This document shows positions 1-64,000 of a DNA stretch of 64,000 nucleotides, piece by piece (the first letter of the stretch is position 1; each line of letters starts with the position of its first letter). A program made the position numbers and the translations under genes. The DNA lies in the IMG/VR virus record IMGVR_UViG_3300044557_000107, positions 64,001 through 128,000 of that record. One strand, written 5' to 3'. The stretch comes from a virus. Lineage: Duplodnaviria; Caudoviricetes. Below the pieces are notes generated by a model. The model was not told where the DNA came from and did no database searches. It was given only the letters and a program-made list of their open reading frames with translations.

Positions 1-1033
1 AACCAATGAGAACACGAGCGTCCACCGGATTTTCTTTTCCTACATACACTTGATATGTGTAAGTTTCCCCTGCATTAACTTCGTATTGAAACCCGTTAGT
101 AGCTTCTTGCCCACTGTCTTCATTTCCAGCGGGGACAGTTCCTGATTTTAATTCACTACTGGTACCGGTTAGTAGGTTATTCCCTAAAGAGCTCCAATAG
201 TTTAATTGATCTAAATAATTACTATCAAAGTTATTTTCAATCCCACTTAAAGTATTCTCAGTTATAACTCCACTACTATACATTGTACGATCTTTATTAA
301 TATCACCACCCAGTACATCAGGACCATCAAGATAGCTACTATCTAGCTTAAAAATATTACTATTAATAATATTCTTGTAAGCATAACTACTGTCAATTAT
401 TTGATCAATATTAAAATTAGATCCCATATAGGTACTAATAATAGAATCGGTCAAGGTATCTAATCTTAATTTATAGGTGTCCTTGTAATAACTTCCGCCA
501 TCTAATTTGGAGTTTATCCAGAACATAACTCCAGCCGGTTTAAATGCTTGAATAATATCTGAAATTTCTTGTGAAGGGGCTTGATCAATATTTACAGTAA
601 TGATCGCATATCTGTAATAATGACCTTCTAAGTGATCTGCACCATCTAGAAAGCTTTTATCTAAAGTAAACATATTTTTATAGGGTTCATAAACACTAAT
701 ATTAGCATTAGGCAAGTCTAAAATAGTTTTTAGGGCATGCACAATAGAATTAACAGTACCCCGCTTTAAAAGTACAAAATCATGAATCCATTGACGATAA
801 TCATCATCTGATTGCCCATCTTTTCGATATACGCCAAACCATGATCCAAACTCGTCAAGGTAGCTCCCATCAGCAGTATTTAAGAAACTTTCTATTTTAG
901 ATTGAATGCCATACGATTCTGCTGTTGTTAGAGAGTCTCCAATAGCTTGTAGTAAAGCATAACCCGCAGTAGAATTTGAATTATCATTTTTTGTTACTCG
1001 TAGTAAAGGATGAAGATTCTTAAAGAAGTTCAA
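1..1033 (-). CDS. Baseplate wedge / tail morphogenesis protein, partial (runs off window start)
   Basis: TTG at 1033 after RBS AAAGGTGGTGG; reads MNFFKNLHPLL...FLNTADGSYLDEFGSWFGVYRKDGQSDDDYRQWI; follows the baseplate J-like gene as in Twort-like phages. Not in ORF track because it is truncated. Confidence 0.75.
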   Translation of the reverse strand, partial: MNFFKNLHPLLRVTKNDNSNSTAGYALLQAIGDSLTTAESYGIQSKIESFLNTADGSYLDEFGSWFGVYRKDGQSDDDYRQWIHDFVLLKRGTVNSIVHALKTILDLPNANISVYEPYKNMFTLDKSFLDGADHLEGHYYRYAIITVNIDQAPSQEISDIIQAFKPAGVMFWINSKLDGGSYYKDTYKLRLDTLTDSIISTYMGSNFNIDQIIDSSYAYKNIINSNIFKLDSSYLDGPDVLGGDINKDRTMYSSGVITENTLSGIENNFDSNYLDQLNYWSSLGNNLLTGTSSELKSGTVPAGNEDSGQEATNGFQYEVNAGETYTYQVYVGKENPVDARVLIG

Positions 1034-1048
1034 GGTTCCACCACCTTT

Positions 1049-2626
1049 CTAAGATGTTTGTGCGTCAATGTCTAATGTGACTGTACCAGAACGAATTAGT
1101 TGGCTAGGTTCTGCAATAATGTTAGAATGTTCATATTCATAAATTTTCTGATTAAGATCTACTAGTTCTGTATTATAGGAATTTAATATTGTATTAGCGG
1201 CTTCTTGAACTAAGTAGCTAAAGCTAACACGACTATCAAAGTATTGAGCAAACGTACTTTGATACGTTGTATAGTCAATAGTAGTTTGAGATTCCGAATC
1301 AGCGGCAATAGAATTTATATAGGTTACGACATTATTATACGCATTAACATATGCCGCATAAGAAACACTGTAAGTATGCATCAATGCAGTGTCGCTGATA
1401 TAGTTACTGTTAATTGTTGCAAGTAAAGCATTTAAAGTTACTTTATCAGTTGGTGTAATAATAGTATCGGCTCCAATAGCAAGAATATTGGGTAAGGTAA
1501 CAGAAACATCATTCTGAGCCGTAGCGACTAATAGGTTCATATTCTGTAAGGATGTAGTAGCACTAGATATATTATCTTGTAGATTACTTACTTGAGTGTT
1601 AAGATCATCCGAAATAGGCTGGGTAATTTGAACATCTACAATTATTTTAGAGTCCACTTGCATAACTTGGCTTACTAAGTAATTCAATATTAAGTCTTGA
1701 CCCGCAGTTAAAGTATTGATTGAATTTTGAACCTTAGCAATAATAGTATTTTCTAGGTTAACTGTATCATTATCAATATTATTAACTGTTACGGATACAA
1801 TTAAGTCTACGTTGTTTTTATCAATTGCGAGTACTTGGAGAGGAACTCCCGCGGGTTTATAATCGTCCATAATTCCTTGGTTCATCGTTCCGTCACCATC
1901 TAAGGTTTTAAGAATACTATTTTTAAGATCATCGCTAAGATTACCGTTAGCATCATGTGCATATACCGTAATCATTCCAGGTTCTTCATAAACATAAACT
2001 CCAGTAACATTTTCAACACTTCGAGTACCATAATCAATAGACTTTACAGTAGCTCTTCCAAGAGCTAGGATAAATCGACGAAATCTTGAACGTAAATTGG
2101 CGTCGGATTCTTCATCTTGACCGGTACTCAAGGCATACTGATTAGTTACTACAGATATATTTGATACCGTTGTTTTAATACGATTAATAAATCCTGCTGG
2201 AATATTACCAATAGTACCTGTTACGGTACAATACACAGGAACAGTAGCGGACATGGAGTTAGCAGGTATTCTAATAGGAGTGATTGTGCTATAGGTCTGA
2301 TTATAACCCGAAACATCACTATAGAATGTGGTTCCTTGCGGTAATACAAAGTCTTGGCTAAGGATATTAAAAAAGTCTACAGTAACTGTTCCATAAGCGG
2401 CTATGGCTTCTCGCTTATCAAATCCAAAAGCTTGAGTGATTCCATTGGCAATTCCCGCTAGGATATTTTCTTGAGTTAACATGTAGTAAGACTCTAATTC
2501 TTCAGCTACAGCATCATAGATAGATCTTACAATAGACCCTGGTGTAAAATCAGTTAGCTCAGAAGTATGAATCATTGTTACATCAATTAGTCTTCCTAGA
2601 ATATCTGTAATACTTTTAAATTTCAC
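1049..2626 (-). CDS. Baseplate J-like (XkdT) wedge protein with C-terminal extension
   Basis: DFTPGSIVRS, GTIGNIPAG, GQDEESDANLRSRFR and YKPAG motifs typical of baseplate J; position in tail module. Confidence 0.85.
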   Translation of the reverse strand: MKFKSITDILGRLIDVTMIHTSELTDFTPGSIVRSIYDAVAEELESYYMLTQENILAGIANGITQAFGFDKREAIAAYGTVTVDFFNILSQDFVLPQGTTFYSDVSGYNQTYSTITPIRIPANSMSATVPVYCTVTGTIGNIPAGFINRIKTTVSNISVVTNQYALSTGQDEESDANLRSRFRRFILALGRATVKSIDYGTRSVENVTGVYVYEEPGMITVYAHDANGNLSDDLKNSILKTLDGDGTMNQGIMDDYKPAGVPLQVLAIDKNNVDLIVSVTVNNIDNDTVNLENTIIAKVQNSINTLTAGQDLILNYLVSQVMQVDSKIIVDVQITQPISDDLNTQVSNLQDNISSATTSLQNMNLLVATAQNDVSVTLPNILAIGADTIITPTDKVTLNALLATINSNYISDTALMHTYSVSYAAYVNAYNNVVTYINSIAADSESQTTIDYTTYQSTFAQYFDSRVSFSYLVQEAANTILNSYNTELVDLNQKIYEYEHSNIIAEPSQLIRSGTVTLDIDAQTS

Positions 2627-2641
2627 AGGGAAATCTCCTTT

Positions 2642-3145
2642 CTAAAATATTTTAATAAAACTAATAATTTTGCTTAGTGAGAAAACGTTAGCCGCTAAAA
2701 GTCCGTTATCTCTGACAATCATTGGAATAGATTGTTTAAACGTCCGATGCACGTCTAAGTATGGATTGTAGTGGTCTGGCTTTTCAACATGAAAGATAAT
2801 TCTATAAATATCTTTTTTTCGATATATATAAAGATATCCATGAGGAAGGTCAATTAGTTCTTGATCATCTTGATCAATATTACTATCATTGCCTAAGAAC
2901 CCAGGGAGAGACAAGTTGCCAAGTTTAGGTGGATTAGCCAGAAGAACTCCTAAAGTGTCCTGACGGTCGTTTAAGTGTCCTTCAAGAGAGGTTTGACTGG
3001 TGTCTGATAATCTTTTAGTAGCTAAGTAAGATACAGCAAGTACATATTCCTTTAAAAATTTCTGATACTGTTTAACTTCTTTTTGTTTTATTTTAAGAAC
3101 TTTATAGGACTCTTTCCGAGCTACTTTGGGGTTTATTTTGTACAT
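2642..3145 (-). CDS. Hypothetical baseplate-region protein
   Basis: 167-aa ORF with RBS GGAG; synteny only. Confidence 0.6.
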   Translation of the reverse strand: MYKINPKVARKESYKVLKIKQKEVKQYQKFLKEYVLAVSYLATKRLSDTSQTSLEGHLNDRQDTLGVLLANPPKLGNLSLPGFLGNDSNIDQDDQELIDLPHGYLYIYRKKDIYRIIFHVEKPDHYNPYLDVHRTFKQSIPMIVRDNGLLAANVFSLSKIISFIKIF

Positions 3146-3155
3146 TTAAAGTCTC

Positions 3156-3905
3156 CTAGTCTGTTAGAGTAAAGTTTCCTGTATCATTTGCGTTTAGGAC
3201 AAATGTCCAGCTAGTTTCAAGTCCTTGAGGAACAACTGTCCAGGAACTTGTTACTTTATTTCCTAGTGCCGTAAAATAATTACACGTAACGCTTCCAACT
3301 CGACTATCTGTTTCTAAGCATTGTTGAATGGAGTTTTTAGTGGCTTCTAAGTATATAGACGAAGGTTGCCCAATCATAGTACTTAAAGTAGATCCATATC
3401 CGGTATGTAATGCTAGAGTTCCTTTACGAGTACTTAAACGCATAATAATAGCTTGCTTTAGATTATTGGAACCTTTGTTTAGTGCTAGATCTCCTTTACC
3501 ATTAGCTTCCATATCGGCTAATCCATCATAAGTACCTAGATTAGCGAACTCTGAGTTTGTGTAGTCTATGGCTAGGTCATTTCCAAGGGCTAGCTGTTCA
3601 ATTGTTTCTTGGTCGCGCACAGGTAAATTATTTGGGTCAATATCGGACAGAGATGTATTCGATGGAATAATGATAGTATCGCCCGGGCACATTAGATGAG
3701 ATACATTATTTAATTTTTCTTCCGGAGTATCTACTAAGTATGGATACTGTAATCCATTGTACTTGACAATGTCTTTCCATAAGCTTACGTCTCCTAAATA
3801 GTTAGCCGCTATTTGTTGGATGGTTTCATCTTGCGTAATTACATGCTTATATTGACGAACGTTAATAGAACTGTCTGTGTAATTTGTTAAGTTATTGTTA
3901 GCCAT
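3156..3905 (-). CDS. Baseplate wedge protein (LysM-like N-terminus, gp25/GPW-like C-terminus)
   Basis: ETIQQIAANYLGDVSLWKDIVKYNGL (LysM-like) and NLKQAIIMRLSTRKGTLALHTGYGS (gp25-like). Confidence 0.8.
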   Translation of the reverse strand: MANNNLTNYTDSSINVRQYKHVITQDETIQQIAANYLGDVSLWKDIVKYNGLQYPYLVDTPEEKLNNVSHLMCPGDTIIIPSNTSLSDIDPNNLPVRDQETIEQLALGNDLAIDYTNSEFANLGTYDGLADMEANGKGDLALNKGSNNLKQAIIMRLSTRKGTLALHTGYGSTLSTMIGQPSSIYLEATKNSIQQCLETDSRVGSVTCNYFTALGNKVTSSWTVVPQGLETSWTFVLNANDTGNFTLTD

Positions 3906-4452
3906 TACTGTACCCCCCTAACTTTAGTTCATTGTTATATGTGTTAACTGCGGCAGTCATGTAGCCCACGTATATTGCTAAATTCTGTAAGGATGTTATA
4001 AGGTCTACATAGTTACTTGAACTAATAGACTCTAGCTCACTAACAACATAATTAATATTTTGAATATTTTGTGTAATAGCATCAGTGGTTGCATAGGCTA
4101 AGTAATCAGTTGAGGAATCCCCATTAATAGCATAAGCTAGTGAGAAAGTTTCTAGGCATATTACTCGAATCATTAGGTATATATTTGGATATTGGTACGG
4201 TAAATCAGAGTTACTTGATAAATATGCAATAGAATCTTGACTTAGATCTGAGTAGTCATTAAAGTCATTATTTGTCTGAATTAACCGATTAATGAGAACT
4301 GCTAAATAGCTAACTTTTAATTCTGGTGTATAGTAATCCGAAGTAAAAGTTAAGTCCGCGTCTAAATTTGATTTCACATACCCATCTGAATCTATATTTG
4401 AAATAGTTATAAAATATAAATACTTGTTTGGCTGGTTAATTGATATACTCAA
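3898..4452 (-). CDS. Putative baseplate structural protein
   Basis: 184-aa ORF overlapping neighbour, in baseplate cluster. Confidence 0.55.
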   Translation of the reverse strand: MSISINQPNKYLYFITISNIDSDGYVKSNLDADLTFTSDYYTPELKVSYLAVLINRLIQTNNDFNDYSDLSQDSIAYLSSNSDLPYQYPNIYLMIRVICLETFSLAYAINGDSSTDYLAYATTDAITQNIQNINYVVSELESISSSNYVDLITSLQNLAIYVGYMTAAVNTYNNELKLGGYSNG

Positions 4453-4473
4453 GTATAGGGATCTCCTTTCCTA

Positions 4474-5151
4474 TTATTTAGAACCGGTTGCTTGTGCGGC
4501 GGCCGTTGCGGCTGATGTTGAAGTTGTCGATGATGTATTAGGGTTTACAGCGGCGGCTGAGGTGGCGGCTGAGTTTCCTGTAGTTGCGGTACCCGCAGTA
4601 GATACTGCTTCAGACGTCTGAACATTGTTAAGTCCTGTTACACTAGGATATATATTTCCTAGTTCCGTACTGTCTCGGTCATTAGGGTCAGCTTCACCAG
4701 CAGGTTTAAGAATAATAAAGTTAATAGCATAAACATACCATAGAGGATTATCAACGTCCCGTTGGATACTATAACCATCTGCGTCTATATGGACGGTATA
4801 AGAGTATCCATCTGTATTATTGTAAAAAATTAGGGGGTTAGCTGGACGCATTCCTCCGTTAGAAGCAAGAACATAGTTATCTAGAATACTTTGTAAGTTA
4901 TCCATTCTTTGCTTTCCGGAGGTTCCATCAGACATTAATTTAACACCAGTATTCCCGGATAAAGTGATTGTGCCAAGTCCATGACTAAAATCTTGTACAG
5001 CAACTGTGGTTTGCGTTTGGGAGACGGTAGTCCGGTGTGGCCATGTTATTTCATACTGTTGAGGGTTAATATCTAAGGTAACTACTTGAGATCCATATTG
5101 GATACTCATGTTATCTAGTCTTGTTGAGCTTACTCCATCGTTTTGAGCCAT
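4474..5151 (-). CDS. Putative tail tube initiator / baseplate protein
   Basis: INPQQY...ITLSGNTG motifs; late promoter motif upstream at 5179-5187. Confidence 0.65.
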   Translation of the reverse strand: MAQNDGVSSTRLDNMSIQYGSQVVTLDINPQQYEITWPHRTTVSQTQTTVAVQDFSHGLGTITLSGNTGVKLMSDGTSGKQRMDNLQSILDNYVLASNGGMRPANPLIFYNNTDGYSYTVHIDADGYSIQRDVDNPLWYVYAINFIILKPAGEADPNDRDSTELGNIYPSVTGLNNVQTSEAVSTAGTATTGNSAATSAAAVNPNTSSTTSTSAATAAAQATGSK

Positions 5152-5194
5152 TAATACACCTTCTTTTTATTATCAAAGTTAATCTAGTTGTACT

Positions 5195-5228
5195 AAAAAG
5201 GACTACATACCAACTATGTAGTCCTTTT
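5195..5228. terminator. Intrinsic terminator (bidirectional-type hairpin)
   Basis: AAAAAGGACTACATA-CCAAC-TATGTAGTCCTTTT. Confidence 0.75.
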
Positions 5229-5231
5229 ACC

Positions 5232-5456
5232 TTACTTTTTAGCAAGCTTACTCTTAATATTCTCTAAGTCCTTATTTTGTTTCTCGACTGTAGTATTAAG
5301 TTTTTTAAACTTATTAATAAGATTCTTATTATTAATTTCAGCTTCTTTTTTAGCAATTTCTAAGTTTGCTAAGTCCGCGCCTAGTTCTTTAGTAAGCTGG
5401 TCCTTACGGTGCACTAACTCAATTAATTGGTCTTTACTTAAGTCTTCTAATTTCAA
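5232..5456 (-). CDS. Small coiled-coil hypothetical protein
   Basis: 74-aa ORF with heptad pattern. Confidence 0.55.
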   Translation of the reverse strand: MKLEDLSKDQLIELVHRKDQLTKELGADLANLEIAKKEAEINNKNLINKFKKLNTTVEKQNKDLENIKSKLAKK

Positions 5457-5462
5457 TTTGGA

Positions 5463-5825
5463 TTACTCGCTTTCTGTAGTAGTGGTTGTTGTGGTTGTGG
5501 AGGTGCTCGATGGAATGCTAGATAGAGATACTCGAATATCATTCACATCGTCTTCGGAAGAAATGGTATGAACACTTGATAGGACTATAGGTAAGTCTGC
5601 CATAAATAAAGGATTATTTTTTAGGGTAACAAGATCTTGATAGATACTATCAGTATCTTTATAGTCTACATATAGTATTCCCTGCTGTGCTTTTGCCAAT
5701 AGGTCTGTAGATAATTGACTACTAATATTATTCCAAGCACTTTCACATTTATCTTGAATAGCCTCATTGGCTGTTTTTTGTGCTTGTGTATAGGCATTTT
5801 CTATTTCTGAAAGATCAAAACTCAA
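5463..5825 (-). CDS. Hypothetical protein (spike-associated)
   Basis: 120-aa ORF, RBS AAAGGAAG, Thr-rich C-terminus. Confidence 0.6.
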   Translation of the reverse strand: MSFDLSEIENAYTQAQKTANEAIQDKCESAWNNISSQLSTDLLAKAQQGILYVDYKDTDSIYQDLVTLKNNPLFMADLPIVLSSVHTISSEDDVNDIRVSLSSIPSSTSTTTTTTTTESE

Positions 5826-5843
5826 TTAAATTCTTCCTTTCTT

Positions 5844-8800
5844 TTAATCGTCCCACCGAGGAACCCAAGGTTGTGGAATATTTCCAATAGACATCTGAGG
5901 CATTTTAAACGACATTGAAGTATTGTTGGGCCCGGAAGCAACATTGAAATGTATATGGGAAATATCAGCAGAAGTTGTAGTCATTCCAGACCACTCATAA
6001 TATTTATAAGTATGTCCTGAAGTTTCTGTGGGGGTAGTAAGTGTAGCGGTTTGTACTAGGTTACCAGAAGAATCATAAAATTGAACAAAACAATACCATC
6101 CATTATTATTACCATTCCAAGAGGCTTCATATATGCTAAAATAAAATGGATTATTTGTTTGATTTAGGGGAGAAAGAGAATCTACCCATGCAATACTATT
6201 ACCAGATCCTAACCACGCTGAAGGAGTACCAAACGCATCATAAGTTCCGGATCCAAAATCACCGGATCCAGATGAACGTTGCCATGTATCGAATTTTACA
6301 CTATGGGGTATTAGATTAACATGAAGATGACCATGAAATAAGAAATCCCGGAAAGAACTTCCTGTGGAAAGATCATTTCCATTTTTTTGAGCGGTCTCAT
6401 CTGCAAAAGTCCCATAGTAAGCCATGTCTGCCGCAGTTATATCTATTGGTTCTGGTAGAGAGCTTCCCCAAAAATACAAGTCTTCAGGAACAATGTTAAG
6501 TGCGGCTCCGGTTACATCCCGCATGTCAAGGCTAGATGCACCTATATTTAAGTAGCTAAAGTTTTTAACATTATTTGCAGTTTCTTCTGAGTTAATACTG
6601 ATAGTCCCTAAAGGAGAAACCTGAGTAGTAATAGTAAACTCATCCGTGCTTGAAACCGTGTTCTTATTCTCAAGAATAACTCCTAAGAATGGTGAAACGG
6701 AAGAACTCATAGTACTGTTATATGCTCTATCTTGTGCTGGAACCCACGCAGTAGCTGTACTACCCGATTCATATTTTATCATGCTTATTAGCAAAACACC
6801 AGTTCCACCGAGGTATAGTTTAAGAACACCGGCAGTATCCGTGGCGGTAATTGAAGCAGAATACTTAGCCCAACTAGTAGTTACCGTAAATGTATTACTA
6901 GTTTTATCAGATGTGGTTATACTTGTGTTTCCACTGATAGATTTAGCATAGAAAGAAACCGTGGTAGTTGAACCGCTAGAAAAAGCGCCTTGAGAAGTAT
7001 AGTCCAAACCAACATAATTGCTACTATCTCCCGCACCTGTAGACGTTATTTTAAGGCTTCCAATGTACAAATTCTTAGGAGCAGAACTAGGATAATCATC
7101 TGTATCAATAACATAGGTATGATTACCGGATTCTGTAATAGAATCCGTTCCTAAAGACTGATCATAGGCATATCCGCCAGCATTGAACTGAGAAAAGTTC
7201 AGGTAGTTAGGTGGAAGGGGGGTATTATCACTAGTATACTGGAATGACTGATTATCAATAGTCCAATTTTCAGAAGCTAAATACCCCTTACCTGAATCTA
7301 CTTGAGTATTAGAATAAGGACCTCCAGATACAATCATATCCCCGGTTATTTCAAGTTCTTGACCAAAGAGACTGATCTTTTTATCAGTAATAGTAAATCC
7401 AGTAGTTATTTGAGATTCTGTTACATAGGTATTCGTGGCGTCATCTTTAGTAAGGTACGTTCCGGATACTTCGGCGGTAATAGACGTGGCAGTTTGCTCT
7501 ATCTTGCTTTCAGCGCTAGCTAAAGTAGCACTGGCGGCACTATCTGTGTACGAATTAGCACTTGATAGTGCAGTGGCTCCAGCGGCGCTTGCCGCGCTAT
7601 CGGCGTGAATATTAGCACTTGACAGTGCAGTGGCTCCAGCGGCGCTTGCCGCGCTATTAGCGTGAATATTAGCACTTGACAGTGCAGTGGCTCCAGCGGC
7701 GCTTGCCGCGCTATCGGCGTGAATATTAGCACTTGACAGTGCAGTGGCTCCAGCGGCGCTTGCCGCGCTATCGGCGTGACTATTAGCAGAGCTTAACGTT
7801 GCTGAATTAGCACTTGAAGTTTCATCCTTAGTCGTGTAGGTAGCACTTACAGTATCTGTAATAGATGTGGCTGTTTGCTCCATTTCAGACTTTGTAGAGT
7901 ACGTTGTGGCCGCCGCACTGTTTGTCAAATAATTATTTGCTAGATCCGTATTGATAGCTGAAACTTCTGTGTCTATTTTGGTAGATGTTTCCGTAATTTT
8001 AGACGCATTTTGCTGAATATTAGTGTTCATTGTGTTAATTTCATCAGAGTCTAAAACATTTTGAGTTATGGTTTCCATAACTGTTGATGAAATCATATCA
8101 GGAGTAACCTTAAAATCAGAGAATTTAGTATCTATATAATTTTGAGTATCTTCTGGGGCGGCACTCCATGATGATGGGGTATTACCATGTTCTAGCATTA
8201 AGTAACTAATCGTTATCTTAGTGTTAGTTGGCATTTTAATTGTTAAAGTATGGTCGTTTCCAGAAATAGTTTTCCAATTTTCAAAGGTATACGTAAAGGA
8301 TCCGGTTAACGTAGTTGGTTCCCATAGATAAGAATTACCCCCAGTATCATCGGCAATAGTAATCTGCTCTAAGCTACTCAGTGTATATTTGAAAGATAAA
8401 GTTACAGGTTCAATTAAGTTACCGATATTACTAGATAGGTTATATAGAGTTCCATTAGTAGTTACAGATACCGCGGTTCCTGTTTCTAAGGCAAAGTTAA
8501 CTCCACCAACCGAAGTACTAGTTAATGAGGTTAATGTTCCTTGTAAAGTTGTTTCAATAGTTGCATAGCTATCTTTAGTAGCGCTTGCTAAATCACTAAA
8601 TGCTGATTGATAGCTATTAATTGCAGAGTTCATACTAGTAGAACTATAAGATAAACTAGAGGATACGGTGGCCAGATAACTGTTTAAGTTAAGATAAGCT
8701 GTTTTTAGAGCACTCGTATCATTTCCAGAACGAGTAGCTTCTTGATACATTTCTGCGTAGGTACCTTCAAGTGTATTTACTCCAGTTTTAATACTAGATA

Positions 8801-10571
8801 GTTGTGAATTGCTAATAGCTCCTGTGTTGATACTTGATATTGTATTTTGTAATGATACAATATCGCTGTTCATTGTAGACATTTCCGAATTTATGGTATC
8901 TTGATAGGACTTAGCTTTTTCAATTAGCAAGCTTAAAATAGACACGTTAGCAATCATGTCTTGAGGTGCCGGAGTCCAGCTAGTTAATGAATCTGTTTTA
9001 GCAAATTTAACTAAATATATAGAACTCGTTGTGGAAGATGAGGTATTATCTCCGCTAGAGGATGTAGTTGTCGTTGTAGTTACATTTTGAGAAACACTAA
9101 TGCTTACTTTAATATATGAAGTATCTTTACTGGTCAATATATGCTGGGATAAATCCATATTATCTTTATCCGCAGTTAAATAGCTGTAATCAATAAAATT
9201 ATTATTACTATCATATTCAGCCCAAGCTAAAGTAGTACCATTTAATACACCATATGCAGATACATAGTAGTCATCTTCCCCGCTAACAGACATACTTGCA
9301 GAAGTTACTCCTGTAGAATCGGTAATAAGCGATCCATCAGTAGAACTTATGCGGCTTCCTGATGTGGACATAGTAAGCGAAAATAAATTAGTAGCGGTAG
9401 CATCATTTCCATATAAGGTGTAAATAGTATCATTTTTACTAATAGTTTCTGTAGCACTAAGTTCAATCTTATCTGTAAGTTGGTTAATTGACGTTTGGGT
9501 GTCATTGTATCCTTTGGAAAGCGTTTCAATTTGTTCTAAAGTAGTTTTTTGCTGATTTTGCTGGTTAATAATACTCTTTTTAATGTCAATAGCGTCATCG
9601 CCAGTACCAATAGTGAGTCCATCAGAAGTTAGACTAAAAGGATCACCACTACCTGCGCTAATTGTAATACCATTTTTACCAACTTGAAGATATATTTCAT
9701 CGCCATTATCAGAGTTTCTAAGTTTAGACGTTGGCTGATAACGTAGTTGTGACGTTCCATCGTGGTTAAGTTCAATAGATCCTCGATAGTCTTCATTTTT
9801 ATCCATTGTACTTACCCGAGCATCACCATTTTGGTTAACAGCTAGAAGGGTCTCATGGGTATCCGTATTATTATTTTTGTCTAGTATTCCTTGATGCTTT
9901 AATAGAATACTGGGTGCTTTTGAGTTTATAGGTTCTATCTCGGTATTATCACTAAAGTAACTCGTATCAAGGTTATTATAACCAGGACCTTCTAAAGTAT
10001 CATCCATTGGATCTTGAAGGTCTACATTATCGGATTGTAGCATTAAGAAAGTCTTACCATTAAATGATAAAACTTCGTTTCCAAGTCCATCTTTAGACTT
10101 GTATGTTTGATCAGGATAAACCACAAACTGTTGTCCAATGGTTCCTTGATCGTTTGGAGAGTCGCTATCCGTACTATTATCTGGATCTCGACTGAGCTGT
10201 TCCATTACTGCGTCGTTTCCTACAATTGACAATACAATAGGAGTTTTACCGTCTTCATTAAGAAAACCAACAATGATATAATCTCCAGTATTTACTGGGT
10301 TAATTGCACCGTAAGGTTTTCCATAGCCATTTTGTCCGCTAAAAGACACAGGTAATCGGGCACTAGATTGTCCATTCAGATCAGAGCTATGAGAATAGCT
10401 GGCTCCAGTATACATATCCGTAAAATCTACGGAGTTATTTGAGTGGTATACTTTAGTTACTCTTCCAAGAGTTAGCCGACTAATTCTTGAATTACTTTGA
10501 GTATTTCTAACTACTTGTTTTCCAAGAGAAGATTGGAGTCTTTGGTTCAAATTTACGTATTCTTCGGACAA
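5844..10571 (-). CDS. Central tail spike / receptor-binding protein
   Basis: N-terminal RLQSSLG...LGRVTKVY...ARLPV...GFLN region like Twort-like spike; coiled coils; repeated beta-sandwich ends (WTPAPQD, WSAAPED, WVPAQD); 19-aa tandem repeats. Confidence 0.75.
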   Translation of the reverse strand: MSEEYVNLNQRLQSSLGKQVVRNTQSNSRISRLTLGRVTKVYHSNNSVDFTDMYTGASYSHSSDLNGQSSARLPVSFSGQNGYGKPYGAINPVNTGDYIIVGFLNEDGKTPIVLSIVGNDAVMEQLSRDPDNSTDSDSPNDQGTIGQQFVVYPDQTYKSKDGLGNEVLSFNGKTFLMLQSDNVDLQDPMDDTLEGPGYNNLDTSYFSDNTEIEPINSKAPSILLKHQGILDKNNNTDTHETLLAVNQNGDARVSTMDKNEDYRGSIELNHDGTSQLRYQPTSKLRNSDNGDEIYLQVGKNGITISAGSGDPFSLTSDGLTIGTGDDAIDIKKSIINQQNQQKTTLEQIETLSKGYNDTQTSINQLTDKIELSATETISKNDTIYTLYGNDATATNLFSLTMSTSGSRISSTDGSLITDSTGVTSASMSVSGEDDYYVSAYGVLNGTTLAWAEYDSNNNFIDYSYLTADKDNMDLSQHILTSKDTSYIKVSISVSQNVTTTTTTSSSGDNTSSSTTSSIYLVKFAKTDSLTSWTPAPQDMIANVSILSLLIEKAKSYQDTINSEMSTMNSDIVSLQNTISSINTGAISNSQLSSIKTGVNTLEGTYAEMYQEATRSGNDTSALKTAYLNLNSYLATVSSSLSYSSTSMNSAINSYQSAFSDLASATKDSYATIETTLQGTLTSLTSTSVGGVNFALETGTAVSVTTNGTLYNLSSNIGNLIEPVTLSFKYTLSSLEQITIADDTGGNSYLWEPTTLTGSFTYTFENWKTISGNDHTLTIKMPTNTKITISYLMLEHGNTPSSWSAAPEDTQNYIDTKFSDFKVTPDMISSTVMETITQNVLDSDEINTMNTNIQQNASKITETSTKIDTEVSAINTDLANNYLTNSAAATTYSTKSEMEQTATSITDTVSATYTTKDETSSANSATLSSANSHADSAASAAGATALSSANIHADSAASAAGATALSSANIHANSAASAAGATALSSANIHADSAASAAGATALSSANSYTDSAASATLASAESKIEQTATSITAEVSGTYLTKDDATNTYVTESQITTGFTITDKKISLFGQELEITGDMIVSGGPYSNTQVDSGKGYLASENWTIDNQSFQYTSDNTPLPPNYLNFSQFNAGGYAYDQSLGTDSITESGNHTYVIDTDDYPSSAPKNLYIGSLKITSTGAGDSSNYVGLDYTSQGAFSSGSTTTVSFYAKSISGNTSITTSDKTSNTFTVTTSWAKYSASITATDTAGVLKLYLGGTGVLLISMIKYESGSTATAWVPAQDRAYNSTMSSSVSPFLGVILENKNTVSSTDEFTITTQVSPLGTISINSEETANNVKNFSYLNIGASSLDMRDVTGAALNIVPEDLYFWGSSLPEPIDITAADMAYYGTFADETAQKNGNDLSTGSSFRDFLFHGHLHVNLIPHSVKFDTWQRSSGSGDFGSGTYDAFGTPSAWLGSGNSIAWVDSLSPLNQTNNPFYFSIYEASWNGNNNGWYCFVQFYDSSGNLVQTATLTTPTETSGHTYKYYEWSGMTTTSADISHIHFNVASGPNNTSMSFKMPQMSIGNIPQPWVPRWDD
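7555..7788 (-). repeat. 57-bp coding tandem repeat (~4 near-identical copies plus degenerate flanks)
   Basis: Encodes ATALSSANIHADSAASAAG repeats; GC-rich relative to surroundings. Confidence 0.9.
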
Positions 10572-10668
10572 AATTCCACCACCTTTTCGTTAATAATATA
10601 GTTTTTTTTAATAATTTTACGTGTATTATAAATAGACCTGAAAGGATCTATTTTTGTGCTATAGAATG

Positions 10669-10696
10669 TTGACAATTTTGAATCCTATGCTATAAT
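10669..10696 (+). promoter_or_regulatory. sigmaA-type promoter for tnpB-1
   Basis: TTGACA-16 nt-TATAAT with extended TG. Confidence 0.7.
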
Positions 10697-10808
10697 ATAC
10701 TTATTACCAAGTTAGTTGAGAAAGCTTGGTATTTTAATGCCGAGATGAATCAACGTCTTGAGTGACCACCATTGTATTTTGTAATATAATTAGAAGAGGT
10801 GATAATTA

Positions 10809-11945
10809 ATGACTTTGAAAGGAATCAAACTAAGAATCTACCCTAATAGAGAACAACAATTAAAGATTAAACTTAACTTTGGATATAACAGATTTGTTTG
10901 GAATCAGATGTTAGACATGATGATTAAACGCTATGAAAATAATCCCGAAGCGCCTTTTCTGGGAGCCTATACCCTAGATAAACTATTACCAACCCTAAAA
11001 TGTGAATACCCATTCTTAAAAGATGCTGAATCTACCAGTCTTCAAAATACTAATCATGACTTGATTGAAGCTTATAAGAAATTCTTTAGAGAACACAAAG
11101 GATTTCCTAAGTTTAAATCACGTAAATTTCCTAAGCAGAGTTACCAATCAAAAATGGGAATTAGCAAGGCTTCAACAAATTATTTAAAGCTACCTAAGAT
11201 TGGTGTTGTTAAAGCCAAAGGACAAATACCAGACTGTAAAATTAATAGGGTTACTATCAGATTATCTGCCACAGGAAAATTCTATGTGGTTTTGTTAGTT
11301 GATACAGATATTAATAGTCTTCCTAAAACTAATAATGCCGTAGGCATTGACATGGGTGTAGCAGATCTGATGATTACTAGTGATGGTATTAAATATCCCA
11401 CGATTAGATTTGATAAACTCCTCAGTAAAAAGAAACATTATTGGGAGAAACGGTTAGCTAGACGTAGACTGCAAGCTAAGAAGGAAATAGCTTGGGATAA
11501 GCATAATAAAGTAGCAGAGCCACATGAATTAAGTGATTTCAAGAACTACCAAAAAGCTAAAACTATGGTTGCCAAGTATAATGAGAAAATAGCTAACCAG
11601 CGCAATGATTATCTTCATAAGTTAACTAAGTCTTTAGTAGAGCAGTATGATGTGATTAAGATTGAAGATTTGAAAGCCAAAAATCTTCTAAAGAATCACA
11701 AGCTCGCTAGAGCAATTGCTAACCAATCATGGAGAGAACTACGTACACAGTTAGAATATAAATGTGAATGGTATGGTAAACAACTAGTCATTGTTAACCC
11801 CAGAAAAACATCACAAATTTGCTCTAATTGTGGTTATGATGATGGTAAACACACATTGGATATTCGACAGTGGACATGTCCTATGTGTGGTACCCATCAT
11901 GATAGAGATATTAATGCTGCTAAGAACATCTTAGCTAGTGAATAA
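10809..11945 (+). CDS. tnpB: TnpB RNA-guided endonuclease (IS200/IS605 family), copy 1, no tnpA
   Basis: KLRIYP N-terminus; RuvC I GIDMG, RuvC II IEDL, Zn finger CSNC/CPMC, RuvC III DRDINAAKNI; all catalytic residues intact. Confidence 0.95.
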   Translation: MTLKGIKLRIYPNREQQLKIKLNFGYNRFVWNQMLDMMIKRYENNPEAPFLGAYTLDKLLPTLKCEYPFLKDAESTSLQNTNHDLIEAYKKFFREHKGFPKFKSRKFPKQSYQSKMGISKASTNYLKLPKIGVVKAKGQIPDCKINRVTIRLSATGKFYVVLLVDTDINSLPKTNNAVGIDMGVADLMITSDGIKYPTIRFDKLLSKKKHYWEKRLARRRLQAKKEIAWDKHNKVAEPHELSDFKNYQKAKTMVAKYNEKIANQRNDYLHKLTKSLVEQYDVIKIEDLKAKNLLKNHKLARAIANQSWRELRTQLEYKCEWYGKQLVIVNPRKTSQICSNCGYDDGKHTLDIRQWTCPMCGTHHDRDINAAKNILASE

Positions 11946-11967
11946 CCAATAAAGACAAAGACTAACA

Positions 11968-12080
11968 TGGGCTGGGGCAGCCCTTAGTAAATAGCCATAA
12001 CCTCTATTTAGTACTCTAGTAGTATTAAACAAGTATGTGGTGTTCCTAGAAACCTGTGTTTTTAAACACAGTGTAGTTCA
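11968..12080 (+). ncRNA. omegaRNA/reRNA scaffold of tnpB-1 (guide begins ~12081, TTTCGGACGAGCAACATC)
   Basis: Hairpin-rich region after tnpB ending in GTAGTTCA; covarying homologues at 39.0 and 39.6 kb; 5' end uncertain and may overlap the CDS. Confidence 0.8.
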
Positions 12081-15056
12081 TTTCGGACGAGCAACATCTC
12101 CCGAAAATTTACCCCACCAATAACTTGTAGTCGCATCAAATTTTGAAAGCCCTGTTGAAGTATTATCAGCAATACACATGTTATTACCGATATATATTCC
12201 TACATGCCCCCGGGTTCCACTAGTATTCCAGAATACCAAGTCACCTTCTTTAAGATTTTTCCAGACATCACTTTTATCGCTTCCACTAACATGAGACAAC
12301 ACGGAGCTACTCCACATACTGTTTGTAGTTCCAATAGTAGAACCTGTTAGTGGATCACCAATGTCTTTATATAACCAACACATTGTGGACGAGCAATCTG
12401 CACTGGCGCCCGTTGTTGAGAATATGTCTTGGCTACCCCTACCGGCTCCTATAACATACCTAATAGACCCTTGACCATTCTTATTATAATAGCTTGTGAT
12501 TTTGCTTACAGCCGCTTGCGCCGCTGCTGTACCAGACTTAGTAGACCCATCAGATGAACTTGAATCGCTAGAGGAGCTACTAGACTCATCAACAGACCAT
12601 GCCATATTACTAAAGGTAGCTTCACCCATTAGTCCTCCTTGGAAGTCTGATGATTGCCCCCATAGGTTATTAAACCGATATTGGCCACTTTGGGGAAGAC
12701 CTCTAGTAACACCAAGGGTAGTTTCCCAACCGGACTGAAATGAGAAGCTATGAGAGACGGATTCAATATAAAATTCAAAGGTATCATTATAGTTATTTAG
12801 ATATACAGTAACACGGTCCCCAACTCGGTAATCTGGATGACCTACGACAACAATATCTCCGCTATAAAAATTAGGGTTATCGGCATACCAATTGAATAAT
12901 CTTTGTGTAAACTTTTTAAGGGAACTAGCAGAGCTATCTATTGTAGATGCATTAGTTGTTTTTGTAGTAGAACCTTTTACAATACTTTCTAGGTCCTTTT
13001 TAGATAGCTTATTACCTCCGTTATGATACTGATCCCATATAGCTAGTAATTCATTATCATCTACATTTTTTAGGGTGGACTTAGCTAATTTCATATAGTC
13101 TACAATGTCGCCTTTAGAATCACTAATAACCTTTTTTACATTAGACACATTTAAGGCTTTAGTTCCGGTATTAGCATATCCCCCACCTTGTGAAATGTGC
13201 ATATCGTCATTCCACTTAGTAGTAGGAAGTTGAAAGTCATTGTTGATATAATCATTAATTAAATTTACAGCCTCTTGTGCTGAAATATTATTAGCACTAT
13301 TTGTAAGGTTTTGAGCATACGTAGCTTTATTAATTCGTAATAAATTACGGTCAATAGCATTTAAGAAGGCTACAGTTGAATCATACGTGTAGGTAGTACC
13401 ATGTTCAGCACTATCCGTGTCACCTTTACTATAATCAGAATTACTACCGGATTCTGCATCACCCATGCTGAGATACTGATTAGTTTTTTCAAGGTAGCTG
13501 TACCCATACTGATCAACTAAAGTTTGATTATACTGGGGGTAGGACCCAATTGCTCCTGAGTTATTAGTGATACTGAACAAAGAGTAACTATCAGGATTTA
13601 CGTTGAATACAGAGTAAGCCTGTGCATTTGACTGGTTAACAGTAACGTTTTTTATAGACCCAGAATCAATCTCAATAGTCTCTAAAGAATTCCAATCATC
13701 AGGATCGAAAGGGGTTCTACGTACATTTACATGACACAGCCCCGTAGACTCAAATTCAAAATAGAGTTCATTGAAAGGTTCTACACGAATATCATCCATA
13801 AGTTCTAATAGAGATCCACTAAATGAGGTGTACTGAGTAGAGTCTGTTAGTTTTTCATCAACATCCCAACTTTGAAAATTACTGGTATCTAAAAAGTCAA
13901 AGATAGTTTTGGAGCCGTTATCATAACTATAGTTTATATAGGGCTTGAAACGTTCTATAATTTCATTTTCAATGGTAGCTACATCATTACCCATAAATGC
14001 AACGCCAGTACTATTCTCTTTTTCGGAGTCGATAGAACTAGAAGAAGCATCTACATTTCCTGATGTAGACCCACTGCTATCGCTACTACCAGAAGATGAA
14101 CTACTATCATCACCGGAAGAATCTCCGCCATTATACTCAGCGTAACCAGTTTCTAGGTTTTTTGTGTAATGAGCTAAGTTATCTCCAAAGTAGTTATGTG
14201 CTTTAAGAATTTGGGCAAATTGAGGAATACTAGTAGCATTTTGAACACCATCATTATAGAGAGTTGTGGCATAATCACTAGCATAAGCACTCCATGAAGA
14301 ATATTTATAGCTAGGTCCTACATGCATACCTGTTAGATTTTTAGAAGAGTATGCGGGGGCTCCTGGTTGGTCTTTTCCTCCGGATTCTGCCATGATTTGA
14401 GCAAATACATATCCCGACTTAAGCCCAATAGCTTTAGTGACGGCTTTATCAATAGCACGTGCAATAGGCTTACCGGGTCCTGCGTTAGTATCTACATTGA
14501 CCGTTATTTTTTTACCCGAGGTTGACGAAGATGTATTTGTAGAACTATCATCGCTATCACCAGATGAGCTAGATTCTGCTTCATAATCCGCATTTGTATC
14601 CCATAGCCATCCCATATTTGAAAGGTTAACTTGGGCTTCTTCAATAAGTCCTAATTTATACTGAGAGAATACTTTAGATAAGCTTTGACCCGTGATTTGA
14701 TAATATAAATTGTTATTTTCAAATTCGCCAATAATGTCTATTTCAGAAACCATGCCCACGAAAATAACATTATTATTAACAGTACCAATATTAGCACTTC
14801 CAACACCCATATTTGGATCTGCTCGAATAATAATGATATCGTTTTCATTAACAACATAATCCCACCGGTAGTCTCCAGCAAGCATAACAGAAAATGCAGG
14901 GGAATCCAACGACATATCATTTGAAGTACTCAATCCAAGCAATCCTTTAGTTAAGGTGTCATTTGATAGGGTGTCGTCTGAATAACTAATCTGGTACCCA
15001 TTAGACGAACTATGGATTTCTAATGAAAAGTTAGGAAACATTATGTTGTTTGCCAA
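12078..15056 (-). CDS. Baseplate hub / tail-associated lysin with lysozyme-like and C-terminal NlpC/P60 domains
   Basis: AQIMAESGG lysozyme-like motif; ADCSS...GDLVFW...GHVGIYIG NlpC/P60; EFYIESVSHSF hub motif. Confidence 0.85.
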   Translation of the reverse strand: MANNIMFPNFSLEIHSSSNGYQISYSDDTLSNDTLTKGLLGLSTSNDMSLDSPAFSVMLAGDYRWDYVVNENDIIIIRADPNMGVGSANIGTVNNNVIFVGMVSEIDIIGEFENNNLYYQITGQSLSKVFSQYKLGLIEEAQVNLSNMGWLWDTNADYEAESSSSGDSDDSSTNTSSSTSGKKITVNVDTNAGPGKPIARAIDKAVTKAIGLKSGYVFAQIMAESGGKDQPGAPAYSSKNLTGMHVGPSYKYSSWSAYASDYATTLYNDGVQNATSIPQFAQILKAHNYFGDNLAHYTKNLETGYAEYNGGDSSGDDSSSSSGSSDSSGSTSGNVDASSSSIDSEKENSTGVAFMGNDVATIENEIIERFKPYINYSYDNGSKTIFDFLDTSNFQSWDVDEKLTDSTQYTSFSGSLLELMDDIRVEPFNELYFEFESTGLCHVNVRRTPFDPDDWNSLETIEIDSGSIKNVTVNQSNAQAYSVFNVNPDSYSLFSITNNSGAIGSYPQYNQTLVDQYGYSYLEKTNQYLSMGDAESGSNSDYSKGDTDSAEHGTTYTYDSTVAFLNAIDRNLLRINKATYAQNLTNSANNISAQEAVNLINDYINNDFQLPTTKWNDDMHISQGGGYANTGTKALNVSNVKKVISDSKGDIVDYMKLAKSTLKNVDDNELLAIWDQYHNGGNKLSKKDLESIVKGSTTKTTNASTIDSSASSLKKFTQRLFNWYADNPNFYSGDIVVVGHPDYRVGDRVTVYLNNYNDTFEFYIESVSHSFSFQSGWETTLGVTRGLPQSGQYRFNNLWGQSSDFQGGLMGEATFSNMAWSVDESSSSSSDSSSSDGSTKSGTAAAQAAVSKITSYYNKNGQGSIRYVIGAGRGSQDIFSTTGASADCSSTMCWLYKDIGDPLTGSTIGTTNSMWSSSVLSHVSGSDKSDVWKNLKEGDLVFWNTSGTRGHVGIYIGNNMCIADNTSTGLSKFDATTSYWWGKFSGDVARPK

Positions 15057-15071
15057 ATTACACCCTTCTTT

Positions 15072-18000
15072 CTATGACTGTTGTGACCAGTTTACTGTAT
15101 GATCACTTAAGCTACTTTTTAATTTGGTAGCAATCTTATTTCCGATAGTTGTTCCTGTTGCATTAGCATCATCAATATTACCATTAACATTGACTGTAAT
15201 TGGAATATTTATCCCACCAGAGTTTCCTCCCGAGGTAACCCCTGTTTTCTGAGCGGCATAGGCGGCTAGCGCTTTAGAACGTCCACTAGAAGCGGCACTT
15301 CCACCAGTAGGAACCACAGTTTCTTCGGAGTTCTCTGATATCCATGAAAGCGTAGGCTTTTCAATAACATTACCCGTGGCATTAGCCGTGGGTGCTTTGG
15401 ATCCTGTATTAATAGTCGTATTTGCGCTATAGGATGATCCCGATTTGCTTGTGGTAGTCTTTGTTGTGGAAGACGAAGAACTAGAACTAGAACTTTGAGT
15501 AATTGCACTAGCATTACTTGCTTTACCAAAGAAACCGTTTTGGGCTCTAGCTTGTTCTAGCAGTTGGGCTGTTTGATCAAGGTTACGTTTTTCTTTATCT
15601 GTGGCCTTGACTTTCTTATTGTCGTTAATGGTACTTGCCCTACTAATTTCTTTTTTAAGACGACTTCCTGCTTTAGTAACACCATCAAAAGCTTTGGTAC
15701 CACCAAAGTACCCGGCGATACCTCCAATAAGCCCTCCAGCGGCTTCTCCAATCCCGGTCTCACCAAGTACAGGAATAGCCGCACCAATTCCAGCTCCTAC
15801 TTCACCACCGGCAACTGCACCACCCCAACCAGATGCATCACGAGCACCCGTCTTAACAGCTTTTCTTCTGGCCGTTCTTTTCGCGTTTGCTTGTGCTCTT
15901 TTTCTACTTTGGCCTTTATTCTCATTAGCAATTTCAGCAGATTCTTTTGTCGAAGTATAGGTTCCGTAGATATCCATAGCTGTGGTAGCTCCTGCAAGAA
16001 GCGCATTCCCTTTACCGCCTAAAAGTTTAGTCCCTTTTTCAAGAACGCTACCTGTCTTAGTCAGCACACTACCCGTTCGACCAGTCCGAAGCCAGCCACC
16101 TGCTTTGGTCCCATATTTTCCAATGGTTCTACTTAGTCTGGAATTAGTAACTCTTGAGGTAGCTCTATAAGCACGATCTCGGATTCCGCCAGACTTTCCT
16201 CCGCCACCACCTACAACAGTTGTTTTAGACGAAGTACCTTCGCCGGTTCCTCCAGTTTTATTACTAGTATTTTCTCTGGTTTTAGACGTTGTTTCCTTAG
16301 TCGCCGTAGTCTCATTATAAGAACTACTAGTCCCTGTTTTAATAGATTCTGCAATTTTAGCCTCAAGAATTGCTTTAACAATCTGTGCAGTTCCCAGTCC
16401 GGTTGCAGTTACGATAGAAGCTAATCCTGAAGGTAACTTGTTAACCGCAATACTAATACTATTAACATATTTACCAATGGTATTCTGCTCATTACTAATA
16501 GATTTCTCATATTGAGCAGTACTTTGAAAGTTTGATGAATCTGTAGAGCTATTATAAGACTTAGAGTTTTGATTCTTCCTATTACTACCCGTTATATTGT
16601 TTTCTTTTTCCCATTTTTTAATATCAGAAGACGTTAGGTCTCCCTTTTCAGTCATTTCTGCTAGGGACTTCGCGGCTTTAGGATCGGATACGAGTCCTAG
16701 TTTCTGGTAAGCAAGGGCGGCTGTAGATACATTTCCTCTGGAGTAATTTTTAACTATTCCAGATATATCTTGAATATTATTAGGGTTTGTAATACCTTCA
16801 GAAGCTTGGATCTCTGCTCTTAAGTATCCACTTTGTCCTTGAAACTTGGTAGGATTTGATTGAATTAAGGATCTTAAAAGAGTACTGTTACCCCCAGTAC
16901 CCGCGGACTTGAAGGCACTATTCATCTGATTAAGATTGTTTCCACCAGCAGTTCCTTTCCAAGAACTACCCCCGTTTTTAGCAAGGTATGTCTGAGTAGC
17001 AGATGCTGTTTTAATACCCGAGGTAGTTACCTTTTGAGTATCCGTTTGATTCTTAACAATTTGGGATAGGTACTTAACCTGTTCTTGTAAAAGCCCTTGC
17101 GTATTCGAGTTTTTAGCGCCCCCAATAGCTTGATTAACAATTGAGTTAACTTGACGGGAGTTAGTAGCCGCACCCCCAGAGATGGCTGTGTTCATAAGCT
17201 CATTATAGTTAGATATACCAAACCCAGAACTTCTAGCATTTTGCATAATAGTCTTTAAATAGGAACTTGATACATTAGGGTTAGAACCATAGTTAGCACC
17301 TTGGGCCAATTGCATATAGGCTAATGAATCGCTCATACCAAACCCGGTTGATCTTTGAGCACCAACATTAATGGCGCGATTACGTGCCGACTGTGCGCTT
17401 ATTCCCGAGTTGTCTCCGACTTGGAACGCTAAATCCGCGGTACGCATATTTAAGTTCTTTCCTTGAGAATACCGTCGAGTAAAGTTACCCGTAGTAGCCC
17501 CTAAAACGTTAGACGTAAACGATACTGCACGAGATTGGAGAATATCTTGAAAAGACCCTCGTTTAGGGTCTACTGTAGGGTTCGCAGAGTTAACTGAAGC
17601 ACTGGACTTTGATAAGTTTCCAGCGGCTTCATTAGTTGCTTGTGAAAGGCTATTCAATGACTTAATCAGCTTTGTTTCAGCATCTTCCTGAAGCTTTAAT
17701 TTTGCAAGCTGGTTGTTATATTCGCTTCCAGAAATATTTCCACTTGCAAAGTCTTGAGTAGCAATACTTCGTTGTTGCTGATACATATTTATATTTTCTT
17801 GAGAAGACTGCCGTTGTTGCTTGATCCAGTCTTGCTGTTGCTGAATCATTTTTGATCCGTCACGGCTATCTCTTGAGAATCTTTGACTATCAATATAAGA
17901 CATATGCCCAGAGTCTACAGCCCTATTTGCACGTTCTCTTTGTCTAGTGCCTAAGTTGCTTACTTGACGTTGACGCATACGAATGTTTTCATGAGCTTCT

Positions 18001-18419
18001 CGGTGAGATATATCATCAGTACTACCCGCATAAGAACGTTTAGCAGAGTTCCAAGCGCCTCTAGAAATTCCAGATTGGCTCTCACTAACTAATTCTTTAA
18101 ACATTGCTCGGGTAGAATCTAACTGCTTTTCTAACTGCTGTGCTTGTTGTTGCAAATTAGTAAGTTCTCGGCTGTTACCCGCAGTACTAGCTTGCTGTTG
18201 TAGTTTATTTAAGCTACCCTGAGCAGTACCTGATAAGGTGTTAACTAGTTTCATTTGGGCTACTAAGTTCTGAAATCCAGTACTACTGGTATAGCCACCA
18301 GACTTAAGCATAGTTTCGCCGCGTTCAGCAATACTATCCTGCAATTGACTAATTTGCTCTAATGCTTTTTGTGCTTGGCTTGCATCAGAAGTAACTTCAA
18401 AGTTATATTTATTTGCCAC
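15072..18419 (-). CDS. Tape measure protein
   Basis: 1115 aa, helical, Gly/Ala-rich hydrophobic stretch, downstream of tail chaperones. Confidence 0.85.
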   Translation of the reverse strand: MANKYNFEVTSDASQAQKALEQISQLQDSIAERGETMLKSGGYTSSTGFQNLVAQMKLVNTLSGTAQGSLNKLQQQASTAGNSRELTNLQQQAQQLEKQLDSTRAMFKELVSESQSGISRGAWNSAKRSYAGSTDDISHREAHENIRMRQRQVSNLGTRQRERANRAVDSGHMSYIDSQRFSRDSRDGSKMIQQQQDWIKQQRQSSQENINMYQQQRSIATQDFASGNISGSEYNNQLAKLKLQEDAETKLIKSLNSLSQATNEAAGNLSKSSASVNSANPTVDPKRGSFQDILQSRAVSFTSNVLGATTGNFTRRYSQGKNLNMRTADLAFQVGDNSGISAQSARNRAINVGAQRSTGFGMSDSLAYMQLAQGANYGSNPNVSSSYLKTIMQNARSSGFGISNYNELMNTAISGGAATNSRQVNSIVNQAIGGAKNSNTQGLLQEQVKYLSQIVKNQTDTQKVTTSGIKTASATQTYLAKNGGSSWKGTAGGNNLNQMNSAFKSAGTGGNSTLLRSLIQSNPTKFQGQSGYLRAEIQASEGITNPNNIQDISGIVKNYSRGNVSTAALAYQKLGLVSDPKAAKSLAEMTEKGDLTSSDIKKWEKENNITGSNRKNQNSKSYNSSTDSSNFQSTAQYEKSISNEQNTIGKYVNSISIAVNKLPSGLASIVTATGLGTAQIVKAILEAKIAESIKTGTSSSYNETTATKETTSKTRENTSNKTGGTGEGTSSKTTVVGGGGGKSGGIRDRAYRATSRVTNSRLSRTIGKYGTKAGGWLRTGRTGSVLTKTGSVLEKGTKLLGGKGNALLAGATTAMDIYGTYTSTKESAEIANENKGQSRKRAQANAKRTARRKAVKTGARDASGWGGAVAGGEVGAGIGAAIPVLGETGIGEAAGGLIGGIAGYFGGTKAFDGVTKAGSRLKKEISRASTINDNKKVKATDKEKRNLDQTAQLLEQARAQNGFFGKASNASAITQSSSSSSSSSTTKTTTSKSGSSYSANTTINTGSKAPTANATGNVIEKPTLSWISENSEETVVPTGGSAASSGRSKALAAYAAQKTGVTSGGNSGGINIPITVNVNGNIDDANATGTTIGNKIATKLKSSLSDHTVNWSQQS

Positions 18420-18424
18420 GAGTA

Positions 18425-19084
18425 CTATTCCACCTTCTTAGTAATTGTATTAGCCCGGCTCTTACCAATAGATTCTAGATATTTGGACTTCTCTTGCATT
18501 TCTTTCAGTTTTTGCTTAGCCTCTATATTTTTAGAGTCTAATATTTGCTTTTGATTGTACTTAGTGAAGTTTCGTTCGAAGTCTCCCCCAGCTTTTTCCA
18601 TGAAGTCCTTCTGTTCTTTACGACTAAGTTCTTCTAGCTGAGCTTCAATTTTAGACTTAGACATCCCCTCCGGAATTAGTTCAAAGTCTCCATCTTTGTC
18701 TTTCCATGAAGTATCGTCATCTCTAAAGCTATTCTGTTCTCCTTTAAGAACTCGACTTCCTTTATTGTCATAACCATATATTTTACGCTTAGAATTTCCA
18801 GAAGAATTATCATTAGAATCCTCTAAAGAATCTTGTGAGTTTTCTAATGCTTGAGATTCTTCAAGTTGCATTTCTTGGTAAGCCATAAGATACCAAGTAA
18901 CCTGATCTTCTGATAAATTATTAATTAAAGGATCTCCAGGAAGTGTATGGGACAAGTACATGACTCTAAAGTAATTTTTAGATAGATTAGTCTTAACTAG
19001 TTTGCTTATCTCGGTATTATTGTCATTTTTAGAAGTCTTATTAAAGCTGAAACTGATCCTTCCAATTAAGGAAGTCTTCTCCAA
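18425..19084 (-). CDS. Tail assembly chaperone, downstream (GT-like) frame
   Basis: Overlaps the upstream chaperone in the +1 frame; no convincing independent start. Confidence 0.65.
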   Translation of the reverse strand: MEKTSLIGRISFSFNKTSKNDNNTEISKLVKTNLSKNYFRVMYLSHTLPGDPLINNLSEDQVTWYLMAYQEMQLEESQALENSQDSLEDSNDNSSGNSKRKIYGYDNKGSRVLKGEQNSFRDDDTSWKDKDGDFELIPEGMSKSKIEAQLEELSRKEQKDFMEKAGGDFERNFTKYNQKQILDSKNIEAKQKLKEMQEKSKYLESIGKSRANTITKKVE

Positions 19085-19562
19085 TCACATACAGAATATC
19101 TGTATTATAAATATTTTCAGGATCTTGTAGGATTGCTGGAAGATTTCTACCGTATAGCTCAAGTAATTTCATAGTGTAATAGACAATATATTGGTAATCA
19201 GGTATGCCACCAGTTACATCGGGGAATAGAGACCAGACAAAATTCTTGATAGGGGCTTCTTCTAAGGCGTTAGGTGTTTTTATTTCAATATCGAATTCAA
19301 CACCCATTTCTTTAAAGTCAAAATGATGAGTATAAATATCGTTAACACCTTTAAGAATAATACGTAATTTATTAGCGTCATCAATAGTATTCTGTGGATT
19401 TACCGTAGTAGTTGTGGTTGTAACAGTATGTTCTTTTTTAGTTTCTACTTCTTTAGCTTCTTCCAACTTCTTTTGTGAGCTCTCTGGGGCGTCCTTAACT
19501 GCTTTTTGTTGGAGTAATTGATGCTGTTCTTCTATTTTTGCTTGAATTTCCTTACTAGCCAT
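19041..19562 (-). CDS. Tail assembly chaperone
   Basis: ILKGVND motif; lies between tube and tape measure; late promoter motif at 19597-19605. Confidence 0.75.
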   Translation of the reverse strand: MASKEIQAKIEEQHQLLQQKAVKDAPESSQKKLEEAKEVETKKEHTVTTTTTTVNPQNTIDDANKLRIILKGVNDIYTHHFDFKEMGVEFDIEIKTPNALEEAPIKNFVWSLFPDVTGGIPDYQYIVYYTMKLLELYGRNLPAILQDPENIYNTDILYVIGEDFLNWKDQFQL

Positions 19563-19614
19563 GTAATTTTCTCACTTTCTTTGTTAGTTTCTAGTTATAA
19601 TCTAGTTGTTTGAA

Positions 19615-19646
19615 CTAAAAAAGAATCCCTTATTAGGATTCTTTTT
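19615..19646. terminator. Intrinsic terminator after tail tube
   Basis: AAAAAAGAATCC-CTTATTA-GGATTCTTTTT. Confidence 0.75.
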
Positions 19647-19664
19647 ACTAGGGTTCTTAATTAT

Positions 19665-20090
19665 TTAGCTTCCCGCATTTGCATTAAGGAAGGTAAATTC
19701 AATTTCTTCTGTAACTAATTCATTAGCTCGAATAGTTAGACGGTAGCTATTAGCAGTACAGCTACGGTAAGCGGCGACAACGTTACCAGTACCTTTATCA
19801 GTAATGATAACGTCAATGACACCCTTAGTAAGAATCTCATCTGCGCCAATTGCCGCGATACCTAATTCAATTAGATCACTACTCCGGAGACGCATATCTT
19901 CCAAAGTTACAGTACCTTGGTACTTTAAGTAATCTGATTCAACCGGAGCAGTACTACCAATTTGGTATACGTTTGTCGTTCCAAACTCTACTGTTGAACT
20001 TGCATCTTGTGCACGACCAATGATATTACCAGCAATAGAGATGCTGACAAGATCCGCAGAGAATGTAGTTTGACTAGTTTTATCAGCCAT
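19665..20090 (-). CDS. Tail tube protein
   Basis: 141 aa directly after sheath; IGRAQ...FGTTNVYQIGS...EEIEFTFL. Confidence 0.9.
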   Translation of the reverse strand: MADKTSQTTFSADLVSISIAGNIIGRAQDASSTVEFGTTNVYQIGSTAPVESDYLKYQGTVTLEDMRLRSSDLIELGIAAIGADEILTKGVIDVIITDKGTGNVVAAYRSCTANSYRLTIRANELVTEEIEFTFLNANAGS

Positions 20091-20108
20091 TTAAATATTC
20101 ACTCTCCT

Positions 20109-21944
20109 TTAAGATGTTGACGTCGAAGTTGACAGGGTTGACTGGTCATATACAAGTCCTAAGCTAACATGCTTAATATTACGACTAATATCAACAACCA
20201 TGTCTATTTGCCATTTACTTCCGTCTTGATTGATTGTCGTTACAGTAACGTTTGAAGCGTCATAAGCATAGATAAGTCCATCAGTGATAGCACCATCTAA
20301 GAAGCTTAACATTTTGGTTTTGATTGTTGATGGGCTGTTAGCCGCAACCTTTTGACCAATTAAGTTATTATCAATATAATTATTTGCGGCGGTAACAATC
20401 ATATCAGAAGCTTCACCTACACCCATTTCAGTATCAACAGGACTAGTAGATCCATTGCTTGCATAAGTTGATACATCATCGGTAATACGGAAGCTCGATG
20501 TAGATGACGAGTTACGAACATGTTGTATTGCGATAACGCCAGCGCCATCAAGAGAGTTGAGGTCGTCAATATCAAAGGTTACATCGCAACCCACAATATT
20601 TAGGTACTTATACGTTACTGAATCACCTTTTGGCAACCCTGAAGCGATACCCGCAACCATGGCCGCGGCCATATAGGCTGGGTAGGACGCGGTAGTTCCT
20701 GTAGTAGCATTCGTAATTTGAACACTGTTAGCAACTAGGTATCCACGGTCAGAGTCTAGTTGAGCGGCCCGAGAAATAGCTTCTTTCTTGGACTCGCTAA
20801 TGCCGCCACCAACGATAACACGCATAGGGTTTGCTAAATTAGCCTGTGCTTGTACATAAGCATTTGCTTCGGATTGAATAGACTGATCCGCAGTAAGTGG
20901 AACAATGTAGAAAGCGCCATCTTCATTACTAAACAAGTTAAAGTAATTTGCCCAGCTAGAAGGACTAATCCCCGTACTACCACCCGTTAAGTTGGTTGCA
21001 CTAAAGTTAGTTACAGGTACTTCCGCAGTTTCCGCAGTGGCTGTGATAGTTGCAACACCATTTGACACATTTACGGATACATTTGTAGGTTCTGATACGA
21101 CTCCTCCAAAAGGATCATAGGATACACTAACAGTGTTGTCGTATTCTACAGCGTTCAAAATATCCCCAGCAAGAGCTGTAAAGGTGGTTTCGGAAGTTTT
21201 TAAAGGAACTTCGTCTGTAGAATCTAAATAGTAACTATAAATGTTATGGTTACCCACACTAAAGAAATCAGCAGTAAATCCACTGATGTTATTAATGGTA
21301 TTAATCAAATCGCCTAGTTTAGGCTGGGCGGAAGATGATCCAAGATCAATAGTAGATACTACAGTAGCAGTGCTTTGGGAAGCCCCAGCTTTAAGTGTTA
21401 AAGTATCGGCGTACCCAGTATCATCATGATGAACTTGCGCAGAAGCATAGTTAAAAGTACCACTATAAGATAGTACAAGTACATTTCCTAGATTATCGTA
21501 GGTAGTATTAACATTGTCTGTATTGAAGCGAATATTTAATCGTTTGGTATTTGTAATTAAGTTATCAGTTAAGCTAACTTGAATTTCATTTGCCAAGCTA
21601 CTATAAAGATCTGAGGTAAACGTCAAAGGTCCTTCGACAAGAGAGGCTTGAGTTGCTGGTTGTGCACGAGTTGCAAGGATATCTCCAGCATAATAAGTTC
21701 CATCTGGAGTTGGATTCCAAGCTAACTGAATTGCATCAAGCAAATCGCCACTCCGCAGTACGTCTTTTGCGTTACTGTAGTTAGTAAACTTATAAACTAC
21801 TCCGGGTTCTCCACCTTCGGAAGTACCTACAAGCATTAATTTCTTGTCGCTTGAACTTGACGTTCCTGTAATGGCGCTGTCATTTACAGTAGTTTGTACG
21901 CCCGGGATAGTGTTAGCATATTTCGGGTACTTAGTAATTGCCAT
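20109..21944 (-). CDS. Tail sheath protein
   Basis: LVGTSEGGEP...AKDVLRSGDLLDAIQLAW; FRITDDVSTY. Confidence 0.92.
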   Translation of the reverse strand: MAITKYPKYANTIPGVQTTVNDSAITGTSSSSDKKLMLVGTSEGGEPGVVYKFTNYSNAKDVLRSGDLLDAIQLAWNPTPDGTYYAGDILATRAQPATQASLVEGPLTFTSDLYSSLANEIQVSLTDNLITNTKRLNIRFNTDNVNTTYDNLGNVLVLSYSGTFNYASAQVHHDDTGYADTLTLKAGASQSTATVVSTIDLGSSSAQPKLGDLINTINNISGFTADFFSVGNHNIYSYYLDSTDEVPLKTSETTFTALAGDILNAVEYDNTVSVSYDPFGGVVSEPTNVSVNVSNGVATITATAETAEVPVTNFSATNLTGGSTGISPSSWANYFNLFSNEDGAFYIVPLTADQSIQSEANAYVQAQANLANPMRVIVGGGISESKKEAISRAAQLDSDRGYLVANSVQITNATTGTTASYPAYMAAAMVAGIASGLPKGDSVTYKYLNIVGCDVTFDIDDLNSLDGAGVIAIQHVRNSSSTSSFRITDDVSTYASNGSTSPVDTEMGVGEASDMIVTAANNYIDNNLIGQKVAANSPSTIKTKMLSFLDGAITDGLIYAYDASNVTVTTINQDGSKWQIDMVVDISRNIKHVSLGLVYDQSTLSTSTSTS

Positions 21945-21947
21945 ACA

Positions 21948-22175
21948 TTAGGACTCCTTGTTCAAAAATTTATTTAGGTAAGGAATAAAATCAACGTCTT
22001 TAGGAAGAACAGAATTACCTTGCATAAACGTTTTAAATCCGGCTACTTGCATATAGTTCATGTGGTACATAGGAATTGCTGTCTGTAAGAAAGCATCTAT
22101 GTCTACCCACGGGGTATCCGTAATTTTATTCACTTTATTATTCTTTCTATTAGTCATTATTTTCCTGCCTTTCAA
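21948..22175 (-). CDS. Small conserved protein upstream of sheath (true start likely ~22157)
   Basis: WVDIDAFLQTA...QVAGFKTFM; synteny with Twort-like phages. Confidence 0.65.
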   Translation of the reverse strand: MKGRKIMTNRKNNKVNKITDTPWVDIDAFLQTAIPMYHMNYMQVAGFKTFMQGNSVLPKDVDFIPYLNKFLNKES

Positions 22176-22186
22176 AAATAATATAG

Positions 22187-23047
22187 CTATGCTAGTGTTG
22201 CTGTAGGCTTTGCGGACTGAATAGTTTTAATTAAGTCATAATGGACGGTATAGGTGGAAGTATAACTAAAAGATACTTGAATTCCATATACGGGAAGGTC
22301 TTTAGGAGTACCATCAACAAGAGCTACAGCATCTTCTTGATAGCTAGGTAAGTTAAGTCCAAATGGGCCTTCATTGGTTTCTTTGATGAGAATAACAATG
22401 AATTTTAGTAAATTATCTAAGCATCGTAAGACATCCATATTACTAGATATGATATAAATATCCAAGGTATCTTCGATGCTAAATCCTTTGGCAATTCCGG
22501 AGTACTTAGAGTTATCACCCGTAAGCAAAGCATAATAGCTTACACCAAGGTAGTTTCCTAAAATGCTTTCTGAAATGCCCTTTAAGTTAATACGTTTCTG
22601 GTTTGAATCATCAAGACTATAAACATTATTAGATACCCCCTGAACAGCCGCTAGACTTCCAATAGGATTAGATGTAGCTAGAAAGTATCCTTGTGAGTCT
22701 TGTTGAACTTGTAGATTTTCTTGAGTAATTCCAGTATCCCAATTACTATACTGGGTAACATTATTTCCAATATCACTGTTCTGTTTTTGAGCACCTCCAC
22801 GTGTCAGTACATAGAGTGCATCGAATCCCAGGGTATTATCTGGAAACGTATAATCAACAGTAATATTATGCTCCGGATTAGTTCCCCCAAAGGCTTTCTT
22901 AAATGAAGCTACTACGTTAGGCTCAAGGTCTCCTAAAGCGCTATCTGTAATATAAGTTTCATTATTGGTTCCTACGCAACTTAGTATTTTGTCTAAGTAC
23001 TCTGTAAGCATTTTCTTGAAGTAACTATCATAAGATACAATTGACAC
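22187..23047 (-). CDS. Putative tail terminator
   Basis: Position in neck cluster; ISSNMDVLRCLD. Confidence 0.65.
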   Translation of the reverse strand: MSIVSYDSYFKKMLTEYLDKILSCVGTNNETYITDSALGDLEPNVVASFKKAFGGTNPEHNITVDYTFPDNTLGFDALYVLTRGGAQKQNSDIGNNVTQYSNWDTGITQENLQVQQDSQGYFLATSNPIGSLAAVQGVSNNVYSLDDSNQKRINLKGISESILGNYLGVSYYALLTGDNSKYSGIAKGFSIEDTLDIYIISSNMDVLRCLDNLLKFIVILIKETNEGPFGLNLPSYQEDAVALVDGTPKDLPVYGIQVSFSYTSTYTVHYDLIKTIQSAKPTATLA

Positions 23048-23667
23048 TATAGGTCACCTACTTTCTCTACCATCTGCTTGAACATTCGATCCATATTGTT
23101 AATCATAGTCTTACTAAAGTTATCTTCGTTAATACGATCACGATTTAGAATCCATGCGGAGGGGCTTGTTTTATCTGATACAGTTCTGAAAGATACATAC
23201 ATAGACTTAGATCCCTGACTGATCCTTGTAAGATTTTTAGATACAGGTGTGTAATTAGCATAACTAATAGTGCTGTTACTACTTCGGTTCTCATATAAAA
23301 GAGACACTGTGGATGTTCCGGATAGCTTGCTTGGGGGAATAACTATGCTATGAGCTTGCCGATATAATGCGTTGCTCATACCAGCTACCTTGCGGCGAAT
23401 AGGAACTACTAGATACCACCCACCTGATTTACTACGCTTAGCAAAGGGACTCGCCTTGAAGAAAGGTTTTAAATCTACTACACCGTGTTTATTTGCGCGT
23501 TGTGCAGTTACTTCAAGATAATGCGGTGAAACTTTAGGGTTTAAACCGAACTGTGAAGCAACTACGGCCGCTCGATTAATAATGTCTTGGGAAAGATTAT
23601 CTCCGATGTTTTTTAGATATTTATCAGTATTTTCAAATAGATCTGGCTTAGTTACTTTTTCTGTCAA
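23047..23667 (-). CDS. Neck / tail completion protein
   Basis: DLKPFF...GGWYLVVPIR...FRTVSDK...W. Confidence 0.65.
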   Translation of the reverse strand: MTEKVTKPDLFENTDKYLKNIGDNLSQDIINRAAVVASQFGLNPKVSPHYLEVTAQRANKHGVVDLKPFFKASPFAKRSKSGGWYLVVPIRRKVAGMSNALYRQAHSIVIPPSKLSGTSTVSLLYENRSSNSTISYANYTPVSKNLTRISQGSKSMYVSFRTVSDKTSPSAWILNRDRINEDNFSKTMINNMDRMFKQMVEKVGDL

Positions 23668-24644
23668 ATATGGAAGCCTTCTTTACTAATGTCAGGGATA
23701 GAGCCAATAGTATTATTACCAGTGACCTCATTTAAGGATTCATTTAAGTTATTTAAAATATCAGAGCTACTTGCAAGACTCTTAGTCGTTTCTCCAATAA
23801 TACTTTGTTCTCGTGTTAGCTCACATAACTTTGGCAATGCTTCATAGCGAATATGCTTATCTAGGATACCTCGGCTAGAATACTGATAGCGATTTTCCTT
23901 GTCAATATTTGTTATGATATACCTTAAAGTCATATCAAACCTGATGGATATGTTCTGATTTAGCAGGTCTTTATTCAGTACTTTAAATAGTTGATTTTTA
24001 GTGTCATAGCTAAAGTCTATATCTTGCTTGAGTTGTTTCTTTGAGTATCCTACATATAGGAATTTGTATACTCGGTAGGGTAATCGAATACCTTTATCTA
24101 TGATATTTTGTTTAGCATTAAAGATGAAGGCTTGGATAACGTGAATATCCGGGCAAGTAATTCGGTCCCTTGTAGCTACAGGTGTTTCCATCTGGGTAGT
24201 TCCTAAAGCATCACCTTTTTGGTATACTCCCATGTTATTATAAGTTTCTTTTCGGTTCTGTGATTGGATCATCATTTTAATAGAGACTCCAGGAAGATAC
24301 GCGCGTCCAGTTCCTCCACAGATTGGACAATTAATATCTGGTTTACCGGTATCGGGATCTCGGCAAGTACATAAATAACTGCGTTCCCAGATGACTTGCA
24401 TACCATGATCTTCTACAAATTTATACAGATCAGATGTTTCAAAGTCTACACTTAAAGATGAGTTACTTTTCCGTGGTGTATTCTGATCACTTGAGTAGTC
24501 ATTCTCGCCCTTATTATACGAATAGGTAGAATTACTCCTTAGATCATTTTCAACGGTGCTTGATGGTAACGTAGGGTACTCTGGAATAGATGTGGCATCG
24601 TCTGTCTTAGAGGATTCTGAAAAGCTGATTGGTTTTTCTCCCAT
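23664..24644 (-). CDS. Neck (stopper-like) protein with Zn finger
   Basis: WERSYLCTC...CPICGGTG. Confidence 0.7.
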   Translation of the reverse strand: MGEKPISFSESSKTDDATSIPEYPTLPSSTVENDLRSNSTYSYNKGENDYSSDQNTPRKSNSSLSVDFETSDLYKFVEDHGMQVIWERSYLCTCRDPDTGKPDINCPICGGTGRAYLPGVSIKMMIQSQNRKETYNNMGVYQKGDALGTTQMETPVATRDRITCPDIHVIQAFIFNAKQNIIDKGIRLPYRVYKFLYVGYSKKQLKQDIDFSYDTKNQLFKVLNKDLLNQNISIRFDMTLRYIITNIDKENRYQYSSRGILDKHIRYEALPKLCELTREQSIIGETTKSLASSSDILNNLNESLNEVTGNNTIGSIPDISKEGFHI

Positions 24645-24668
24645 AGTTTTTGATAGACTCCTTTCTGG

Positions 24669-25568
24669 TTAGACACTATATAAGGGAACTACGTACTTAG
24701 ATTTCAAACTAGCTTCAAGACTTGCAATATCGTTCCGAACAAGATCAATATCCGCCGCAGAACCAGTATACATAGCACTTTGAGTAGTAACTACTCGTTC
24801 ACTAATTCCATCCATAGTAATTTCTTTTTCGGCGATACCAGCACCTAGAATAAGTTTCCCCCATTGTTCCAGGATTTCAATTAAGCAATATTTAAGGATA
24901 AGTTCTTGTAGGGAAGCAGGTATTTCCCAGTCTTGATTATAATTCCCGTTCTTAGCCGGTAGCATTCCAGCAACGTAGTCTAAACTAAACACTTGAGGAG
25001 CATTATTTGATCCTGGAGCCATTGCAACACCATACCCATAACCATAAGGGAACATTGCGGCTAACGCGGCGTTATTAAACGTGCTACTTACACCATTTCC
25101 AAGTAGGAAACTGGTTAAAGGGTACGCCTGAATACTGCCGAACAGATTGTATACACGCCACCACTGTGAAGGATATGCCATCATTTGAGTAAGTCCGAAC
25201 TGCATTTCCATTGATTCAACCTGAATAACCGGATGCTTATATAACTTTATATTATTATAAGAGTTAACATCTGCTTCATACATATCGTGTTTTTCTCGTT
25301 GAATAAGTCGAGGGAAAATAGCAATATCCAGCTTGTGTTCTGCAAGTGCAATTTTAGTTTGTATCATTCGCTTATAGAATGTATCTGGAAGTTCTTTTCC
25401 TGTATTAGGGTCAACTACGTTTAGTCCAAATAAGTATGCTTTAATTGCGTCTGGTGTTAAATCATAATCTGCTACTGACAGTGTGTCTAAGTCTGCTAAA
25501 TTAACATGCTTAGGGTTTCCTTGAGAATAGGGTGCCGCAGTAGGGTTAGTTAGATCAGTTAAAGGCAT
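24669..25568 (-). CDS. Head-tail adaptor protein
   Basis: YVAGMLP...WGKLILGAGIA...TTQSAMY; follows capsid cluster. Confidence 0.75.
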   Translation of the reverse strand: MPLTDLTNPTAAPYSQGNPKHVNLADLDTLSVADYDLTPDAIKAYLFGLNVVDPNTGKELPDTFYKRMIQTKIALAEHKLDIAIFPRLIQREKHDMYEADVNSYNNIKLYKHPVIQVESMEMQFGLTQMMAYPSQWWRVYNLFGSIQAYPLTSFLLGNGVSSTFNNAALAAMFPYGYGYGVAMAPGSNNAPQVFSLDYVAGMLPAKNGNYNQDWEIPASLQELILKYCLIEILEQWGKLILGAGIAEKEITMDGISERVVTTQSAMYTGSAADIDLVRNDIASLEASLKSKYVVPLYSV

Positions 25569-25580
25569 TTAGATTCTCCT

Positions 25581-25841
25581 TTACTTTTTATCCGTAGTTT
25601 TTGTAGTAGTACTTTTTCGGGTCCGCGGAGTTCTTGTAGTTTTTTTAGTCGTTGTTTTAGAGGTTACCGTATCAGTTGCTTTAGCCGGTTTCTTGTTAGG
25701 CGTAAAAGTGTACCAACGCAGGTCTTTAAATTCTTGTTCTTGGTCTTCTGTTAGTCCTTTAATAACACCTTGACCATCAATAGTTACTTCTCCAAACTTG
25801 GTACCTAATTTCATATTTCTTAGTACTTTTTGTTTTAACAT
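25581..25841 (-). CDS. Small basic virion-associated hypothetical protein
   Basis: TKFGEVTIDGQGVIKGLT plus Lys/Thr-rich tail. Confidence 0.6.
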   Translation of the reverse strand: MLKQKVLRNMKLGTKFGEVTIDGQGVIKGLTEDQEQEFKDLRWYTFTPNKKPAKATDTVTSKTTTKKTTRTPRTRKSTTTKTTDKK

Positions 25842-25864
25842 ATTTTTAATCCTCCTGTATAATT

Positions 25865-25890
25865 AAAAAGGAAGGCATTCCGCCTTCCTC
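25865..25890 (-). terminator. Intrinsic terminator after major capsid gene
   Basis: Minus strand GGAAGGC-GGAAT-GCCTTCC-TTTTT. Confidence 0.8.
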
Positions 25891-25915
25891 CTCGATGAAC
25901 AACACTAGTATTAAA

Positions 25916-27367
25916 TTAGAATTGTGGTACTGCTGGAGTGTATCCAACGTTCTTGATGCGAGCGAAACGCTTTGGCGCGATAAGAGCTAAAGCACCATTC
26001 CAGATAACTGACCAAGCCAGTGTTTTGTTTTGTGTAGGCAATGGAAGTGACATCAAAGGTAACAATTCGTAAAGACGAATAGTCAAGTTATTTACTTCAC
26101 CAACAAAGACATCTACAGTAGCTGGAATGTTTTCGTTACGATCGACAAAGGTAATTACACCGTTAACAGCTTGGTTAACACCTACTCGGTTGATCAAGTA
26201 GTATTGACCAGAAGCGTTATCTAAACGGTAGATTGAAGCAAACTTAGGTGTAGCTGTATAAGTTGCAGGAACCGTAATTGCCAATGAAATTGATGAGTCT
26301 ACCTTGTCTAATGCCGCATTAACTTCCGTATATACGGATTGAGCTTGATCAGACCAAAGGGTTACTCGATAAGATACCGTCCCAATGTCAGAAGCTGTAA
26401 ACTTAGCATTGTCTGTTTCTTTAACAGTTGGAGTAGCAACGGCTGGAGCTTCAGGAGCATTTTGACCGCCTAAGAACTGTGTATCCAGGAACTTATCATT
26501 TTCCATTACGGCTGAACCATTAAGTTCAATCTGTGAAATAGTAGATGACCATTGGGTTACATTAAGGCCCGCAGTTACTGAATTAGTATTTTGGCCACCA
26601 ATACCATTTGAGAAGTAACGAGCATTTGGAATGAATGATGTAGAGAATTTAGATAGAACTCCTAAAGGCATGAAAGCGTCCGTTGGAGTACCATATCCTT
26701 TAGCAACATACAAGCAAGCGGTATTAAGAAGTTCTGGAGTTAAATCTGCTCCACGAGCATCAATAACATTGTTAGGATCAATCTGTTGAGTCAATCCATT
26801 AAATTCCAGACCTTCTCCGCCGCCCATGTTATCTTGAACTTCGTCTGTTAATGACTTGTCACCATAGAACGAAGCCCATTCAATACCCTTAACGACTGAG
26901 ACAATAGCGTCATCTGTGTAAATTTGGACAGGTTGGGCAATATTGTCTACGGCTTGGGAGATCAATGATACTGAACGCGTTGCCGATAGGTTCTTAGTAC
27001 GTACTAAGCGACGATGCATAGCAGGATCTGATGGGGCACTTAGGCCAACTTCTGTATCGAACATTGAGTGACCTGTCTCACCATGCCGATCAAAGGTTGT
27101 ATATTCTACTACAGTTGAGGCTGACTTCAACTTAGGAAGTTTACTGAAGAATACCATAGCTTGAGACGAATAAGACAGTTGACTTACTCGGTTGTCTAAG
27201 AATTGACGACGTAGGGCCGGGACACCCGCAAGAGTTTCAGGATCTACATCCGTTCCTGTTACAGCGGCTTTCTGTACAATTTCATTTAATCCATCGCTAT
27301 TTACATCAAGCGCTTGAGGAAAGCTTTTAAGAGCATTTTGTTGTTGTAGGCTTAATTTTTCGCTCAT
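25916..27367 (-). CDS. Major capsid protein
   Basis: ALRRQFLD, IEWASFYGD, GLEFNGL, GYGTPTDAFMP motifs of Herelleviridae MCP. Confidence 0.95.
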   Translation of the reverse strand: MSEKLSLQQQNALKSFPQALDVNSDGLNEIVQKAAVTGTDVDPETLAGVPALRRQFLDNRVSQLSYSSQAMVFFSKLPKLKSASTVVEYTTFDRHGETGHSMFDTEVGLSAPSDPAMHRRLVRTKNLSATRSVSLISQAVDNIAQPVQIYTDDAIVSVVKGIEWASFYGDKSLTDEVQDNMGGGEGLEFNGLTQQIDPNNVIDARGADLTPELLNTACLYVAKGYGTPTDAFMPLGVLSKFSTSFIPNARYFSNGIGGQNTNSVTAGLNVTQWSSTISQIELNGSAVMENDKFLDTQFLGGQNAPEAPAVATPTVKETDNAKFTASDIGTVSYRVTLWSDQAQSVYTEVNAALDKVDSSISLAITVPATYTATPKFASIYRLDNASGQYYLINRVGVNQAVNGVITFVDRNENIPATVDVFVGEVNNLTIRLYELLPLMSLPLPTQNKTLAWSVIWNGALALIAPKRFARIKNVGYTPAVPQF

Positions 27368-27445
27368 TTAGTTTATTTGCACCTTTCATTAATTAATTAA
27401 TTACTTTCAGAAATAATATAGCTAGTTGCATGGTATAGAGGTTGT

Positions 27446-28510
27446 TTAGCCCTTATTCTTCTTGTTGAGGAATTCAAAGACTTCAACTGCGTCCTCATCA
27501 GTTGCGTTACCATAGAAAGCTTTTCCAAGGATGTCTTGGAAATGACGAGTCTTATATCCTAATATATTGCCTTTAGCAAACTCTGTTTCAAATGATTGTT
27601 GGAACTCATCCTGGATTTCTGGAGTTAAAGATTTTGCAGTAATTTTGTCTGTACCACTTTCAGTGGCTTTAGTTTCTTGAACATTTTGGTGTTGCTCAGG
27701 AGATAGCCGGTCCACAAAATTGACAGATTGTCCATTGGCATCTTTGGCAGATTTTACAGTTTCCTCAGGTGCTTTTACGTCATCTTGGGGATCTTCTGGG
27801 ATACTAGTAGACTTTTCAGACTTTTTATCTTTATCCTTATCAGAGTCTTCTTTTTCTGGTCCTTGATCTTCGGGCTTCATTGAGTCATCTGGTTTATCTG
27901 TAGACTTTTTCTTATCTTTGTCTTCTTTGTGGCTTTCTTCAATATCGTCGTCTTCATCGTCATCTTTGTGCATGTTATCACAGTTTTTATCTGTATCTTT
28001 AGTAGCCTTTAAGCTTTCTAACAAAGGAACGATTGGTTCAATATGTTTGTTAATTGCTTCATCTAAGTTATTATAGGCTTTAGCAGATAATTCAATTAAA
28101 TGATTGAAGTCTTCATAGCTAACACTCTTAGTTACTTCATGATTTTCTTCAAAGCTTCGCTTGAAACTATCGTTTTGACTAGCTGTTTGCTGAGCTAAGT
28201 TGTCCAGCTTTGCAGATAATATATCAATCTTTTTACCAAATCCATCAATCATAGTTTTTAATTCTGGTGACATAGGAATATCTGTAACAGATTCTGGTTT
28301 ATTGCCTTTTTCAAAGTCTTTCGTATCAGAAGCACCACCATCATCATATTCACTTTTCTTAGCAGTTTCTTTGTCAGAGTCTTTAGTAGAATCTTTAGTA
28401 GAATCCTTTACGTCATTTTCTTTAGTATCTTTCTTATCCGAATCTTCTGGCTTATTATTTAATGACTTTTCAAATTCGTCTAAGATACTGTTGTTTTCTT
28501 TTTCTGCCAT
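27446..28510 (-). CDS. Capsid scaffold protein (putative)
   Basis: Highly charged, low complexity, many KS sites; between protease and MCP. Confidence 0.7.
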   Translation of the reverse strand: MAEKENNSILDEFEKSLNNKPEDSDKKDTKENDVKDSTKDSTKDSDKETAKKSEYDDGGASDTKDFEKGNKPESVTDIPMSPELKTMIDGFGKKIDILSAKLDNLAQQTASQNDSFKRSFEENHEVTKSVSYEDFNHLIELSAKAYNNLDEAINKHIEPIVPLLESLKATKDTDKNCDNMHKDDDEDDDIEESHKEDKDKKKSTDKPDDSMKPEDQGPEKEDSDKDKDKKSEKSTSIPEDPQDDVKAPEETVKSAKDANGQSVNFVDRLSPEQHQNVQETKATESGTDKITAKSLTPEIQDEFQQSFETEFAKGNILGYKTRHFQDILGKAFYGNATDEDAVEVFEFLNKKNKG

Positions 28511-28511
28511 T

Positions 28512-29366
28512 CTAATTTATATCTCCTTCGTTAATAAACTTAATTGCATCCTTTCGACCAATGCCCGCGCCTAATTGCAATAAAACACATTTAGTAGTAT
28601 TATCTAAGGCTCCTCGTGCGAGAAGTTCCTTTTCAGTATCTCGAAAAAGGTCTTTAAAGTTATCTCGCCGGATAGCCGATGTTAAACATGAGATACTATC
28701 CGCTAGGTTACTAATAGATAAAACTCCAGAGTGTTGATCCAAGTTCTCAGGGTTAGCTGGAAATCCTGTTTCGTAGTCTTTGTCCAGATGATCTTTAAAA
28801 GACTTTTCAAAAGACTCCCAAGTAGCCTCGGGATTGGCAGGGTGCGTTGTAATAGCTACATTAAGAACTTTTAAACCAGTTATTTTTGTGTTATCATTGG
28901 GATCACGACTAGTAATGTAACCCTCAATAGAGAATCCAAGATTTCTTTGAGAATCTGCATTTTTCATAGATTTTGATAAGTCCCACATTTCTTGTACAAT
29001 AGGCTTATCTTTATATAAAAGCGCAGTAACATGAAGACCTTCGGCGTCTACATAACAGCTATTTGATAAAGGTTCTCCTACAATATCACGAGGAGCTTGT
29101 TTGTGGTCAAAATTAATGAAGCCATAGTCTTTAAAATAACCAATATTTAAACCATTAGGATCTACACTTTCTCCATCAAGGTCTTTATCACCAGTTGAGG
29201 CGATTCCCTTAATGTACCATTGCTTTTCCTTTGTTGGATTATTGTCTTGAGGCTCAATACTAAAACTGGAGAACTCTCCGGAGCCTACAAATAGTTTTCC
29301 TTTAGTGTATACTTGCAAGGTATCAGTTACCTCTTTCGTTTTAGATTTAATGCAGGATACTCTCAA
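28512..29366 (-). CDS. Prohead protease (start probably TTG at 29318)
   Basis: GIAST...DLDGE...GFINFDH...LGFSIEG...NVAITTHPANPEATW. Confidence 0.9.
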   Translation of the reverse strand: MRVSCIKSKTKEVTDTLQVYTKGKLFVGSGEFSSFSIEPQDNNPTKEKQWYIKGIASTGDKDLDGESVDPNGLNIGYFKDYGFINFDHKQAPRDIVGEPLSNSCYVDAEGLHVTALLYKDKPIVQEMWDLSKSMKNADSQRNLGFSIEGYITSRDPNDNTKITGLKVLNVAITTHPANPEATWESFEKSFKDHLDKDYETGFPANPENLDQHSGVLSISNLADSISCLTSAIRRDNFKDLFRDTEKELLARGALDNTTKCVLLQLGAGIGRKDAIKFINEGDIN

Positions 29367-29410
29367 AATACTGAGGTGTGGTCCTGCTTTTCAGAAATAA
29401 TATAGTGCTA

Positions 29411-31060
29411 TTAGCGGAGTTCTCCATTTTGTTTAACTCCAGCTCTATCTGATGGTTTAGTTTTACCATCAAAGCCATGTTGTTGGTCCTGAAAGTTACT
29501 ATTAGGTTTATTAGGGTCTGGATTACCAGCTTGAGTATTACTAGGAATCGTAGCAAATTCCTTAAGTAAATTTATAGTATCCATCGCAAAGGTGTGCTCT
29601 ACTGTTTTCTCTTGAATAGTCTGAGCCGCGCGCTGAATAGCATATTGATTAAGTACTACATCGTCCCCAGGAATATGCCCACGGAGTTTCTTTTCCTTCC
29701 GTACTTCATGAACAGTTTTATAAGATGACAACTCTTTAGCTAGCTTATCAATTTCTTGAAGTTCTGCCGAAGTATCTCCACCAATAAATTTAAACTTATA
29801 TTCATCACCGAAGTTAGGCTTTACTAAGTATCGGTTAATCGCATCTTCAATAGCTATCATTAAAGGACGTAATCCACGGTTTTTCGAGTCCTGAATCTTT
29901 TGAGATGAGTTTCCTTCATTAAGAGAATGTGACTTAGTACCAGTAGCTCCTCCCCGATTAGGGAAACCAATTTCTGCGGAGTCAATACCGAAAACAGCAG
30001 AGATGATATAAATTAAATAATTTAACCATTTTTCAAATTCCATATCTCTAGCTTGCGGTGTTAAGTTAACGTATTGAATATCATCAGGGGCACTAATTAC
30101 AGGCATTTGCCAAGATCCGTTAATACCCTGAAGGGATACATTCCACATTCTTTTAAAGTCATCCATAGCTTGACGAGACTGTGCTTGAGTAGCATCGCCA
30201 CTTTGCTTAAGATTAAGAATTCCCCGAGTAGTTCCACCATGAGAGAAAAAGCGATCATTAAATATTTCTGTGTTCTCGTGTGCCATAAATTCTCGGATAC
30301 AGATCATTAGTTCAGATAATCCATATCCAGAACTATAAATATCTGACTGAGGATTTCTGATAACCATTGCCAATTCTTTATCATCGAAGAATCGTCTAAC
30401 TTGCTGGTCTACTACTTGCACATAGCGTTTACCTGAGTTAACTAGCTTTCCATCATCATTAGCTCTAAAGAATATTGTTGAAGGGTCAACCATGGTTGTA
30501 TACAGCCACTTACCATGCTTGCTATCATAAACATTTTCAAAGTTTACTTGGTCATAAACATAGGTGTCATGAACAAACATTTTAATAAACTGATGAAGAT
30601 CCATATGCCGATTTGACGAAGCAATCCCCATGTTCATTACTTGCTTTTCTAAACGTTTAAACAATTCTCTTTCACGGGCATTTGGCTTCCGATCAATGTC
30701 CTCAAAACCGATGCTGAATCCCACTCCCTGTTCAGATTCTTCAACGGGCTGACAGAAAGTTAATACTTGCCCTGACCGAGTATTTAAAATAGCATTTAGA
30801 ACTGGATTATTTGCATACGTTTTTAGCGTAGCATTAACTGATGCAACACCGTTATAAAATGGCTTATCACGGAATCCAGGATTAATGCCCCCAATAGAAA
30901 TAGAATTGAAGGGTTCTGTAATCGCTGTAGTTTTACCATGGTACCCCTTAGTGACATCTGGCATACCTTTAAGTTGATTATCTAGTATTTTTTGGTAATC
31001 GTTTAGTTCTTTATTGGTAACTGCATCTTTATTAGAAGATGCAAATGGATTAAGTTTCAA
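29411..31060 (-). CDS. Portal protein
   Basis: YGLSEL, FFSHGGTTRGIL, DMEFEKWLNYLI motifs. Confidence 0.93.
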   Translation of the reverse strand: MKLNPFASSNKDAVTNKELNDYQKILDNQLKGMPDVTKGYHGKTTAITEPFNSISIGGINPGFRDKPFYNGVASVNATLKTYANNPVLNAILNTRSGQVLTFCQPVEESEQGVGFSIGFEDIDRKPNARERELFKRLEKQVMNMGIASSNRHMDLHQFIKMFVHDTYVYDQVNFENVYDSKHGKWLYTTMVDPSTIFFRANDDGKLVNSGKRYVQVVDQQVRRFFDDKELAMVIRNPQSDIYSSGYGLSELMICIREFMAHENTEIFNDRFFSHGGTTRGILNLKQSGDATQAQSRQAMDDFKRMWNVSLQGINGSWQMPVISAPDDIQYVNLTPQARDMEFEKWLNYLIYIISAVFGIDSAEIGFPNRGGATGTKSHSLNEGNSSQKIQDSKNRGLRPLMIAIEDAINRYLVKPNFGDEYKFKFIGGDTSAELQEIDKLAKELSSYKTVHEVRKEKKLRGHIPGDDVVLNQYAIQRAAQTIQEKTVEHTFAMDTINLLKEFATIPSNTQAGNPDPNKPNSNFQDQQHGFDGKTKPSDRAGVKQNGELR

Positions 31061-31075
31061 AGTTCCACCACCTTC

Positions 31076-31423
31076 CTATTCATAGTACTGGAAACTATCC
31101 TTTCCTAGTACAGTTTCGTCACTAAGAAATTCCGTAGTTTTATGCAATTTTTCGATATTCTCAAAGGCCTTTTTCATTACCGTAGCTTCGTGGGTACTGA
31201 TTGATAATAGCCCATCATCTTTCAAAACATAAGTAATATCTTGATCTGTATTTGCGAGTACTCGATAGCGGGACTTATTCTCCGTATCTACAACGTACAG
31301 TTGAATACAGTTACCACCTAGTGCATTATAAAGAGTAATAACATAGCACCAGTCGTTATTTTTACCTTCACGCTTGCTTAAAGTCTTTGCTTTGTTCCAT
31401 AAAGTATCAGTAGTAAAGTTCAA
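31076..31423 (-). CDS. Conserved hypothetical protein upstream of portal
   Basis: 115-aa ORF with RBS AAGAGGT. Confidence 0.6.
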   Translation of the reverse strand: MNFTTDTLWNKAKTLSKREGKNNDWCYVITLYNALGGNCIQLYVVDTENKSRYRVLANTDQDITYVLKDDGLLSISTHEATVMKKAFENIEKLHKTTEFLSDETVLGKDSFQYYE

Positions 31424-31488
31424 AATTCTACCTCTTTTGCTAAAATATTATTAGTTCTTACAATAATAATATAGTTTTCACTTAATTT

Positions 31489-33444
31489 TTAAAAAAGTAA
31501 CTTACTAATATCTTTAGTTTCAAAAGCTTCCCGCAAAGGTGTTTTGGTGGGAGTAACTGATGCTTCCGTATTGTTTGCATTAAGCACATCAAACTCAAAG
31601 GTTCCTCCAGCATCTAACTGGTTTTTAAGATAGTCTAATCCTAAAATGCAATATACCATTGATTGAACATAGTGGTCGGCGCCTTTTCTTGAGATAGATT
31701 CACGATACTCGCCGCTTTTATCTTCAACGTCTTGAATAATAACATTATCAAAATGCTTAATTAATTTATCTACTTCTTTTCCTGTAGGGAATCCTACTTT
31801 ACCTTGTTTAATTAAGCTTACCAGTCGTTTGTTTTGCACCAGTTTATCCACAACTACAATTCGTTTATTCTCATTAAATGATGGTTCAATTTGTTGACTA
31901 GCTGTAATAAGTCCACTTGTAGGAGACGTTGAGTACCTGCAACCAAAGACTCGATTACGACCGTAAACATCCATAAGGTCAATAATCTTGTTACCAGCGT
32001 CCCCCACATCGGCCACTACCATATCTGGATTATATTGATTGAAAAGTAATCGAATTGCTTGAATGTCACGATCCACTTGAGAACTATCTGTGGCTCCATT
32101 ATTAGCAACCTGTGTTAGATTTAATACATCCATTGCTCCGTTAGACTTGAGCCCCATTACAACAATTGAGTGTTTTTGATTACCCCAGTCAATTCCCATG
32201 GTACATAGAGAATAGTCTGTACTATCTTCTTTGGGGTCCTTGAAACGAGTATTTCGTTTAATATCTGCCGCAGTTACTTTGGTTTTAGCATCTTCGTAAG
32301 GAAACCCAAGGTCATAGTTATAGAAGGCTTGCTTACTCTTTGATTGAAGTTCGGCCATTTTAAGATCGTCAGCAGATACCCATACAGCATTCATTTGGCT
32401 AATAAAGTATCCTCGTGATTGGTAGCTTCGACTAGGGTACTTGCAAATCCAATGACCATTATACCAACGGTCTAAAGGACGTCCACATTTACTACATACA
32501 TATTGGTAAGAACCTGGAGTAATAATACCCGACATAAGGTCAATTCCATCTTTGTTGACGAGACGGATGTTACCGCCAGCCTGAATACTAGAAGGGTCAT
32601 AGTCCTCATAACTTAGAATGTTATCATAGCCGCAATGCGTACATTTATGAGCATAGTACCATTGATCTGTAAGCCCAAATTCGTAAGCAATTCCCCGCCC
32701 AGGAACCGATGGAGTACTCCATAAATTAAGTCGGTTAAACTTACTAGACTTTAAACTGTTTTGGGCACTACTATAAGCGGCTGGAGTTACTCGATCAAAT
32801 TCATCTAAAGAGAGATAGTCTACGGCAATAGATTCCAAACTCTTTGGAGAACTACTAGAAGCAAAGGTAATAAAGGAATTTCTAATCTTTTTTACTTGCT
32901 GGTTATCTGTATTCTTATCTTGTATCTGACCGTAGTACCCGTAGGCAAGTTCTGTATCTAGACGCATTTTAGTCCACTTTTGAAGTAAATTGTTTGTAGG
33001 AAAACTGTACAGACAGGCAACCCCATTATTATTATGTGTGTCTGCAAAATTGATCATTTTGGCCACCCCAACTTCGGTAAGTCCAAGTTGACGGCTCTTC
33101 TCAATTACTAGCTTATCCGACTGATCATCTAAAATCTGTTTTTGCCAGGGACGATGCATTAGTGCTCGGTTAGGGTCTCTATTGGGGACTGAAAGAACAA
33201 ACGGAGTTCCACCTTTAAGTGTATGGTGTCTTAACGTATAATTAGAAGGAGCAATAAAGTCTAGCGTATAAGCAAGCTGTTCTTCAGAAACACTTTTAAG
33301 AGGCTCATCTTCCGTAGCAAACATGAGATTCATAATTTCATGAATTTCTTTACCAGAGTATCCGTTATCGCCATAAAGAAGGCCGTTAACTGGATTAGGG
33401 GCTTCCCACATACCATCTTTTGTGTTACTTGTATTATTTTCCAT
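31489..33444 (-). CDS. terL: Terminase large subunit
   Basis: RPWQ Q-motif, KSRQLGLTE Walker A, LSLDEFD Walker B, STPS motif C, Zn-finger insert, GIDWG nuclease, ADHY. Confidence 0.93.
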   Translation of the reverse strand: MENNTSNTKDGMWEAPNPVNGLLYGDNGYSGKEIHEIMNLMFATEDEPLKSVSEEQLAYTLDFIAPSNYTLRHHTLKGGTPFVLSVPNRDPNRALMHRPWQKQILDDQSDKLVIEKSRQLGLTEVGVAKMINFADTHNNNGVACLYSFPTNNLLQKWTKMRLDTELAYGYYGQIQDKNTDNQQVKKIRNSFITFASSSSPKSLESIAVDYLSLDEFDRVTPAAYSSAQNSLKSSKFNRLNLWSTPSVPGRGIAYEFGLTDQWYYAHKCTHCGYDNILSYEDYDPSSIQAGGNIRLVNKDGIDLMSGIITPGSYQYVCSKCGRPLDRWYNGHWICKYPSRSYQSRGYFISQMNAVWVSADDLKMAELQSKSKQAFYNYDLGFPYEDAKTKVTAADIKRNTRFKDPKEDSTDYSLCTMGIDWGNQKHSIVVMGLKSNGAMDVLNLTQVANNGATDSSQVDRDIQAIRLLFNQYNPDMVVADVGDAGNKIIDLMDVYGRNRVFGCRYSTSPTSGLITASQQIEPSFNENKRIVVVDKLVQNKRLVSLIKQGKVGFPTGKEVDKLIKHFDNVIIQDVEDKSGEYRESISRKGADHYVQSMVYCILGLDYLKNQLDAGGTFEFDVLNANNTEASVTPTKTPLREAFETKDISKLLF

Positions 33445-33461
33445 AAATTATTTCAAACCCT

Positions 33462-33911
33462 CTATTCATTATAATCATCTAAGTTATCTTGGTTAATTGA
33501 TTCTCCCCGGTCTTTAAGGAGACTATTAACATCGTCTTTAGTTAGACTATCAATGTCTTCTACATTAATAACTTTTTCTTCGTGAATATTACCTTGAATA
33601 TCCGTAGTATTTTTACGATGTACTTTAACGTGCTTTTCTAGGGATAATTCTTGATTAACGGTTAATGCAGGTATTTTACCAGAAGACTCTTCGGAATTAA
33701 CTGATATTTCATTAATGTCTAAGAACATATTGTAAAGATCTTTATAATCTCGAACGGTATCCACTGTAAAGGTACCATCATCGACTTTTTTAAGAAAGCC
33801 TTCCATAAGCCGCATGGCCCCTTTATTAAAGTTCTGGGCTAGTTTCTTCTTAGCTTTCTTATTACTTTCTTGCTCTTCAGTAAGAGCTTTTATGTTACTA
33901 GCGACACCCAA
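33462..33911 (-). CDS. Putative terminase small subunit
   Basis: Immediately upstream of terL; helical, 149 aa. Confidence 0.55.
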   Translation of the reverse strand: MGVASNIKALTEEQESNKKAKKKLAQNFNKGAMRLMEGFLKKVDDGTFTVDTVRDYKDLYNMFLDINEISVNSEESSGKIPALTVNQELSLEKHVKVHRKNTTDIQGNIHEEKVINVEDIDSLTKDDVNSLLKDRGESINQDNLDDYNE

Positions 33912-33917
33912 AAGTTA

Positions 33918-34193
33918 TCATTCCTTTCTACTATGATTTTTGCAACTTCTAATATCCTTACAAATACATACAGGAATCCCCCATGTATTATTAAACTTAT
34001 AATGGGATATAATAGTTATAAATTTATCCGTGCGTATGTTATACTTAACTAATAAACGCCCACAAACAGCACAGTACCGGGTTTCTTTAGGGCGCTTATC
34101 ATTTTTATTAAATTGGTATCGATGTGTGTTCCGGTTAATAAAGAAAAGCAATTTACGTTTATTTTTTATGCTGTTTACTGACATTGTTCTCAA
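33918..34193 (-). CDS. Small Zn-binding hypothetical protein
   Basis: CAVC...C..DIRSC. Confidence 0.6.
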   Translation of the reverse strand: MRTMSVNSIKNKRKLLFFINRNTHRYQFNKNDKRPKETRYCAVCGRLLVKYNIRTDKFITIISHYKFNNTWGIPVCICKDIRSCKNHSRKE

Positions 34194-34527
34194 TCTTGCT
34201 TTCTCGGTCGTTATACGACTTAATTTCTTCTGCGGTCATATTCATTTTCTCAAACATAGTTTCCTTAAGAAGTTCTAAGCGGAGTTCCCACTGTAGAAGA
34301 CGAATACCTGTAATTTCAATAATGATTTGGTTTCGTCTATTTTTGTGGAAATCATATATTTGAAAGACTAATACGATAGTAATTACATTGGCTAGCACAT
34401 AAATGGATTGATACACCGGAGTTCTACTTATTTCTAACGATATAAACTGTGATATAAAATAAAAAGATACTACAACAAGTTCTACTAATCCTAGCTTATA
34501 TAAAGTGTCTTTATAACGTTTAAACAC
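34159..34527 (-). CDS. Membrane protein (2 TM)
   Basis: Two hydrophobic segments; late motif at 34573-34581. Confidence 0.6.
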   Translation of the reverse strand: MFKRYKDTLYKLGLVELVVVSFYFISQFISLEISRTPVYQSIYVLANVITIVLVFQIYDFHKNRRNQIIIEITGIRLLQWELRLELLKETMFEKMNMTAEEIKSYNDRESKIENNVSKQHKK

Positions 34528-34615
34528 ATATATTCAACTACCTTTATTTAATATTTTCGTCTAGTTTCAGTAATAATATAGGTTTTGCGAGGATAACTAC
34601 ATTATTATTGAAATA

Positions 34616-34945
34616 ATGATTAGGTGGTTTTGTGGTATGAATAAGGAGGACCTGCACGATAGCGCATCTAATGAAGTTTTGGAAGAAAGAATTAAAGAAC
34701 TGTTTCACCAGTTAAACGAGCAAAAGGAAAAGTCAAATAGACTAGAAGAACGTTTAAGAGATTTAGAAATGGTTCGGGGGGCTCAACAGGATTTAAAAGA
34801 AAGAATTCAAAGAACCTCAAGGATGCTTCAAGAGCTCAAAGAGCAAACAGAAAATGAACGTAAAACAAAATGGTATGATCTTAAACAAATAGGGCTAGTA
34901 GTTGTTGGTGCTATTTTAAGTTATGTCTTTAGTAAATTAAATTAG
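34616..34945 (+). CDS. Coiled-coil protein with C-terminal TM (XhlA/holin-like)
   Basis: Heptad coil then IGLVVVGAILSYVF; likely start ATG ~34637. Confidence 0.5.
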   Translation: MIRWFCGMNKEDLHDSASNEVLEERIKELFHQLNEQKEKSNRLEERLRDLEMVRGAQQDLKERIQRTSRMLQELKEQTENERKTKWYDLKQIGLVVVGAILSYVFSKLN

Positions 34946-34954
34946 AAAGTGTGA

Positions 34955-35347
34955 GTGTTTATGTATTTGTTACCCGCAAATGGAAAAGAGAAAGTTATTG
35001 AAGTAAATCTTAGTGATGGAACACAAGCATATGTTTATGGGAAATTATTAGGTAACCGTCTACAGGATCCACATGATATTGTTACAGGATCTAATAAAGG
35101 CTATGCTAATGGGTTCTATGTAAAGGCATTTAAAACGAATGCTCGTACAGGGGATCCTATTGAAATTAATACTATGCAGATTACGTCTTTTATAGTAACA
35201 TCAGTGGATCTTCCAAATAACATTGTCACTTATATTGCTACTATTCGCGATTATGATGCTAAAGTTTCTAAAGGAGAAACTCCTGAAGATACTGAGACAG
35301 CTTCTTATAATGAAGCAATTTCGTATATTAATACGTATTTTAACTAG
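34955..35347 (+). CDS. Hypothetical protein
   Basis: 130-aa ORF followed by terminator at ~35355-35384. Confidence 0.6.
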   Translation: MFMYLLPANGKEKVIEVNLSDGTQAYVYGKLLGNRLQDPHDIVTGSNKGYANGFYVKAFKTNARTGDPIEINTMQITSFIVTSVDLPNNIVTYIATIRDYDAKVSKGETPEDTETASYNEAISYINTYFN

Positions 35348-35437
35348 AAATACTAAAGGAGTTCCTAAAAAGGGGCTCTTTTTTAGTATAATTAAATAGC
35401 AACAGCTATATTATACATGTAAGGTGGTGAAAATGGC

Positions 35438-36271
35438 TTGAAAGGCGAAAATTTAGTAAATAAAGCAATTAAAAAGGTCTATGATGACCACGAAAACGAT
35501 ACAGACTTACAGTTAATTAAGCTACCGTTTTTAGAGGGGCTTTCAGGGCATCAAGGATTAAATTATGCCTATGTAAAGAATCATAATAAAGAAATTACAA
35601 ACAGAAATAAGCTATCTATTGAGTTTTTAGGATTTAAGTCTTTTGAAGATATGTATTTACTAGCAGTAAGCAATGAAAACGAATCGCATAAAGGGACTCC
35701 AGTAACTATTCCATATTTTAAAAGTACCTTAGACTTAGTAGTTCCCGAAGAAACATATAAAGCAACTATGGGGAATAGCATGAGTGTCCAGGAAAAGGAC
35801 CACAGCAAAACACATTCCGATGATGAATCCTTAATTCCTACGGAGGTCTCTGATAGTATCAGCTTAGAATTTACAGGAGAGTCTGAAAATCGTTTAGTTA
35901 CTCTTCCTAACTACCAAGATTCTAAATGGAACACCCAAGGAATGATAAGCAAGGCTAAGGGTACCCAATATTTAGTTTACTATAGAAATAGTGTTCCTTG
36001 TGGAATAGTTTCTCTAGTTAATCAGGACGCAGATTATATTGTAAGTGGCTGGAGTACCAAAGATAACTTAGAAATACGGATCATCAGTGACTTAGTAGTA
36101 AAAGCTATCAAAAATCAATTTAAAGTTATTTTAAACGCCAAACTATTTTCTGATAAGGTGCCACCATTCTTAATAGGAATGGGGTATACGAAACAGAGTG
36201 ATGATATTTATGTGTATTCCGGTGAGAACTTTCCAGAGTACTTAAAGGTGGTAATAGATAATGTATTTTAG
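35438..36271 (+). CDS. Hypothetical protein
   Basis: 277-aa ORF, RBS AAGGTGGTG, late motif at 35406-35414. Confidence 0.65.
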   Translation: MKGENLVNKAIKKVYDDHENDTDLQLIKLPFLEGLSGHQGLNYAYVKNHNKEITNRNKLSIEFLGFKSFEDMYLLAVSNENESHKGTPVTIPYFKSTLDLVVPEETYKATMGNSMSVQEKDHSKTHSDDESLIPTEVSDSISLEFTGESENRLVTLPNYQDSKWNTQGMISKAKGTQYLVYYRNSVPCGIVSLVNQDADYIVSGWSTKDNLEIRIISDLVVKAIKNQFKVILNAKLFSDKVPPFLIGMGYTKQSDDIYVYSGENFPEYLKVVIDNVF

Positions 36272-36422
36272 CTTTATGATGATAATGATAGGAATACTAA
36301 TTTTAGCCACGATTGCTATAGCAACGCTAATGACCAGTTGGTACTGGGAAGCTAAAATGAAAGAATACAAGAAAAAGGTCCACAAATTAGCCTACACAAT
36401 TACAAAGGAAAGACAGGTATAA
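36261..36422 (+). CDS. Small membrane protein (53 aa)
   Basis: RBS AAGGTGG; MYFSFMMIMIGILILATIAIATLMTSWYWEAKMKEYKKK...; below ORF-track cutoff. Confidence 0.6.
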   Translation: MYFSFMMIMIGILILATIAIATLMTSWYWEAKMKEYKKKVHKLAYTITKERQV

Positions 36423-36427
36423 TAAAA

Positions 36428-36961
36428 GTGAAATTAGAAGATATTAGGATTGACGCGTATTTAGCAAAGTATGGAGAAACGATGCCATCTATTGGGCATA
36501 TTATAAAATCAAAGCCACGTAAACGGGAAGTAAAGCTACTTTCACACTTACTTTTAAATAATATGAAGAATCTCCTTCGGGAATATAATTTTCAATATAC
36601 AGGCGTCCCGTCACAAATGGGATACGCAGTCACTTTTGTCTGTGGAAAGCCTTGCTATGATGACGGAGAAGAAGCCTCTATTCTAAGTATGAGTAAGTTT
36701 GCTAAAGGATTTGGTATTAAAGAAGAGGATCTTGGAAAAGAACTAGAAAAAGAAATTAAGCAAGGTGGTTTGAAGTTGGGGGATACTGTGTTAGTATCTA
36801 CTATGGTAGGACCTTTTGAAATGGACCCGAGTGGAACTCAAGGACAGACAGTTGTTCGAGTTTTCGTTCAAGACAAATCCGAGTACCTAGAACAACAGGA
36901 AAAACAACAAAGGATCCAGCAAGCAGTAGACGCGGCTAAGAACACAGAAAGTGGGGAATAA
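36428..36961 (+). CDS. Hypothetical protein
   Basis: 177-aa ORF. Confidence 0.6.
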   Translation: MKLEDIRIDAYLAKYGETMPSIGHIIKSKPRKREVKLLSHLLLNNMKNLLREYNFQYTGVPSQMGYAVTFVCGKPCYDDGEEASILSMSKFAKGFGIKEEDLGKELEKEIKQGGLKLGDTVLVSTMVGPFEMDPSGTQGQTVVRVFVQDKSEYLEQQEKQQRIQQAVDAAKNTESGE

Positions 36962-36964
36962 ATA

Positions 36965-37471
36965 GTGGCTCAAGAAACTTTAGATAATGCTAATAAATAT
37001 GAAATGCAACATCTAGCATACATCAATGTGCTTTCAGACCTACATCGAAGCTATCAGAATCATAAGGATGAAGAAGTTACTTTTAAGAACAGTGACGGGG
37101 AAGTCACGGGTAAAGTTCCTAAGGAGATTAAGCTAGTCTATCCCTTTAAGGAAAGCTTAGTTAATAGTTTAAGTGGCGAATACGATAGTCAGACAGCGTA
37201 CTATAGTTCTTCTTTGATTACGATCTTTCGGATGCTTTCTGATGAACTTCCATGGTTATCTTTTAGTCTAAATAGTGTTAAAGAAAAGGTCTATGATACT
37301 AAAGCAGAAGCTACCGAAACTAGTCGGGAAGTTGAAGAAAATGGAGATACCGTAGTGTCTTACTCTAAGCCATTTCGAGAGATCCCAACAATTAACTTAG
37401 AAGCTCGGTTTAACAACAGTAGTTATGACGAGCAAGCTATCAAGCGAGTTCTGAAAGACTTCAAAGAATAA
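36965..37471 (+). CDS. Hypothetical protein
   Basis: 168-aa ORF, RBS GGGG. Confidence 0.6.
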   Translation: MAQETLDNANKYEMQHLAYINVLSDLHRSYQNHKDEEVTFKNSDGEVTGKVPKEIKLVYPFKESLVNSLSGEYDSQTAYYSSSLITIFRMLSDELPWLSFSLNSVKEKVYDTKAEATETSREVEENGDTVVSYSKPFREIPTINLEARFNNSSYDEQAIKRVLKDFKE

Positions 37472-37474
37472 TAT

Positions 37475-37513
37475 TGTAACACTACTGTAATACTTCTGTT
37501 AAGGTTATGTCAT
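37475..37513 (+). promoter_or_regulatory. WalR-like direct-repeat operator abutting the promoter of the LysM gene
   Basis: TGTAAC, TGTAAT, TGTTAA, TGTCAT at exact 11-bp spacing; matches TGTWAH-N5-TGTWAH. Confidence 0.6.
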
Positions 37514-37643
37514 AATCATGTGGTATATTATATTCGTAAAGTAAATTAACAGTTTGCCTTACGAATATAAACTAGGAAGGGCTTCTTCGGTGTAGGAACC
37601 TTACGTAATGTAAAGCAATTATCGGCTAAGAAGCACATTATTT

Positions 37644-38333
37644 ATGACTATTAAGAAAAATCTTGGAGTTACTTTGATGACCTTTGGTGCAACTTTAGCA
37701 CTAGGACTGGGAGTTAGCTCACAAGTACACGCAGATACTCAAGTGAATGCAAATACGATTAAAGTTACTCAGGGTGATACACTAGGTGCTATTGCTAAAG
37801 AACATGATACGACTGTAGCGTCTTTAGCTAACGCTAATGGACTAGCTAACGAGAATTTGATTTATGTAGGAGACCAATTAACACTGCCAACTACGGGGAC
37901 TTATCAAGTAACTGCTAGTGTCCCACATAAGAATGCTACAAATAGTACCTATAAAATGCCTACTTCAGGTAATGCAAGTAACAGTGTAAGCACATCAAAT
38001 AGTTCAAGCAATACCACAGAAACTACAGCAGGCAGTCAAACATCAAGTACATCTAGTTCCGTAGCTACGCCTACAAGTACTACAACAGCATCAACTAGCA
38101 CTGTAAGTGCTGAACAAAGTGCTAAGGATTGGATTGCACAGAAGGAATCTGGAGGTTCTTATACAGCAAGCAATCCATCAGGAGCTTATGGAAAGTACCA
38201 GCTAATGAGCTATAACTTAAAGTGGGGTACTTCGATAGACGCCCAAGAACGTGCCGCCTCGGCGTATATTCATAGTCGATATGGTACATGGACGAATGCT
38301 AAAGCGTTCTGGATGCAACACGGGTGGTACTAA
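37644..38333 (+). CDS. Secreted LysM + lysozyme-like protein (Apf, aggregation-promoting-factor type)
   Basis: Signal peptide ending VHA-D; LysM GDTLGAIA...NLIYVGDQL; Ser/Thr linker; AKDWIAQKESGGSY...YGKYQL...WMQHGWY. Confidence 0.88.
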   Translation: MTIKKNLGVTLMTFGATLALGLGVSSQVHADTQVNANTIKVTQGDTLGAIAKEHDTTVASLANANGLANENLIYVGDQLTLPTTGTYQVTASVPHKNATNSTYKMPTSGNASNSVSTSNSSSNTTETTAGSQTSSTSSSVATPTSTTTASTSTVSAEQSAKDWIAQKESGGSYTASNPSGAYGKYQLMSYNLKWGTSIDAQERAASAYIHSRYGTWTNAKAFWMQHGWY

Positions 38334-38509
38334 TATATAACAGTTAGATAAAATTAGAGCCGTGTAGGTGGCACCTACAAAATGAATAAGGGAAGTCTGG
38401 TAGCTCTTTAAAACACTTCCAAGTGGTTATCCTCTGTGATTGGTGCTTATAAGCATTAAATGATAAGATATTTAGGGGACTTAGCACGGGTCTTCGCCCC
38501 ACACAAAAC

Positions 38510-38580
38510 GCCTCTATAGTTCAATGGTAGAACACTAGTCTTGTAAACTAGGAATAGAAGTTCAATTCTTCTTAGAGGCA
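38510..38580 (+). tRNA. tRNA-Thr(UGU)
   Basis: GCCTCTA/TAGAGGC acceptor, CTAGT-CT TGT AA-ACTAG anticodon arm, AGAAG-TTCAATT-CTTCT T arm. Confidence 0.88.
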
Positions 38581-38625
38581 TTATAGTATATAGTTTGTAG
38601 TGATAGATAGGGGGGTGGAATCGCG

Positions 38626-38727
38626 TTGGACAGTATATCTGATGTAGCTTTAATTGCTTTGGTAGGGTTTCTAATTTACACAACTCATGTGTGGGCGTGG
38701 GCGTGGCTCCTAATATTTGTTCTTTAA
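38626..38727 (+). CDS. Small membrane peptide (33 aa)
   Basis: RBS GGGGGTGG + TTG; MDSISDVALIALVGFLIYTTHVWAWAWLLIFVL. Confidence 0.6.
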   Translation: MDSISDVALIALVGFLIYTTHVWAWAWLLIFVL

Positions 38728-38746
38728 ATAGAGAGTAGGTGGTATA

Positions 38747-38872
38747 TTGGATAGAAACACGGCAGTCACCATATGGAACATCGGAGTCTTATGTTTCTCA
38801 GGATTCCTTGTACGGACCACTAATAACCCATGGTGGGCGCTGATAGGATTACTAGCGTGTGCGCCATCATAA
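38747..38872 (+). CDS. Small membrane peptide (41 aa), paralog of preceding
   Basis: RBS AGGTGG + TTG; MDRNTAVTIWNIGVLCFSGFLVRTTNNPWWALIGLLACAPS. Confidence 0.6.
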   Translation: MDRNTAVTIWNIGVLCFSGFLVRTTNNPWWALIGLLACAPS

Positions 38873-38890
38873 AATTATTCAAAATAAACG

Positions 38891-39104
38891 TTGACATTCT
38901 GTTTAACTACTAGTATACTAAGAACCATAAAGAACTTAGGTAACCATAGATGCGAAAACCAAGTATCTTAATAAGTTACTTAAGGATCTTTAAGTAAACT
39001 GGGCTGGGACAGCCCTTAGTAAATAGCTGTAACCTATAGATACTTTAGAGTATCCAAGTACGCAGTGTTCCTAGAAGCTCGTCACTTTAGTAACGAGCAG
39101 TTCA
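38891..39104 (+). ncRNA. Stand-alone omegaRNA cassette A (promoter + scaffold; guide from ~39105 CTGCCCACCAGTACCTCC)
   Basis: TTGACA-17-TATACT promoter; 39000-39104 is homologous to the tnpB-1 omegaRNA with compensatory changes and ends AGTTCA. Confidence 0.8.
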
Positions 39105-39273
39105 CTGCCCACCAGTACCTCCTGTCAAGGGTTATTGAAAACTGGTGTAAAACTAATATGTCGCGTCCAGTAATATGACTGGGGTGGGATGACTAAGGGT
39201 TGACACCTAACAAGACTGTCCGTTATCCTACATATTAGCAGGTAACCTTTGAGAGGCTTTGGGTTACCACAAT

Positions 39274-39361
39274 GGATAGGTACTCAAGTGGTTAAGAGGG
39301 TTGCTTGCTAAGCAATTAGGTCGTATAATGCGACGCGTGGGTTCGAATCCCACTCTATCCT
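39274..39361 (+). tRNA. tRNA-Ser(GCU)
   Basis: GGATAGG/TCTATCC acceptor, GTTGC-TT GCT AA-GCAAT, long variable arm, GTGGG-TTCGAAT-CCCAC. Confidence 0.9.
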
Positions 39362-39392
39362 TTAAAATTATTAATAGGGAGGTGAATTGTAC

Positions 39393-39503
39393 ATGTACAT
39401 GGAAGATGATAATATTAAGATAGATCATAGTATTTTAGATACGGAATCGTGGTTAACCGATGAGGATATTTACAATATGTTCTTTGAGGAATCTATAAAT
39501 TAA
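39393..39503 (+). CDS. Small acidic peptide (36 aa)
   Basis: RBS GGGAGGTG; MYMEDDNIKIDHSILDTESWLTDEDIYNMFFEESIN. Confidence 0.6.
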   Translation: MYMEDDNIKIDHSILDTESWLTDEDIYNMFFEESIN

Positions 39504-39527
39504 ATTTAAGAAAACATGTTACTTTAG

Positions 39528-39740
39528 TTGACATTCTGTTAACTAGGGGTATACTAAAAACTATAAAGAACTTAGGTAACCATAGATGCGAAAACCAAGT
39601 ATCTTAATAAGTTACTTAAGGATCTTTAAGTAAACTGGGCTGGGACAGCCCTTAGTAAATAGCTGTAACCTCTATGTGCTTTAGGGTACTCAAGCATGCA
39701 GTGTTCCTAGAAGCCCGTTACTTTAGTAATGAGTAGTTCA
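39528..39740 (+). ncRNA. Stand-alone omegaRNA cassette B (promoter + scaffold; guide from ~39741 CGGAGGACATATAGTTTG)
   Basis: Near-duplicate of cassette A from GTTGACA to AGTTCAC, then sequences diverge completely. Confidence 0.8.
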
Positions 39741-39755
39741 CGGAGGACATATAGT

Positions 39756-39911
39756 TTGAAATTAGATACGGATAAATTATGCCAGGCTATTGAAGATCTG
39801 GGATATACACCAGAGTTAAACTATAGTAATCCCGGAATAGAAGTTGATGGGAAGCATATAGACTGGGAAGATATTGGAACAGTATTAGATGTAACTTCAA
39901 AAGTAGTATAA
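39756..39911 (+). CDS. Small acidic hypothetical protein (51 aa)
   Basis: RBS GGAGG then TTG; MKLDTDKLCQAIEDLGYTPE...; ORF-track start 39729 lies inside the omegaRNA. Confidence 0.55.
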   Translation: MKLDTDKLCQAIEDLGYTPELNYSNPGIEVDGKHIDWEDIGTVLDVTSKVV

Positions 39912-39919
39912 AACCAGCT

Positions 39920-40690
39920 TAATGCCATCCAAGGTTGCTATTAGATCTCAATGTAATTGAAGTTTAATAGCATCTCTGGATGCACGATCAGCGGCATAGC
40001 CGTGTAGACTGCGTGGGCCTGAAACATGGTCATTAAGATAACTCAATCGTTATCTTGGGGTAGTTAAGCCTAGCAACAGAATTTAGCCGTCTCCGAAGGT
40101 AGCGGGACGTTAATTTAGAATACTATCTAATTGCATGATATAGACCGCAACGTCTCTAAACTATGGTACTAGTGTTAAGCGTGTGTATGAGGAACTATCA
40201 GTTTCGCCACGTCTAAGATCCATATTTTAAGTAAAAACGCAGTCGTCGGGTGAGGATACCCATCAGGTTACTGTCTCGTTAACTGTAGTAGTCAGCGGGT
40301 AGGCAAAAGAAAGTCTAGTTTGTGGGGTCTTAGGGGATAAAATGGAAGAATAAGGTACTTACGGAGTGGGGCACATAATATTCCAGCAACAGCAAATATG
40401 GCTTAACAACCATAGAACCAAAGTTGTACGTTAATAAGTGTCTTTGCTGTGATAGGACTAATAATCCCTATAACACTCCAGTAAGGTTTTAGTAGGTCAA
40501 GGCAGAGGCAGATAAAACTTGAAAAATAACTTAACTGCTAATGATGACTGAAAGATGGTCGGTAGATAATCCGGGCCCAGTTCTTGTGAAGGTAGCTAGA
40601 GCATGCAAATGACGGTTTGTGTGTTAGCCTAGCTAAAACTGTAACCTAATAATTCGCACATTAAGATTACCCACCCAAGCCAATGGGAAC
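39920..40690 (+). ncRNA. Large ornate ncRNA, GOLLD/ROOL-like
   Basis: ~770 nt with no ORF >=60 aa, GC-richer, many long-range helices, in a phage tRNA cluster; family not verifiable by eye. Confidence 0.6.
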
Positions 40691-40698
40691 ACTATTAT

Positions 40699-40789
40699 AC
40701 AGGTGTAGCATAACGGCAGTGCAACTGGTTTATAACCAGTATTAGCTGTAGATTTCAGCAAGAAGTGGGTTCGACTCCCTCCACCTGTA
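40699..40789 (+). tRNA. tRNA with UAU anticodon (Ile) and long variable arm
   Basis: ACAGGTG/CACCTGT acceptor; ACTGG-TT TAT AA-CCAGT; variable hairpin GCTG-TAGATTT-CAGC; TTCGACT T loop. Confidence 0.78.
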
Positions 40790-40910
40790 TTTTAGCAAAT
40801 GTAGAAATATTTGGGGAACCTATACCCCTTTATAGGAATATTTTGAAAAGCTAAAATTGGAAGTACCCAAAATTAAGGTATCCCAAGTCTTATCAATATA
40901 AGATCAATAT

Positions 40911-40981
40911 TGAGAGGAGCTAAAGAGTTAGAATAGCGATGCAGGTTCTAGCTTATGCAGGTTTAAATCCTGCCTTCCACA
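40911..40981 (+). pseudogene. Degenerate tRNA-like element
   Basis: T-arm-like GCAGG-TTTAAAT-CCTGC and stem GTTAGAA/TTCTAGC, but no clean D arm or anticodon loop. Confidence 0.4.
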
Positions 40982-40982
40982 T

Positions 40983-41531
40983 TGTCCCGTAGTTGAGTGG
41001 TAACTATGTCTAAATAAGCTGGTGAAAAATGATAAATGGTAACTATATAATGGAAGTAGCCCCTAAAGAATATCCCTATAGGCTTATGCGTGGTAAATAC
41101 GCTTACTCTCATAAAGTAGCATATTGGAAATATTACGGATGTATACCAGAGGGTTTTGAAATTCATCATAAGGACGGAAATAAGCATAATAATGATATAT
41201 CAAATTTATGTGCGGTTTCTAGAAAGCAACATCAGATAATTGAACACGTAATAAGAGGAAAAGTTCAAGTTCTTGTTAAATGTCCAGTATGTAATTCATT
41301 ATTCATTATAGATAAACGCAAGACTCATTTGATAAACTCCAATAATAAAGTAACCTGTTGTAGTAGAAGCTGTTCTGGTAAATTTCCCTCACTAACTAAA
41401 ATTGAGCAAGATAAAGGGATTAACGAGAATATTATAATGGAGTTTACAAATCATGTATTACCATAAATATAAAACATTAATGTTTTATAAAACTAATGCG
41501 GATATCACAGGTTCGAATCCTGTCGGGACAG
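40983..41531 (+). tRNA. tRNA gene split by HNH insertion (5' half 40983-~41011, 3' half ~41497-41531); isotype undetermined
   Basis: Acceptor TGTCCCG pairs with CGGGACA; D arm TAGTTGAGTGGTAAC upstream and T arm ACAGG-TTCGAAT-CCTGT downstream of the HNH ORF. Confidence 0.7.
41029..41466 (+). CDS. HNH homing endonuclease with C-terminal Zn-binding domain
   Basis: YSHKVAY...IHHKDGNKHNNDISNL; CPVC...CCSRSC. Confidence 0.88.
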   Translation: MINGNYIMEVAPKEYPYRLMRGKYAYSHKVAYWKYYGCIPEGFEIHHKDGNKHNNDISNLCAVSRKQHQIIEHVIRGKVQVLVKCPVCNSLFIIDKRKTHLINSNNKVTCCSRSCSGKFPSLTKIEQDKGINENIIMEFTNHVLP

Positions 41532-41546
41532 TTTAAAATACAATTT

Positions 41547-41634
41547 AGAGGGGTGTCAGAGTGGTCTAATGTGTCGGCTTTGAATACCGATGATCGTGAT
41601 GAGCGATCCGTGGGTTCGAATCCCACCCCCTCTG
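41547..41634 (+). tRNA. tRNA-Ser(UGA)
   Basis: AGAGGGG/CCCCTCT acceptor, TT TGA AT loop, long variable arm, GTGGG-TTCGAAT-CCCAC. Confidence 0.85.
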
Positions 41635-41640
41635 TATTAT

Positions 41641-41714
41641 CACGCGCATAGCTCAGCTAGCCAGAGCACCACGTGTGGTTGTGGAGTATGCCGGTGCAAA
41701 TCCGAAGCGCGCGA
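41641..41714 (+). tRNA. Atypical or degenerate tRNA-His(GUG)
   Basis: TAGCTCAGCTAGCCAGAGC D arm, CCAC...GTG...GTGG anticodon arm, irregular T loop (TGCAAAT) and acceptor. Confidence 0.5.
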
Positions 41715-41725
41715 TAAAATAAGTA

Positions 41726-41778
41726 TTGACTTAAGGATACCTTAGTGGTATCCTTATTTTAGTTAAATGAAAGAAGGA
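41726..41778 (+). promoter_or_regulatory. Repeated early promoter/RBS cassette with internal inverted repeat, copy 1
   Basis: TTGACT-17-TATCCT with TAAGGATAC...GTATCCTTA palindrome; near-identical copies at 53953 and 62319. Confidence 0.8.
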
Positions 41779-41785
41779 AATCTTA

Positions 41786-42241
41786 ATGGCAATTATGAGT
41801 GCAAAACAATATAGGAATCAATTGAATAGTAAAGTACAGGATTCTGACAGTAAACTATATGAAGATGGATTAGCAAGGATTGAAAAAGCAATAGATGAAA
41901 GATTAAAGAGTGCTTACCCCGGTTGGTATGTAGAGGTATTTTTAGATACTGACACGATGCGGGGGAATGCTCTTAAAAATATTCGATTGAAACTAGAAAA
42001 TCTGGGATATTTAGTTATCACCTGCGAGAAAGATCCGCTGAATCCCCTTGTACGTGATCTATTTATGAAAATCATAGTTCCGGACCCAGATGAACCCACA
42101 ATTTATTTCAAGAGAAGAATTCAAAGTTTGCTCCCACGAAATGACCATTCCCAGCGAATTATGTTAAATAGTCACATGGATGAAGGGAACTCCGGACTAG
42201 TATTAGATATTCTCCGGGAAACTATTAGAAAAGGGGAATAA
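41786..42241 (+). CDS. Hypothetical protein
   Basis: 151-aa ORF behind promoter cassette. Confidence 0.65.
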   Translation: MAIMSAKQYRNQLNSKVQDSDSKLYEDGLARIEKAIDERLKSAYPGWYVEVFLDTDTMRGNALKNIRLKLENLGYLVITCEKDPLNPLVRDLFMKIIVPDPDEPTIYFKRRIQSLLPRNDHSQRIMLNSHMDEGNSGLVLDILRETIRKGE

Positions 42242-42243
42242 AA

Positions 42244-43974
42244 ATGATCGATAAAGTTCAACTAGATAAGTATATCAGTGATCATCTCAGTGCCTACTCA
42301 GACACCAACGAGTACCGTTTAGCACTAGTAAGTCAAACACATGGAGTTTACTCTGGAATTGTCTCTATGACTAAATCAGGTAAGGATAAGAAACGTTATT
42401 TAGACTTCATCCTAGACTTTACTGATCGTAGCCTAACCATCTCGGGGATTAGTGGTAAACAGTTAAAATCCACAACAGGATTACTTAATGAGATCTTTAA
42501 TAATGGAGACTATGCGTTAGCAGAAGGACTCAGTGAAACTTCTGTTCAGACTTTAGATACTATTAAGTACTTGGGTATGTTATATGGGTCCTTGGGACGT
42601 GAGCCTATTAGTCATATGAACATTGGACGAGGACTTCTTCGGGCCCTTCATACTTTCCCAGTAGCAGAATCCTATGTTAAGGAATTCTCGGATAAAATGA
42701 AGGATCTTTTTGTAGAGATTCATAAAGGAACTTTGATGTTTGAGTCTGCTAAGAGCTTCTTTTCTAGGGTAATGTTTTCCCATTGGAATCTTATTAGTTA
42801 TTATCAAGAAGAGTGGGATAAAGGTAAACATAAGCCTTTACAGAAGGTACTAGGAATCTCTAAGGATACCTATAATAGATTAAAGAAAGAAGACTTATTG
42901 AAAGACAGTATGGGATTTCGTTATTATGACTTTATAGAATACAATAATTACTTGTATGATAAATGTGATGGAGATAACGTATATCGTTTAAAAAATACTG
43001 TTGATAGCTATTATTCTTTCCCTATATCGTTTATTAAAAAGGCTAATGAGGTTAACTGGAATCGGTTAGAACAAACTCTAAAAGATGTTGATGATGAACG
43101 AGGGTACCATAATTATAAGTCCTTTTATGATAGCATGCGTTCTAATATGAGTCGTTATGTGGCTTACAATTCAGAATATCCGATGAATAGTGGTTATCCA
43201 ACTATTAGTGATGTTGCAAACATGGGAAACACCGATATTTTTAATTTATCTCGTTACCTATACGCAAGTTGTTACCACCAACAAGCAATAGATTTTGAGA
43301 ATGCTCTTGAAATTCTTAAGGATTACTATAAAATGGTTGCAGATGTCCCACACTTTGTTAAGTTCCCCCGCTACTTAAAGACCGCTCATGATATTGCTTC
43401 ACGAAATGCAGAGGTCCTCGGTAGTAGCTCAGATATTCTTGCAGTTCACAAGGTGTATACACACAACCAGAAGTTAGAAATGAACTTCAAAGATTACTCT
43501 ATGATCTTAGCAGCATCTCCTAAAGAAATTGTAGATGAAGGGCAACTCCAGCATAACTGCGTAGGTTCTTATGTAAATGATGTTGTGAAGGGTACAAGTA
43601 TTATTCTATTTTTACGAAAGAAATCGGATATTTATCGATCATGGGTTACAGTTGAAGTCCGTAATATTGATGGAACATTAAAAGTTGTTCAAACATTTGC
43701 TACATTTAATGATGTGCTTAATGATGAACAGAAGAAAGCTCTAGCAACTTGGATGAAGATTAACAAAATACAGCTTGGAGATAGCGTTGGTGGGGTTGGA
43801 CGAGTTTCTAATGATGAATTATCTAAGTTAGCTGTCAAAACTGCAAATATTCACAAAATTGATATGGAATTTCATCGGGATTCCTTTGATAAAATTGCGG
43901 AACAGAAGAGTAAGATGGAATCAGCTAAGAAAGAATTAGAAGTAAATAGTTTAAAAGTTAAGAAAGCATCTTAG
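42244..43974 (+). CDS. PcfJ-domain protein
   Basis: DYYKM...FPRYLKTAHD...EGQLQHNCVGSY...ILFLRK...TVEV. Confidence 0.75.
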   Translation: MIDKVQLDKYISDHLSAYSDTNEYRLALVSQTHGVYSGIVSMTKSGKDKKRYLDFILDFTDRSLTISGISGKQLKSTTGLLNEIFNNGDYALAEGLSETSVQTLDTIKYLGMLYGSLGREPISHMNIGRGLLRALHTFPVAESYVKEFSDKMKDLFVEIHKGTLMFESAKSFFSRVMFSHWNLISYYQEEWDKGKHKPLQKVLGISKDTYNRLKKEDLLKDSMGFRYYDFIEYNNYLYDKCDGDNVYRLKNTVDSYYSFPISFIKKANEVNWNRLEQTLKDVDDERGYHNYKSFYDSMRSNMSRYVAYNSEYPMNSGYPTISDVANMGNTDIFNLSRYLYASCYHQQAIDFENALEILKDYYKMVADVPHFVKFPRYLKTAHDIASRNAEVLGSSSDILAVHKVYTHNQKLEMNFKDYSMILAASPKEIVDEGQLQHNCVGSYVNDVVKGTSIILFLRKKSDIYRSWVTVEVRNIDGTLKVVQTFATFNDVLNDEQKKALATWMKINKIQLGDSVGGVGRVSNDELSKLAVKTANIHKIDMEFHRDSFDKIAEQKSKMESAKKELEVNSLKVKKAS

Positions 43975-43985
43975 GAGGATTAATA

Positions 43986-44447
43986 ATGGATGATAATGCT
44001 AGTTTTGGTAGCTGTGGAAGAACAAAAGAAGTAGTTCTAGGAGAAGATTATAGTTTTCTTCCCTTGTTAAGACTCATAAGGAACTCAAAAGGAATTAATA
44101 CTTATGAGTATACAGTTGAGGATTTTGAGGAAAATGATAATGATGAACTATGGATAAGAAACTCTAATACAAGAGTTCCTTACAAGCGTATTTTTACCAG
44201 CAAAGACTTTGGAAGTACTTATAAAGGAGATTTGATAAAAAATTGTGGTAAATCCCATATTATTTCGACACAACTAGAAGACTACCGAGAAGATAAGGAC
44301 TTTATTGAAGTTCTTAAGAGTAACCCAAAGTATCTTAGATATGCCTTTAGAATTGTTGAGATCCCTATTGACTATAATTATGTGGTAGTAGCAGATGAGA
44401 TGGGTAGTGAAACTATGTATGCGGGAAGAGGACTAATTGTTCTTTAG
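43986..44447 (+). CDS. Hypothetical protein
   Basis: 153-aa ORF, RBS AGGAGG. Confidence 0.65.
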   Translation: MDDNASFGSCGRTKEVVLGEDYSFLPLLRLIRNSKGINTYEYTVEDFEENDNDELWIRNSNTRVPYKRIFTSKDFGSTYKGDLIKNCGKSHIISTQLEDYREDKDFIEVLKSNPKYLRYAFRIVEIPIDYNYVVVADEMGSETMYAGRGLIVL

Positions 44448-44469
44448 TAAGAAAGAGGGAAGTCATATT

Positions 44470-44691
44470 ATGAATAAATTAAAGAAAGATAAAGAACTTA
44501 AACGCAGGCCGTGGCAAAAGGATATGCCAGAGGATGGTGTGGGTGCTAATCTTAAAGGACGTGCTTTAGGACTTACAGAGGAACCCGTTGTCCCTAAGTA
44601 CCATATGAACCCTAATTTTGACTATACTTCTTATCTAAATGAATTAAAGGAATTACCAGAAGTAAAAGAGAAACTATCTAATTTATTTTAA
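44470..44691 (+). CDS. 73-aa protein carrying terminase-like RPWQK and KGRALGLTE motifs
   Basis: RBS GAGGGA then ATG 44470; motif identity to TerL of this window. Confidence 0.65.
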   Translation: MNKLKKDKELKRRPWQKDMPEDGVGANLKGRALGLTEEPVVPKYHMNPNFDYTSYLNELKELPEVKEKLSNLF

Positions 44692-44700
44692 AGCACCCTA

Positions 44701-45036
44701 TTGACAGAATATCTCAAAAGAGGTATTCTTTTAGTACATAGAAAAGAGGGATATAGCATGAATAAAAGACAACGTAATAAATATATTCTAGTAAGCACAT
44801 CGGATGTTCTGGGATACTATGAGTGTAGTTCGAAGAAGTATAAGGACATTAAGTATAATTTAAATGTAAACTTAGACGGTTATCTAGTCCTTCATAAAAG
44901 GTTCTATTTGAAAGAGATAATTAATAAGGGATTATCTTGGCTAATTTTGCAAGATTCTAAGATTAAGCATCCTAGATACATGAATTATTTGAAGGTAAAT
45001 GTAAAGTATGATAGGTTGGTGAACTTGGGTGAATAA
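44701..45036 (+). CDS. Hypothetical protein (start probably ATG 44758)
   Basis: RBS GAGGGA before MNKRQRNK. Confidence 0.55.
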   Translation: MTEYLKRGILLVHRKEGYSMNKRQRNKYILVSTSDVLGYYECSSKKYKDIKYNLNVNLDGYLVLHKRFYLKEIINKGLSWLILQDSKIKHPRYMNYLKVNVKYDRLVNLGE

Positions 45037-45877
45037 TGGATACTTAATTGTTAGTGATATTCATGGAAATTATCAAGCTCTTAAGCACATGGTTGATATT
45101 CCAGAGTTCTCAAATTCTAAGATTATTTTTGATGGAGATTACATCGATGGCTATGGAGTTAATGATTCTGATAAAGTAGTAGACTTTATTGCAGATCAGT
45201 ACCAGCGTAATAATGCTACAGTTCTGCCGGGGAACCATGAATTACTATTATATAAGTATATCTATGGTGAACGAAGAGACTGGGAATTATATAAAGCTAA
45301 TGGAGGGAAGCGTACAGTAAAGTCCTTCCTAGGAGAAGCTACTCGTAGCTCGGTTTCTAATAAGGTAGCACTAAGGGATAATAAATATTGGAATCAACTA
45401 GATTCTATGATGGATCACTGTTTTGACATTCGAGATACTGTAGTAATGTATGAAGACTCTAAACTGATTACAGTCCATGCAGGTTTAAGTTATATTGCTG
45501 AGGATTACCATAATACCAACTTGTGGGATAGCTTATGGATGCGAGAGGATTATTTCTATGGACTTAATACGAAGTACCATAATGATAACTACTTTGCACG
45601 TAATAAGTTTCACAAGCCCATTGTGGTAGGACATACTCCCACGTGTACTTTAGAAGGTATCTTACCTACAGGAACTCAGTTACACTATACTAGGGGTGAT
45701 TTAGAGTGTCCCGTGGTAGTATCTAAGTATGAAGATGAGGAACCACGATTCTTTATTGACGGAGGGAGCCATGGAGCTACCAATTCATTAAACGTTCTCT
45801 ACTATGAAAGCGAAGATAACTACGGAGCTTACAAGCTAACTCCGGATGGTCTTACAGAAGGGGAGATTGTGAGCTAG
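45029..45877 (+). CDS. Calcineurin-like metallophosphoesterase (Ser/Thr phosphatase family)
   Basis: SDIHG, GDYID, GNHE, VHAG, GHTP motifs. Confidence 0.9.
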   Translation: MNNGYLIVSDIHGNYQALKHMVDIPEFSNSKIIFDGDYIDGYGVNDSDKVVDFIADQYQRNNATVLPGNHELLLYKYIYGERRDWELYKANGGKRTVKSFLGEATRSSVSNKVALRDNKYWNQLDSMMDHCFDIRDTVVMYEDSKLITVHAGLSYIAEDYHNTNLWDSLWMREDYFYGLNTKYHNDNYFARNKFHKPIVVGHTPTCTLEGILPTGTQLHYTRGDLECPVVVSKYEDEEPRFFIDGGSHGATNSLNVLYYESEDNYGAYKLTPDGLTEGEIVS

Positions 45878-46020
45878 TCAATTGCCCTACTAAAGTAGGA
45901 AGCTTGTAACTCAATCCCATAGGGGTAGTGGTATTAACGTTCTATAGAACTTCCACTTAAGGTTACATCATCGGGTGATTGACAGCACCCGTTTAACTAT
46001 TAGAATATGTCCAACAGTTA
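45877..46020 (-). ncRNA. omegaRNA/reRNA scaffold of tnpB-2 (guide reads into 3' end of phosphatase gene)
   Basis: Minus strand: GGGTG-CTGTCAAT-CACCC hairpin, terminal hairpin CCTAC-TTTA-GTAGG, ends CAATTGAC; TCAA/TTGA pseudoknot possible. Confidence 0.72.
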
Positions 46021-47208
46021 TTATTTAGTAATTTTAGTTGTATCTCCAGTTACCCAGTTAGTTCCTAAGTATTGAATATTCATAGCACCAATGCGGTCAT
46101 CATTAGACTTATAACCACAGTTGGCACACTGGTACTCATGAATATCATGTTTTCTGTTATTTTTATTGACAGATCCACATTTAGGACAACGCTGGCTGGT
46201 ATACTGAGCACTAACCTTAATAACTTTAGAACCATTAAGTTCTGCTTTATAGGTTAGAAATTGCTCAAACTGGTAGAAAGCCCAGCTAACCTGCTCGTAA
46301 CGATTTGTTTTAGCAACTTTCTCCGTAGCAAATCGAACATTGGTTAAGTCTTCTAATACAAAGAGAGTGTCTTTACCATATTTATCAGTGAGTGTCTTAG
46401 TTATTCGATGATTAATATCACTCATCCAGCGGTTTTCTCGCTGACCAATGGCTTTAAGTCTTCTTTTAGCAGACTTAGTACCCTTACTTTGTAATTGTTG
46501 TCTTAACTTCTTGTACTTTCTACGTTTTGCTGTAATAGCTTTACCATCTATAAAGGAAGTTTTACCTTTTTCATCATAAGTGGTTGCTAAAAAGCGTAGA
46601 CCTCTATCTATGCCAACTACATGTTTCAAGTCATCTTTTTCAAAGATACGAGGTTCTACAGTAGCAGAGATATGCAAGAAGTAATGTCCATATGATTTAA
46701 CAAGTTTAGCAGTGCCTAATTTACCATCTAAGTATTGTTCAAAGCCCTTCATAGAAAAACCCATAATTTCACGGTTACCTAAGGTATTAAGAGATAGCTT
46801 ACCATTCTTAAATGACCAGTCACGTATAGATACTAAATCACACTGAGGTCTTTTAAAGCTAATAGGCTTTTGTAACCATGATAGGTCACGCTGAGCGGTA
46901 TACCAAGTATCAGTGTTGTTATCTTTATAGTGGTATGGCTCTTGTTTAAGCTGTGTTTCTACAGTTCTATACCTAGCAATAACTGTTTTAAAGACAGATT
47001 GTGTCATTTGTGCCTTAAGACCAAACTTGTCCCTAACCTTATGATACAAATCTTTATTAATATCTTTTTGCTTAGGTATAAAGTTATGGTCAAAGTAGTA
47101 CTTAGATACTAAATTACAGGCATTCCTATACTGTTGCATAGTAGCTAGTAATAAGTTACCTTGTTCAGATGTAGGATATATTCTTGCTTTAATAGTTACA
47201 GTTGTCAT
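46021..47208 (-). CDS. tnpB: TnpB RNA-guided endonuclease, copy 2, no tnpA
   Basis: IKARIYP; GIDRG, LEDL, CPKC/CANC, NDDRIGAMNI; start ATG 47208 after RBS AGAGGTG (track gives 47232). Confidence 0.93.
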   Translation of the reverse strand: MTTVTIKARIYPTSEQGNLLLATMQQYRNACNLVSKYYFDHNFIPKQKDINKDLYHKVRDKFGLKAQMTQSVFKTVIARYRTVETQLKQEPYHYKDNNTDTWYTAQRDLSWLQKPISFKRPQCDLVSIRDWSFKNGKLSLNTLGNREIMGFSMKGFEQYLDGKLGTAKLVKSYGHYFLHISATVEPRIFEKDDLKHVVGIDRGLRFLATTYDEKGKTSFIDGKAITAKRRKYKKLRQQLQSKGTKSAKRRLKAIGQRENRWMSDINHRITKTLTDKYGKDTLFVLEDLTNVRFATEKVAKTNRYEQVSWAFYQFEQFLTYKAELNGSKVIKVSAQYTSQRCPKCGSVNKNNRKHDIHEYQCANCGYKSNDDRIGAMNIQYLGTNWVTGDTTKITK

Positions 47209-47235
47209 TTGTGTTTCACCTCTTCCCTTCACTAT

Positions 47236-47244
47236 ATAATATAG
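47236..47244 (-). promoter_or_regulatory. Phage late-promoter motif CTATATTAT upstream of tnpB-2
   Basis: Identical to the motif before the capsid, protease, portal, sheath and spike units. Confidence 0.6.
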
Positions 47245-47312
47245 CCGAGTATTTTAGTGAAGTATAGAGTATTAAAATGTTATAATAATTAGAAAGGAAG
47301 TGCACTCGTTTA

Positions 47313-47510
47313 ATGAATAAAAATTTGAGGACTGAAAAGCAAATTGAAGAGACATTTGATAATATTCTACAGTTAGTAGATGACTCACTGGATGCTATGG
47401 AAGAATATAAGGATTCTAAGAATAGTAAACAGCAAGATCTGTATAGACTTTTACAGTTTAACTTAAATGCAGTTCGATACACGATAGATACTGCTATTAA
47501 GGTGAAGTAA
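47313..47510 (+). CDS. Hypothetical protein
   Basis: 65-aa ORF, RBS AAAGGAAG. Confidence 0.55.
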   Translation: MNKNLRTEKQIEETFDNILQLVDDSLDAMEEYKDSKNSKQQDLYRLLQFNLNAVRYTIDTAIKVK

Positions 47511-47532
47511 GTAAGTAAGTAAGTAAGTAAGT
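47505..47532 (+). repeat. (AAGT)7 microsatellite
   Basis: Seven perfect tetranucleotide units spanning a stop codon. Confidence 0.9.
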
Positions 47533-47540
47533 GGTCTAAA

Positions 47541-47828
47541 ATGACTAAGAATATTAAAAAGAGGAGTAAAATGATGACTAAAATAATGACTAAACACAGC
47601 TACATGTTTTCTTACTCAGCTATGGACAAGAATGGAAATATGGAAGTGGGACGCTATACGTTTACAGGGGAAGAAACATTGCATCTACTTGCTGATATTT
47701 ATGGGAACGCTATTGATGTTGATGTTGATGCTATTCAGGCATTAGAAAAGGAGATAGAAAAACGAATAGCCTTTACTGATGTTACCGTGATTGGAATTAC
47801 TGATTTACCAATGAAGGTGAAACGATAA
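47541..47828 (+). CDS. Hypothetical protein (start probably 47571)
   Basis: RBS GAGGAG before ATGATG. Confidence 0.6.
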   Translation: MTKNIKKRSKMMTKIMTKHSYMFSYSAMDKNGNMEVGRYTFTGEETLHLLADIYGNAIDVDVDAIQALEKEIEKRIAFTDVTVIGITDLPMKVKR

Positions 47829-48015
47829 GAAACAATGTAGATAGAAGCTATGATTTAGTACCTGTTAAGCCTTGTGGGAGGTACTTAATGAGAGAAGTAT
47901 AAGAAAGGTCATTCAAACAAATTGGGTGATCTTTCTTATTTTGGGTGTTGACACTGAGCTAAATTGTGCTATTATAATAAATGTAAATAAATAAAAACGA
48001 AAGTAGGAATACAAA

Positions 48016-48588
48016 TTGAATAAGAATGTAAAGAAGACTTTAGTAGGATCAGCAGTTATTTTAGGAATGTTTGGAGCAGGAATTAGTGGAGCAACCTTAG
48101 CGGATAACTTTTGGCAAGGTCACCAAAACATCTTAGATACTAAGTCTAATATTGATAAGTTGAGTGCTAAAATTGATGCACAATCACAACAACTAAAGGA
48201 TGCGCAGTCACAACTTAGTGATGCTAAGAATGAACTAGCACAAGCAAAGTCGGATCTTGCAACGGTTCAATCTCAAGCAACTAATTCAGATAACCAAAAT
48301 AAGGCACTTCAACAGCAATTAAGTGATCTTCAAAATAAGTACAATGCAGATACTCAAAGTTTACAGCAACAAATTCAACAAAAGATCGCTGAGGGTCAGC
48401 AAGCAGTCAATCAAAAGCAACAGGAAGTTAATGCTAAACAGCAAACAATTGATAGTCTTACTCAGCAACTAGAACAATCTAAGAACCAAAATACAAGTAC
48501 TAACAATGATCTTAACCAGGCGATCCAAGACGCCCAGAGCGTTAAGGACTATTCAGACCAAGCAGTTGCTAATGCTAACGCTAACTAA
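48016..48588 (+). CDS. Exported or membrane-anchored coiled-coil protein
   Basis: Signal peptide, Gln-rich heptads; own promoter TTGACA at ~47948. Confidence 0.7.
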   Translation: MNKNVKKTLVGSAVILGMFGAGISGATLADNFWQGHQNILDTKSNIDKLSAKIDAQSQQLKDAQSQLSDAKNELAQAKSDLATVQSQATNSDNQNKALQQQLSDLQNKYNADTQSLQQQIQQKIAEGQQAVNQKQQEVNAKQQTIDSLTQQLEQSKNQNTSTNNDLNQAIQDAQSVKDYSDQAVANANAN

Positions 48589-48605
48589 GAAAGTAGGAAA
48601 TACTA

Positions 48606-48935
48606 ATGATTAAAACAATTACACTAGAAGACGCTGATGAACTACGTTGCCAAGGTAGCACAGATAAATTTACATTTGTGGCAGAAGAGGCCGACCAATC
48701 TGATCGCTGGTCAGAACCAGTTACTGTATACATCAAAGAAAATAGCACTGGTAAAATTTATGGATTTGATTATAGTCGTGGACTAACTGAAATGCAGGAA
48801 AGCACGATTAGTACGGTTGAAGGATATGAAGATACTTTTTATGGATCAAATCAAGACCATCACGTGGAACTAACTCACTATGAAGAAACAACACGAGTTA
48901 TTCATACGTTTGTAGTAGCTACGGAGGAAGATTAA
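48606..48935 (+). CDS. Acidic hypothetical protein
   Basis: 109-aa ORF, RBS AGTAGGA. Confidence 0.65.
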   Translation: MIKTITLEDADELRCQGSTDKFTFVAEEADQSDRWSEPVTVYIKENSTGKIYGFDYSRGLTEMQESTISTVEGYEDTFYGSNQDHHVELTHYEETTRVIHTFVVATEED

Positions 48936-49360
48936 TGAAAACTAGTGAAGCAATTAAAAAGATTACAGGGTTAAGCAAACACTACACAGCATATACCAGG
49001 GACTCTTTGTTTTGTGTAATGTACAAAGGTACGAGTGCCATTCTGGTATCGGACTACAATGAATACTCTTTTGGATTGACCGACACACCAGATAACTTCC
49101 ATAAATTGCCATATTCTAATAAACTTTATATGATTCTGGCGGAGTACGCAATGACACCTATTGAAGAACGTAAGGATAAATCTAAGAAGTATTATGTTAA
49201 AGTACCCTATGCAGATGATGCATACTATTGGAAGTTTAAAGATGGTGTGTTACATGTTACTAGTAACCTTATTTGTTACCTTGAGGATAAACAGTTTACA
49301 ATGAAAGAGATTAAAAAGCTAGGTCTTGAAAATTATGAACTTGTGGAGGTTGAAGAATGA
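48935..49360 (+). CDS. Phage hypothetical protein
   Basis: EYAMTPIEER...KYYVK...FTMKEI pattern common in LAB phages. Confidence 0.65.
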   Translation: MKTSEAIKKITGLSKHYTAYTRDSLFCVMYKGTSAILVSDYNEYSFGLTDTPDNFHKLPYSNKLYMILAEYAMTPIEERKDKSKKYYVKVPYADDAYYWKFKDGVLHVTSNLICYLEDKQFTMKEIKKLGLENYELVEVEE

Positions 49361-49644
49361 GAAAAGATCGTAAATATGTATTGATGACTGTGAAGCATGG
49401 AACTAAAGCAAAACCTCTATTTTGGGGTTCACTCACAGCGGATGAAGATGAGCGATCTTTTGGAGGCTATGGCAGTGATCCTAGACTAGCGGAACGGTAT
49501 TCAATGGCTGAAATTACCCATTATTTTAGAGAATCCTTATCGTTGCTTGACCCGTTACCAATTGACAAAGGCTGGGGCCAGGTACGTGAATGGGATTATT
49601 ATGATTGGCACAAGCAACCCAAGTTTTCAGAAGACATTTTGTAA
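49357..49644 (+). CDS. Hypothetical protein
   Basis: 95-aa ORF coupled to upstream gene. Confidence 0.55.
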   Translation: MRKDRKYVLMTVKHGTKAKPLFWGSLTADEDERSFGGYGSDPRLAERYSMAEITHYFRESLSLLDPLPIDKGWGQVREWDYYDWHKQPKFSEDIL

Positions 49645-49692
49645 CGCCAATGGATGTTGCGATGGATTATCGAAGTTCATGGAGGAATTAAA

Positions 49693-50121
49693 ATGACACC
49701 AGAATTTAGAGCATGGGATAAGAAGCGAAAAGAATATTTCCATATTACTCAGCTATGGAGTGGTGGAACTAAAGAAGATAGTTTTACCTTTGATGGGTGG
49801 AAAGATAACTATGGTAATAGTGGCTTTATGGACACTGTCCTCCTTGAGCAGTATACCGGATTGAAAGATGTCAACGGCGATAAGATTTTCGAAGGAGATA
49901 TTATTCATTTTTCTTATGATCACACTGATTTTTATTCAGAAGTTGTTTTTAACGGTGGAAAATTCTTTGGGCAAACATGGACAATTCCAAATTTAGATTT
50001 AACAACTATGCCCTTGGGATCTGGTTACCATTTTAATTCACCATTTGAGTATTATTATGATGATATGTATGTAATTGGCAACATTCACGAGAATCCAGAG
50101 TTGTTAGGGGAGGAAAAATAA
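49693..50121 (+). CDS. YopX-family protein
   Basis: EFRAWDK...EQYTGLKDVNGDKIFEGDI...VIGNIHENPELL; RBS GGAGG before ATG 49693. Confidence 0.88.
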   Translation: MTPEFRAWDKKRKEYFHITQLWSGGTKEDSFTFDGWKDNYGNSGFMDTVLLEQYTGLKDVNGDKIFEGDIIHFSYDHTDFYSEVVFNGGKFFGQTWTIPNLDLTTMPLGSGYHFNSPFEYYYDDMYVIGNIHENPELLGEEK

Positions 50122-50495
50122 TGGCACCAGAATTTAGAGTATGGCATCCGAATACAGAAGAACTTGAATACCTAGAATTAAAATCTTATGACTACGGTTC
50201 ATTTACAGGACTGGTTGATAAATTTGGGGATGATCAAGCAATTTGGGAACCTTACACAAGGTTTAAAGATAACATGGGTGAAAAGATCTATGAGGGGGAT
50301 ATTGTAAGTATCTTGAATCATCCATTTCAAAAATATATAGGTATTGAAGGAAACTATAAGATTAGCTGGGGTGACCGAGATCTATCTTGGTTAGCCGGTC
50401 CTTGGAAGTGTTCTGAAAATAGACCCTATCTTACTGTAATTGGAAACATTCACGAAAATCTGGAATTGTTGGAGGCTTTAAATGATCCCAAATAG
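50121..50495 (+). CDS. YopX-family protein (tandem paralog)
   Basis: EFRVW...KIYEGDI...VIGNIHENLELL. Confidence 0.85.
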   Translation: MAPEFRVWHPNTEELEYLELKSYDYGSFTGLVDKFGDDQAIWEPYTRFKDNMGEKIYEGDIVSILNHPFQKYIGIEGNYKISWGDRDLSWLAGPWKCSENRPYLTVIGNIHENLELLEALNDPK

Positions 50496-50814
50496 AGCAA
50501 CACGTACTAGATACTTTAGAGTTAAATTAAAACGAGATGAATACGTCGGTTACTTAAAGGTACGGATTAGCAACAATACGCGTCCAAATAGAGTCATGAG
50601 TCAAATTATGGAAGAAATTGAAGATGGAGATTTTTTACCAGAAGAGGGCTTAAACCCAGAATATAAGTTCTATCCTGATAGGAACAACAGCTATTATATT
50701 AGCGTAGTTTTAGAAAACCCTGATGGCAATAAGCGTACGTTTGAAGACAATGTAAATAATCTAAAATATTGGGTAACTGGAATTGAACTAGCAGACTTGG
50801 AGGTAGACGAATGA
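50482..50814 (+). CDS. Hypothetical protein
   Basis: 110-aa ORF, RBS GGAGG. Confidence 0.6.
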   Translation: MIPNRATRTRYFRVKLKRDEYVGYLKVRISNNTRPNRVMSQIMEEIEDGDFLPEEGLNPEYKFYPDRNNSYYISVVLENPDGNKRTFEDNVNNLKYWVTGIELADLEVDE

Positions 50815-50987
50815 AGTATGTATTAGTAACAACTTTAGGGGGCACTGAGTTCTACATGGGGAATAATGACCGGGCTACCACAGAGCTCTTACAAGCTCAT
50901 ACAGAGCCTTCTGTAATCTTAGCACTTAACTATGGGGAGAACCTTAATTTATCATCACAGTGGCACGTGAAGGGCATTCAGGACTAA
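50811..50987 (+). CDS. Small hypothetical protein (58 aa)
   Basis: RBS GGAGGT, ATGA overlap with upstream stop. Confidence 0.55.
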   Translation: MKYVLVTTLGGTEFYMGNNDRATTELLQAHTEPSVILALNYGENLNLSSQWHVKGIQD

Positions 50988-51000
50988 GGGAAGTGATTAC

Positions 51001-51480
51001 ATGCTGGAATCCTTAGAAGTAGAACGCGTAGGATATACAAAATCATTGAAAATTGGGGATATTGTTGGCTATCATTCAGCAACATATGTTCTTATTGAAA
51101 TATCCAGTGTAGCCGTTGTAAGTGCCCAGAATGGACCTTTAATGTCTGCTAAGATTATTGTTCAAAAAGTAGGATCTAAAATGATTTCAAAAAGTGGATT
51201 TCAGTCTTCTCAAATTTTAAAGGCAAGCATCAGGGAAGATACTCGTAAGCTTAGCAATAGACAGTTTACTAAAACAGTTGGAATAGTTGAAAGGAACCCA
51301 AATAGTGGGGTTCTATATAGGGTAGCTGGCATTGAAAAATTATACTATGACTTTACCGATCTCATTGTTAACTATTGGGTTCAGGAAATACCTGAATGGT
51401 CCGACCAGGAAATCAATAAGGTACTTAAAGAAGATAAACTAAACAAATTTAAAGTAATAAATGGAGGAAGTAATGAATAA
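51001..51480 (+). CDS. Hypothetical protein
   Basis: 159-aa ORF. Confidence 0.6.
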   Translation: MLESLEVERVGYTKSLKIGDIVGYHSATYVLIEISSVAVVSAQNGPLMSAKIIVQKVGSKMISKSGFQSSQILKASIREDTRKLSNRQFTKTVGIVERNPNSGVLYRVAGIEKLYYDFTDLIVNYWVQEIPEWSDQEINKVLKEDKLNKFKVINGGSNE

Positions 51481-52228
51481 TATTAAATGGAACTTTTTAG
51501 GTGAAGGGGTTAAGGAAACCTTCTCTCCTAAACGTAACTTAAAGGAATTTTTGGAGTTTAACTATAAAGAATACATTCTTATGGCACTTATGGTAGGTGC
51601 TTCAATCGTAGCATTCATCTACGGAAGGGACTATTCATGGGTTGGCTGGATTGGTGGTCTTACCAGTATCGCAACGGCCATGAGTCTAATTTTAGTTGAT
51701 AAAGGTAAGCTTACAAACTACATGTGGGGTACTATTGGTAGTATTGCATGGCTAGTAGCTTCCATTAATAACCGATTAATTGGTGATATTGGTTCCCAAG
51801 TATTCTATACAGTTATGCAATTTGTAGGTATCTATGTGTGGTATAAAGCACTTAAAGGTAACAAAGAAGGACAAGATACAGTTACTAGTAAGAAAATTAC
51901 ACTAGGTATGGCAATTTTAACATTCGTAGGTCTTCTAGTGCTATACAGTCTTAACGTTTGGATTAGCTACAAGCTACACGGTAATCAAATTTGGTTAGAT
52001 GCTACCCTTCTCCCACTAGGCATTGTTGGGCAAATTTTAATGACTTATGGATACCGGTCTCAATGGGTTGCTTGGATTACCTTAGATGCTATCAATGTTT
52101 GGATCTGGTTAGTTCAATTGCATAATGGCGGATCAGCCGCTACTAGTATGTTTGTGCTCCAAGTTATCATGTTAATCAATGCATTATATGGAACCTACTG
52201 CTGGTATAAGAAAGAAGGTTCTAATTAG
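51473..52228 (+). CDS. pnuC: PnuC-family nicotinamide riboside transporter
   Basis: 7-8 TM; KGKLTNY, Q..G...W, W..W...D (QWVAWITLD), NA.YG...W; adjacent to nadR. Confidence 0.85.
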   Translation: MNNIKWNFLGEGVKETFSPKRNLKEFLEFNYKEYILMALMVGASIVAFIYGRDYSWVGWIGGLTSIATAMSLILVDKGKLTNYMWGTIGSIAWLVASINNRLIGDIGSQVFYTVMQFVGIYVWYKALKGNKEGQDTVTSKKITLGMAILTFVGLLVLYSLNVWISYKLHGNQIWLDATLLPLGIVGQILMTYGYRSQWVAWITLDAINVWIWLVQLHNGGSAATSMFVLQVIMLINALYGTYCWYKKEGSN

Positions 52229-52785
52229 TGAAGCAACTAACCGATTCAGACTTTAAGATTGTATCAGATAAACTTATTAGTAAGTGTAGTCCTGCCTTTA
52301 GTCTTTATGAGGCTCAAATTGAAGGTCCTCAAGGAACATTTACTCGGCAGTATATTCACCATAATCCTGTTGTAGCTGTATACATTAAAAATAAGGGTAA
52401 AGTTCTTATCACTTCAGAATTTCGTATTGGCGTCAAAGGTGTTTCTAAAGGAATTCCCGCAGGATATATGGAAGAGGGGGAAACTCCAGAAGAAGCCGCT
52501 ATTCGAGAAGTTCAGGAGGAAACTGGAATCGTTTTATCTAAGAACAATTTAGTTAGCTTAGGAAGTTATAGATCCTCCGAAGGATTTACTGATGAGGTAG
52601 TTCACCTGTTTATTGTAGATACGGGAGATAGCTCTTTAAGTAATAAAGGTACACATTTTGATTCTGATGAAATGGTATCTTATAACTGGGTTAAAGAAAG
52701 CAACGAAATAGACGAGATATATGACAGTGGATTAGGATTCCCCTTAGCATCAGGGCTACTATGGAGTGCTATAAATAACGCTTAA
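52228..52785 (+). CDS. NUDIX hydrolase (ADP-ribose pyrophosphatase-like)
   Basis: PAGYMEEGETPEEAAIREVQEETG Nudix box; SEGFTDE. Confidence 0.88.
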   Translation: MKQLTDSDFKIVSDKLISKCSPAFSLYEAQIEGPQGTFTRQYIHHNPVVAVYIKNKGKVLITSEFRIGVKGVSKGIPAGYMEEGETPEEAAIREVQEETGIVLSKNNLVSLGSYRSSEGFTDEVVHLFIVDTGDSSLSNKGTHFDSDEMVSYNWVKESNEIDEIYDSGLGFPLASGLLWSAINNA

Positions 52786-52812
52786 ACTCATTTAGTTGGA
52801 AGGAATATTAAG

Positions 52813-53943
52813 ATGAAAGAATTAATTACAAAGAATCGCTTACACGGAGATAATATTGGAGTATTTTTTGGCACATTCTCTCCCTATCACATTGGGCACT
52901 TACAAGATCTTTATAAAGCATTAGCTGTTAATGATGGTGTTGTTTTAGTTGTTAGTGGATACGATAATGACCGAGGAGATAAAATTGGTCTTCCATTGTA
53001 TCGCCGTTTCCGATATCTTCGAGAGTTTTTTGCAGATGAACCCAATGTAGTTGTAGCTATGCTAGACGAGAATAAAATTCCACGGTATCCAGATGGGTGG
53101 GTTCCTTGGTTAAATAGACTGGAAGAAATTGTAAAGACCGCAGTTCCTGAATATGATAAAACAAATATTACGTGTTACTCTGGTGAAAAAGAATACACGG
53201 ATATGATGAACAAGCTGATTCCATCATGGAATATTAAAACATTTGACCGTACAGATCTACCTATCTCTGCTACTATGATTCGTAAGGAGCCTTTCCGATA
53301 CTGGAATTTAATTAATAAGGTATACCGCCGTCACTTTACTTTTAAAGTCCTTGTAGCAGGTGCAGCGTCTACTGGGAAGTCTACGTTAGTTAAGCACTTA
53401 GCGCGTTCACTTGGAGCCCCCTTTAGCACTGAGTACGCACGGGACTATGAAGAAGACTATAATCTAACTGATGCAGAATTAACAGTTAATGATTATACCC
53501 ATTTCTTTCAGGGACAGTATGAGGCAAACCAAAAAGAAATTAATAGTCCTTCAAATCAAGGAGTAGTTTTCTGTGATACCGATGCCATGGTTACAGAGGT
53601 ATATTCTAAGATGTACTTACCCAAAGATGACTATAAGAAACTTCATGGTATCTACAATAATGTAATTAAAAATGAAGAATGGGATTTAATTTTGTTGGTT
53701 CCTCCTGTGACTAAGTATGTAGACGACGGGTTCCGCAATATGGACTGGGCGGATAGCACTGATGAGTTCCACAAAGAACTGGTTGCAGAAATTGAGAAGC
53801 AAGGATTTGGGGATAAAGTAGTCTTGCTAGACGATCAAGGTAACGATAGTGATCCTCAAGGGTTCCTAGCTCGATATAATCATGCCATGGAAATTCTAAA
53901 AGGTAGCGCAGATATTGGCAAGCAGTATTTCCTAGAAAATTAA
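52813..53943 (+). CDS. nadR: NadR-type NMN adenylyltransferase / ribosylnicotinamide kinase (no HTH)
   Basis: FGTFSPYHIGH, ISATMIR, GAASTGKST Walker A, EYARDY, FCDTD, YVDDGFR. Confidence 0.92.
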   Translation: MKELITKNRLHGDNIGVFFGTFSPYHIGHLQDLYKALAVNDGVVLVVSGYDNDRGDKIGLPLYRRFRYLREFFADEPNVVVAMLDENKIPRYPDGWVPWLNRLEEIVKTAVPEYDKTNITCYSGEKEYTDMMNKLIPSWNIKTFDRTDLPISATMIRKEPFRYWNLINKVYRRHFTFKVLVAGAASTGKSTLVKHLARSLGAPFSTEYARDYEEDYNLTDAELTVNDYTHFFQGQYEANQKEINSPSNQGVVFCDTDAMVTEVYSKMYLPKDDYKKLHGIYNNVIKNEEWDLILLVPPVTKYVDDGFRNMDWADSTDEFHKELVAEIEKQGFGDKVVLLDDQGNDSDPQGFLARYNHAMEILKGSADIGKQYFLEN

Positions 53944-53952
53944 AATAGTCAG

Positions 53953-54005
53953 TTGACATAAGGATATCTTAGTGGTATCCTTATTTTAGTTAAATGAAAG
54001 AAGGA
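53953..54005 (+). promoter_or_regulatory. Repeated early promoter cassette, copy 2
   Basis: TTGACATAAGGATATCTTAGTGGTATCCTTATTTTAGTTAAATGAAAGAAGG. Confidence 0.8.
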
Positions 54006-54012
54006 ATATAAA

Positions 54013-54321
54013 TTGAATTACGTTAAATCAGTAGAAGCATGGGCTAAAATCCGAGGATTGGATAAGTCTAACAGTGACAAGCAAATGATTAAGCTCATGG
54101 AAGAGGTTGGAGAACTTGGAGAGGCGCATAATAAAGGATGGAAAGATAAGCAAATTGATAGTCTAGGCGATATCTTTGTAGTGCTTACAATTTATGCTTT
54201 ACAGAATGGGTTGTCATTAGAAGACTGTATTGCAGAAGCTTACAATACAATTAAGGACCGTGAAGGAAAAATGGTAGATGGCGTATTTGTTAAGGACGAA
54301 GATTTAGTAGAGGATAACTAA
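54013..54321 (+). CDS. MazG-like nucleotide pyrophosphohydrolase
   Basis: KLMEEVGEL...DSLGD...AYNTIKDREGKMVDGVFVK. Confidence 0.85.
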   Translation: MNYVKSVEAWAKIRGLDKSNSDKQMIKLMEEVGELGEAHNKGWKDKQIDSLGDIFVVLTIYALQNGLSLEDCIAEAYNTIKDREGKMVDGVFVKDEDLVEDN

Positions 54322-54923
54322 TGAATAATAGTGATAGCAAAGATAAATACCTTAGAAGCTTTACTTTTGTATCCCGTAATAAGGATAATAAGTCTCTATT
54401 AGAGCATAATATTGATTATAAACAGCGAAGTCATGGAATTGTGCTACACACAGATTACACTGGAATACTTCTCTGTGAGATACTTAACGAGAATTTTTGG
54501 GATAAAATAAAACCCTTATTTGATGAATTTGTACACCAAGGATTACCCGGAGAAGTATCTCGCTTGTACTGTGGTATCAATGTTATTGAAAAGTCTGTTG
54601 TTAAAAAGGATTTGCAACACTATCTGCTAGACAATGATGATGTTGATTTAACTAATATGAATGCTTTAATCGCTCGGCTAGTAGAAAAGGGGCATCCTAA
54701 AGCAACTAAACACTGGTTGTTTGATATTGATACTACAGACCAAGATACTGTAATGGAATTTGCTGCTCAAGTTCCATCGCGCAGTCAATTGTTTAGAACA
54801 TTGCATAACTATGCTGTTATTAGCGAACATGGATTTGATACTCGTGAGATACTTAAAAGATTCCCTTGTGTAACTTTGAAGAAAAACAGCCCTGTATTTG
54901 TATTATCTGGAATAAATAGCTAG
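54321..54923 (+). CDS. Hypothetical protein
   Basis: SRNKDN...WLFDID; function not assignable. Confidence 0.65.
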   Translation: MNNSDSKDKYLRSFTFVSRNKDNKSLLEHNIDYKQRSHGIVLHTDYTGILLCEILNENFWDKIKPLFDEFVHQGLPGEVSRLYCGINVIEKSVVKKDLQHYLLDNDDVDLTNMNALIARLVEKGHPKATKHWLFDIDTTDQDTVMEFAAQVPSRSQLFRTLHNYAVISEHGFDTREILKRFPCVTLKKNSPVFVLSGINS

Positions 54924-54943
54924 TAAAAGGGGTAATTAAGATA

Positions 54944-55396
54944 ATGAGTAATTACGTATTTTTAGTATCTACTAGCGTTGACGGGAGTAACCCGATGATA
55001 TTTACGGGGGACGCCCCACTAATTTCTTTAGCTCAGAGTATATCTGGAAGATGCACTCTATTTATTCAAAATGACGGAAGCTTTTCACCACATTACAATA
55101 CTCCCCAAGATAGACGAGATGAGATGTGTGAGGATGTACTACAACGAGGCGTATCTTTCAAAGTAGCTTGTAGACGTAAAAGTTCTGTGCCTGAGGAGTT
55201 TAAGTATGTTAAAATAATAAGGGTTTCCAGAGCTATCCAGCTCATTAACAGATTACCTTTAGATAGGCATCCCAACGAGAAAAAGTTAATATCCTATAGA
55301 ACTGCAAGCCGTTCTTTTGAGAATCGAATATACTTTCTTAGAAGTCAACGTGAAGGTCAGGCAGGAATACACAAGGGGAGGGAACTAAATAGTTGA
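54944..55396 (+). CDS. Hypothetical protein (paralog of 60292-60792)
   Basis: 150-aa ORF, RBS AAGGGGT. Confidence 0.6.
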   Translation: MSNYVFLVSTSVDGSNPMIFTGDAPLISLAQSISGRCTLFIQNDGSFSPHYNTPQDRRDEMCEDVLQRGVSFKVACRRKSSVPEEFKYVKIIRVSRAIQLINRLPLDRHPNEKKLISYRTASRSFENRIYFLRSQREGQAGIHKGRELNS

Positions 55397-56076
55397 TTTA
55401 TATAATTGGATCTATTGGAGCCGGTAAAAGTAGTCTAACAGAACTCCTTGCAAAGGATTTAAACGTACCTTATTACTTGGAGTCGGTAGATAATGGACTT
55501 ATCAAAGGAATGCTGAGAAAATTCTATTCCGCGGGAAAGGAGAGCCGCTCACAAGTCTCTGCTATGTTGCAGGTAGCTTTTCTAACAGTACGCTATCAGC
55601 AGTTAAAGCAGGCAATTGCAGAACCAAATGCAGTTTTAGATTCTAATTTGTTATCCGATCATATCTTAGCTAGGAACCTATATGACCGAGGTGAAATGGA
55701 TAAAGAAGCTTATAACGTGTACCTTACGTTAAACCAAGAAATGCAGTCAAATGTTAATGGGAGTCCTTGGAATGGTTTTCCAGATCTTATCGTGTATATT
55801 GATATAGATCCTGAGCACGAGATTGAGATGATACAAAGTCGCAGTCGGGACATGGAAGACATTCGTAAGGACGCAGGACTTATTGATTATTATCGGTCAG
55901 TTAACGACGCGTATACTCGGTGGTACAATGGTTTCACACAGGCTCCAGTAATACGCATAGACCGTGAAAAGTACGATTTTGTAAATAATAAAGATGATCA
56001 GAAGCAAGTGCTTATAGATATTAAGAACAAGCTGTATGAACTAGGAAAATTAGATAATAAGGAGATTTCAATTTAA
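55393..56076 (+). CDS. Deoxynucleoside kinase (dAK/dGK family)
   Basis: GSIGAGKSS, Q..FL..RYQQ, PDLIVYID, RSRDME. Confidence 0.9.
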   Translation: MIYIIGSIGAGKSSLTELLAKDLNVPYYLESVDNGLIKGMLRKFYSAGKESRSQVSAMLQVAFLTVRYQQLKQAIAEPNAVLDSNLLSDHILARNLYDRGEMDKEAYNVYLTLNQEMQSNVNGSPWNGFPDLIVYIDIDPEHEIEMIQSRSRDMEDIRKDAGLIDYYRSVNDAYTRWYNGFTQAPVIRIDREKYDFVNNKDDQKQVLIDIKNKLYELGKLDNKEISI

Positions 56077-56849
56077 TGGATAACACAAGTAAATTAGTAG
56101 ATAACACAGGAAAATTCACAGGGAATTACTTTCAATGGCTAAAGGTACAGCTAACTGGCTGGGATAGTCTTCCATGGGCGCTATTTGGTTTTGCCTTAGG
56201 TATGCAGGGAATGAGTTTTGCGTTAAACCCAAGTACATGGATTAGTGTAGTATCACTAATTGCGACGTTATTTGGTAGTCTATGCACTTGTGCTATGATG
56301 GCCGCGGGGAAAGATCCTATTACAGGAAAACGTGTAACCTCAAGAGCTATTAATGGAGCTTTAGGTGCAGTTTCCGTTATTGGGTTTGTAATTGTCAACG
56401 CTACTATGGGCCACTGGTGGAGCGTTCTTGATCAGCTAGTCTTCTTTGTACTGATTGACGTAGAACTCATGTTTACATGGCGCACATGGGGCCGTGGCAA
56501 GAATACTGAAATTAAGAAGCTATCTAATAAAGGATATGTCTATGCTACTGTAGCAATTCTTGTTGCTTGGCTAGTCTTGTACTTTGTGGGTATCCAACTA
56601 GGAGATCAGCAACCTATTTTTGACAGTCTCGTACTGGCTATGGGTGCCGTAGCGTCTTGGCTATGTTTCCGCCGGTATTCCTTAACTTACAAACTATGGC
56701 TACTTGCAGATGTCGCACAAATTGCTTTATTCGTAGCTACTATGATCCAATCAGGTGTGACTGGTGCTTCAATGGCTCTGGCATTAAACTATGCGTTCTA
56801 TTTGCTTACCAGTATTGGAGGCTTAGTAAACTGGAAGCCTACTAAATAA
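56076..56849 (+). CDS. Second Pnu-family transporter (possibly deoxynucleoside-specific)
   Basis: Multi-TM; FDSL..., YKLWLLAD; translationally coupled to the dNK gene. Confidence 0.75.
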   Translation: MDNTSKLVDNTGKFTGNYFQWLKVQLTGWDSLPWALFGFALGMQGMSFALNPSTWISVVSLIATLFGSLCTCAMMAAGKDPITGKRVTSRAINGALGAVSVIGFVIVNATMGHWWSVLDQLVFFVLIDVELMFTWRTWGRGKNTEIKKLSNKGYVYATVAILVAWLVLYFVGIQLGDQQPIFDSLVLAMGAVASWLCFRRYSLTYKLWLLADVAQIALFVATMIQSGVTGASMALALNYAFYLLTSIGGLVNWKPTK

Positions 56850-56854
56850 CACTA

Positions 56855-56930
56855 AAAGAAGTTACTCAAAATAAATTGGGTGACTTCTTTATTTTTGTGT
56901 TGACAACGAGTATCAGTGTGCTAGTATAAT
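56855..56930 (+). promoter_or_regulatory. Terminator + sigmaA promoter cassette driving the Cas12f-like gene
   Basis: AAAGAAGTTACTCAA...TTGGGTGACTTCTTT hairpin, then TTGACA (56900) and TG-C-TAGTAT/TATAAT; same layout as 47901-47980. Confidence 0.7.
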
Positions 56931-56958
56931 AAGTATACAAAGTAAAGGGGAAATAGAT

Positions 56959-58347
56959 ATGAAAGAAAAGTTAAACAAGGGGATTAAGGTCAGAATATTT
57001 CCTAATGAAGAGCAAGTGGGACAAATTAGATTATCATTTATGTGGGCACGGAACTTTTATAACTATCTGGTTGAATACCAGAAAGACTACACCAAAGCTA
57101 TCTGGATTATGCGAGATCGAGAAGGTGGATATAGAAAAGATAAGAATGGTAAAGTTATACTATTTGACAAGAAGGGTAATGAAAGTAAAACTGGTAAACC
57201 TCAGTTTAAGTATAAGGGAAATGTATATCTAAGTAAGTTTGACTTGATGAAGTTAGCTTCACCTTATCGAAAGTTTCATAAAGATGCAGGTGCAAGTAAG
57301 GTGGACAGCCACGTTTATGAAATGACGGCCACTTCATTTTATCAAGCGATTCAAAATCAATATAATCCTAGAATGATTAATGCAAAAGCACCTAAGAAGC
57401 ATAAATGGGTTACTTCATATACTAGTAGATACACACAAGCGTCTAAGTTTTCATCAACAAAGAAAAGTGGTTCTGTTCCAAGCATGTATAGTGTAACAAA
57501 ACATTGGGTAAAGGTACCAAAGTTAGGCATGGTTAAATACTCTGGTTCACAATCATTGAAAAATATTAAGCCAAAGAACTTTACTATTACAGAGGATAAA
57601 ACAGGTAAATTCTACATGAGTATTATTATTGAATATCATAAGGATATTAAATCTGTTAAGCCTGTAAAAGTAGTTGGGATTGACTTAGGGTTAGATACTC
57701 TAGCTATTACTAGTGAGGGTAAAAAATATAAGATTATTCCTTTCACTAAGAATCATGAAAGAACCCTAGCAATTAAGAGCAGAAAAGCAAGTAAGAGAAG
57801 ATTATTCATGGAAACGGTTATTGGATCTTCTAAGAATAAGGCAAAGCTGTTTCCACTTACTCAACATGATTTTCCTAGTGTTAATGAAGCATACAGGGGA
57901 AGAGCTTTAGTATATAAGCACACTGCAAATCAACGAAATAACTATCTTCATGAAGTAAGTAGAAGCATTGTAGATTCTGCTGATGCAGTGGTTGTAGAAG
58001 ACATTACCGCTAGTTTCATGATGAAGGGTGGTAAAAGTAAGAAAACAGGTCGTAAGACTAAGAATAAGAGCGCCAAGAGTGCTAGTAATGCTAGTTGGAA
58101 CAAGCTATTAGTATATCTAGAATACAAGTGTAAGGAAGATGGAAAACAGTTTATTAAAGTAAGCAAAAACTATACTAGTCAGATTTGCCATGATTGTGGT
58201 TATTTATATGAAAACTTGGGTGTACCAAATGGTGGTGACAATCGTTCTGTTCGTGAATGGGACTGCCCTAAATGTGGGAAACATCATGATCGTGACATTA
58301 ATGCGGCTATCAATATTAAAAATAGAGGGTTAGAAGTTATTGATTAA
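56959..58347 (+). CDS. CRISPR-adjacent TnpB-derived RuvC nuclease (Cas12f/TranC-like), 462 aa
   Basis: KVRIFP; GIDLG, VEDI, CHDC/CPKC, DRDINAAINI intact; longer than the other two TnpBs; followed by leader and array. Confidence 0.85.
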   Translation: MKEKLNKGIKVRIFPNEEQVGQIRLSFMWARNFYNYLVEYQKDYTKAIWIMRDREGGYRKDKNGKVILFDKKGNESKTGKPQFKYKGNVYLSKFDLMKLASPYRKFHKDAGASKVDSHVYEMTATSFYQAIQNQYNPRMINAKAPKKHKWVTSYTSRYTQASKFSSTKKSGSVPSMYSVTKHWVKVPKLGMVKYSGSQSLKNIKPKNFTITEDKTGKFYMSIIIEYHKDIKSVKPVKVVGIDLGLDTLAITSEGKKYKIIPFTKNHERTLAIKSRKASKRRLFMETVIGSSKNKAKLFPLTQHDFPSVNEAYRGRALVYKHTANQRNNYLHEVSRSIVDSADAVVVEDITASFMMKGGKSKKTGRKTKNKSAKSASNASWNKLLVYLEYKCKEDGKQFIKVSKNYTSQICHDCGYLYENLGVPNGGDNRSVREWDCPKCGKHHDRDINAAINIKNRGLEVID

Positions 58348-58362
58348 TTTTAAAAATAAGTA

Positions 58363-58391
58363 TTGACATAAGGATTATTAAGAGGTATTAT
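58363..58391 (+). promoter_or_regulatory. sigmaA promoter for tracr/leader and array
   Basis: TTGACA-17-TATTAT 15 nt after the nuclease stop codon. Confidence 0.75.
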
Positions 58392-58397
58392 AATAGA

Positions 58398-58650
58398 TGT
58401 AAGTAAGTCATAAGGTTAATCAAGCCTACTAAGAAGTGCAAGTCTTCTAATGACTATATGGGGTTTCTCAATCCTTGGTTAACTACGGGTTCCGTGAGCT
58501 ATAGATGTTTTATAGACACTACTCAGCATACCCTAAAAACATGATAGGTGTTAATCAAAGCTCAATTTATTGAGTGGGTAATAGCCTATTGAGACCTAGA
58601 CATTTTAATAGTATAAGTATACTAAATAGGGTTTATTAGTCTTAATAACT
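58398..58650 (+). ncRNA. Putative tracrRNA / scaffold-leader
   Basis: ~250 nt non-coding with several hairpins; TTCTCA (58465-70) and CATACCCTA (58527-35) are complementary to the repeat 3' end TAGGTATGAGA. Confidence 0.55.
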
Positions 58651-58885
58651 CCCTAGTATGTACTCAAAATGTACTAGGTATGAGATAATTGTAACATAAA
58701 TTTAATTTACTACTTACCCTAGTATGTACTCAAAATGTACTAGGTATGAGATGGGCGGTTCACTGGTGTTTATGTACAGTGACTCTAGTATGTACTTAAA
58801 ATGTTACTAGGTACAAGACATTATGTTTGATACGTATTTTAAGGCGTTCCCCTCGTATATATCCAAAATGTGCTAGGCATGAGGT
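58651..58885 (+). CRISPR. Mini CRISPR array: 4 repeats (36/36/37/36 nt), 3 spacers of 30 nt
   Basis: CCCTAGTATGTACTCAAAATGTACTAGGTATGAGAT exact at 58651 and 58717, degenerate at 58783 and 58850; hairpin CCTAGTA/TACTAGG; spacers unique. Confidence 0.88.
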
Positions 58886-58920
58886 TTAAAATAAATAAAT
58901 AATAAGAAAGCAGGAATATA

Positions 58921-59244
58921 ATGGCAATTAGACCAGAATACTATAAAGGCAAATCAGGACATGATATTTTCTGGGATATGGAAAATGGTAAGTACCCTGT
59001 GGAATGGGCAATCGGGTTCTGTGAGATCAACGCGGATAAATATGAAAGACGCCTGGGTAAGAAAACTAAGGATACTACGCTAGACGAGGCTAAGGCCCAG
59101 ACTTACCGTGAAGAAGCTAGAAAACTCCGCGAAATTTTTGCAGACGTGCGTAACCGAGGTGTTATTGGTAGAATGTTGCATACGATAAAGATAACACTAG
59201 GGAAATTATTGGGAACACCTCGAAGAACACGAAGAAACAAGTAA
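58921..59244 (+). CDS. DUF3310-like hypothetical protein
   Basis: RPEYY...GFCEINADKYERRLGKK...DEAKAQTY. Confidence 0.65.
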   Translation: MAIRPEYYKGKSGHDIFWDMENGKYPVEWAIGFCEINADKYERRLGKKTKDTTLDEAKAQTYREEARKLREIFADVRNRGVIGRMLHTIKITLGKLLGTPRRTRRNK

Positions 59245-59276
59245 TGGAAAATTGAGTATAATAGGAAGAAGGATAC

Positions 59277-59831
59277 ATGTTGACAGCAAAGAAAAAGCAG
59301 AAGAATAAAGTAGTTACTAAGAAAATTACTTTAGAGGATCTGTACAAGGCAGGGTGGGGGAAGCACGTAGTAGAGAACTCTCCAGGACACAAAGTAGAAA
59401 CTTGCCCGGTGTGCCAAAAGATTATCAAGTTAGGGCACCAGCTAAACGCTCAGATGACCGCAGAAGAACGTGCAGAGCGCCCCAAGATTGAGCGTCGTAA
59501 TGTTACTTTAGAAGAATATAAGACAATGAAAGAACTAATTAAAGATCGGTGGACACCTCGAGAGATTGCCGAGTGTTTAAATCGGTACCCAGAGACAATT
59601 AGACTATATCTACGTCAGAAGAATCTTCCAGTATACACCATTAAAAAGGCATATATTGTGACTAATGAAAAGACTAATAAGGTACATAAAGTATGTAGTT
59701 TAAAATCTGTAGGTTCTTTAATTGGGCTTTCTCCTTCTCGATTAAGTACTTTAATTAATTTAGGAGACACTGAAGTTCATGGATATAAAATTGATATTGA
59801 AAAGTCTAGAGTTAAAGTAGGTGAGAAATAA
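59277..59831 (+). CDS. Putative DNA-binding protein (CxxC plus two HTH-like segments)
   Basis: CPVC; TPREIAECLNRYPETIR; SLKSVGSLIGLSPSRLS. Confidence 0.6.
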   Translation: MLTAKKKQKNKVVTKKITLEDLYKAGWGKHVVENSPGHKVETCPVCQKIIKLGHQLNAQMTAEERAERPKIERRNVTLEEYKTMKELIKDRWTPREIAECLNRYPETIRLYLRQKNLPVYTIKKAYIVTNEKTNKVHKVCSLKSVGSLIGLSPSRLSTLINLGDTEVHGYKIDIEKSRVKVGEK

Positions 59832-59833
59832 AT

Positions 59834-60274
59834 ATGTTAAAAGCAATCTGTATAGGAGTTCTTATATTTCATGCGTTATATGCATTAAAATTAACATGGC
59901 ATGTAAAAGATAAACGGGTCCAAGAAGAAAATTTATCAGAACTGGAATTTTGTGAGAGATTTTTTGGACAGCAATTTTTATACTACGTGATTATGTTTAC
60001 GTTGGTAGTCTCTTATGGTATTCTTATGCTCTCTACAAGGTATCTATATCGTTATGGAAACTACGGAGGACTTACTAGATACTTATTGAGCCTTACACTA
60101 TGGTTCTTATTAGTAGATTTTCTAATATCTATTATTGAGTTATACCAGAATAAGTCTGCTACAAGTTTATTTGAGAAACACTTAACAGTTCCTAGCAAAT
60201 TAAATCGAGCATGGGACGGCTTAGATATTGCATTATTCCTTACTACAGGAATTCTTTGTGCCTTATACTTTTAG
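59834..60274 (+). CDS. Membrane protein (4 TM)
   Basis: Four hydrophobic segments. Confidence 0.65.
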   Translation: MLKAICIGVLIFHALYALKLTWHVKDKRVQEENLSELEFCERFFGQQFLYYVIMFTLVVSYGILMLSTRYLYRYGNYGGLTRYLLSLTLWFLLVDFLISIIELYQNKSATSLFEKHLTVPSKLNRAWDGLDIALFLTTGILCALYF

Positions 60275-60291
60275 GATAGGGGTGATTATTA

Positions 60292-60792
60292 ATGAGTAAC
60301 AAATATGTATTCTTAATTGAGGATAGGGCTAAAGGCATAGTTACATTGAAGAACCTAAAATTCGCCATGTCCCATTATGGAGGTCGTCTATGGATGATGA
60401 CTGTAGTTCTTCCTCAAAAGATTGGGGGAGGTTGGTATGAATCTTTGGATTATAAACTCCACTATATGTCTCCAAAAGAGAATAAAAATAATGTAATTAA
60501 GATGCTTACAAGGGATTCAGTTTCGTTAAAGGAAGCTATGCGAGCTAAACATAATTACTTATCGTCCTCTGGTAGAGAAAATCGTAAATTAAAATTAAAA
60601 ATTATACCTTTACAATCTGCGAAGAGTATAATAAATAGTATTCCCCTAGAAGTAGAGGAGCCTCAAGGGCTTGGAAGAACTATACACCGTTTAAGAAAGA
60701 TTAAGGAAAAGCAAAAAGAAAGATCGAGAGATAAGCAAAAAGAAAGATCGAGAGATAAGCAAAAGCAACATGGTCTACACCCTAAATTTTAG
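60292..60792 (+). CDS. Basic hypothetical protein with 24-bp tandem duplication
   Basis: KQKERSRD x2 near C-terminus; paralog of 54944-55396. Confidence 0.6.
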   Translation: MSNKYVFLIEDRAKGIVTLKNLKFAMSHYGGRLWMMTVVLPQKIGGGWYESLDYKLHYMSPKENKNNVIKMLTRDSVSLKEAMRAKHNYLSSSGRENRKLKLKIIPLQSAKSIINSIPLEVEEPQGLGRTIHRLRKIKEKQKERSRDKQKERSRDKQKQHGLHPKF

Positions 60793-60807
60793 AAGGGAAG
60801 CATTAAT

Positions 60808-61131
60808 GTGAAACTAAAGGCAGAAGTTGAAGTTCTTGGAGTAACATATAAAATATTTACAGAAGTTACAGACTCGGATAATCCAAGGATTAAAGGACTT
60901 GATGGTTACTGTGACTGTGTTAATGAACTCGGGCACAAGATTTACATTGCGTATTTTTCAGAGGAGCGTAAGGCTTACGAAGCCGAAGTAATTCGTCATG
61001 AGCTAGTTCATGCATTCTTGTACGAGTCTGGCTTAGATACTCAGAGTACATGGGCAAGAGATGAGGAACTAGTTGATTGGATTGCAATCCAGTTTCCTAA
61101 GATGAGTAAAGCTTTCAAAAGTATTTCTTAA
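60808..61131 (+). CDS. Small zincin-like (HExxH) protein
   Basis: GYCD...VIRHELVHAFLYESGL...EELVDWIA. Confidence 0.7.
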   Translation: MKLKAEVEVLGVTYKIFTEVTDSDNPRIKGLDGYCDCVNELGHKIYIAYFSEERKAYEAEVIRHELVHAFLYESGLDTQSTWARDEELVDWIAIQFPKMSKAFKSIS

Positions 61132-61206
61132 AACCACTTGACACACAGAAGAAAGTACAGTACACTGTAATTAGCAACAAAATAATAAAGAACAGAGGTA
61201 AGTTAC

Positions 61207-62310
61207 ATGCAAATTATTGATGATGGAAAGCACTTATTAGTTTACTCAGAACCTTTAAAGTCTTCCAACAAGCTTAACGCAAAAAAGAACTATGAAGTTC
61301 ACTTTGAAGGTGGTCCGAATGGGGTGGGTTGGCACCTTACTCGCAGTGAACCATTCTCGAAACCTGAATTTAAAATTTACGGTAATCAAATTAGTACCGT
61401 AGATGATGTCTTAGACTCCTTTAGTAAGTCCAAAAAGAGTGTTGGTGTAATTTTATCGGGTGACAAAGGTACCGGCAAAACAGTATTTTCTAAGTTATTA
61501 TCTTATAAAGCCCATAGTATGGGAATGCCTACGGTGCTTGTTAATGATAATAGTAATCCAGGAGTTGCTAACTTCATTTCTCGGATTGACACATCATCTG
61601 TTGTTATGTTTGATGAGTTTGAAAAGAAATTTCAAGATACTATGCAGGGAGTTAACCAGGATACTCAAAATGATCTTTTAAGCCTTTTCGATGGGGTCCT
61701 TGGTGGAAAGAACTTATATGTAATTACTGTTAATGATATTATCAATCTTTCTCCGTATATTTTGAATCGTCCAGGTCGTTTTATGTATTCTATTCGAATG
61801 AATCAACCTACACCAGAAGATATTCAAGCGTACTTAACCGATAAACTTATGGGAAGTCTTGAAAGCAAACAAGAAGAAATTGATTTAATTACTCGGTTTA
61901 GCTTTAAAGTACCTTTAAGTTATGATATTTTGGATACTTTGGTATTCCAAATTAATAACGGGCATAAGTTTGCGGAAGTACTACCTTCACTAAACTTGAT
62001 GAACTTTGGCGATATGGACTATAGCTTAACCGTAGTCTTTTCAAGTGGCTATGAATATCATGTACCTTCTACAGATATTGATTTATTTGCTGAGGATGTT
62101 AAAGTTAACACTGATGATATTAATTTTGATTTCCGATCTAAAGACTTTGAAGTTACAGATAAGTTCTTACAAGTTTCAGGTGATAAAATTAACCGTGTTC
62201 ATGTAGATGACATGCTCAAGGAACATGTTCAAAGTGGGATGCGGGTAGAAGATATTGACCATATTGAGATTAAGCCAGTCCGCTCGGATAACTTTGGGTT
62301 TAATTTATAG
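61207..62310 (+). CDS. AAA+ ATPase
   Basis: GDKGTGKT Walker A, MFDEFEK Walker B, NRPGRF arginine finger. Confidence 0.9.
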   Translation: MQIIDDGKHLLVYSEPLKSSNKLNAKKNYEVHFEGGPNGVGWHLTRSEPFSKPEFKIYGNQISTVDDVLDSFSKSKKSVGVILSGDKGTGKTVFSKLLSYKAHSMGMPTVLVNDNSNPGVANFISRIDTSSVVMFDEFEKKFQDTMQGVNQDTQNDLLSLFDGVLGGKNLYVITVNDIINLSPYILNRPGRFMYSIRMNQPTPEDIQAYLTDKLMGSLESKQEEIDLITRFSFKVPLSYDILDTLVFQINNGHKFAEVLPSLNLMNFGDMDYSLTVVFSSGYEYHVPSTDIDLFAEDVKVNTDDINFDFRSKDFEVTDKFLQVSGDKINRVHVDDMLKEHVQSGMRVEDIDHIEIKPVRSDNFGFNL

Positions 62311-62318
62311 TGAACACA

Positions 62319-62368
62319 TTGACTTAAGGATACCTATGTGGTATCCTTATTTTAGTTAAATGAAAGAA
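62319..62368 (+). promoter_or_regulatory. Repeated early promoter cassette, copy 3
   Basis: TTGACTTAAGGATACCTATGTGGTATCCTTATTTTAGTTAAATGAAAGAA. Confidence 0.8.
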
Positions 62369-62381
62369 AGAGGGAGATACA

Positions 62382-62666
62382 TTGAAACTATATCACGGAA
62401 CAACGGACAAGCTACCCATTAAGAATTTTGTATTACCTGCGAGTCAGACTAGGGTGCTTAGAGAAGACTTTCGAAACTACAATATCGGAGTAGTCTTTCT
62501 AACAAGCAGTCTTCCTAGTGCAGAAAAGTACGCTAAAAAAGCGGCTTCTAAATTTGGAGGGAACCCCGTAGTCTACGATTGCATTCCCATAGGTGCTTTA
62601 TCCAATAATAACAATCATGAGACTCTCTGTCGTAAAGCAGTAGTAACTGGAAAGGAATCTAATTAA
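62382..62666 (+). CDS. Small ADP-ribosyltransferase-fold-like protein
   Basis: LYHGT...VFLT....A..YA...VY pattern. Confidence 0.55.
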   Translation: MKLYHGTTDKLPIKNFVLPASQTRVLREDFRNYNIGVVFLTSSLPSAEKYAKKAASKFGGNPVVYDCIPIGALSNNNNHETLCRKAVVTGKESN

Positions 62667-62668
62667 CT

Positions 62669-62812
62669 ATGCAGATGATAACTAAAGTCTTTGTAGTCTA
62701 TGCTAAACAGCCTATTAAAGCATTCACAGATAAGCAACTAGCAGATAGTCTTGCTCACAAGTACCCACAAGCTAAAGTGGAAACTGTACAATTAGCTATA
62801 GATTCTTTGTAG
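62669..62812 (+). CDS. Small hypothetical protein (47 aa)
   Basis: MQMITKVFVVYAKQPIKAFTDKQLADSLA...; RBS AAGGA. Confidence 0.5.
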   Translation: MQMITKVFVVYAKQPIKAFTDKQLADSLAHKYPQAKVETVQLAIDSL

Positions 62813-62880
62813 GTAGTGCTTGACAATCTTGGCAATAGGAGTTAGTATTAGAGCATAGAAATAGAAAGTAGGTAGTTTAA

Positions 62881-63606
62881 ATGAGTGAAAAAGTCTATAA
62901 AGTTGGGGACAAAGTTAGAATTAGAAAAGATTTAAAAAAATTATACATGAATGGGGAAAGTGACTATGGAGTAACTCATGGTATGCTACATTATGCCAAT
63001 AACGTAGCTTTTATTACAAAGGTGTTTTCGGACGGTTCTTTCCATATTACCCTAGATGGTGGTCGTTGGTGTTGGGGCGCTGATTGTACTTCAGAGACAT
63101 CCGAAGAAAACGATCTAGTTGAGGTTCCCCAATGGTTTGATGAATGGTATAATACTCTTAAAGGACTAAATGTTTATCCAAAAGAAGTTAAGTTACTAGC
63201 AATCCATAAGCTTACTCAGCAAGGATATGGTTGTGGTTTTACAGATCCTCTAAAGATCTTGGATGGTACTGATGGCTGTCCTTGGGAGCAACACTCAGAG
63301 GAGGATCTGTATACTGCTGAGCGTGCAGGTTATGTGAATAGTCATAAACTAGATCTAATTAGTGCAGTAATTAATGGATATACTGTTATTAAGGAACCTG
63401 ATTTGTATAACATTCCACTTCCTTATCTGACAACATCAGAAGGCGACCCTCAGTATCTATCCGCGAGAGGACTTCCTGGGTCAGAAAGTGTGTCATTCTT
63501 TGCCTGTCCTAAAAACGCAAGGCTTAAGCAAACTTTCGCAGAAGAAGAGTTAAATTACATTCCGAGTGACTACAAACAGTATGCAAAGAAGGTGCAAGAT
63601 GACTAA
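62881..63606 (+). CDS. Hypothetical protein (SH3-like N-terminus, DUF1642-like centre)
   Basis: YKVGDKVRIRKDL; VEVPQWFDEW...INGYTV. Confidence 0.65.
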   Translation: MSEKVYKVGDKVRIRKDLKKLYMNGESDYGVTHGMLHYANNVAFITKVFSDGSFHITLDGGRWCWGADCTSETSEENDLVEVPQWFDEWYNTLKGLNVYPKEVKLLAIHKLTQQGYGCGFTDPLKILDGTDGCPWEQHSEEDLYTAERAGYVNSHKLDLISAVINGYTVIKEPDLYNIPLPYLTTSEGDPQYLSARGLPGSESVSFFACPKNARLKQTFAEEELNYIPSDYKQYAKKVQDD

Positions 63607-64000
63607 ATACATCAAAACAGGAACAACCGAGTTTGAACAGTTTGATGGTTCAGATGAAATGTGCGAAAAGTATAGCATTAGAAAAGACACAGAATACCTG
63701 ATTTCTGATGACCCGCTGGAATACCAGATAGCCCCATATCAGATAGAATCATTAGAAGGTTGGTTAAATCTTAACGTTGGTGATTGGATTGCAACAGGAG
63801 CCGAAGGTGAACACTGGCCAGTCCACGATGAGACTTTCAAAAAGGCCTACAAGAAGTTGCCAAAGTTAACTAGACCTGTGTCGCGATATCTTGAATATTG
63901 TAAGGAACATTGGAGTCTGAATGACGCATTCTTAAACGCGGAATATCTGGTGCCTAGTAATGGCGCTCTAGAAGTATTTGACTATCTTAGCGAGCACCCC
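63599..64000 (+). CDS. Phage protein, partial (runs off window end)
   Basis: MTKYIKT...EQFDGS...LEGWLNLNVGDWIATGAEGEHWPV. Confidence 0.65.
   Translation, partial: MTKYIKTGTTEFEQFDGSDEMCEKYSIRKDTEYLISDDPLEYQIAPYQIESLEGWLNLNVGDWIATGAEGEHWPVHDETFKKAYKKLPKLTRPVSRYLEYCKEHWSLNDAFLNAEYLVPSNGALEVFDYLSEHP

Follow-up and report, generated by a model that had tools for sequence, protein, structure and literature searches.

The window analysed here is a stretch of 64 kb and part of a complete phage genome of the Lactobacillus type (139.8 kb; 139,820 bp). Three of its ORFs gave Pfam matches to HTH_OrfB_IS605, OrfB_IS605 and Cas12f1-like_TNB, namely 10809-11945 (+), 46021-47232 (−) and 56959-58347 (+), which encode tnpB-1 (T2), tnpB-2 (T4) and a TnpB associated with a repeat array (T3), respectively. 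The three proteins share 31% (T2/T3), 27% over about half of the length (T2/T4) and 27% (T3/T4) of their residues. Alignments to ISDra2 TnpB and AsCas12f, together with a joint alignment, revealed an intact RuvC D/E/D triad in each of them: D181, E286 and DRD365-367 in T2, D242, E347 and DRD444-446 in T3, and D209, E294 and DD378-379 in T4, the latter numbered from the GTG start. The zinc-binding residues are also retained by all three, and the overall architecture, with HTH, OrfB_IS605 and TNB zinc-ribbon domains and the RuvC D-E-D residues, is that of a TnpB. An earlier note on this DNA had described the three proteins as divergent, with intact RuvC triads and without a tnpA in the window; all of this agrees with the present data, and the last point can be extended, since neither a Y1 TnpA nor a serine recombinase was found in the whole 139,820-bp genome. 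Cas1 and Cas2 are also missing from the complete phage genome.

Beyond the window, the genome contains three further full-length TnpB-like genes, one of them 5′-deleted and one RuvC-dead, one fragment and three further gene-less omegaRNA elements. The RuvC-dead gene lies just outside the window and has two of the three RuvC residues replaced. The TnpB copies within the genome are separated by dS values of 0.7-1.8 and there is no near-identical pair. dN/dS, a comparison that the earlier note had suggested, is 0.10-0.14 (tnpB-1, 0.10-0.14; tnpB-2, 0.14), which indicates strong purifying selection. Related phages have 3-7 TnpBs apiece. A search of Rfam gave no family for the RNAs of any of the three loci.

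tnpB-1 (10809-11945, +) encodes an ISDra2-like TnpB of 378 aa with intact RuvC residues and zinc finger that aligns end to end with ISDra2 TnpB (PDB 8h1j; E = 2.6e-58). The gene is preceded by the left end (LE) of an IS with a TnpA-type hairpin (10701-10794, +), which is likewise conserved in one of the gene-less elements and in front of the paralogue T1. The sequence just 5′ of the LE fits the TTAY-like TAM of the family, and TTAY-like flanks were seen in seven copies. The cis omegaRNA scaffold and the right end (RE) occupy 11891-12081 (+); this RNA overlaps the 3′ end of tnpB-1, has a conserved structure and stops at the RE, which terminates with GTTCAT at 12081. The last three bases of the RE are the stop codon of a convergent ORF of 992 aa (12078-15056), and the flanking DNA at 12082-12101 (+), i.e. 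the 3′ end of this ORF, is the presumed guide, as deduced from the biology of TnpB. tnpB-1 is thus flanked by LE and RE hairpins and inserted 3′ of a TAM, as expected for a complete IS200/IS605 element. A sigmaA-type promoter, TTGACA-16-TATAAT (10669-10697, +), adjoins the LE on its 5′ side and is contained in a terminator-promoter cassette (10621-10704) that has a paralogue elsewhere in the genome.

The homing role of TnpB was shown for the ISDra2 type by Meers et al. 2023 (PMC10055086). tnpB-1 resembles ISDra2 TnpB (PDB 8h1j, 8exa) in that its omegaRNA overlaps the end of the gene, stops at the RE and takes the flank as guide, in its left- and right-end hairpins and short 5′ TAM, and in the lack of a TnpA, which is shared by most such elements. 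It differs in that it resides in a virulent-type phage genome without any TnpA and behind a consensus sigmaA cassette, and that the paralogues present in this genome diverged long ago (dS 0.7-1.8) and are not recent copies.

Relatives of tnpB-1 with about 80% identity are abundant in chromosomes of Lactobacillaceae (Levilactobacillus, Secundilactobacillus, Lentilactobacillus) and are also present in unrelated phages. Across distant phages, the TnpBs of the tnpB-1 and tnpB-2 families share 70-80% of their amino acids, compared to 25-47% for backbone proteins, and their sites are non-syntenic; the insertion site of tnpB-1 is empty in the phage record G001. Since tnpB-1 is better conserved than the backbone and non-syntenic, its distribution is that of a mobile element and not of a retained host gene. 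In addition, T0, a sister copy that lies just outside the window, resembles the IS copies of phage G002 from a point upstream of the sigmaA promoter onwards. Judged from this alignment, the T0 promoter appears to lie inside the left end of the IS, and what had been taken as transcriptional control by the phage would then in part be the IS's own promoter. The claim of such control is therefore to be narrowed: phage-type promoter signals do precede all three genes, but that of T0 is apparently IS-borne. By its appearance, tnpB-1 still looks like an ordinary IS.

A covariance model of the tnpB-1 omegaRNA was built from 25 family members and comprises 31 pairs, 21 of which show compensatory changes. 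In the window it finds exactly three matches, 11891-12081, 38916-39105 and 39552-39741 (E = 1e-37 to 3e-32), each followed by a different guide, as expected from the proposal of one cis and two trans omegaRNAs for tnpB-1. The second and third match belong to stand-alone genes without a tnpB. Gene 1 (38891-39125, +; 155.5 bits, E = 2.6e-33) consists of a promoter, TTGACA-17-TATACT (38891-38919), the scaffold (38916-39105) and its own guide (39106-39125). Gene 2 (39528-39761, +; 150.9 bits, E = 2.8e-32) has its promoter at 39528-39555, the scaffold at 39552-39741 and a distinct guide at 39742-39761. Both are located among tRNA genes, both have consensus TTGACA promoters and in both the LE hairpin is gone.

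Gene-less IS200/IS605 derivatives (PATE-like elements) are known to encode omegaRNAs that are acted on in trans (Meers et al. 2023, PMC10055086). The two elements of the window and the three others of the phage are similar in size (about 250 nt), lack a gene, and keep a full covarying omegaRNA scaffold and RE, each with its own guide. The copies in the window differ from PATE-like elements by the missing LE hairpin and the consensus TTGACA-17-TATACT promoter, and in appearance they are closer to fixed guide-RNA genes than to mobilisable PATEs.

tnpB-2 (46021-47208, −) encodes 395 aa from the ATG at 47208, with the ORF being open to a GTG at 47232. With its intact RuvC triad, the protein is closest to Cas12f-type structures. 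The omegaRNA and right end of the element (45889-46139, −) terminate with TTGAC at 45889 and the presumed guide follows at 45869-45888 (−). This 250-nt 3′ region is conserved in five copies and shows compensatory changes relative to four homologous copies, in line with the cis omegaRNA that had been proposed. The left end (47209-47264, −) is truncated: homology to relatives is confined to its proximal part, and tnpB-2 lacks the TnpA-type hairpin that two of them (L008 and L009) have on the distal side. The nonamer CTATATTAT, which had been suggested to be a late promoter motif, is found here at 47236-47244 (−), 28 nt upstream of the ATG. There are eight copies of CTATATTAT in the window compared to 2.2 expected, a number that was reached in 0 of 100 shuffles; seven of the eight are just upstream of late or structural genes and the eighth is that upstream of tnpB-2. 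Its designation as a late motif relies on where the copies lie and on their enrichment rather than on mapped transcription starts. The tnpB-2 family is a large IS family of Lactobacillaceae, and relatives with 91-92% identity exist. From the missing hairpin, tnpB-2 is probably no longer excisable and, going by the motif, it is probably made late in infection.

The third gene (T3; 56959-58347, +) encodes a TnpB of 462 aa with intact RuvC residues and zinc finger, whose N-terminal (REC) part contains an insertion of about 70-85 aa. It has no IS ends. Where an LE hairpin would be expected, there is a phage terminator-promoter cassette (56855-56927, +), composed of a terminator (56855-56890) and a sigmaA-type TTGACA promoter (56900-56927), with a paralogue at 47915-47995; this is the early promoter cassette that had been noted before. 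Only nine near relatives of T3 are on record, which fall into two clades and in which triad and zinc finger are invariant; searches of IMG/VR, JGI metagenomes and GTDB genomes gave no T3 relative above about 38% identity. The fold is closest to ISFba1 and ISDra2 TnpB, followed by LaTranC. Downstream of the gene, 15 nt past the stop codon, is a second sigmaA-type promoter, TTGACA-17-TATTAT (58363-58391, +), which would drive a leader or tracr-like scaffold (58396-58650, +) and an array (58651-58885, +). The array begins 304 nt after T3 and has four 36-nt repeats (58651-58686, 58717-58752, 58783-58819 and 58850-58885), the first two identical and the last two degenerate, and three 30-nt spacers (58687-58716, 58753-58782 and 58820-58849, +) that are mutually unrelated.

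The origin of this arrangement is indicated by the phage record G001. The 3′ half of the leader (58514-58615) is 95% identical over 102 nt to an omegaRNA-like element of G001, with one compensatory change in a hairpin. The G001 element runs straight into the 3′ end of the repeat (13 nt aligned, 15 nt as exact match) and then into a single guide; a T3-type gene was not found in the G001 record, which is 87% complete, and the single-guide element is thus an orphan. Because the leader homologue in G001 is joined to the end of the repeat, the T3 array can be tied to an omegaRNA, as in TranC. Repeat and tracr-like RNA of T3 both correspond to parts of this one right-end RNA, a relation between two sequences that fixes no polarity. 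The leader at 58595-58632 is also predicted to pair with the repeat in a long imperfect helix. The energy of this duplex was matched by 15 of 500 and 34 of 500 shuffles (3-7%) and was compared with the whole genome as well; it is not significant as tracr evidence alone and the G001 homologue was used instead. The tnpB-1 covariance model misses the T3 leader, and a close derivation of the T3 scaffold from the omegaRNA of tnpB-1 was therefore rejected.

TranCs were described as transposon-CRISPR intermediates by Jin et al. (Cell 2025), as cited in bioRxiv 10.64898/2026.03.27.714800. According to the same preprint, their arrays have repeats of 32-38 bp, with a median of 4.5-5 per array, and are not linked to adaptation genes, and one phage-borne TranC, CauTranC9, is known (bioRxiv 10.64898/2026.03.27.714800). 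T3 is similar in being TnpB-sized (462 aa) and next to a short array (four repeats of 36 nt) without Cas1 or Cas2, in having a scaffold RNA between gene and array and a repeat derived from an omegaRNA 3′ end, and in its expanded REC region, which is also seen in some TranC clades. In contrast to TranC, the T3 scaffold has its own promoter and is predicted to be joined to the first repeat in one transcript. Moreover, the similarity of T3 to LaTranC (PDB 9jfo/9jfq) is weak (E = 1e-12) and restricted to the C-terminal part. As T3 is less similar to LaTranC, the sole TranC compared, than to ISDra2 TnpB, it apparently represents a separate lineage.

What the guides are directed at was addressed by several searches. 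Leader and array gave only noise against 50,697 phage records (blastn), exact 20-mers of spacers 2 and 3 had no match in IMG/VR, and all guides and spacers searched against every compared locus gave only self-matches and none elsewhere in the phage genome. Among plasmids there was one match of 25/25 nt, to megaplasmids of Enterococcus raffinosus, within a gene for an EF-G-binding protein. It comprises the last 3 nt of the repeat and 22 nt of spacer 2, has an E value of about 0.01 and does not continue beyond; it was regarded as a chance match and not as a protospacer. A match in the other direction was found in G001: the guide of a tnpB-1-type IS of G001 matches the T3 array leader at 24 of 25 nt, after a fitting TAM, TTTAT.

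In the reading that we favour, with a probability of about 0.65, the phage independently took up three TnpB lineages that now differ in what remains of the transposon and are most likely active nucleases. The earlier note had seen in them three stages of domestication. The loci do differ in the IS remainder that they keep, but they belong to three lineages with 27-31% identity and not to one process; successive stages of a single lineage are ruled out by the sequence divergence. tnpB-1 would be a complete TnpB-only IS200/IS605 element made of left end, gene, overlapping omegaRNA and right end and read from a strong sigmaA-type promoter, and the two promoter-driven, gene-less omegaRNAs could load it or a sister TnpB in trans. 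tnpB-2 would be the remnant of an IS in which nuclease, omegaRNA and right end are intact, the TnpA-binding LE hairpin is gone and a late motif is present. The guide RNA of T3 would consist of promoter, scaffold and four-repeat array, without transposon ends, and its repeat would carry the 13-15 nt with which an omegaRNA ends, ahead of the guide. T3 would therefore work like a TranC or a miniature type V CRISPR system that has several guides but lacks adaptation genes. Each of the three proteins is most likely an active RNA-guided nuclease for dsDNA. tnpB-1 and tnpB-2 could cut alleles lacking the element, be it those of co-infecting relatives or those left when a host TnpA has excised it, and may then be copied in by recombination (homing); T3 may cut foreign DNA.

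It could be argued that all three are selfish IS cargo moved by a host TnpA, that the motifs are IS-borne or accidental, that the array has piled up from right-end remnants of repeated insertions and that the phage gains nothing. The large tnpB-1 and tnpB-2 families in Lactobacillaceae with their non-syntenic sites between phages, the 3-7 TnpBs in each of the related phages, decayed copies in the same genome, IS elements nested within one another and the apparent position of the T0 promoter inside an IS left end would all be expected then. We nevertheless consider this unlikely. T3 is without IS ends, and a random stacking of remnants would not yield the exact 36/30-nt periodicity of its array, in which the spacers are unrelated and two of the repeats identical. 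The left end of tnpB-2 has lost its hairpin and gained a 9-nt motif that in the window is otherwise seen at late-gene starts only; by our own estimate, the chance of CTATATTAT falling there is about 1e-3. Two omegaRNA genes of the window lack the LE hairpin but have consensus TTGACA promoters, and dS values of 0.7-1.8 without near-identical copies argue against a recent burst of transposition. The claim that the nucleases are not passive IS cargo is supported for tnpB-2, which has lost the LE hairpin and has the late motif, and for T3 with its omegaRNA-linked array and no IS ends, so that domestication of these two loci is plausible; it is not supported for tnpB-1, a complete IS with many relatives of about 80% identity in Lactobacillaceae chromosomes and with non-syntenic sites in phages.

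At the other extreme, all three could be domesticated weapons of the phage, programmable equivalents of homing endonucleases that exclude competitors under early and late control. Known parallels are SegF, SegB and other homing endonucleases that T-even phages encode as free-standing genes (reviewed in PMC13565253). The TnpB genes resemble them as nuclease genes with own promoters between conserved phage genes, and by analogy they would cut the corresponding allele when a relative co-infects the cell and would then be copied in; they differ in that the target would be chosen by an RNA guide and not by the protein. Promoter wiring and purifying selection speak for this model, and relatives of T3 and tnpB-2 with 91-93% identity in other samples, some on contigs of 148-153 kb, hint at retention in sister phages. 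The match between the guide of the G001 IS and the T3 leader illustrates that other phages are within reach of guides of this kind. A selfish homing element would, however, be under purifying selection just as well. tnpB-1 has both of its IS ends in full and the behaviour of a mobile element, and its guide is the end of a flanking gene, like that of any IS. The guides and spacers match no other phage among the 50,697 phage records or in IMG/VR, and this view is less probable still. To our knowledge, marker exclusion has been shown for no phage TnpB of this group. Silencing of phage or host promoters without cutting, by one or more of the proteins acting as RNA-guided binders similar to TldR or Cas12m, is highly improbable: the same genome does keep a TnpB-like gene of full length in which two of the three RuvC residues are substituted, and stand-alone guide genes in a regulatory-looking tRNA region, but the three proteins of the window retain all catalytic and zinc-binding residues and no guide matches elsewhere in the phage genome.

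Taken together, one genome combines four states of TnpB: a full IS, guide-RNA genes without a tnpB, a TnpB that is immobilised behind a late-type phage promoter and a TnpB with scaffold and array. Each of these steps from transposon to CRISPR has previously been described somewhere. The phage is a compact natural test bed for the question whether phage TnpBs are RNA-guided nucleases for homing or exclusion, and also for the conversion of an omegaRNA to a tracrRNA and CRISPR repeat, for which the near-identical single-guide version of G001 offers a candidate before-and-after pair. It is tempting to speculate, although we regard it as doubtful, that these elements form a distributed RNA-guided arsenal against co-infecting phages or mobile elements of the host, and that T3 and G001 capture the split of an omegaRNA into tracrRNA and crRNA within a phage lineage. 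If the latter were true, it would support the view of phages as a cradle of type V CRISPR origins. Such an arsenal would comprise an early TnpB with dispersed, promoter-driven guide genes, a late, immobilised TnpB and a TranC-like multi-guide system. T3, with its 462 aa, own scaffold and 36-nt repeat, is in addition a candidate for a compact editor from a lineage of only nine known sequences.

Every component described here is of a known kind: TnpB insertion sequences (IS), PATE-like omegaRNAs (TnpB guide RNAs) and TranC. What is noteworthy is the co-occurrence of TnpB IS, PATE-like omegaRNAs and a TranC-like locus, together with a pair of related loci of which one carries a single guide and the other an array. 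What the earlier note observed is confirmed. Its reading of the three TnpB genes of the window as three stages of domestication is partly borne out: it holds as a description of a graded loss of transposon features, but the genes belong to three lineages (pairwise identity 27-31%) and are not stages of one.

The source virus record is complete (139,820 bp, direct terminal repeats; the window is its part 64001-128000), and the window has a GC content of ~36% and four tRNA genes. Among public phages, Lactobacillus/Levilactobacillus brevis myophages (3-521, 521B and ENFP1, for example) come closest, with a nucleotide identity of just 66-70%. Long minus-strand structural blocks and plus-strand early/replication genes fit a Herelleviridae-like gene layout. 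The TnpB zinc-ribbon family has seven matches genome-wide. The TnpB domain set identified three in the window: tnpB-1 (T2; 10809-11945, + strand), tnpB-2 (T4; 46021-47232, - strand) and the array-associated T3 (56959-58347, + strand), in all of which the RuvC triad and the zinc finger were found intact. As had been proposed for the window, there is no tnpA; the rest of the genome likewise lacks a Y1 TnpA, and the whole 139,820 bp hold no gene for a serine recombinase, Cas1 or Cas2. Outside the window are T0, 900 nt past its end; T1, which has an internal deletion and lacks the first ~30 codons; T5, a 62-aa C-terminal fragment; and the full-length TnpB-like gene T6 (genome 131253-132524, 3.2 kb past the window end). 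The first two residues of the RuvC triad are substituted in T6 (D to V and E to N in the joint alignment), which is a nuclease-dead copy.

T2 aligns over its full length with the TnpB of ISDra2 (E 2.6e-58). Genome self-comparison and alignment of ends place its left end, which has a hairpin, at 10701-10794, and its right end finishes in GTTCAT at 12081. Seven copies with a recognisable left end have in common a TTAY-like motif immediately beyond it, likely the TAM of the family. This family counts >5,900 proteins at E below 1e-60; members ~80% identical to T2 are named from Levilactobacillus brevis, Secundilactobacillus, Lentilactobacillus and the siphophage CL1. A comparison with three large IMG/VR phage records (G001-G003) gave 70-80% identity for their T2-type genes, whereas their backbone proteins reach only 25-47%; the genes are placed elsewhere than here, and the two tail genes that flank T2 in this phage are adjacent in G001. 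Such a pattern marks a mobile element. dN/dS was 0.10-0.14 across all comparisons made, and the paralogues within this genome are old (dS 0.7 and 1.8), so no burst has occurred recently. Apparently, tnpB-1 remains an ordinary, if phage-adapted, IS. The last bases of its right end (12078-12081) provide the stop codon of a convergent 992-aa ORF (12078-15056), so the IS sits in, or has replaced, the extreme end of a structural gene.

Twenty-five omegaRNA right-end regions, 8 of this genome and 17 of IMG/VR, were aligned and gave a consensus fold of 31 pairs, in 21 of which the pairing survives substitutions at both positions. A covariance model of these regions finds exactly three copies in the window, which bears out the proposal of one cis and two trans omegaRNAs: the cis omegaRNA of tnpB-1 (11891-12081) and two gene-less copies (38916-39105 and 39552-39741). 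Known PATEs encode omegaRNAs that depend on TnpB in trans (PMC10055086). The three gene-less copies outside the window are like PATEs in that a left-end-type hairpin is still present, whereas the two in the window have in its place a consensus TTGACA-17-TATACT promoter each, and each is followed by a 3' sequence of its own. At genome 48706-49141, T5 starts where the right end of a gene-less omegaRNA element stops, and a full-length relative, 85% identical, is present in G002 (72276-73484); T5 is what remains of an old TnpB gene that a PATE-like insertion disrupted. In Lactobacillus phage 3-521 (MK504444.1), an omegaRNA-like match lies under a tRNA-Gly annotation (13583-13707), ~2 kb from its tnpB, and phage Lbab1 has such matches at five places. 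Phages of this group may commonly have stand-alone omegaRNA genes in their tRNA regions.

By sequence, T4 is closest to Cas12f-type structures (E 1e-20). It belongs to a big Lactobacillaceae IS family, and relatives of equal length, 91-92% identical, are on record, some on 148-153-kb contigs. Homology of the element to three viral contigs spans 47264 to 45889, with unrelated flanks, and its 3' 250 nt are conserved, show compensatory changes and end in TTGAC. In two loci with relatives (L008, L009) the left end is ~135 nt long and has a hairpin of the right-end type; T4 has just the proximal ~55-75 nt in common with them, and the hairpin is absent. The remaining left end contains CTATATTAT, where the relatives carry another sequence, and the claim of a late promoter motif at tnpB-2 stands: this 9-mer occurs 8 times in the window against 2.2 expected (0 of 100 shuffles reach 8), and the other seven copies (10593-10601, 22178-22186, 27413-27421, 29397-29405, 31466-31474, 34573-34581 and 35406-35414) are each found 22-54 nt ahead of a late or structural gene start. 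CTATATTAT is a candidate for the -10-like element of the late promoters of this phage. A perfect (AAGT)7 microsatellite (47505-47532) occupies part of the 58 nt that separate two divergent small ORFs adjoining tnpB-2.

T3 is preceded by a terminator-promoter cassette with a paralogue at 47915-47995, in line with the early promoter cassette described before. A second consensus promoter lies 15 nt after the stop codon, followed by ~255 nt without ORF (the leader, 58396-58650, +) and the array (58651-58885, +). The latter has four 36-nt repeats, of which 1 and 2 are identical and 3 and 4 degenerate, with three 30-nt spacers between them; spacers 1 and 2 have the same base at 9 of 30 positions (base-by-base count), about chance level. 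T3 has just nine close relatives on record, which fall into two clades (identity 92-98% and 74%); the triad and the four cysteines are invariant in all nine, and proteins beyond these are at most 40% identical. The AlphaFold model (pLDDT 78), with a poorly ordered insertion at about residues 55-100, is closest to the TnpBs of ISFba1 and ISDra2, then to LaTranC. The view that these nucleases are retained under phage control rather than as IS cargo does not extend to tnpB-1, but there are credible signs that tnpB-2, as an immobilised remnant, and especially T3 have been fixed and re-wired.

The relation of array and omegaRNA can be read from G001. There, a T2-type IS is immediately followed, past its right end, by a stretch 95% identical over 102 nt to leader positions 58514-58615. 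This stretch runs into the final 13 repeat nt in the alignment, or 15 nt by exact match because the two preceding bases fit too. Unrelated sequence, a single guide, follows. Relative to this form our phage has 57 extra nt, comprising the leader end, the 5' portion of repeat 1 and a short linker between them, and one hairpin shows a compensatory pair difference between the two. The repeat thus corresponds to the 3' strand of an omegaRNA terminal stem plus the 8-nt pre-guide tail, and the 5' strand stays in the leader. Leader and repeat are joined in a long imperfect helix in the predicted fold, with a pairing energy that is by itself not significant. No T3-type gene was found in G001, an 87%-complete record. 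TranC arrays are described as having repeats of 32-38 bp, with a median number of 4.5-5, and as lacking linked adaptation genes (bioRxiv 10.64898/2026.03.27.714800), and the T3 leader and array have the same arrangement.

Near-consensus sigmaA promoters number 22 genome-wide, 13 of them in the terminal early region. Six of the remaining nine sit in or right at a TnpB element or its RNA, one each at T2, at T0, at the two omegaRNA genes and at the T3 leader, and one antisense within the T4 right end; the promoter of the T3 gene itself is slightly under the threshold of this count. The T0 promoter seems to belong to the left end of the IS, since similarity to IS copies in G002 starts upstream of it. 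The T2 promoter cassette is a phage cassette into which the IS inserted; a paralogue elsewhere drives an ordinary gene. The near-consensus antisense promoter in the tnpB-2 omegaRNA region (45979-46006, +) stems from a conserved TGTCAA of that RNA and may be accidental.

The suggestion of homing-like weapons against other phages finds a hint in G001 (IMG/VR 3300044557_000104), where a tnpB-1-type IS is inserted into a T3-type omegaRNA (L019:5092-5415). Its guide matches the leader of our phage (58509-58538) in 24 of 25 nt, directly after TTTAT, the family TAM, so that our phage has the uninterrupted target of this IS. Such an empty site for the resident IS of another phage is what homing between co-infecting phages would require. 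The spacers and guides of our phage gave no match beyond chance to other phages, plasmids or compared loci. A 25/25 match of 58750-58774 (the last 3 nt of repeat 2 and the first 22 nt of spacer 2) to Enterococcus raffinosus megaplasmids, inside an EF-G-binding protein gene, is probably chance (E about 0.01) and was discarded as a target of spacer 2.

It should be mentioned that two genes for PnuC-like nicotinamide mononucleotide transporters and a NadR-like gene (cytidylyltransferase-like and AAA_28 domains) at 51461-52228, 52813-53943 and 56076-56849 together point to a phage module for NAD salvage. The gene at 55393-56076 codes for a deoxynucleoside kinase. A 57-nt unit is repeated 4.1 times with 96% identity at 7554-7788, within a 1575-aa minus-strand ORF.

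Follow-up and report, generated by a model that had tools for sequence, protein, structure and literature searches.

Guide RNAs encoded apart from the nuclease that uses them are an established feature of TnpB biology. Stand-alone omegaRNAs act in trans if a compatible effector is present, as was shown for OMEGA systems (Altae-Tran et al. 2021; summarised in PMC10691335). According to Meers et al. (bioRxiv 10.1101/2023.03.14.532601), PATE-like elements 'often encode' omegaRNAs for which other IS copies must supply TnpB. For ISDra2 TnpB, cryo-EM and truncation have established that a 116-nt scaffold suffices and that the ORF-embedded 5' region of the RNA is dispensable (PMC10097598). Loss of a tnpB reading frame therefore need not harm guide function. 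That stand-alone omegaRNAs give a TnpB extra targets is thus already described and is not new here.

Two such units, cassettes A and B, are carried by a large tailed phage of Lactobacillus type with a complete genome of 139,820 bp and terminal repeats. The window is a 64,000-nucleotide stretch of it (positions 64,001 to 128,000 of IMG/VR record IMGVR_UViG_3300044557_000107), and coordinates refer to the window unless the genome is named. The main inference of the initial annotation, that the pair are trans guides for a TnpB encoded elsewhere, is the accepted view of a known kind of element, since trans-acting stand-alone omegaRNAs have been described. A and B are real and, judged by their sequence, look functional as TnpB guide-RNA genes. 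It is reasonably likely that they are gene-less members of the IS200/IS605 family, with an RNA that is loaded in trans by TnpB, and that these immobile homing passengers persist as guide-RNA genes.

Organization of cassettes A and B

Each cassette consists of a promoter, a leader and a scaffold, with the guide supplied by the right flank.

38891–39105, plus strand: cassette A, whole ORF-less omegaRNA element (promoter, leader, scaffold)
38891–38919, plus strand: promoter of A, TTGACA, 17-nt spacer, TATACT; 11 of 12 consensus positions
38927–38992, plus strand: leader of A, a long hairpin with an inner hairpin (stem GATGC/GTATC) at its top; loop GAAAACCAA at 38954–38962
38990–39105, plus strand: 116-nt omegaRNA scaffold of A, which is also the transposon right end; ends in AGTTCAC
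39106–39121, plus strand: guide of A, the first 16 nt of the right flank, TGCCCACCAGTACCTC; boundary taken from the junctions described below
39528–39741, plus strand: cassette B, whole ORF-less omegaRNA element
39528–39555, plus strand: promoter of B, TTGACA, 16-nt spacer, TATACT; 11 of 12 consensus positions
39563–39628, plus strand: leader of B, loop GAAAACCAA at 39590–39598
39626–39741, plus strand: 116-nt omegaRNA scaffold of B, which is also the right end
39742–39757, plus strand: guide of B, GGAGGACATATAGTTT

The cassettes are 215-nt units 636 nt apart, with a tRNA gene and an ORF in between. The tRNA gene that they flank, tRNA-Ser(GCT), is part of a small tRNA island. A and B are 91% identical (196 of 215 aligned positions). 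The middle of their alignment holds a perfect 109-nt block, which could reflect recent gene conversion instead of selection. Both begin with TTGACA and TATACT hexamers set 16 or 17 nt apart, which are the two best sigma-70 matches in 38300–41800, and both end in AGTTCAC, beyond which the sequences are unlike. The last 116 nt or so align with the right end of the tnpB-1 element at 11958–12081, a region that extends from the tnpB-1 stop codon to a GTTCA motif at 12076–12080. The window contains exactly three occurrences of a 27-nt core motif, and none of 100 shuffles contains it. Neither cassette is preceded by an ORF of TnpB size, and the longest ORF that ends near a scaffold has 28–39 aa. The initial annotation had recognised the near-duplication, the paired promoters, the common end, the match to tnpB-1 and the missing reading frame, and each of these was borne out.

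Other assignments were considered. A CRISPR array or crRNA was rejected, as there are no short direct repeats alternating with spacers and each cassette has a single guide at its 3' end. Segmental duplication was rejected because the flanks are unrelated and unique. A composite transposon bounded by A and B and carrying tRNA-Ser is unlikely, because A is without a left-end hairpin. An Rfam 15 scan of the window at gathering thresholds returned four tRNAs only; no curated model fits the cassettes, which does not contradict their identity as RNAs.

TnpB genes and the scaffold family

The intact partner gene in the window, tnpB-1, and its element have the following parts.

10706–10808, plus strand: left end of the tnpB-1 element, boundary approximate, from the alignment upstream of tnpB-1, tnpB-2 and cassette F
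10809–11945, plus strand: tnpB-1, 378 aa, RuvC D/E/D intact, close homologue of ISDra2 TnpB
11958–12081, plus strand: omegaRNA scaffold and right end of the tnpB-1 element; guide from 12082

TnpB-1 contains domains PF07282, PF01385 and PF12323, and aligns to the ISDra2 TnpB structures (E 2.6e-58) at all three RuvC residues. Its intact relative TnpB-3, 70% identical, is encoded just past the window end, about 25 kb downstream of the cassettes. The initial annotation had reckoned with one TnpB; the genome encodes two intact cognate proteins, TnpB-1 and TnpB-3. The third gene, tnpB-2 (genome 10620–11690, minus strand), is 88% identical to tnpB-1 and has an intact scaffold. Its first 33 or so codons are gone, because the left end is fused to codon ~34, and it is probably a 5'-truncated pseudogene. 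No TnpA (Y1 transposase) was found in this phage.

The right ends of tnpB-1, tnpB-2 and tnpB-3 all align with the scaffolds of A and B. Across the whole genome there are eight scaffold copies, of which five are gene-less and three tnpB-linked, instead of the three copies first counted; matches within the genome have nhmmer E-values of 1e-24 to 1e-35. The gene-less copies, all five in unrelated contexts, are A and B together with cassettes C, D and F, which lie outside the window. Three related IMG/VR phage records (118–124 kb) contain sixteen more copies, about half of them gene-less.

Further TnpB-type sequences occur in the phage, which has at least six such genes or fragments of several families. 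Distant TnpB-like ORFs at 46021–47232 (minus strand) and at genome 131274–132497 show 29% and 26% identity to TnpB-1. A 992-aa ORF on the minus strand (12078–15056) takes its stop codon from the TCA of the tnpB-1 right end (12078–12081), which places the tnpB-1 element at the very 3' end of that gene. The tnpB-1 guide is antisense to its last codons.

Element boundaries and the target-adjacent motif

Two independent junctions with related phages define where the elements end. At the first, homology to an unrelated, intact tnpB gene of phage G003 (403 aa) starts exactly after the GTTCAC of cassette C. The site in G003 reads GATTTTAT and then the guide sequence, with one mismatch in 16. At the second, positions 58514–58529 of the window are a perfect match to the guide of one tnpB element of phage G001, and TTTAT directly precedes them.

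58509–58529, plus strand: TTTAT and 16 nt, vacant target flanked by the target-adjacent motif (TAM) for the guide of the G001 tnpB element

These two cross-phage junctions set the end of the element behind the last base, C or T, of GTTCA(C/T) and identify TTTAT as the TAM. Cassettes A and B accordingly end with the final C of GTTCAC, so that guide A begins at 39106 (TGCCCACC...) and guide B at 39742 (GGAGGACA...), in each case one base to the right of the position originally given. Vacant TAM-flanked targets exist, then, for cassette C and for a G001 element. Homology at both junctions is confined to the right flank, so that the elements sit at mosaic boundaries between phages and simple insertion is not proven.

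The 102 nt after 58529 are 95% identical to the right flank in G001, and 58509–58529 falls in a non-coding stretch that separates a short repeat array from a 462-aa TnpB-like gene (56959–58347). Cassette C is closely followed (genome 48548–48882, minus strand) by the last 147 nt of a second-family tnpB with its 3' non-coding RNA region, 85% identical to the intact 403-aa gene of G003. No full-length partner of this remnant was found in this phage. It has the appearance of a guide-RNA module from another TnpB family, orphaned and placed behind the promoter of cassette C.

TTTAT stands directly before the shared left end of cassettes C, D and F and of one G001 cassette; the other G001 cassette has ATTAT. 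In the left end of C, D, F and a G001 copy, CACGTTAC...GTTACGTG forms a hairpin similar to that of the right end, which is what TnpA substrates should show. Cassette F has a second left end of the tnpB-1 type further upstream; one explanation would be that it inserted before a tnpB gene, which was then deleted by recombination between the scaffolds. Mobility at the level of the family and the TTTAT motif are both supported. Compared with C, D and F, cassettes A and B share a rewritten left end that provides a perfect -35 hexamer. The left-end hairpin of A was lost through a deletion of about 11 nt, and that of B is replaced and degenerate. In place of TTTAT, A has ATTCA and B has TCTAT. The right-end hairpin of B is weak as single-stranded DNA (-0.7 kcal/mol, versus -7.4 kcal/mol for C). 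Since the left-end hairpin and the TTTAT flank are needed by TnpA, A and B probably no longer transpose.

Conservation of the RNA fold

The scaffold was analysed in an alignment of 24 copies, the eight of this phage and the sixteen of the three related records. All copies diverge right after GTTCA(C/T), and the portion common to gene-less and tnpB-linked copies is about 116 nt. RNAalifold predicts 28 pairs, 20 of which keep pairing via changes on both sides, and the compensatory changes that had been noticed in fewer copies are therefore real. Five helices are predicted: a GGGCUG/CAGCCC stem, a long-range UAG/CUA pairing, GCUGU/GCAGU, a hypervariable stem, and a terminal hairpin that ends 7–9 nt before the boundary. 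A candidate pseudoknot between a 5' RACTA motif and a 3' TAGTT motif has some covarying examples, and its assignment is ambiguous. The stems of A and B are set apart by a single compensatory pair, by several transitions to G-U and by the loss of one terminal pair. The compensatory pair and the G-U transitions indicate that the RNA fold has been kept and the DNA hairpin has not. The cassette RNAs of A and B are also more stable than shuffles (z = -4.0 and -2.8).

These data bear on the view that A and B are inert relics, decaying leftovers of transposon insertions with no present activity. Such a view would account for the left-end hairpin that is lost in A and degenerate in B, for the missing TTTAT flanks, for the weak right-end DNA hairpin of B and for a partner gene, tnpB-2, that is itself a 5'-truncated pseudogene. 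Decay is hard to reconcile with near-consensus promoters, a fully intact scaffold whose stem changes are RNA-compatible, and folds that beat shuffled sequences, and inert relics are very unlikely. By the same comparison of stems and ends, A and B appear to be poor TnpA substrates that are still constrained as RNA genes. With promoter and RNA fold kept, and left-end hairpin and TTTAT lost, they have probably become fixed RNA genes, out of reach for mobilisation by TnpA.

Promoters, leaders and the neighbouring tRNA genes

No terminator was found after guide A or guide B. The guide of B spans a GGAGGA ribosome-binding site and extends to the start of the small ORF that follows, probably a TTG at 39756. 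Upstream of B, another small ORF has its stop codon inside the left end of the cassette. Two of the related phages have a gene-less cassette that leads straight into a tRNA gene, at a distance of 0 and 4 nt. In one of these, G002, the tRNA predicted by ARAGORN at 17670–17744 of locus L058, 4 nt after the cassette, has an irregular anticodon loop, and ARAGORN places a tmRNA gene at 18403–18755 of that locus, in the tRNA island of the same phage.

The cassettes might be exapted promoter modules, in which a strong promoter drives tRNA-Ser and a small ORF while the omegaRNA part, devoid of guide function, rides along as a leader. Both promoters match at 11 of 12 positions and point in the same direction as the tRNA genes and ORFs; neither is followed by a terminator, B adjoins a ribosome-binding site, and the two related phages place a cassette immediately before a tRNA gene. 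Relative to mobile copies, moreover, A and B gained their perfect -35 at the expense of the left-end hairpin. A mere leader would not explain why the stem differences between A and B preserve RNA pairing. A and B also have every scaffold position that does not vary among the 24 aligned copies, although by definition, as both belong to that alignment. At 39200–39273, between guide A and tRNA-Ser, there are a second promoter-like site (TTGACA, 18-nt spacer, TATCCT) and a GC-rich hairpin; the whole spacer folds no better than shuffles. Promoter exaptation would in any case be compatible with guide function. As an account that replaces guide function it is quite unlikely.

The origin of the leader was also examined. 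By eye, the leader type of this phage (G000) resembles the ORF stretch around the Glu hairpin described below. Derivation from the 3' coding region of tnpB was rejected, as local alignments of every leader against tnpB 3' ends fell below the 95th percentile of shuffles. A small peptide was rejected too: a 15-codon ATG ORF occurs in the G000-type leader only and is not conserved, because G003-type leaders lack it.

Guides, targets and distribution

Each guide is the local DNA to the right of the element, as in any IS605-type element. The initial annotation had proposed a search for TAM-flanked targets of guides A and B. No TTTAT-flanked target of either guide was found in the four related phages at up to three mismatches. 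Exact 16-mers of the two guides gave 17 matches in IMG/VR, a chance level, all in unrelated contigs and none TTTAT-flanked. The 25-mer of A's flank had no match among metagenome contigs, and guide A, at up to two mismatches in 39 Levilactobacillus genomes, gave counts like the reversed-pattern control with no perfect match. The proposed alignment with relatives likewise disclosed no empty site for A or B among GenBank phages and IMG/VR relatives, which are too diverged to show one; what this phage shares with them at the DNA level is almost only TnpB elements. Guides of the related phages do match TTTAT-flanked sites in each other.

The nearest named relatives are Lactobacillus myophages of the Herelleviridae (Lbab1, Lb338-1, 3-521 and 521B), with little shared DNA beyond scaffold and tnpB. 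Phage Lbab1 has a tnpA-like gene beside tnpB. Homologues of TnpB-1 that are 70–81% identical occur in Levilactobacillus, Secundilactobacillus, Lentilactobacillus and others, some with a Y1 tnpA directly upstream; these and the Lbab1 genes represent autonomous members of the family. Gene-less copies of the same architecture are present in Secundilactobacillus chromosomes. With a strict pattern, gene-less copies were detected in 4 of 401 Lactobacillaceae genomes, versus 12 copies spread over all four phages, three of which have one in the tRNA island.

This distribution could suggest a domesticated guide library, a set of gene-less cassettes that the phage keeps so that one TnpB attacks chosen sites in competitors or the host. 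The enrichment in phages, the cross-matching guides of the related phages, and the retention of promoter and RNA fold in A and B while features needed by TnpA were lost are all consistent with it. Chosen sites are difficult to see, however, in guides that are mere local flank, and no target of guides A and B was found in related phages or, for exact 16-mers, in IMG/VR. Guide A is also without a metagenome match and does not exceed its control in the 39 Levilactobacillus genomes, the same architecture resides in bacterial chromosomes, and guide B covers the ribosome-binding site of the phage's own next gene. A library of this kind is improbable. The proposal of structure-conserved guide genes thus stands in part: A and B are promoter-driven and ORF-less, have differing guides and match intact TnpBs in the genome, whereas a purpose-built repertoire is not borne out by guides that are flanks for which no target was found in these searches. 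The alternative offered at the same time, non-autonomous IS derivatives homing via TnpB, fits the family best, with the reservation that A and B themselves look immobilised for TnpA.

A conserved hairpin in leaders and in tnpB

A hairpin between promoter and scaffold is present in 17 of the 18 gene-less copies examined. Its 9-nt loop, GAAAACCAA, is invariant, and its stem occurs in 10 different sequences. The same hairpin is found within tnpB ORFs of this clade, where it begins on the catalytic RuvC-II Glu codon.

11664–11688, plus strand: hairpin inside tnpB-1 (ORF nt 856–880), stem GAAGATTT/AAATCTTC, loop GAAAGCCAA; starts on the codon of catalytic Glu286

The consensus is GAAGATTT-GAAAACCAA-AAATCTTC, with the exact loop in 57 of the 86 copies scanned. 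Covariation includes a TT-to-CC change paired with an AA-to-GG change, which alters an amino acid. Across Lactobacillaceae tnpB genes the hairpin, with loop GAAA(A/G)CCAA, is conserved with covariation.

In AmaTnpB, an mRNA stretch next to the RuvC-II residue (nt 825–875) inhibits DNA cleavage in trans (Nety et al., PMC10278001). The position of the tnpB hairpin matches this inhibitory stretch, an analogy that may serve as a lead. Pairing of the hairpin region with the scaffold, the mechanism proposed for AmaTnpB, was not supported here, as duplex energies were no better than those of shuffles in most copies. The retained hairpin may point to a regulatory layer of omegaRNA biogenesis, of which no description was found in the literature searched. 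A bolder, combined reading would give this TnpB clade a dedicated RNA module for control or loading in the GAAAACCAA-loop hairpin, the counterpart of the AmaTnpB inhibitory stretch and obligatory in gene-less elements, and would make A and B RNA-only homing genes immobile for TnpA, retained in the tRNA island for biasing inheritance against co-infecting relatives. As a whole this is rather unlikely, though not negligible.

Proposed mechanism of persistence

The favoured reading, that A and B are immobile homing passengers served in trans by TnpB, can be set out as a series of steps. (i) Each cassette combines the promoter of the transposon left end, a leader hairpin with GAAAACCAA, a scaffold of about 116 nt that doubles as right end, and a guide derived from the flank. 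(ii) Its RNA is presumably made from its own promoter. (iii) An intact family member, TnpB-1 or its 70% relative, would take up the RNA in trans. (iv) The complex would cut any genome copy in which TTTAT precedes the guide sequence. (v) The copy cut may be a vacant allele in a co-infecting relative, or the donor joint after excision. (vi) With the cassette-bearing genome as template, recombinational repair of the cut genome would transfer the cassette to it together with adjacent genes, in this case tRNA genes, which would make the cassettes RNA-only homing passengers. (vii) A and B would persist as fixed guide-RNA genes.

Use in trans by TnpB and homing between phages are what we infer from these elements. 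The TTTAT-flanked targets found across phages make RNA-guided homing directly testable. If the cassettes are active, one or two TnpB proteins would be served by up to eight guides, and TnpB elements would act like RNA-guided homing endonucleases in phage–phage competition.

Comparison with known systems

The stand-alone omegaRNAs of OMEGA systems (PMC10691335) are the closest counterparts. They too are mobilised omegaRNAs without effector or transposase, with effector loci in the same genome and a guide set by the flank. A and B differ in residing in a lytic-type phage of 140 kb, with the cassettes partly in its tRNA island, in having a clear sigma-70 promoter and an extra conserved hairpin, and in having seemingly lost mobility.

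The PATE-like, ORF-less IS200/IS605 elements of Geobacillus stearothermophilus (Meers et al.) share with the cassettes the possession of left and right ends and no gene. Classical PATEs are defined by both subterminal palindromes. Both hairpins are present in C, D, F and a G001 copy and not in A or B, the left one being absent from A and degenerate in B. Unlike PATEs, the cassettes retain an internal tnpB hairpin between promoter and scaffold.

ISDra2 TnpB (PDB 8bf8, 8h1j; PMC10097598) is closely homologous to TnpB-1, whose catalytic residues are intact. The cassette scaffold, like that of ISDra2 omegaRNA, is about 116 nt, a match in length, and has several stems and a terminal hairpin no more than 10 nt from the guide. 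The two systems differ in their target-adjacent motifs, a deduced TTTAT here and TTGAT for ISDra2.

A final parallel, by analogy, is with free-standing homing endonucleases of T-even phages such as SegB, in the tRNA region of T4 (PMC13565253). In both cases a selfish nuclease system located among phage tRNA genes could cleave the allele that lacks the element in a co-infecting relative, and markers nearby would be carried along. The cassettes would differ from SegB-type enzymes in that recognition is guided by RNA and the element at the site carries no protein gene.

Follow-up and report, generated by a model that had tools for sequence, protein, structure and literature searches.

An HNH endonuclease gene lying inside a tRNA gene raises the question of whether it resides in a new class of bacterial tRNA intron, whose removal would restore the tRNA, or whether the tRNA gene has simply been destroyed. 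The gene in question was found in a phage genome represented by a 139,820-bp virus record with direct terminal repeats. The window, to which all coordinates without a prefix refer, is the whole stretch of 64,000 nt analysed and corresponds to bases 64001–128000 of that record. The analysis described below makes it very probable that a tRNA-Asn(GTT) gene has been killed by an intron-less ('free-standing') HNH homing endonuclease gene and that no new intron class is involved.

The tRNA cluster and the tRNA-Asn remnants

Genes of the record match PHROG families of sheath, baseplate, portal, terminase and major head proteins, which identifies the phage as a large myovirus. Its capsid protein shares about 43% identity with those of Bacillus and Staphylococcus Herelleviridae among the GenBank phages, and the PcfJ-like gene adjoining the tRNA-Asn/HNH locus shows 31–35% identity to genes of Lactobacillus Herelleviridae; no tRNA genes were found beside the PcfJ-like gene of Lactobacillus phage Iacchus. 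The GenBank phages contain no close relative of this phage, with DNA matches confined to the tRNA-Ser gene, and the HNH protein is at most 47% identical, over part of its length, to proteins encoded by them. As for IMG/VR, no relatives of the PcfJ-like neighbour gene were found there, the major capsid protein finds just a fragment (64% identity) and a relative (41% identity), both in records without tRNA genes, and exact searches with the 5′ 22-mer and the 3′ 24-mer of the broken tRNA gave 0 matches each.

The broken tRNA-Asn gene sits in a same-strand cluster of RNA genes. The features of the cluster and of the locus itself are as follows:

38510–38580, same strand as the cluster: tRNA-Thr gene (ARAGORN, default settings)
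39274–39361, same strand as the cluster: tRNA-Ser gene (ARAGORN, default settings)
40698–40790, same strand as the cluster: tRNA-Ile(tat) gene (ARAGORN, default settings)
40983–41002, + strand: 5′ remnant of tRNA-Asn(GTT), tRNA positions 1–21 (sequence; contigs of relatives diverge after 41002)
41003–41493, + strand: inserted HNH cassette, 491 nt, in place of tRNA positions 22–35, 14 nt (joint 41002→41494 in contigs of relatives)
41003–41028, + strand: leader of the cassette, 26 nt (sequence)
41029–41466, + strand: HNH_3 endonuclease gene, 438-nt ORF, 145 aa (ORF; PF13392, E = 1.3e-15)
41468–41489, no strand assigned: perfect 22-nt palindrome just 3′ of the HNH stop codon (sequence; unique in the 139,820-bp genome)
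41494–41531, + strand: 3′ remnant of tRNA-Asn (sequence; contigs of relatives resume at 41494)
41546–41635, + strand: intact tRNA-Ser(TGA) gene, neighbour of the broken tRNA-Asn (ARAGORN; Rfam RF00005, 46.7 bits)
41732–41756, + strand: terminator-like hairpin with a T run, end of the tRNA/HNH cluster

Two promoter-like sites, each scoring 11/12, are located upstream of the locus. A focused search of 801 nt placed a ROOL RNA (Rfam RF03087) at 40155–40690 on the + strand, with 99.7 bits against a gathering score of 99.1 (E = 4.5e-21); its 3′ end is 8 nt upstream of tRNA-Ile(tat). The latter tRNA has an unusual 21-nt variable arm, composed of a 4-bp stem and a 7-nt loop. The cluster also contains a 203-nt direct repeat (38903–39105 and 39539–39741, 91% identity). 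Each copy begins right after an 11/12 sigma-70-like promoter and contains a GC hairpin; the repeat may be a duplicated small RNA gene, and the first copy has no match in Rfam. Degenerate tRNA-like stretches at 40857–40981 and 41640–41715, the second with a 6-nt anticodon loop, abut the broken tRNA-Asn and the tRNA-Ser and are called by ARAGORN only at lowered thresholds. Elsewhere in the window, three genes match the PHROG 506 'transposase' family, at 10809–11945 (+ strand, E = 2e-119), 46021–47232 (− strand, E = 6e-58) and 56959–58347 (+ strand, E = 1e-76); they may be TnpB-like genes of the IS200/IS605 type.

The 5′ remnant contains the acceptor 5′ strand, U8 and A9, the D-stem 5′ strand GTTG and the D loop. 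The 3′ remnant contains U36, A37 and A38, the anticodon-stem 3′ strand TGCGG, the variable loop ATATC, the T arm, the acceptor 3′ strand and the discriminator G. As the first-pass annotation of this DNA had pointed out, the acceptor strands TGTCCCG (40983–40989) and CGGGACA (41524–41530) are perfectly complementary over 7 nt, and the T arm (ACAGG/TTCGAAT/CCTGT, 41507–41523) is perfect as well. When introns of 0–600 nt were allowed at the default threshold, ARAGORN reported a split tRNA at 40982–41532. Since this is the sole intron-type call genome-wide, and intron-mode runs on 30 dinucleotide-shuffled genomes yielded 0 calls, the tRNA halves can be regarded as real. Without introns, ARAGORN calls no tRNA at this place, and the Rfam tRNA model matches just the 3′ part with 15.8 bits. 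The window allele, lacking a complete cloverleaf and the GTT anticodon, is not a functional tRNA-Asn gene. In the whole phage genome, ARAGORN finds four tRNAs and no other tRNA-Asn.

Genuine tRNA genes of other origin end in the same 21 nt as the broken tRNA. In prokaryote genomes, this 21-mer occurs at five loci, four of them in Bacteroidales tRNA-Gln genes and one in no called tRNA; a tRNA-Gln identity suggested by this match was overturned by the intact allele, which encodes tRNA-Asn. The 3′ 24-mer is present at five loci in metagenome contigs, including intact tRNA-Asn genes on L041 and L042. Because sharing is limited to about 30 nt, these loci do not represent relatives of the phage. The contigs L045 (1044–1067) and L043 (227–250) carry the same 24 nt of T arm and acceptor 3′ strand, with no tRNA call by ARAGORN and no matching 5′ acceptor strand seen; they may contain further broken or odd tRNA genes.

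The uninterrupted allele in close relatives

The part of the window at 40700–41800 is represented in 14 public runs from 10 studies, and contigs of X2–X5 were placed on 39900–42600. The likeness threshold for placement was 80, and joints below 95 may stem from other organisms; the pieces considered here are 97–99% alike. In X3 (fermentation) and X4 (groundwater), a joint without the HNH gene leads from 41002 to 41494, skipping 491 nt and passing through the 14 letters CAACGCCGTACTGT. These two metagenomes come from two studies separate from the likely source study of the phage. The joint is carried by one contig in X3 (shorter side of 78 letters) and one contig in X4 (shorter side of 181 letters), and the likeness of their flanks to the window is about 97.5–99%, with other letters at 6/241 positions in X3 and at 2/181 and 7/281 positions in X4.

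The HNH-bearing form is likewise found outside the record. Contigs of X2 hardly differ from the window and span both junctions without a single difference; X1 and X2 share the year and the habitat and may belong to one campaign. X3 also carries the HNH gene abutting the 5′ remnant, on a contig that covers 40981–41345 with other letters at 9/365 nt, and both alleles are therefore present in one sample. The first 64 letters of this contig do not fit the window upstream of 40981. Thus, the HNH gene shows a presence/absence polymorphism at one locus among close relatives, being absent in X3 and X4 and present in X2 and X3. The combinations of alleles seen are a window-like upstream region with the HNH gene, a window-like upstream region without it and a different upstream region with it; on these short contigs, they give a weak hint of exchange between backgrounds. 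The first-pass annotation had listed a recent destructive insertion among its explanations and had proposed a search for an uninterrupted allele in relatives. Such an allele has now been found, in the contigs of X3 and X4, which supports that explanation.

A model of the intact gene, composed of 40983–41002, the 14 letters CAACGCCGTACTGT and 41494–41531, is called tRNA-Asn(gtt) by ARAGORN with default settings, and 21/21 stem pairs are standard; the model uses the flanks of the window, and the 2 and 7 differing letters of X4 could fall within the tRNA. Its stems are the acceptor stem TGTCCCG/CGGGACA, the D stem GTTG/CAAC and the anticodon stem CCGTA/TGCGG; the anticodon loop is CTGTTAA, the variable loop ATATC, the T arm ACAGG/CCTGT and the discriminator G. 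Judging by these elements, the short form is a canonical class I tRNA-Asn(GTT). The window allele has lost the 3′ strand of the D stem, G26, the 5′ strand of the anticodon stem, C32, U33 and two anticodon bases, the first and the second. The comparison with the intact model reveals no disabling changes in either remnant: the HNH cassette took the place of tRNA positions 22–35, and the remnants are otherwise intact.

The intact allele also corrects the earlier reading of the structure. The locus had been described as a tRNA gene simply interrupted at the anticodon arm, but 491 nt (41003–41493) replace 14 nt of the tRNA. A D arm had been recognised on the left. Its 5′ strand is indeed there, but the true 3′ strand, CAAC, is missing, and the apparent pairing with inserted bases is due to chance. 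The stem ATGTCT/GGATAT, which had been suggested to close the insert, is fortuitous too; GGATAT corresponds to tRNA positions 42–47, that is, to the anticodon-stem 3′ strand and variable loop.

The HNH cassette, its relatives and the intron question

The location of the HNH ORF inside the tRNA gene, as originally annotated, was borne out. The HNH gene forms an ORF by itself, complete with start and stop codons, and is not embedded in an intron or an intein. The non-coding flanks, estimated earlier at about 18 and 30 nt, are actually 26 and 27 nt long. In the leader, the motif GGTG, 6 nt before the ATG, is a possible ribosome-binding site. The protein has matches to 14 PHROG HNH/endonuclease families. 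In an alignment of 11 sequences (A1), it keeps all 18 invariant columns, H46, H47, D49, N51, N55, N59, H68, C85, C88, C111 and C115 among them; the HNH residues and the four cysteines of the C-terminal zinc finger are intact. The trailer of 27 nt after the ORF contains the palindrome, which had been noted before and is perfect over its 22 nt. As RNA, the palindrome forms a weak AU hairpin of 9 bp with a UUAA loop (−5.5 kcal/mol), a fold matched by 0/200 shuffles.

A search for the HNH family yielded 18 proteins at E ≤ 1e-10, the best of which are 46–48% identical; the relatives P0001–P0007 lie outside the comparison of genomic contexts. The closest full-length relatives with known context are free-standing genes between complete tRNA genes. 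In L003–L006 (48% identity), the gene is located between tRNA-Met and tRNA-Asn, with its stop codon 11 nt before the tRNA-Asn; in L048 (42%), it lies between tRNA-Ile and tRNA-Met and, in L050 (35%), between tRNA-Arg and tRNA-Met. No tRNA remnants surround the HNH gene at these loci. Where the match reaches the C-terminal part of the protein, tRNAs are found within 2 kb at 4/11 loci and at 7/11 there are none. The more distant HNH loci have a tRNA in 2/24 cases, in both of them more than 1 kb away. The link of the HNH family to tRNA genes fades with the distance of the relationship. On L046, whose tRNA cluster contains the relative with 48% identity, there are two sub-threshold matches to the HDV-like ribozyme RF02682 (2517–2591 and 3788–3857; 39.4 and 34.2 bits, gathering score 44), each situated directly 3′ of a tRNA gene.

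Two relatives are borne by introns. The HNH gene of L049 (34% identity) is inside a phage tRNA-Arg(tct) gene (L049:1864–2557) with a 617-nt intron, and that of L123 (29%) is inside a phage tRNA-Leu(taa) gene (L123:1789–2503) with a 628-nt intron. The exons are perfect in both. Both introns follow U34 in the anticodon loop, with the HNH gene on the sense strand. The site of the group I intron of tRNA-Leu(UAA) is between U34 and A35. The ORFs (L049:1917–2405 and L123:1905–2348) overlap a sub-threshold group I core with their last 130–145 nt, and the stop codon is followed by approximately 110 nt of intron in L049 and 103 nt in L123, as against 27 nt of cassette in the window. The first-pass annotation had seen no room for a ribozyme beside the HNH gene. 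A core is indeed absent from this locus, but the argument from space is unsafe for this family, where cores overlap the 3′ end of the ORF.

The absence of the core was established by a focused Rfam search of 601 nt (40960–41560), in which RF00028 had no match at E ≤ 10. Comparable focused searches found the cores of L049 (38.9 bits, E = 2.5e-8, L049:2261–2480) and L123 (26 bits, E = 1.8e-4, L123:2217–2416), both with scores below the gathering score of 50, and the negative result in the window thus has a working control. Searches of 4.5 kb and 21.9 kb were not relied on; they lacked sensitivity, as neither the ROOL RNA nor the group I cores emerged from them. The junctions of the insert are not group I-like either: it is preceded by A (41002) and ends with C (41493), whereas L049 and L123 have U before the intron and G as its last base. 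As to splicing enzymes, searches of the phage genome with PF09414, PF01139 and PF01974, families of RNA ligases and splicing endonucleases, found nothing; a phage RNA ligase was among the points proposed earlier for checking. The search with PF09511 carries no weight, its control having matched in no genome. A PHROG 'RNA ligase' match at 45029–45874 proved to be just a Metallophos domain. The availability of such enzymes is moot, since the exons are incomplete. With tRNA positions 22–35 absent, two anticodon bases included, no excision at the RNA level could restore the tRNA; the remnants cannot be joined into a tRNA and, hence, nothing is spliced.

The chance that the cassette nevertheless works as an intron, excised through self-splicing, with the help of proteins or along another route to give a working tRNA, is accordingly almost nil. 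What speaks for it is the model proposed by ARAGORN in intron mode, a 'tRNA-Ile(aat)' with a 462-nt intron, but this model is poor: half of the palindrome supplies its anticodon stem, which has 4 bp and is all A/U, extra bases bulge out and the D stem is mismatched. In reality, the gene is a tRNA-Asn, with 14 nt absent in the window. Together with the lack of a core in the controlled search and of matches to the ligase and endonuclease families searched in the phage genome, this refutes the protein-spliced or novel intron considered in the first-pass annotation. An assembly chimera has hardly any probability left. The record was indeed assembled from a metagenome, and repeats abound in tRNA clusters; however, another run, X2, bridges both junctions without differences, and X3 too has the HNH gene beside the 5′ remnant. 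In a different history, the cassette would be what is left of a group I intron formerly inserted in this tRNA gene, deletion having later removed the ribozyme core and part of the 5′ exon. Descent of the cassette from an intron is conceivable in view of the intron-borne L049 and L123: their introns occupy anticodon loops after U34 between perfect exons, with cores overlapping the ends of the ORFs, and the right end of the insert, directly followed by U36, is near the U34 site. Still, this history is very unlikely. The closest relatives (42–48% identity) are free-standing, and just those with 29–34% identity are intron-borne; the focused search found no trace of a core, the sequence after the stop codon is much shorter than in L049 and L123, and the left edge of the insert is at tRNA position 21 and not 34.

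It could also be supposed that the remnants have been co-opted, with the acceptor stem and the T arm pairing across the HNH mRNA as a tRNA-like clamp. RNase P together with RNase Z or exonucleases would trim the transcript, giving the mRNA defined, protected ends or throttling its expression. In an extended form, close to the tRNA scaffold envisaged in the earlier annotation, tRNA-processing enzymes would excise the HNH mRNA and perhaps provide it with a CCA tail or stabilise it. In the minimum-free-energy fold of 40983–41531, the 7-bp acceptor stem does close the molecule and the T arm does form, and the remnants are free of disabling changes. The SegB paper discusses the processing of the tRNA-cluster transcript as a control on endonuclease expression (PMC2330249). 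Yet the fold is no better than those of shuffled sequences (z = −1.28; 12/100 fold as well), and the free-standing relatives L003–L006, L048 and L050 possess no such remnants. The intactness of the remnants is equally explained by a recent insertion, given that the flanks of the two alleles differ by just 1–3%. Co-option is therefore improbable; if true, it would provide a natural 'tRNA scaffold' for a protein-coding RNA.

Proposed homing in phage tRNA clusters

The insertion of a free-standing HNH gene at the expense of tRNA-Asn can be understood as the outcome of homing. By analogy with known systems, the HNH enzyme would cut or nick the intact tRNA-Asn allele of HNH-less relatives in a mixed infection, and repair from the HNH-bearing genome would copy the cassette into the HNH-less one. 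Carriers would be immune to their own enzyme, as the cassette removes the target. As reviewed in PMC3984707, homing sites have their centre at the point of insertion, and the inserted element shields its carrier. The loss of the tRNA would be tolerated by the phage if its tRNA genes are dispensable; both the absence of another tRNA-Asn and the degenerate tRNA-like stretches at the locus fit dispensable phage tRNAs. The HNH mRNA is presumably made within the tRNA-cluster transcript from the upstream promoters and may be freed by the processing of the neighbouring tRNAs. No RNA runs are listed among the public runs with this stretch; X5, guessed to be RNA, has one contig of 210 nt (41432–41641) and says nothing on processing.

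Free-standing homing endonuclease genes in phage tRNA clusters are represented by SegB of T4, a GIY-YIG enzyme, and by F-TflI and F-TflII of T5 (PMC2330249). The locus in the window resembles these systems in that a selfish endonuclease gene is located among the clustered tRNA genes of a phage, in the orientation of the tRNAs, and is variably present among relatives. The likeness extends to the gene affected: the preferred target of SegB, as given there, is the tRNA-Asn gene of SegB-less relatives (PMC2330249). SegB, however, lies between tRNA genes and leaves the tRNAs whole, whereas the HNH gene of the window is inside tRNA-Asn, with 14 nt removed. The nuclease folds differ as well, GIY-YIG in SegB and HNH_3 in the window.

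Some group I introns in tRNA anticodon loops also carry a homing endonuclease gene, an example being I-Ssp6803I in tRNA-fMet, cited in PMC3984707. As in tRNA group I introns, L049 and L123 included, the endonuclease gene of the window lies within a tRNA gene, and its insertion disrupts the likely target site. Unlike them, the cassette has no core, no U on its 5′ side and no G at its 3′ end; the exons are incomplete, and the tRNA is lost rather than rescued. A parallel for an intron-less endonuclease gene inserted in the body of a gene is provided by the ribonucleotide reductase genes of phages Aeh1 and Twort, which are disrupted by free-standing homing endonuclease genes (cited in PMC5418858). 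Protein genes split in this manner are usually functional as two pieces; a tRNA without positions 22–35 cannot be. Both free-standing endonuclease genes in phage tRNA clusters and endonuclease genes that disrupt host genes are already known. A paper on 'fractured genes' (PMC2677866) is also reported to deal with the splitting or disruption of host genes by such endonuclease genes. In the literature searched, judged at a level short of full texts, an intron-less HNH gene that breaks a phage tRNA gene is not described.

One of the candidates for a novel type of tRNA intron in bacteria is thus removed and a false lead cleared. The approach offers a way of testing other such candidates, combining the uninterrupted allele in public reads with a focused covariance search that uses relatives as positive controls. 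The intact and the HNH-disrupted tRNA-Asn form a natural allele pair, with which the target and the homing of a small HNH family of tRNA clusters become testable. This one family has three lifestyles in phage tRNA clusters: between tRNA genes; in self-splicing tRNA introns, where the core overlaps the HNH ORF; and, as in the window, intron-less inside a tRNA gene, at the cost of the tRNA.

Follow-up and report, generated by a model that had tools for sequence, protein, structure and literature searches.

A small gene on the non-structural arm of a large, uncultured, Herelleviridae-like phage encodes a 73-aa protein that carries a diverged copy of the ATP-site segment of the large terminase (TerL) of the same phage, and comparison with its homologues shows that the gene is real and maintained by selection. 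On balance we consider it probable that this mini-protein is a mimic of the TerL segment that acts by binding.

The window, the whole 64-kb stretch of DNA analysed here, is the right-central part of a record that is complete at 139,820 bp and has direct terminal repeats. The structural genes are on its minus-strand arm (1-34.5 kb) and the gene of the mini-protein is on the plus-strand arm, ~11 kb from the intact terL and on the opposite strand (Table 1). The genome of the phage contains at least six TnpB-like genes, some of them outside the window, together with a 61-aa ORF that corresponds to a C-terminal fragment of TnpB. The TnpB copy at 46021-47232 is 72% identical to a copy from Secundilactobacillus hailunensis, and most of its other close relatives are found in Lactobacillaceae; judging from these relatives, the host probably belongs to the family Lactobacillaceae.

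Table 1 Features of the window and of related loci. Positions are those of the window unless a contig (L002 to L009) is named.
Feature	Position	Strand	Evidence or remark
TnpB-like gene	10809-11945	+	
Large terminase gene terL, 651 aa, intact, GpA-type ATPase	31489-33444	-	PF05876 5.3e-11, phrog_675 3.9e-174
TerL residues 92-126, segment copied by the mini-protein	33067-33171	-	HRPWQK-13 aa-KSRQLGLTE
Putative TerS gene	33462-33911	-	
tRNA island upstream of the operon, four tRNA genes	38510-41634	+	Rfam
Cassette copies in the window	41726-41779, 44701-44733, 53953-54006, 58353-58388, 62319-62372		Plus-strand arm
Upstream cassette (repeat family D2/D3), start of the four-gene unit	41726-41779	+	Terminator-like and promoter-like matches
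Four-gene unit	41786-44691		151-aa ORF, PcfJ-like gene, 153-aa ORF, mini-gene last
PcfJ-like protein, 576 aa, in the four-gene unit	42244-43974	+	PF14284, phrog_3169
Ribosome-binding site AAGAGGG	44453-44459	+	10 nt upstream of the mini-protein ATG; read from the sequence
Mini-protein gene (P0002), 73 aa, stop codon included	44470-44691	+	ORF, translation, homologues, dN/dS ~0.3
TerL-like segment, residues 8-38	44491-44583	+	HMM and hhalign alignments to TerL
Mini-protein Q motif RPWQK	44506-44520	+	
Mini-protein Walker-A-like motif KGRALGLTE	44554-44580	+	Variable linker between RPWQK and this motif
Codon 30 of the mini-gene	44557-44559; L002 1923-1925; L006 424-426		GGA or TCG, a three-base difference
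Mini-protein C-terminal half, residues 39-73	44584-44688	+	Conserved; proline-rich, then predicted helical; no TerL similarity
Cassette directly after the mini-gene	44701-44733	+	TTGACA, 10-bp hairpin, T-run; promoter-like TTGACA-17-TATTCT
NinI-like Ser/Thr phosphatase, in the unit after the mini-gene	45029-45877	+	Metallophos
TnpB-like gene	46021-47232	-	
TnpB-like gene	56959-58347	+	
Split terL loci, vB_OCPT_Car and Bromius	L008 3259-3440, 3555-4846; L009 2466-3763, 3869-4211		

The mini-protein reads RRPWQK-11 aa-KGRALGLTE where the TerL of the phage reads HRPWQK-13 aa-KSRQLGLTE, with 5/5 identities in RPWQK and 7/9 in the Walker A segment. The corresponding DNA is identical at 11/15 positions in the Q motif and at 17/27 in the Walker A, and different synonymous codons are used at 7 of the 12 residues shared by the two proteins. 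By comparison with lambda (KSA-R79-VGYS) and T4 (LS-R162-QLGKT), in which the Walker A is accompanied by a “toggle” arginine (PMC6379665), KSRQLGLTE is taken as the Walker A of this TerL type. The TerL of this phage is at most ~45% identical to the TerLs of Enterococcus, Staphylococcus, Listeria, Bacillus and Lactobacillus Herelleviridae, and its closest IMG/VR relative (73% identical) is split at residues 590/591 (L007, 2720-3051). Searching the PDB found no sequence relative of it, and the AlphaFold2 model of its ATPase domain, made from an alignment of only four sequences, was of no use at a pLDDT of 36.

Single-sequence comparison by itself was not convincing for homology to TerL. Pairwise BLASTP of the mini-protein against TerL gave 26.2 bits (E 9e-5), and when 411 small ORFs were compared with 72 large ORFs genome-wide, the mini-protein and TerL were the best non-TnpB pair with 26.9 bits, the noise extending up to 25.4 bits. 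We therefore relied on profiles in both directions. For the N-terminus of TerL, we built an HMM from the sequences of 11 other Herelleviridae, the phage's own clade being left out; against all 830 six-frame segments of the window, it found TerL at 4.8e-56 and the mini-protein at 0.0012, the next segment following at 0.36; hhalign aligned the mini-protein family with these external TerLs at a probability of 93% (E 3.3e-7). Conversely, the family profile detected in the whole 139.8-kb phage genome itself (2.3e-49), TerL (5.6e-7) and no other match. For all four distinct family members (4/4), the top matches among 38,880 PHROGs were the TerL N-terminal fragment families phrog_9315 and phrog_4486, with E values from 0.0016 to 0.24. 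A tblastn search with one of the homologues (P0014) in 2.3 Gb of phage records matched Herelleviridae only, each match being weak (E 3-4), and the annotated rows among the 30 matches listed fall on terL. Together, the profile comparisons show that the homology of residues ~8-38 to TerL is real. An extension of the similarity into the C-terminal half, which appeared in BLAST, was unsupported by a separate test in which an HMM of the post-Walker-A part of TerL gave ~0 bits against the C-terminal halves and shuffled sequences reached 8.9 bits; the detectable homology covers residues ~8-40.

The family to which the mini-protein belongs is tiny, with three 50%-identity clusters, and the conservation statistics given here rest on few sequences. 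Its own 90% cluster comprises the window copy, a copy on a 137-kb contig (P0004) and one found on three short contigs (P0003), the window copy being 99% identical to the copies on other contigs, and a word-indexed protein search found nothing beyond this cluster. Searching 1.84 billion representative proteins exhaustively with HMMER added two further clusters only, P0013 (66 aa, 71% identical) and P0014 (74 aa, 65% identical); giant repeat proteins that also scored in this search (P0015 and P0016) were discarded as artefacts of summed repeats. Neither the locus nor the mini-protein found a match when the phage collection was searched at the DNA and protein levels, and scans of IMG/VR and metagenomes with the family alignment gave no additional loci.

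RPWQK and LK[GS]RALGLTEE are invariant across the family alignment, and the linker between them is almost fully variable. The distance from the Q of the first motif to the K of the second is 14 residues in P0013, P0014 and TerL alike, the window copy having a 2-residue deletion in the linker. Codons of the motifs differ only synonymously, with the exception of G30/S (GGA vs TCG), and the overall dN/dS against the window copy is 0.32-0.36; for the pair L005 and L006, the value in the tail is 0.96. The C-terminal half (PK..NP.F.Y..YL.ELKEL..V...L.NL) has ~20 invariant positions, and its degree of conservation is close to that of the motifs. A ribosome-binding site precedes every copy, and homologues carry GAGGTGAT and GGGGGG at its position. 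The family has also departed from TerL in places: the invariant glutamine of TerL (KSRQ) is alanine in every member, and hydrophobic beta-1 residues are lost in the window copy (GANL vs ICIL or KIL). Because the homologues keep the motifs, leave the linker free and change the motif codons only synonymously, we consider the mini-gene a selected gene and not a scrap of terL. The sequence-only reading had described a protein mimicking the TerL ATPase motifs that are conserved at the protein level; the sequence bore out everything that it quoted (ORF, two motifs, spacers of 13 and 11 residues, identities and codons), the Q motif and the Walker A segment proved to be copied with profile homology in both directions, and P0013 and P0014 both retain RPWQK and LK[GS]RALGLTEE around a variable linker. 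Its own counter-proposal, that the ORF might be a decaying terL fragment, failed against the dN/dS of ~0.3, the conserved tail and the ribosome-binding site in every copy.

At codon 30, TCG is common to the 99%-identical copies on L002-L004 and the distant homologue on L006. The shared codon suggests an exchange of alleles within the family rather than stepwise mutation.

The mini-gene is bounded by copies of a repeated cassette that consists of TTGAC[AT], a 9-10-bp hairpin with a 4-nt loop and a T-run, with TAT[CT]CT placed 17 nt after TTGAC. From this layout, the cassette has the look of a terminator combined with a promoter and would delimit transcription units; the copy directly after the mini-gene is the putative end of its transcription unit and probably the start of the next. 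This copy is identical in L001-L004 and is kept in L005 (580-612) with compensatory changes in the stem. The neighbours of the mini-gene vary from contig to contig and the gene moves as a cassette. Recombination joints are seen at codon K8, exactly where the homology in L002-L004 begins, at position 44409, and in the following gene just past its ninth codon. In L005, the neighbour on the 3' side has a precomputed Pfam match to Gad2 (anti-Gabija), which is considered further below. As judged from these joints and signals, the setting of the mini-gene is a swappable accessory region under sigma-A-like control. In the 137-kb relative (L001), the PcfJ-like and the NinI-like genes are separated by inserted genes, one of which encodes a TelA-like protein. 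The gene had earlier been placed in an “early operon”, and the operon stands: on the non-structural arm, the mini-gene closes a four-gene unit that is flanked by sigma-A-like cassettes, and “early” is a plausible deduction. Among the sequencing runs, no RNA run was listed with this stretch, and two runs marked “RNA?” are probably DNA and cover it in part.

The mini-protein retains two hallmarks of the GpA_ATPase type, namely an invariant RPWQK as a Q motif ~15 residues upstream of the Walker A and a Walker A with the toggle arginine, K, R, G and T being kept in K[GS]RALGLTE. The mini-protein ends 35 residues after the Walker A and has neither a Walker B nor a catalytic glutamate nor the complete ASCE fold; it also lacks the C-terminal RNase H-like nuclease domain, and a Pfam search with it gave no match even at E 10. 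AlphaFold2 (pLDDT 61, too low for a fold search) and the ESM Atlas (0.36) gave no confident fold, and the protein is predicted to be mostly disordered on its own; helices were predicted at residues 52-72 with low confidence, and the structural neighbours from the ESM Atlas were set aside as meaningless at that pLDDT. With fold, Walker B and nuclease absent as far as its sequence tells, the mini-protein falls outside the TerL ATPase family and cannot be an ATPase, so it is predicted that it must work by binding.

The mechanism that we propose is the following. A piece of TerL comprising the Q motif, strand beta-1 and the Walker A P-loop with its toggle arginine would have been joined, as residues ~8-38, to an unrelated, conserved and probably helical tail of 35 residues. 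The protein would be made from sigma-A-type signals, presumably before the late TerL, would present the ATP-site segment of TerL in an unfolded state, and would occupy a partner that recognises this segment. Because selection has acted on the residues of the TerL ATP site and left the linker free, the binding would be one that depends on likeness to TerL.

As for the partner, the large terminase is, to our knowledge, the phage protein most widely sensed by immunity (by Avs1-3 and Upx), and we tentatively put forward terminase-sensing host immunity. Both Avs2 and Upx sense terminase, and they do so in different ways: EcAvs2 surrounds the folded ATPase with its bound ATP by a large shape-complementary pocket, whereas Upx has been modelled to bind the unfolded TerL strands beta-1, -4, -5 and -6 by beta-augmentation (PMC13601566). 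Furthermore, the stand-alone TerL-like protein vs.8 of T4 activates EcAvs2 on co-expression and does not block it (PMC13601566). Since Avs2 needs a folded ATPase with ATP and is triggered by vs.8, an Avs decoy made of ~35 apparently unfolded residues is less likely than the sequence-only reading had assumed, and by analogy with vs.8 a mimic could even be harmful unless it bound the sensor without activating it. A sensor of the Upx type would fit an unfolded mimic better than Avs. One specific version, in which an unfolded beta-1/P-loop copy made early in infection plugs a terminase sensor of Lactobacillaceae (of the Upx kind or Avs) without activating it, is doubtful at present. ORF55 and ORF83, which are directed against type III Avs and are the only anti-Avs proteins that one preprint names, are proposed or predicted to act otherwise than by terminase mimicry. 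We think it unlikely that the partner of the mimic is TerL or the packaging machinery itself, and equally unlikely that it is something else again.

The mini-protein may also be viewed as a packaging regulator or dominant-negative microprotein, in which the fragment binds TerL (for example a folding intermediate, through strand complementation), TerS or the portal and so delays or tunes packaging, or poisons the terminase of a co-infecting rival phage or satellite. In eukaryotes, microproteins that derive from a fragment and poison the parent complex are an established principle. The copy in the mini-protein is closest to the TerLs of its own clade and the kept residues surround the ATP site, which speaks for such a regulator; against it, the copied segment is not known as a surface for oligomerisation or TerS binding, beta-1 is buried in the folded ATPase, and the mini-gene is located in a swappable accessory region and not among the packaging genes. 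We regard this explanation as unlikely.

The origin of the copied segment bears on another explanation. Its core of 28-30 residues is 52-57% identical to own-clade TerLs and 37-44% to other Herelleviridae TerLs, and the K after RPWQ occurs, among TerLs, only in the clade of the window phage; by these identities, the donor was most likely a TerL of the phage's own clade. The TerL-like part of the mini-protein stops at LGLT/E. In Enterococcus phage vB_OCPT_Car and Lactobacillus phage Bromius, terL is split at residues 122/123, directly after LGL and inside the Walker A; the exon-1 ORF ends in ...KSRQLGL in the former and in ...KSRQLGLT in the latter, and both have further exons downstream, with a second break at 149/150. 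Group I (self-splicing) introns have been documented in the terL of Herelleviridae (PMC11878797); at Rfam gathering thresholds, no intron family was found in the two split loci (L008 and L009). Because the copied piece ends at the terL intron site of relatives, we infer that the fragment was probably captured as the 3' flank of terL exon 1 through intron or homing-endonuclease traffic. The match between the end of the homology and the intron site could be a coincidence, and homology beyond it may have decayed. Such a capture would be old, since the motifs are only 63-73% identical to terL in DNA, a value that also rules out recent gene conversion with terL. A search with Rfam for introns found no group I intron or intron-like RNA in the window or at the mini-gene locus. 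An explanation at the RNA level was rejected, as Rfam detected neither a family nor an intron, and the sense orientation of the two mRNAs leaves no antisense pairing.

The same traffic could have left the mini-gene as a mere by-product, that is, an ectopic exon-1 flank within a small ORF whose function, if it has one, is unrelated to terminase and which persists by hitch-hiking with the terminator-promoter cassette. This would account for a TerL-like part that ends at a documented terL intron site, in a genome rich in selfish elements such as the TnpB copies, and for the joint conservation of the mini-gene and its downstream cassette. However, 14 of the 15 motif residues (the exception being G30/S) have remained unchanged through 29-35% protein divergence while the linker was randomised, the mini-gene locus holds no intron-like RNA, and the capture is old, all of which make a passive by-product decidedly unlikely.

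A third possibility is a minimal phosphate- or nucleotide-binding peptide, in which K, R, G and T of the P-loop bind the ligand and the helical tail oligomerises to give a sponge. The phosphate-contacting residues of the Walker A, including the toggle arginine, are indeed invariant, and one homologue has a possible anti-defence neighbour: the gene next to P0013 on its 3' side (L005, 641-1264) has the precomputed Pfam match to Gad2. A fresh Pfam scan of this gene did not reproduce the Gad2 match, and only nucleotidyltransferase-like PHROG matches (phrog_4400 and phrog_1614) were obtained in the fresh scan. In the mini-protein, the prolines that directly follow TEE would abolish the helix by whose N-terminus a P-loop is completed, structure prediction gave no stable fold, and no related sponge family was detected in the Pfam and PHROG searches; we consider a sponge highly improbable. 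Chance resemblance or convergence between TerL and an unrelated small protein, which the short shared segment (~30 residues) and a BLAST score that exceeds the strongest noise pair of the genome by only 1.5 bits might suggest, is barely credible given that the two-way profile tests remain significant when corrected for the full window and the full genome, that the homologues restore the exact TerL spacing, and that every family member leads to TerL fragment families among the PHROGs.

The mini-protein differs from the relatives of TerL that are already known, each of which it resembles in part by its sequence, the TerL ATPases themselves included. Like the T4 vs.8-type paralogues, it is encoded by a phage apart from terL, is a homologue of the TerL ATPase with a Walker A, and is restricted to particular phage taxa (PMC13601566). 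Whereas vs.8 has both Walker A and B and a high structural similarity to the ATPase domain (PMC13601566), the mini-protein has only the stretch from the Q motif to the Walker A: of its 73 aa, ~30 residues are copied, Walker B and a predicted fold are lacking, the tail is novel, and the homology of the mini-protein is confined to residues ~8-40 where vs.8-type proteins are homologous over the whole ATPase domain. Unlike vs.8, it originates from a GpA-type Herelleviridae TerL. The terL exon-1 ORFs of vB_OCPT_Car (UQT00250.1) and Bromius (AYH92240.1) read HRPWQ-14 aa-KSRQLGL and end where the homology of the mini-protein ends, and terL exon-1 fragments of this kind make up phrog_9315 and phrog_4486, the best PHROG matches of the mini-protein family. 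These ORFs lie in the terL locus, followed by intron and further exons, contain the 60-90 residues that precede the Q motif, and splicing joins them up again; in contrast, the mini-gene is found outside that locus in a genome whose terL is intact, and its product lacks the upstream TerL residues and has a conserved tail of its own. Short or small phage proteins that engage the site at which immunity reads a conserved late protein have reportedly been found elsewhere, for example DSAD1 in the case of DSR2 and the tail tube; for Lit, T4 gp23 contains the Gol peptide, which is said to act as a trigger and not as a blocker. DSAD1 is presumably not derived from the protein with which it competes. 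Neither DSAD1 nor Gol is related to the mini-protein in sequence, and the likeness is one of concept only.

The mini-protein stands as a compact candidate for how phages might blunt terminase sensing, and as a candidate for the regulation of a motor by a fragment of that motor. In addition, its gene exemplifies a route by which new small genes could arise from intron traffic within conserved ones. If the sensor-plugging reading is true, the mini-protein would be the first decoy in anti-defence to be derived from a piece of the very protein that is sensed.
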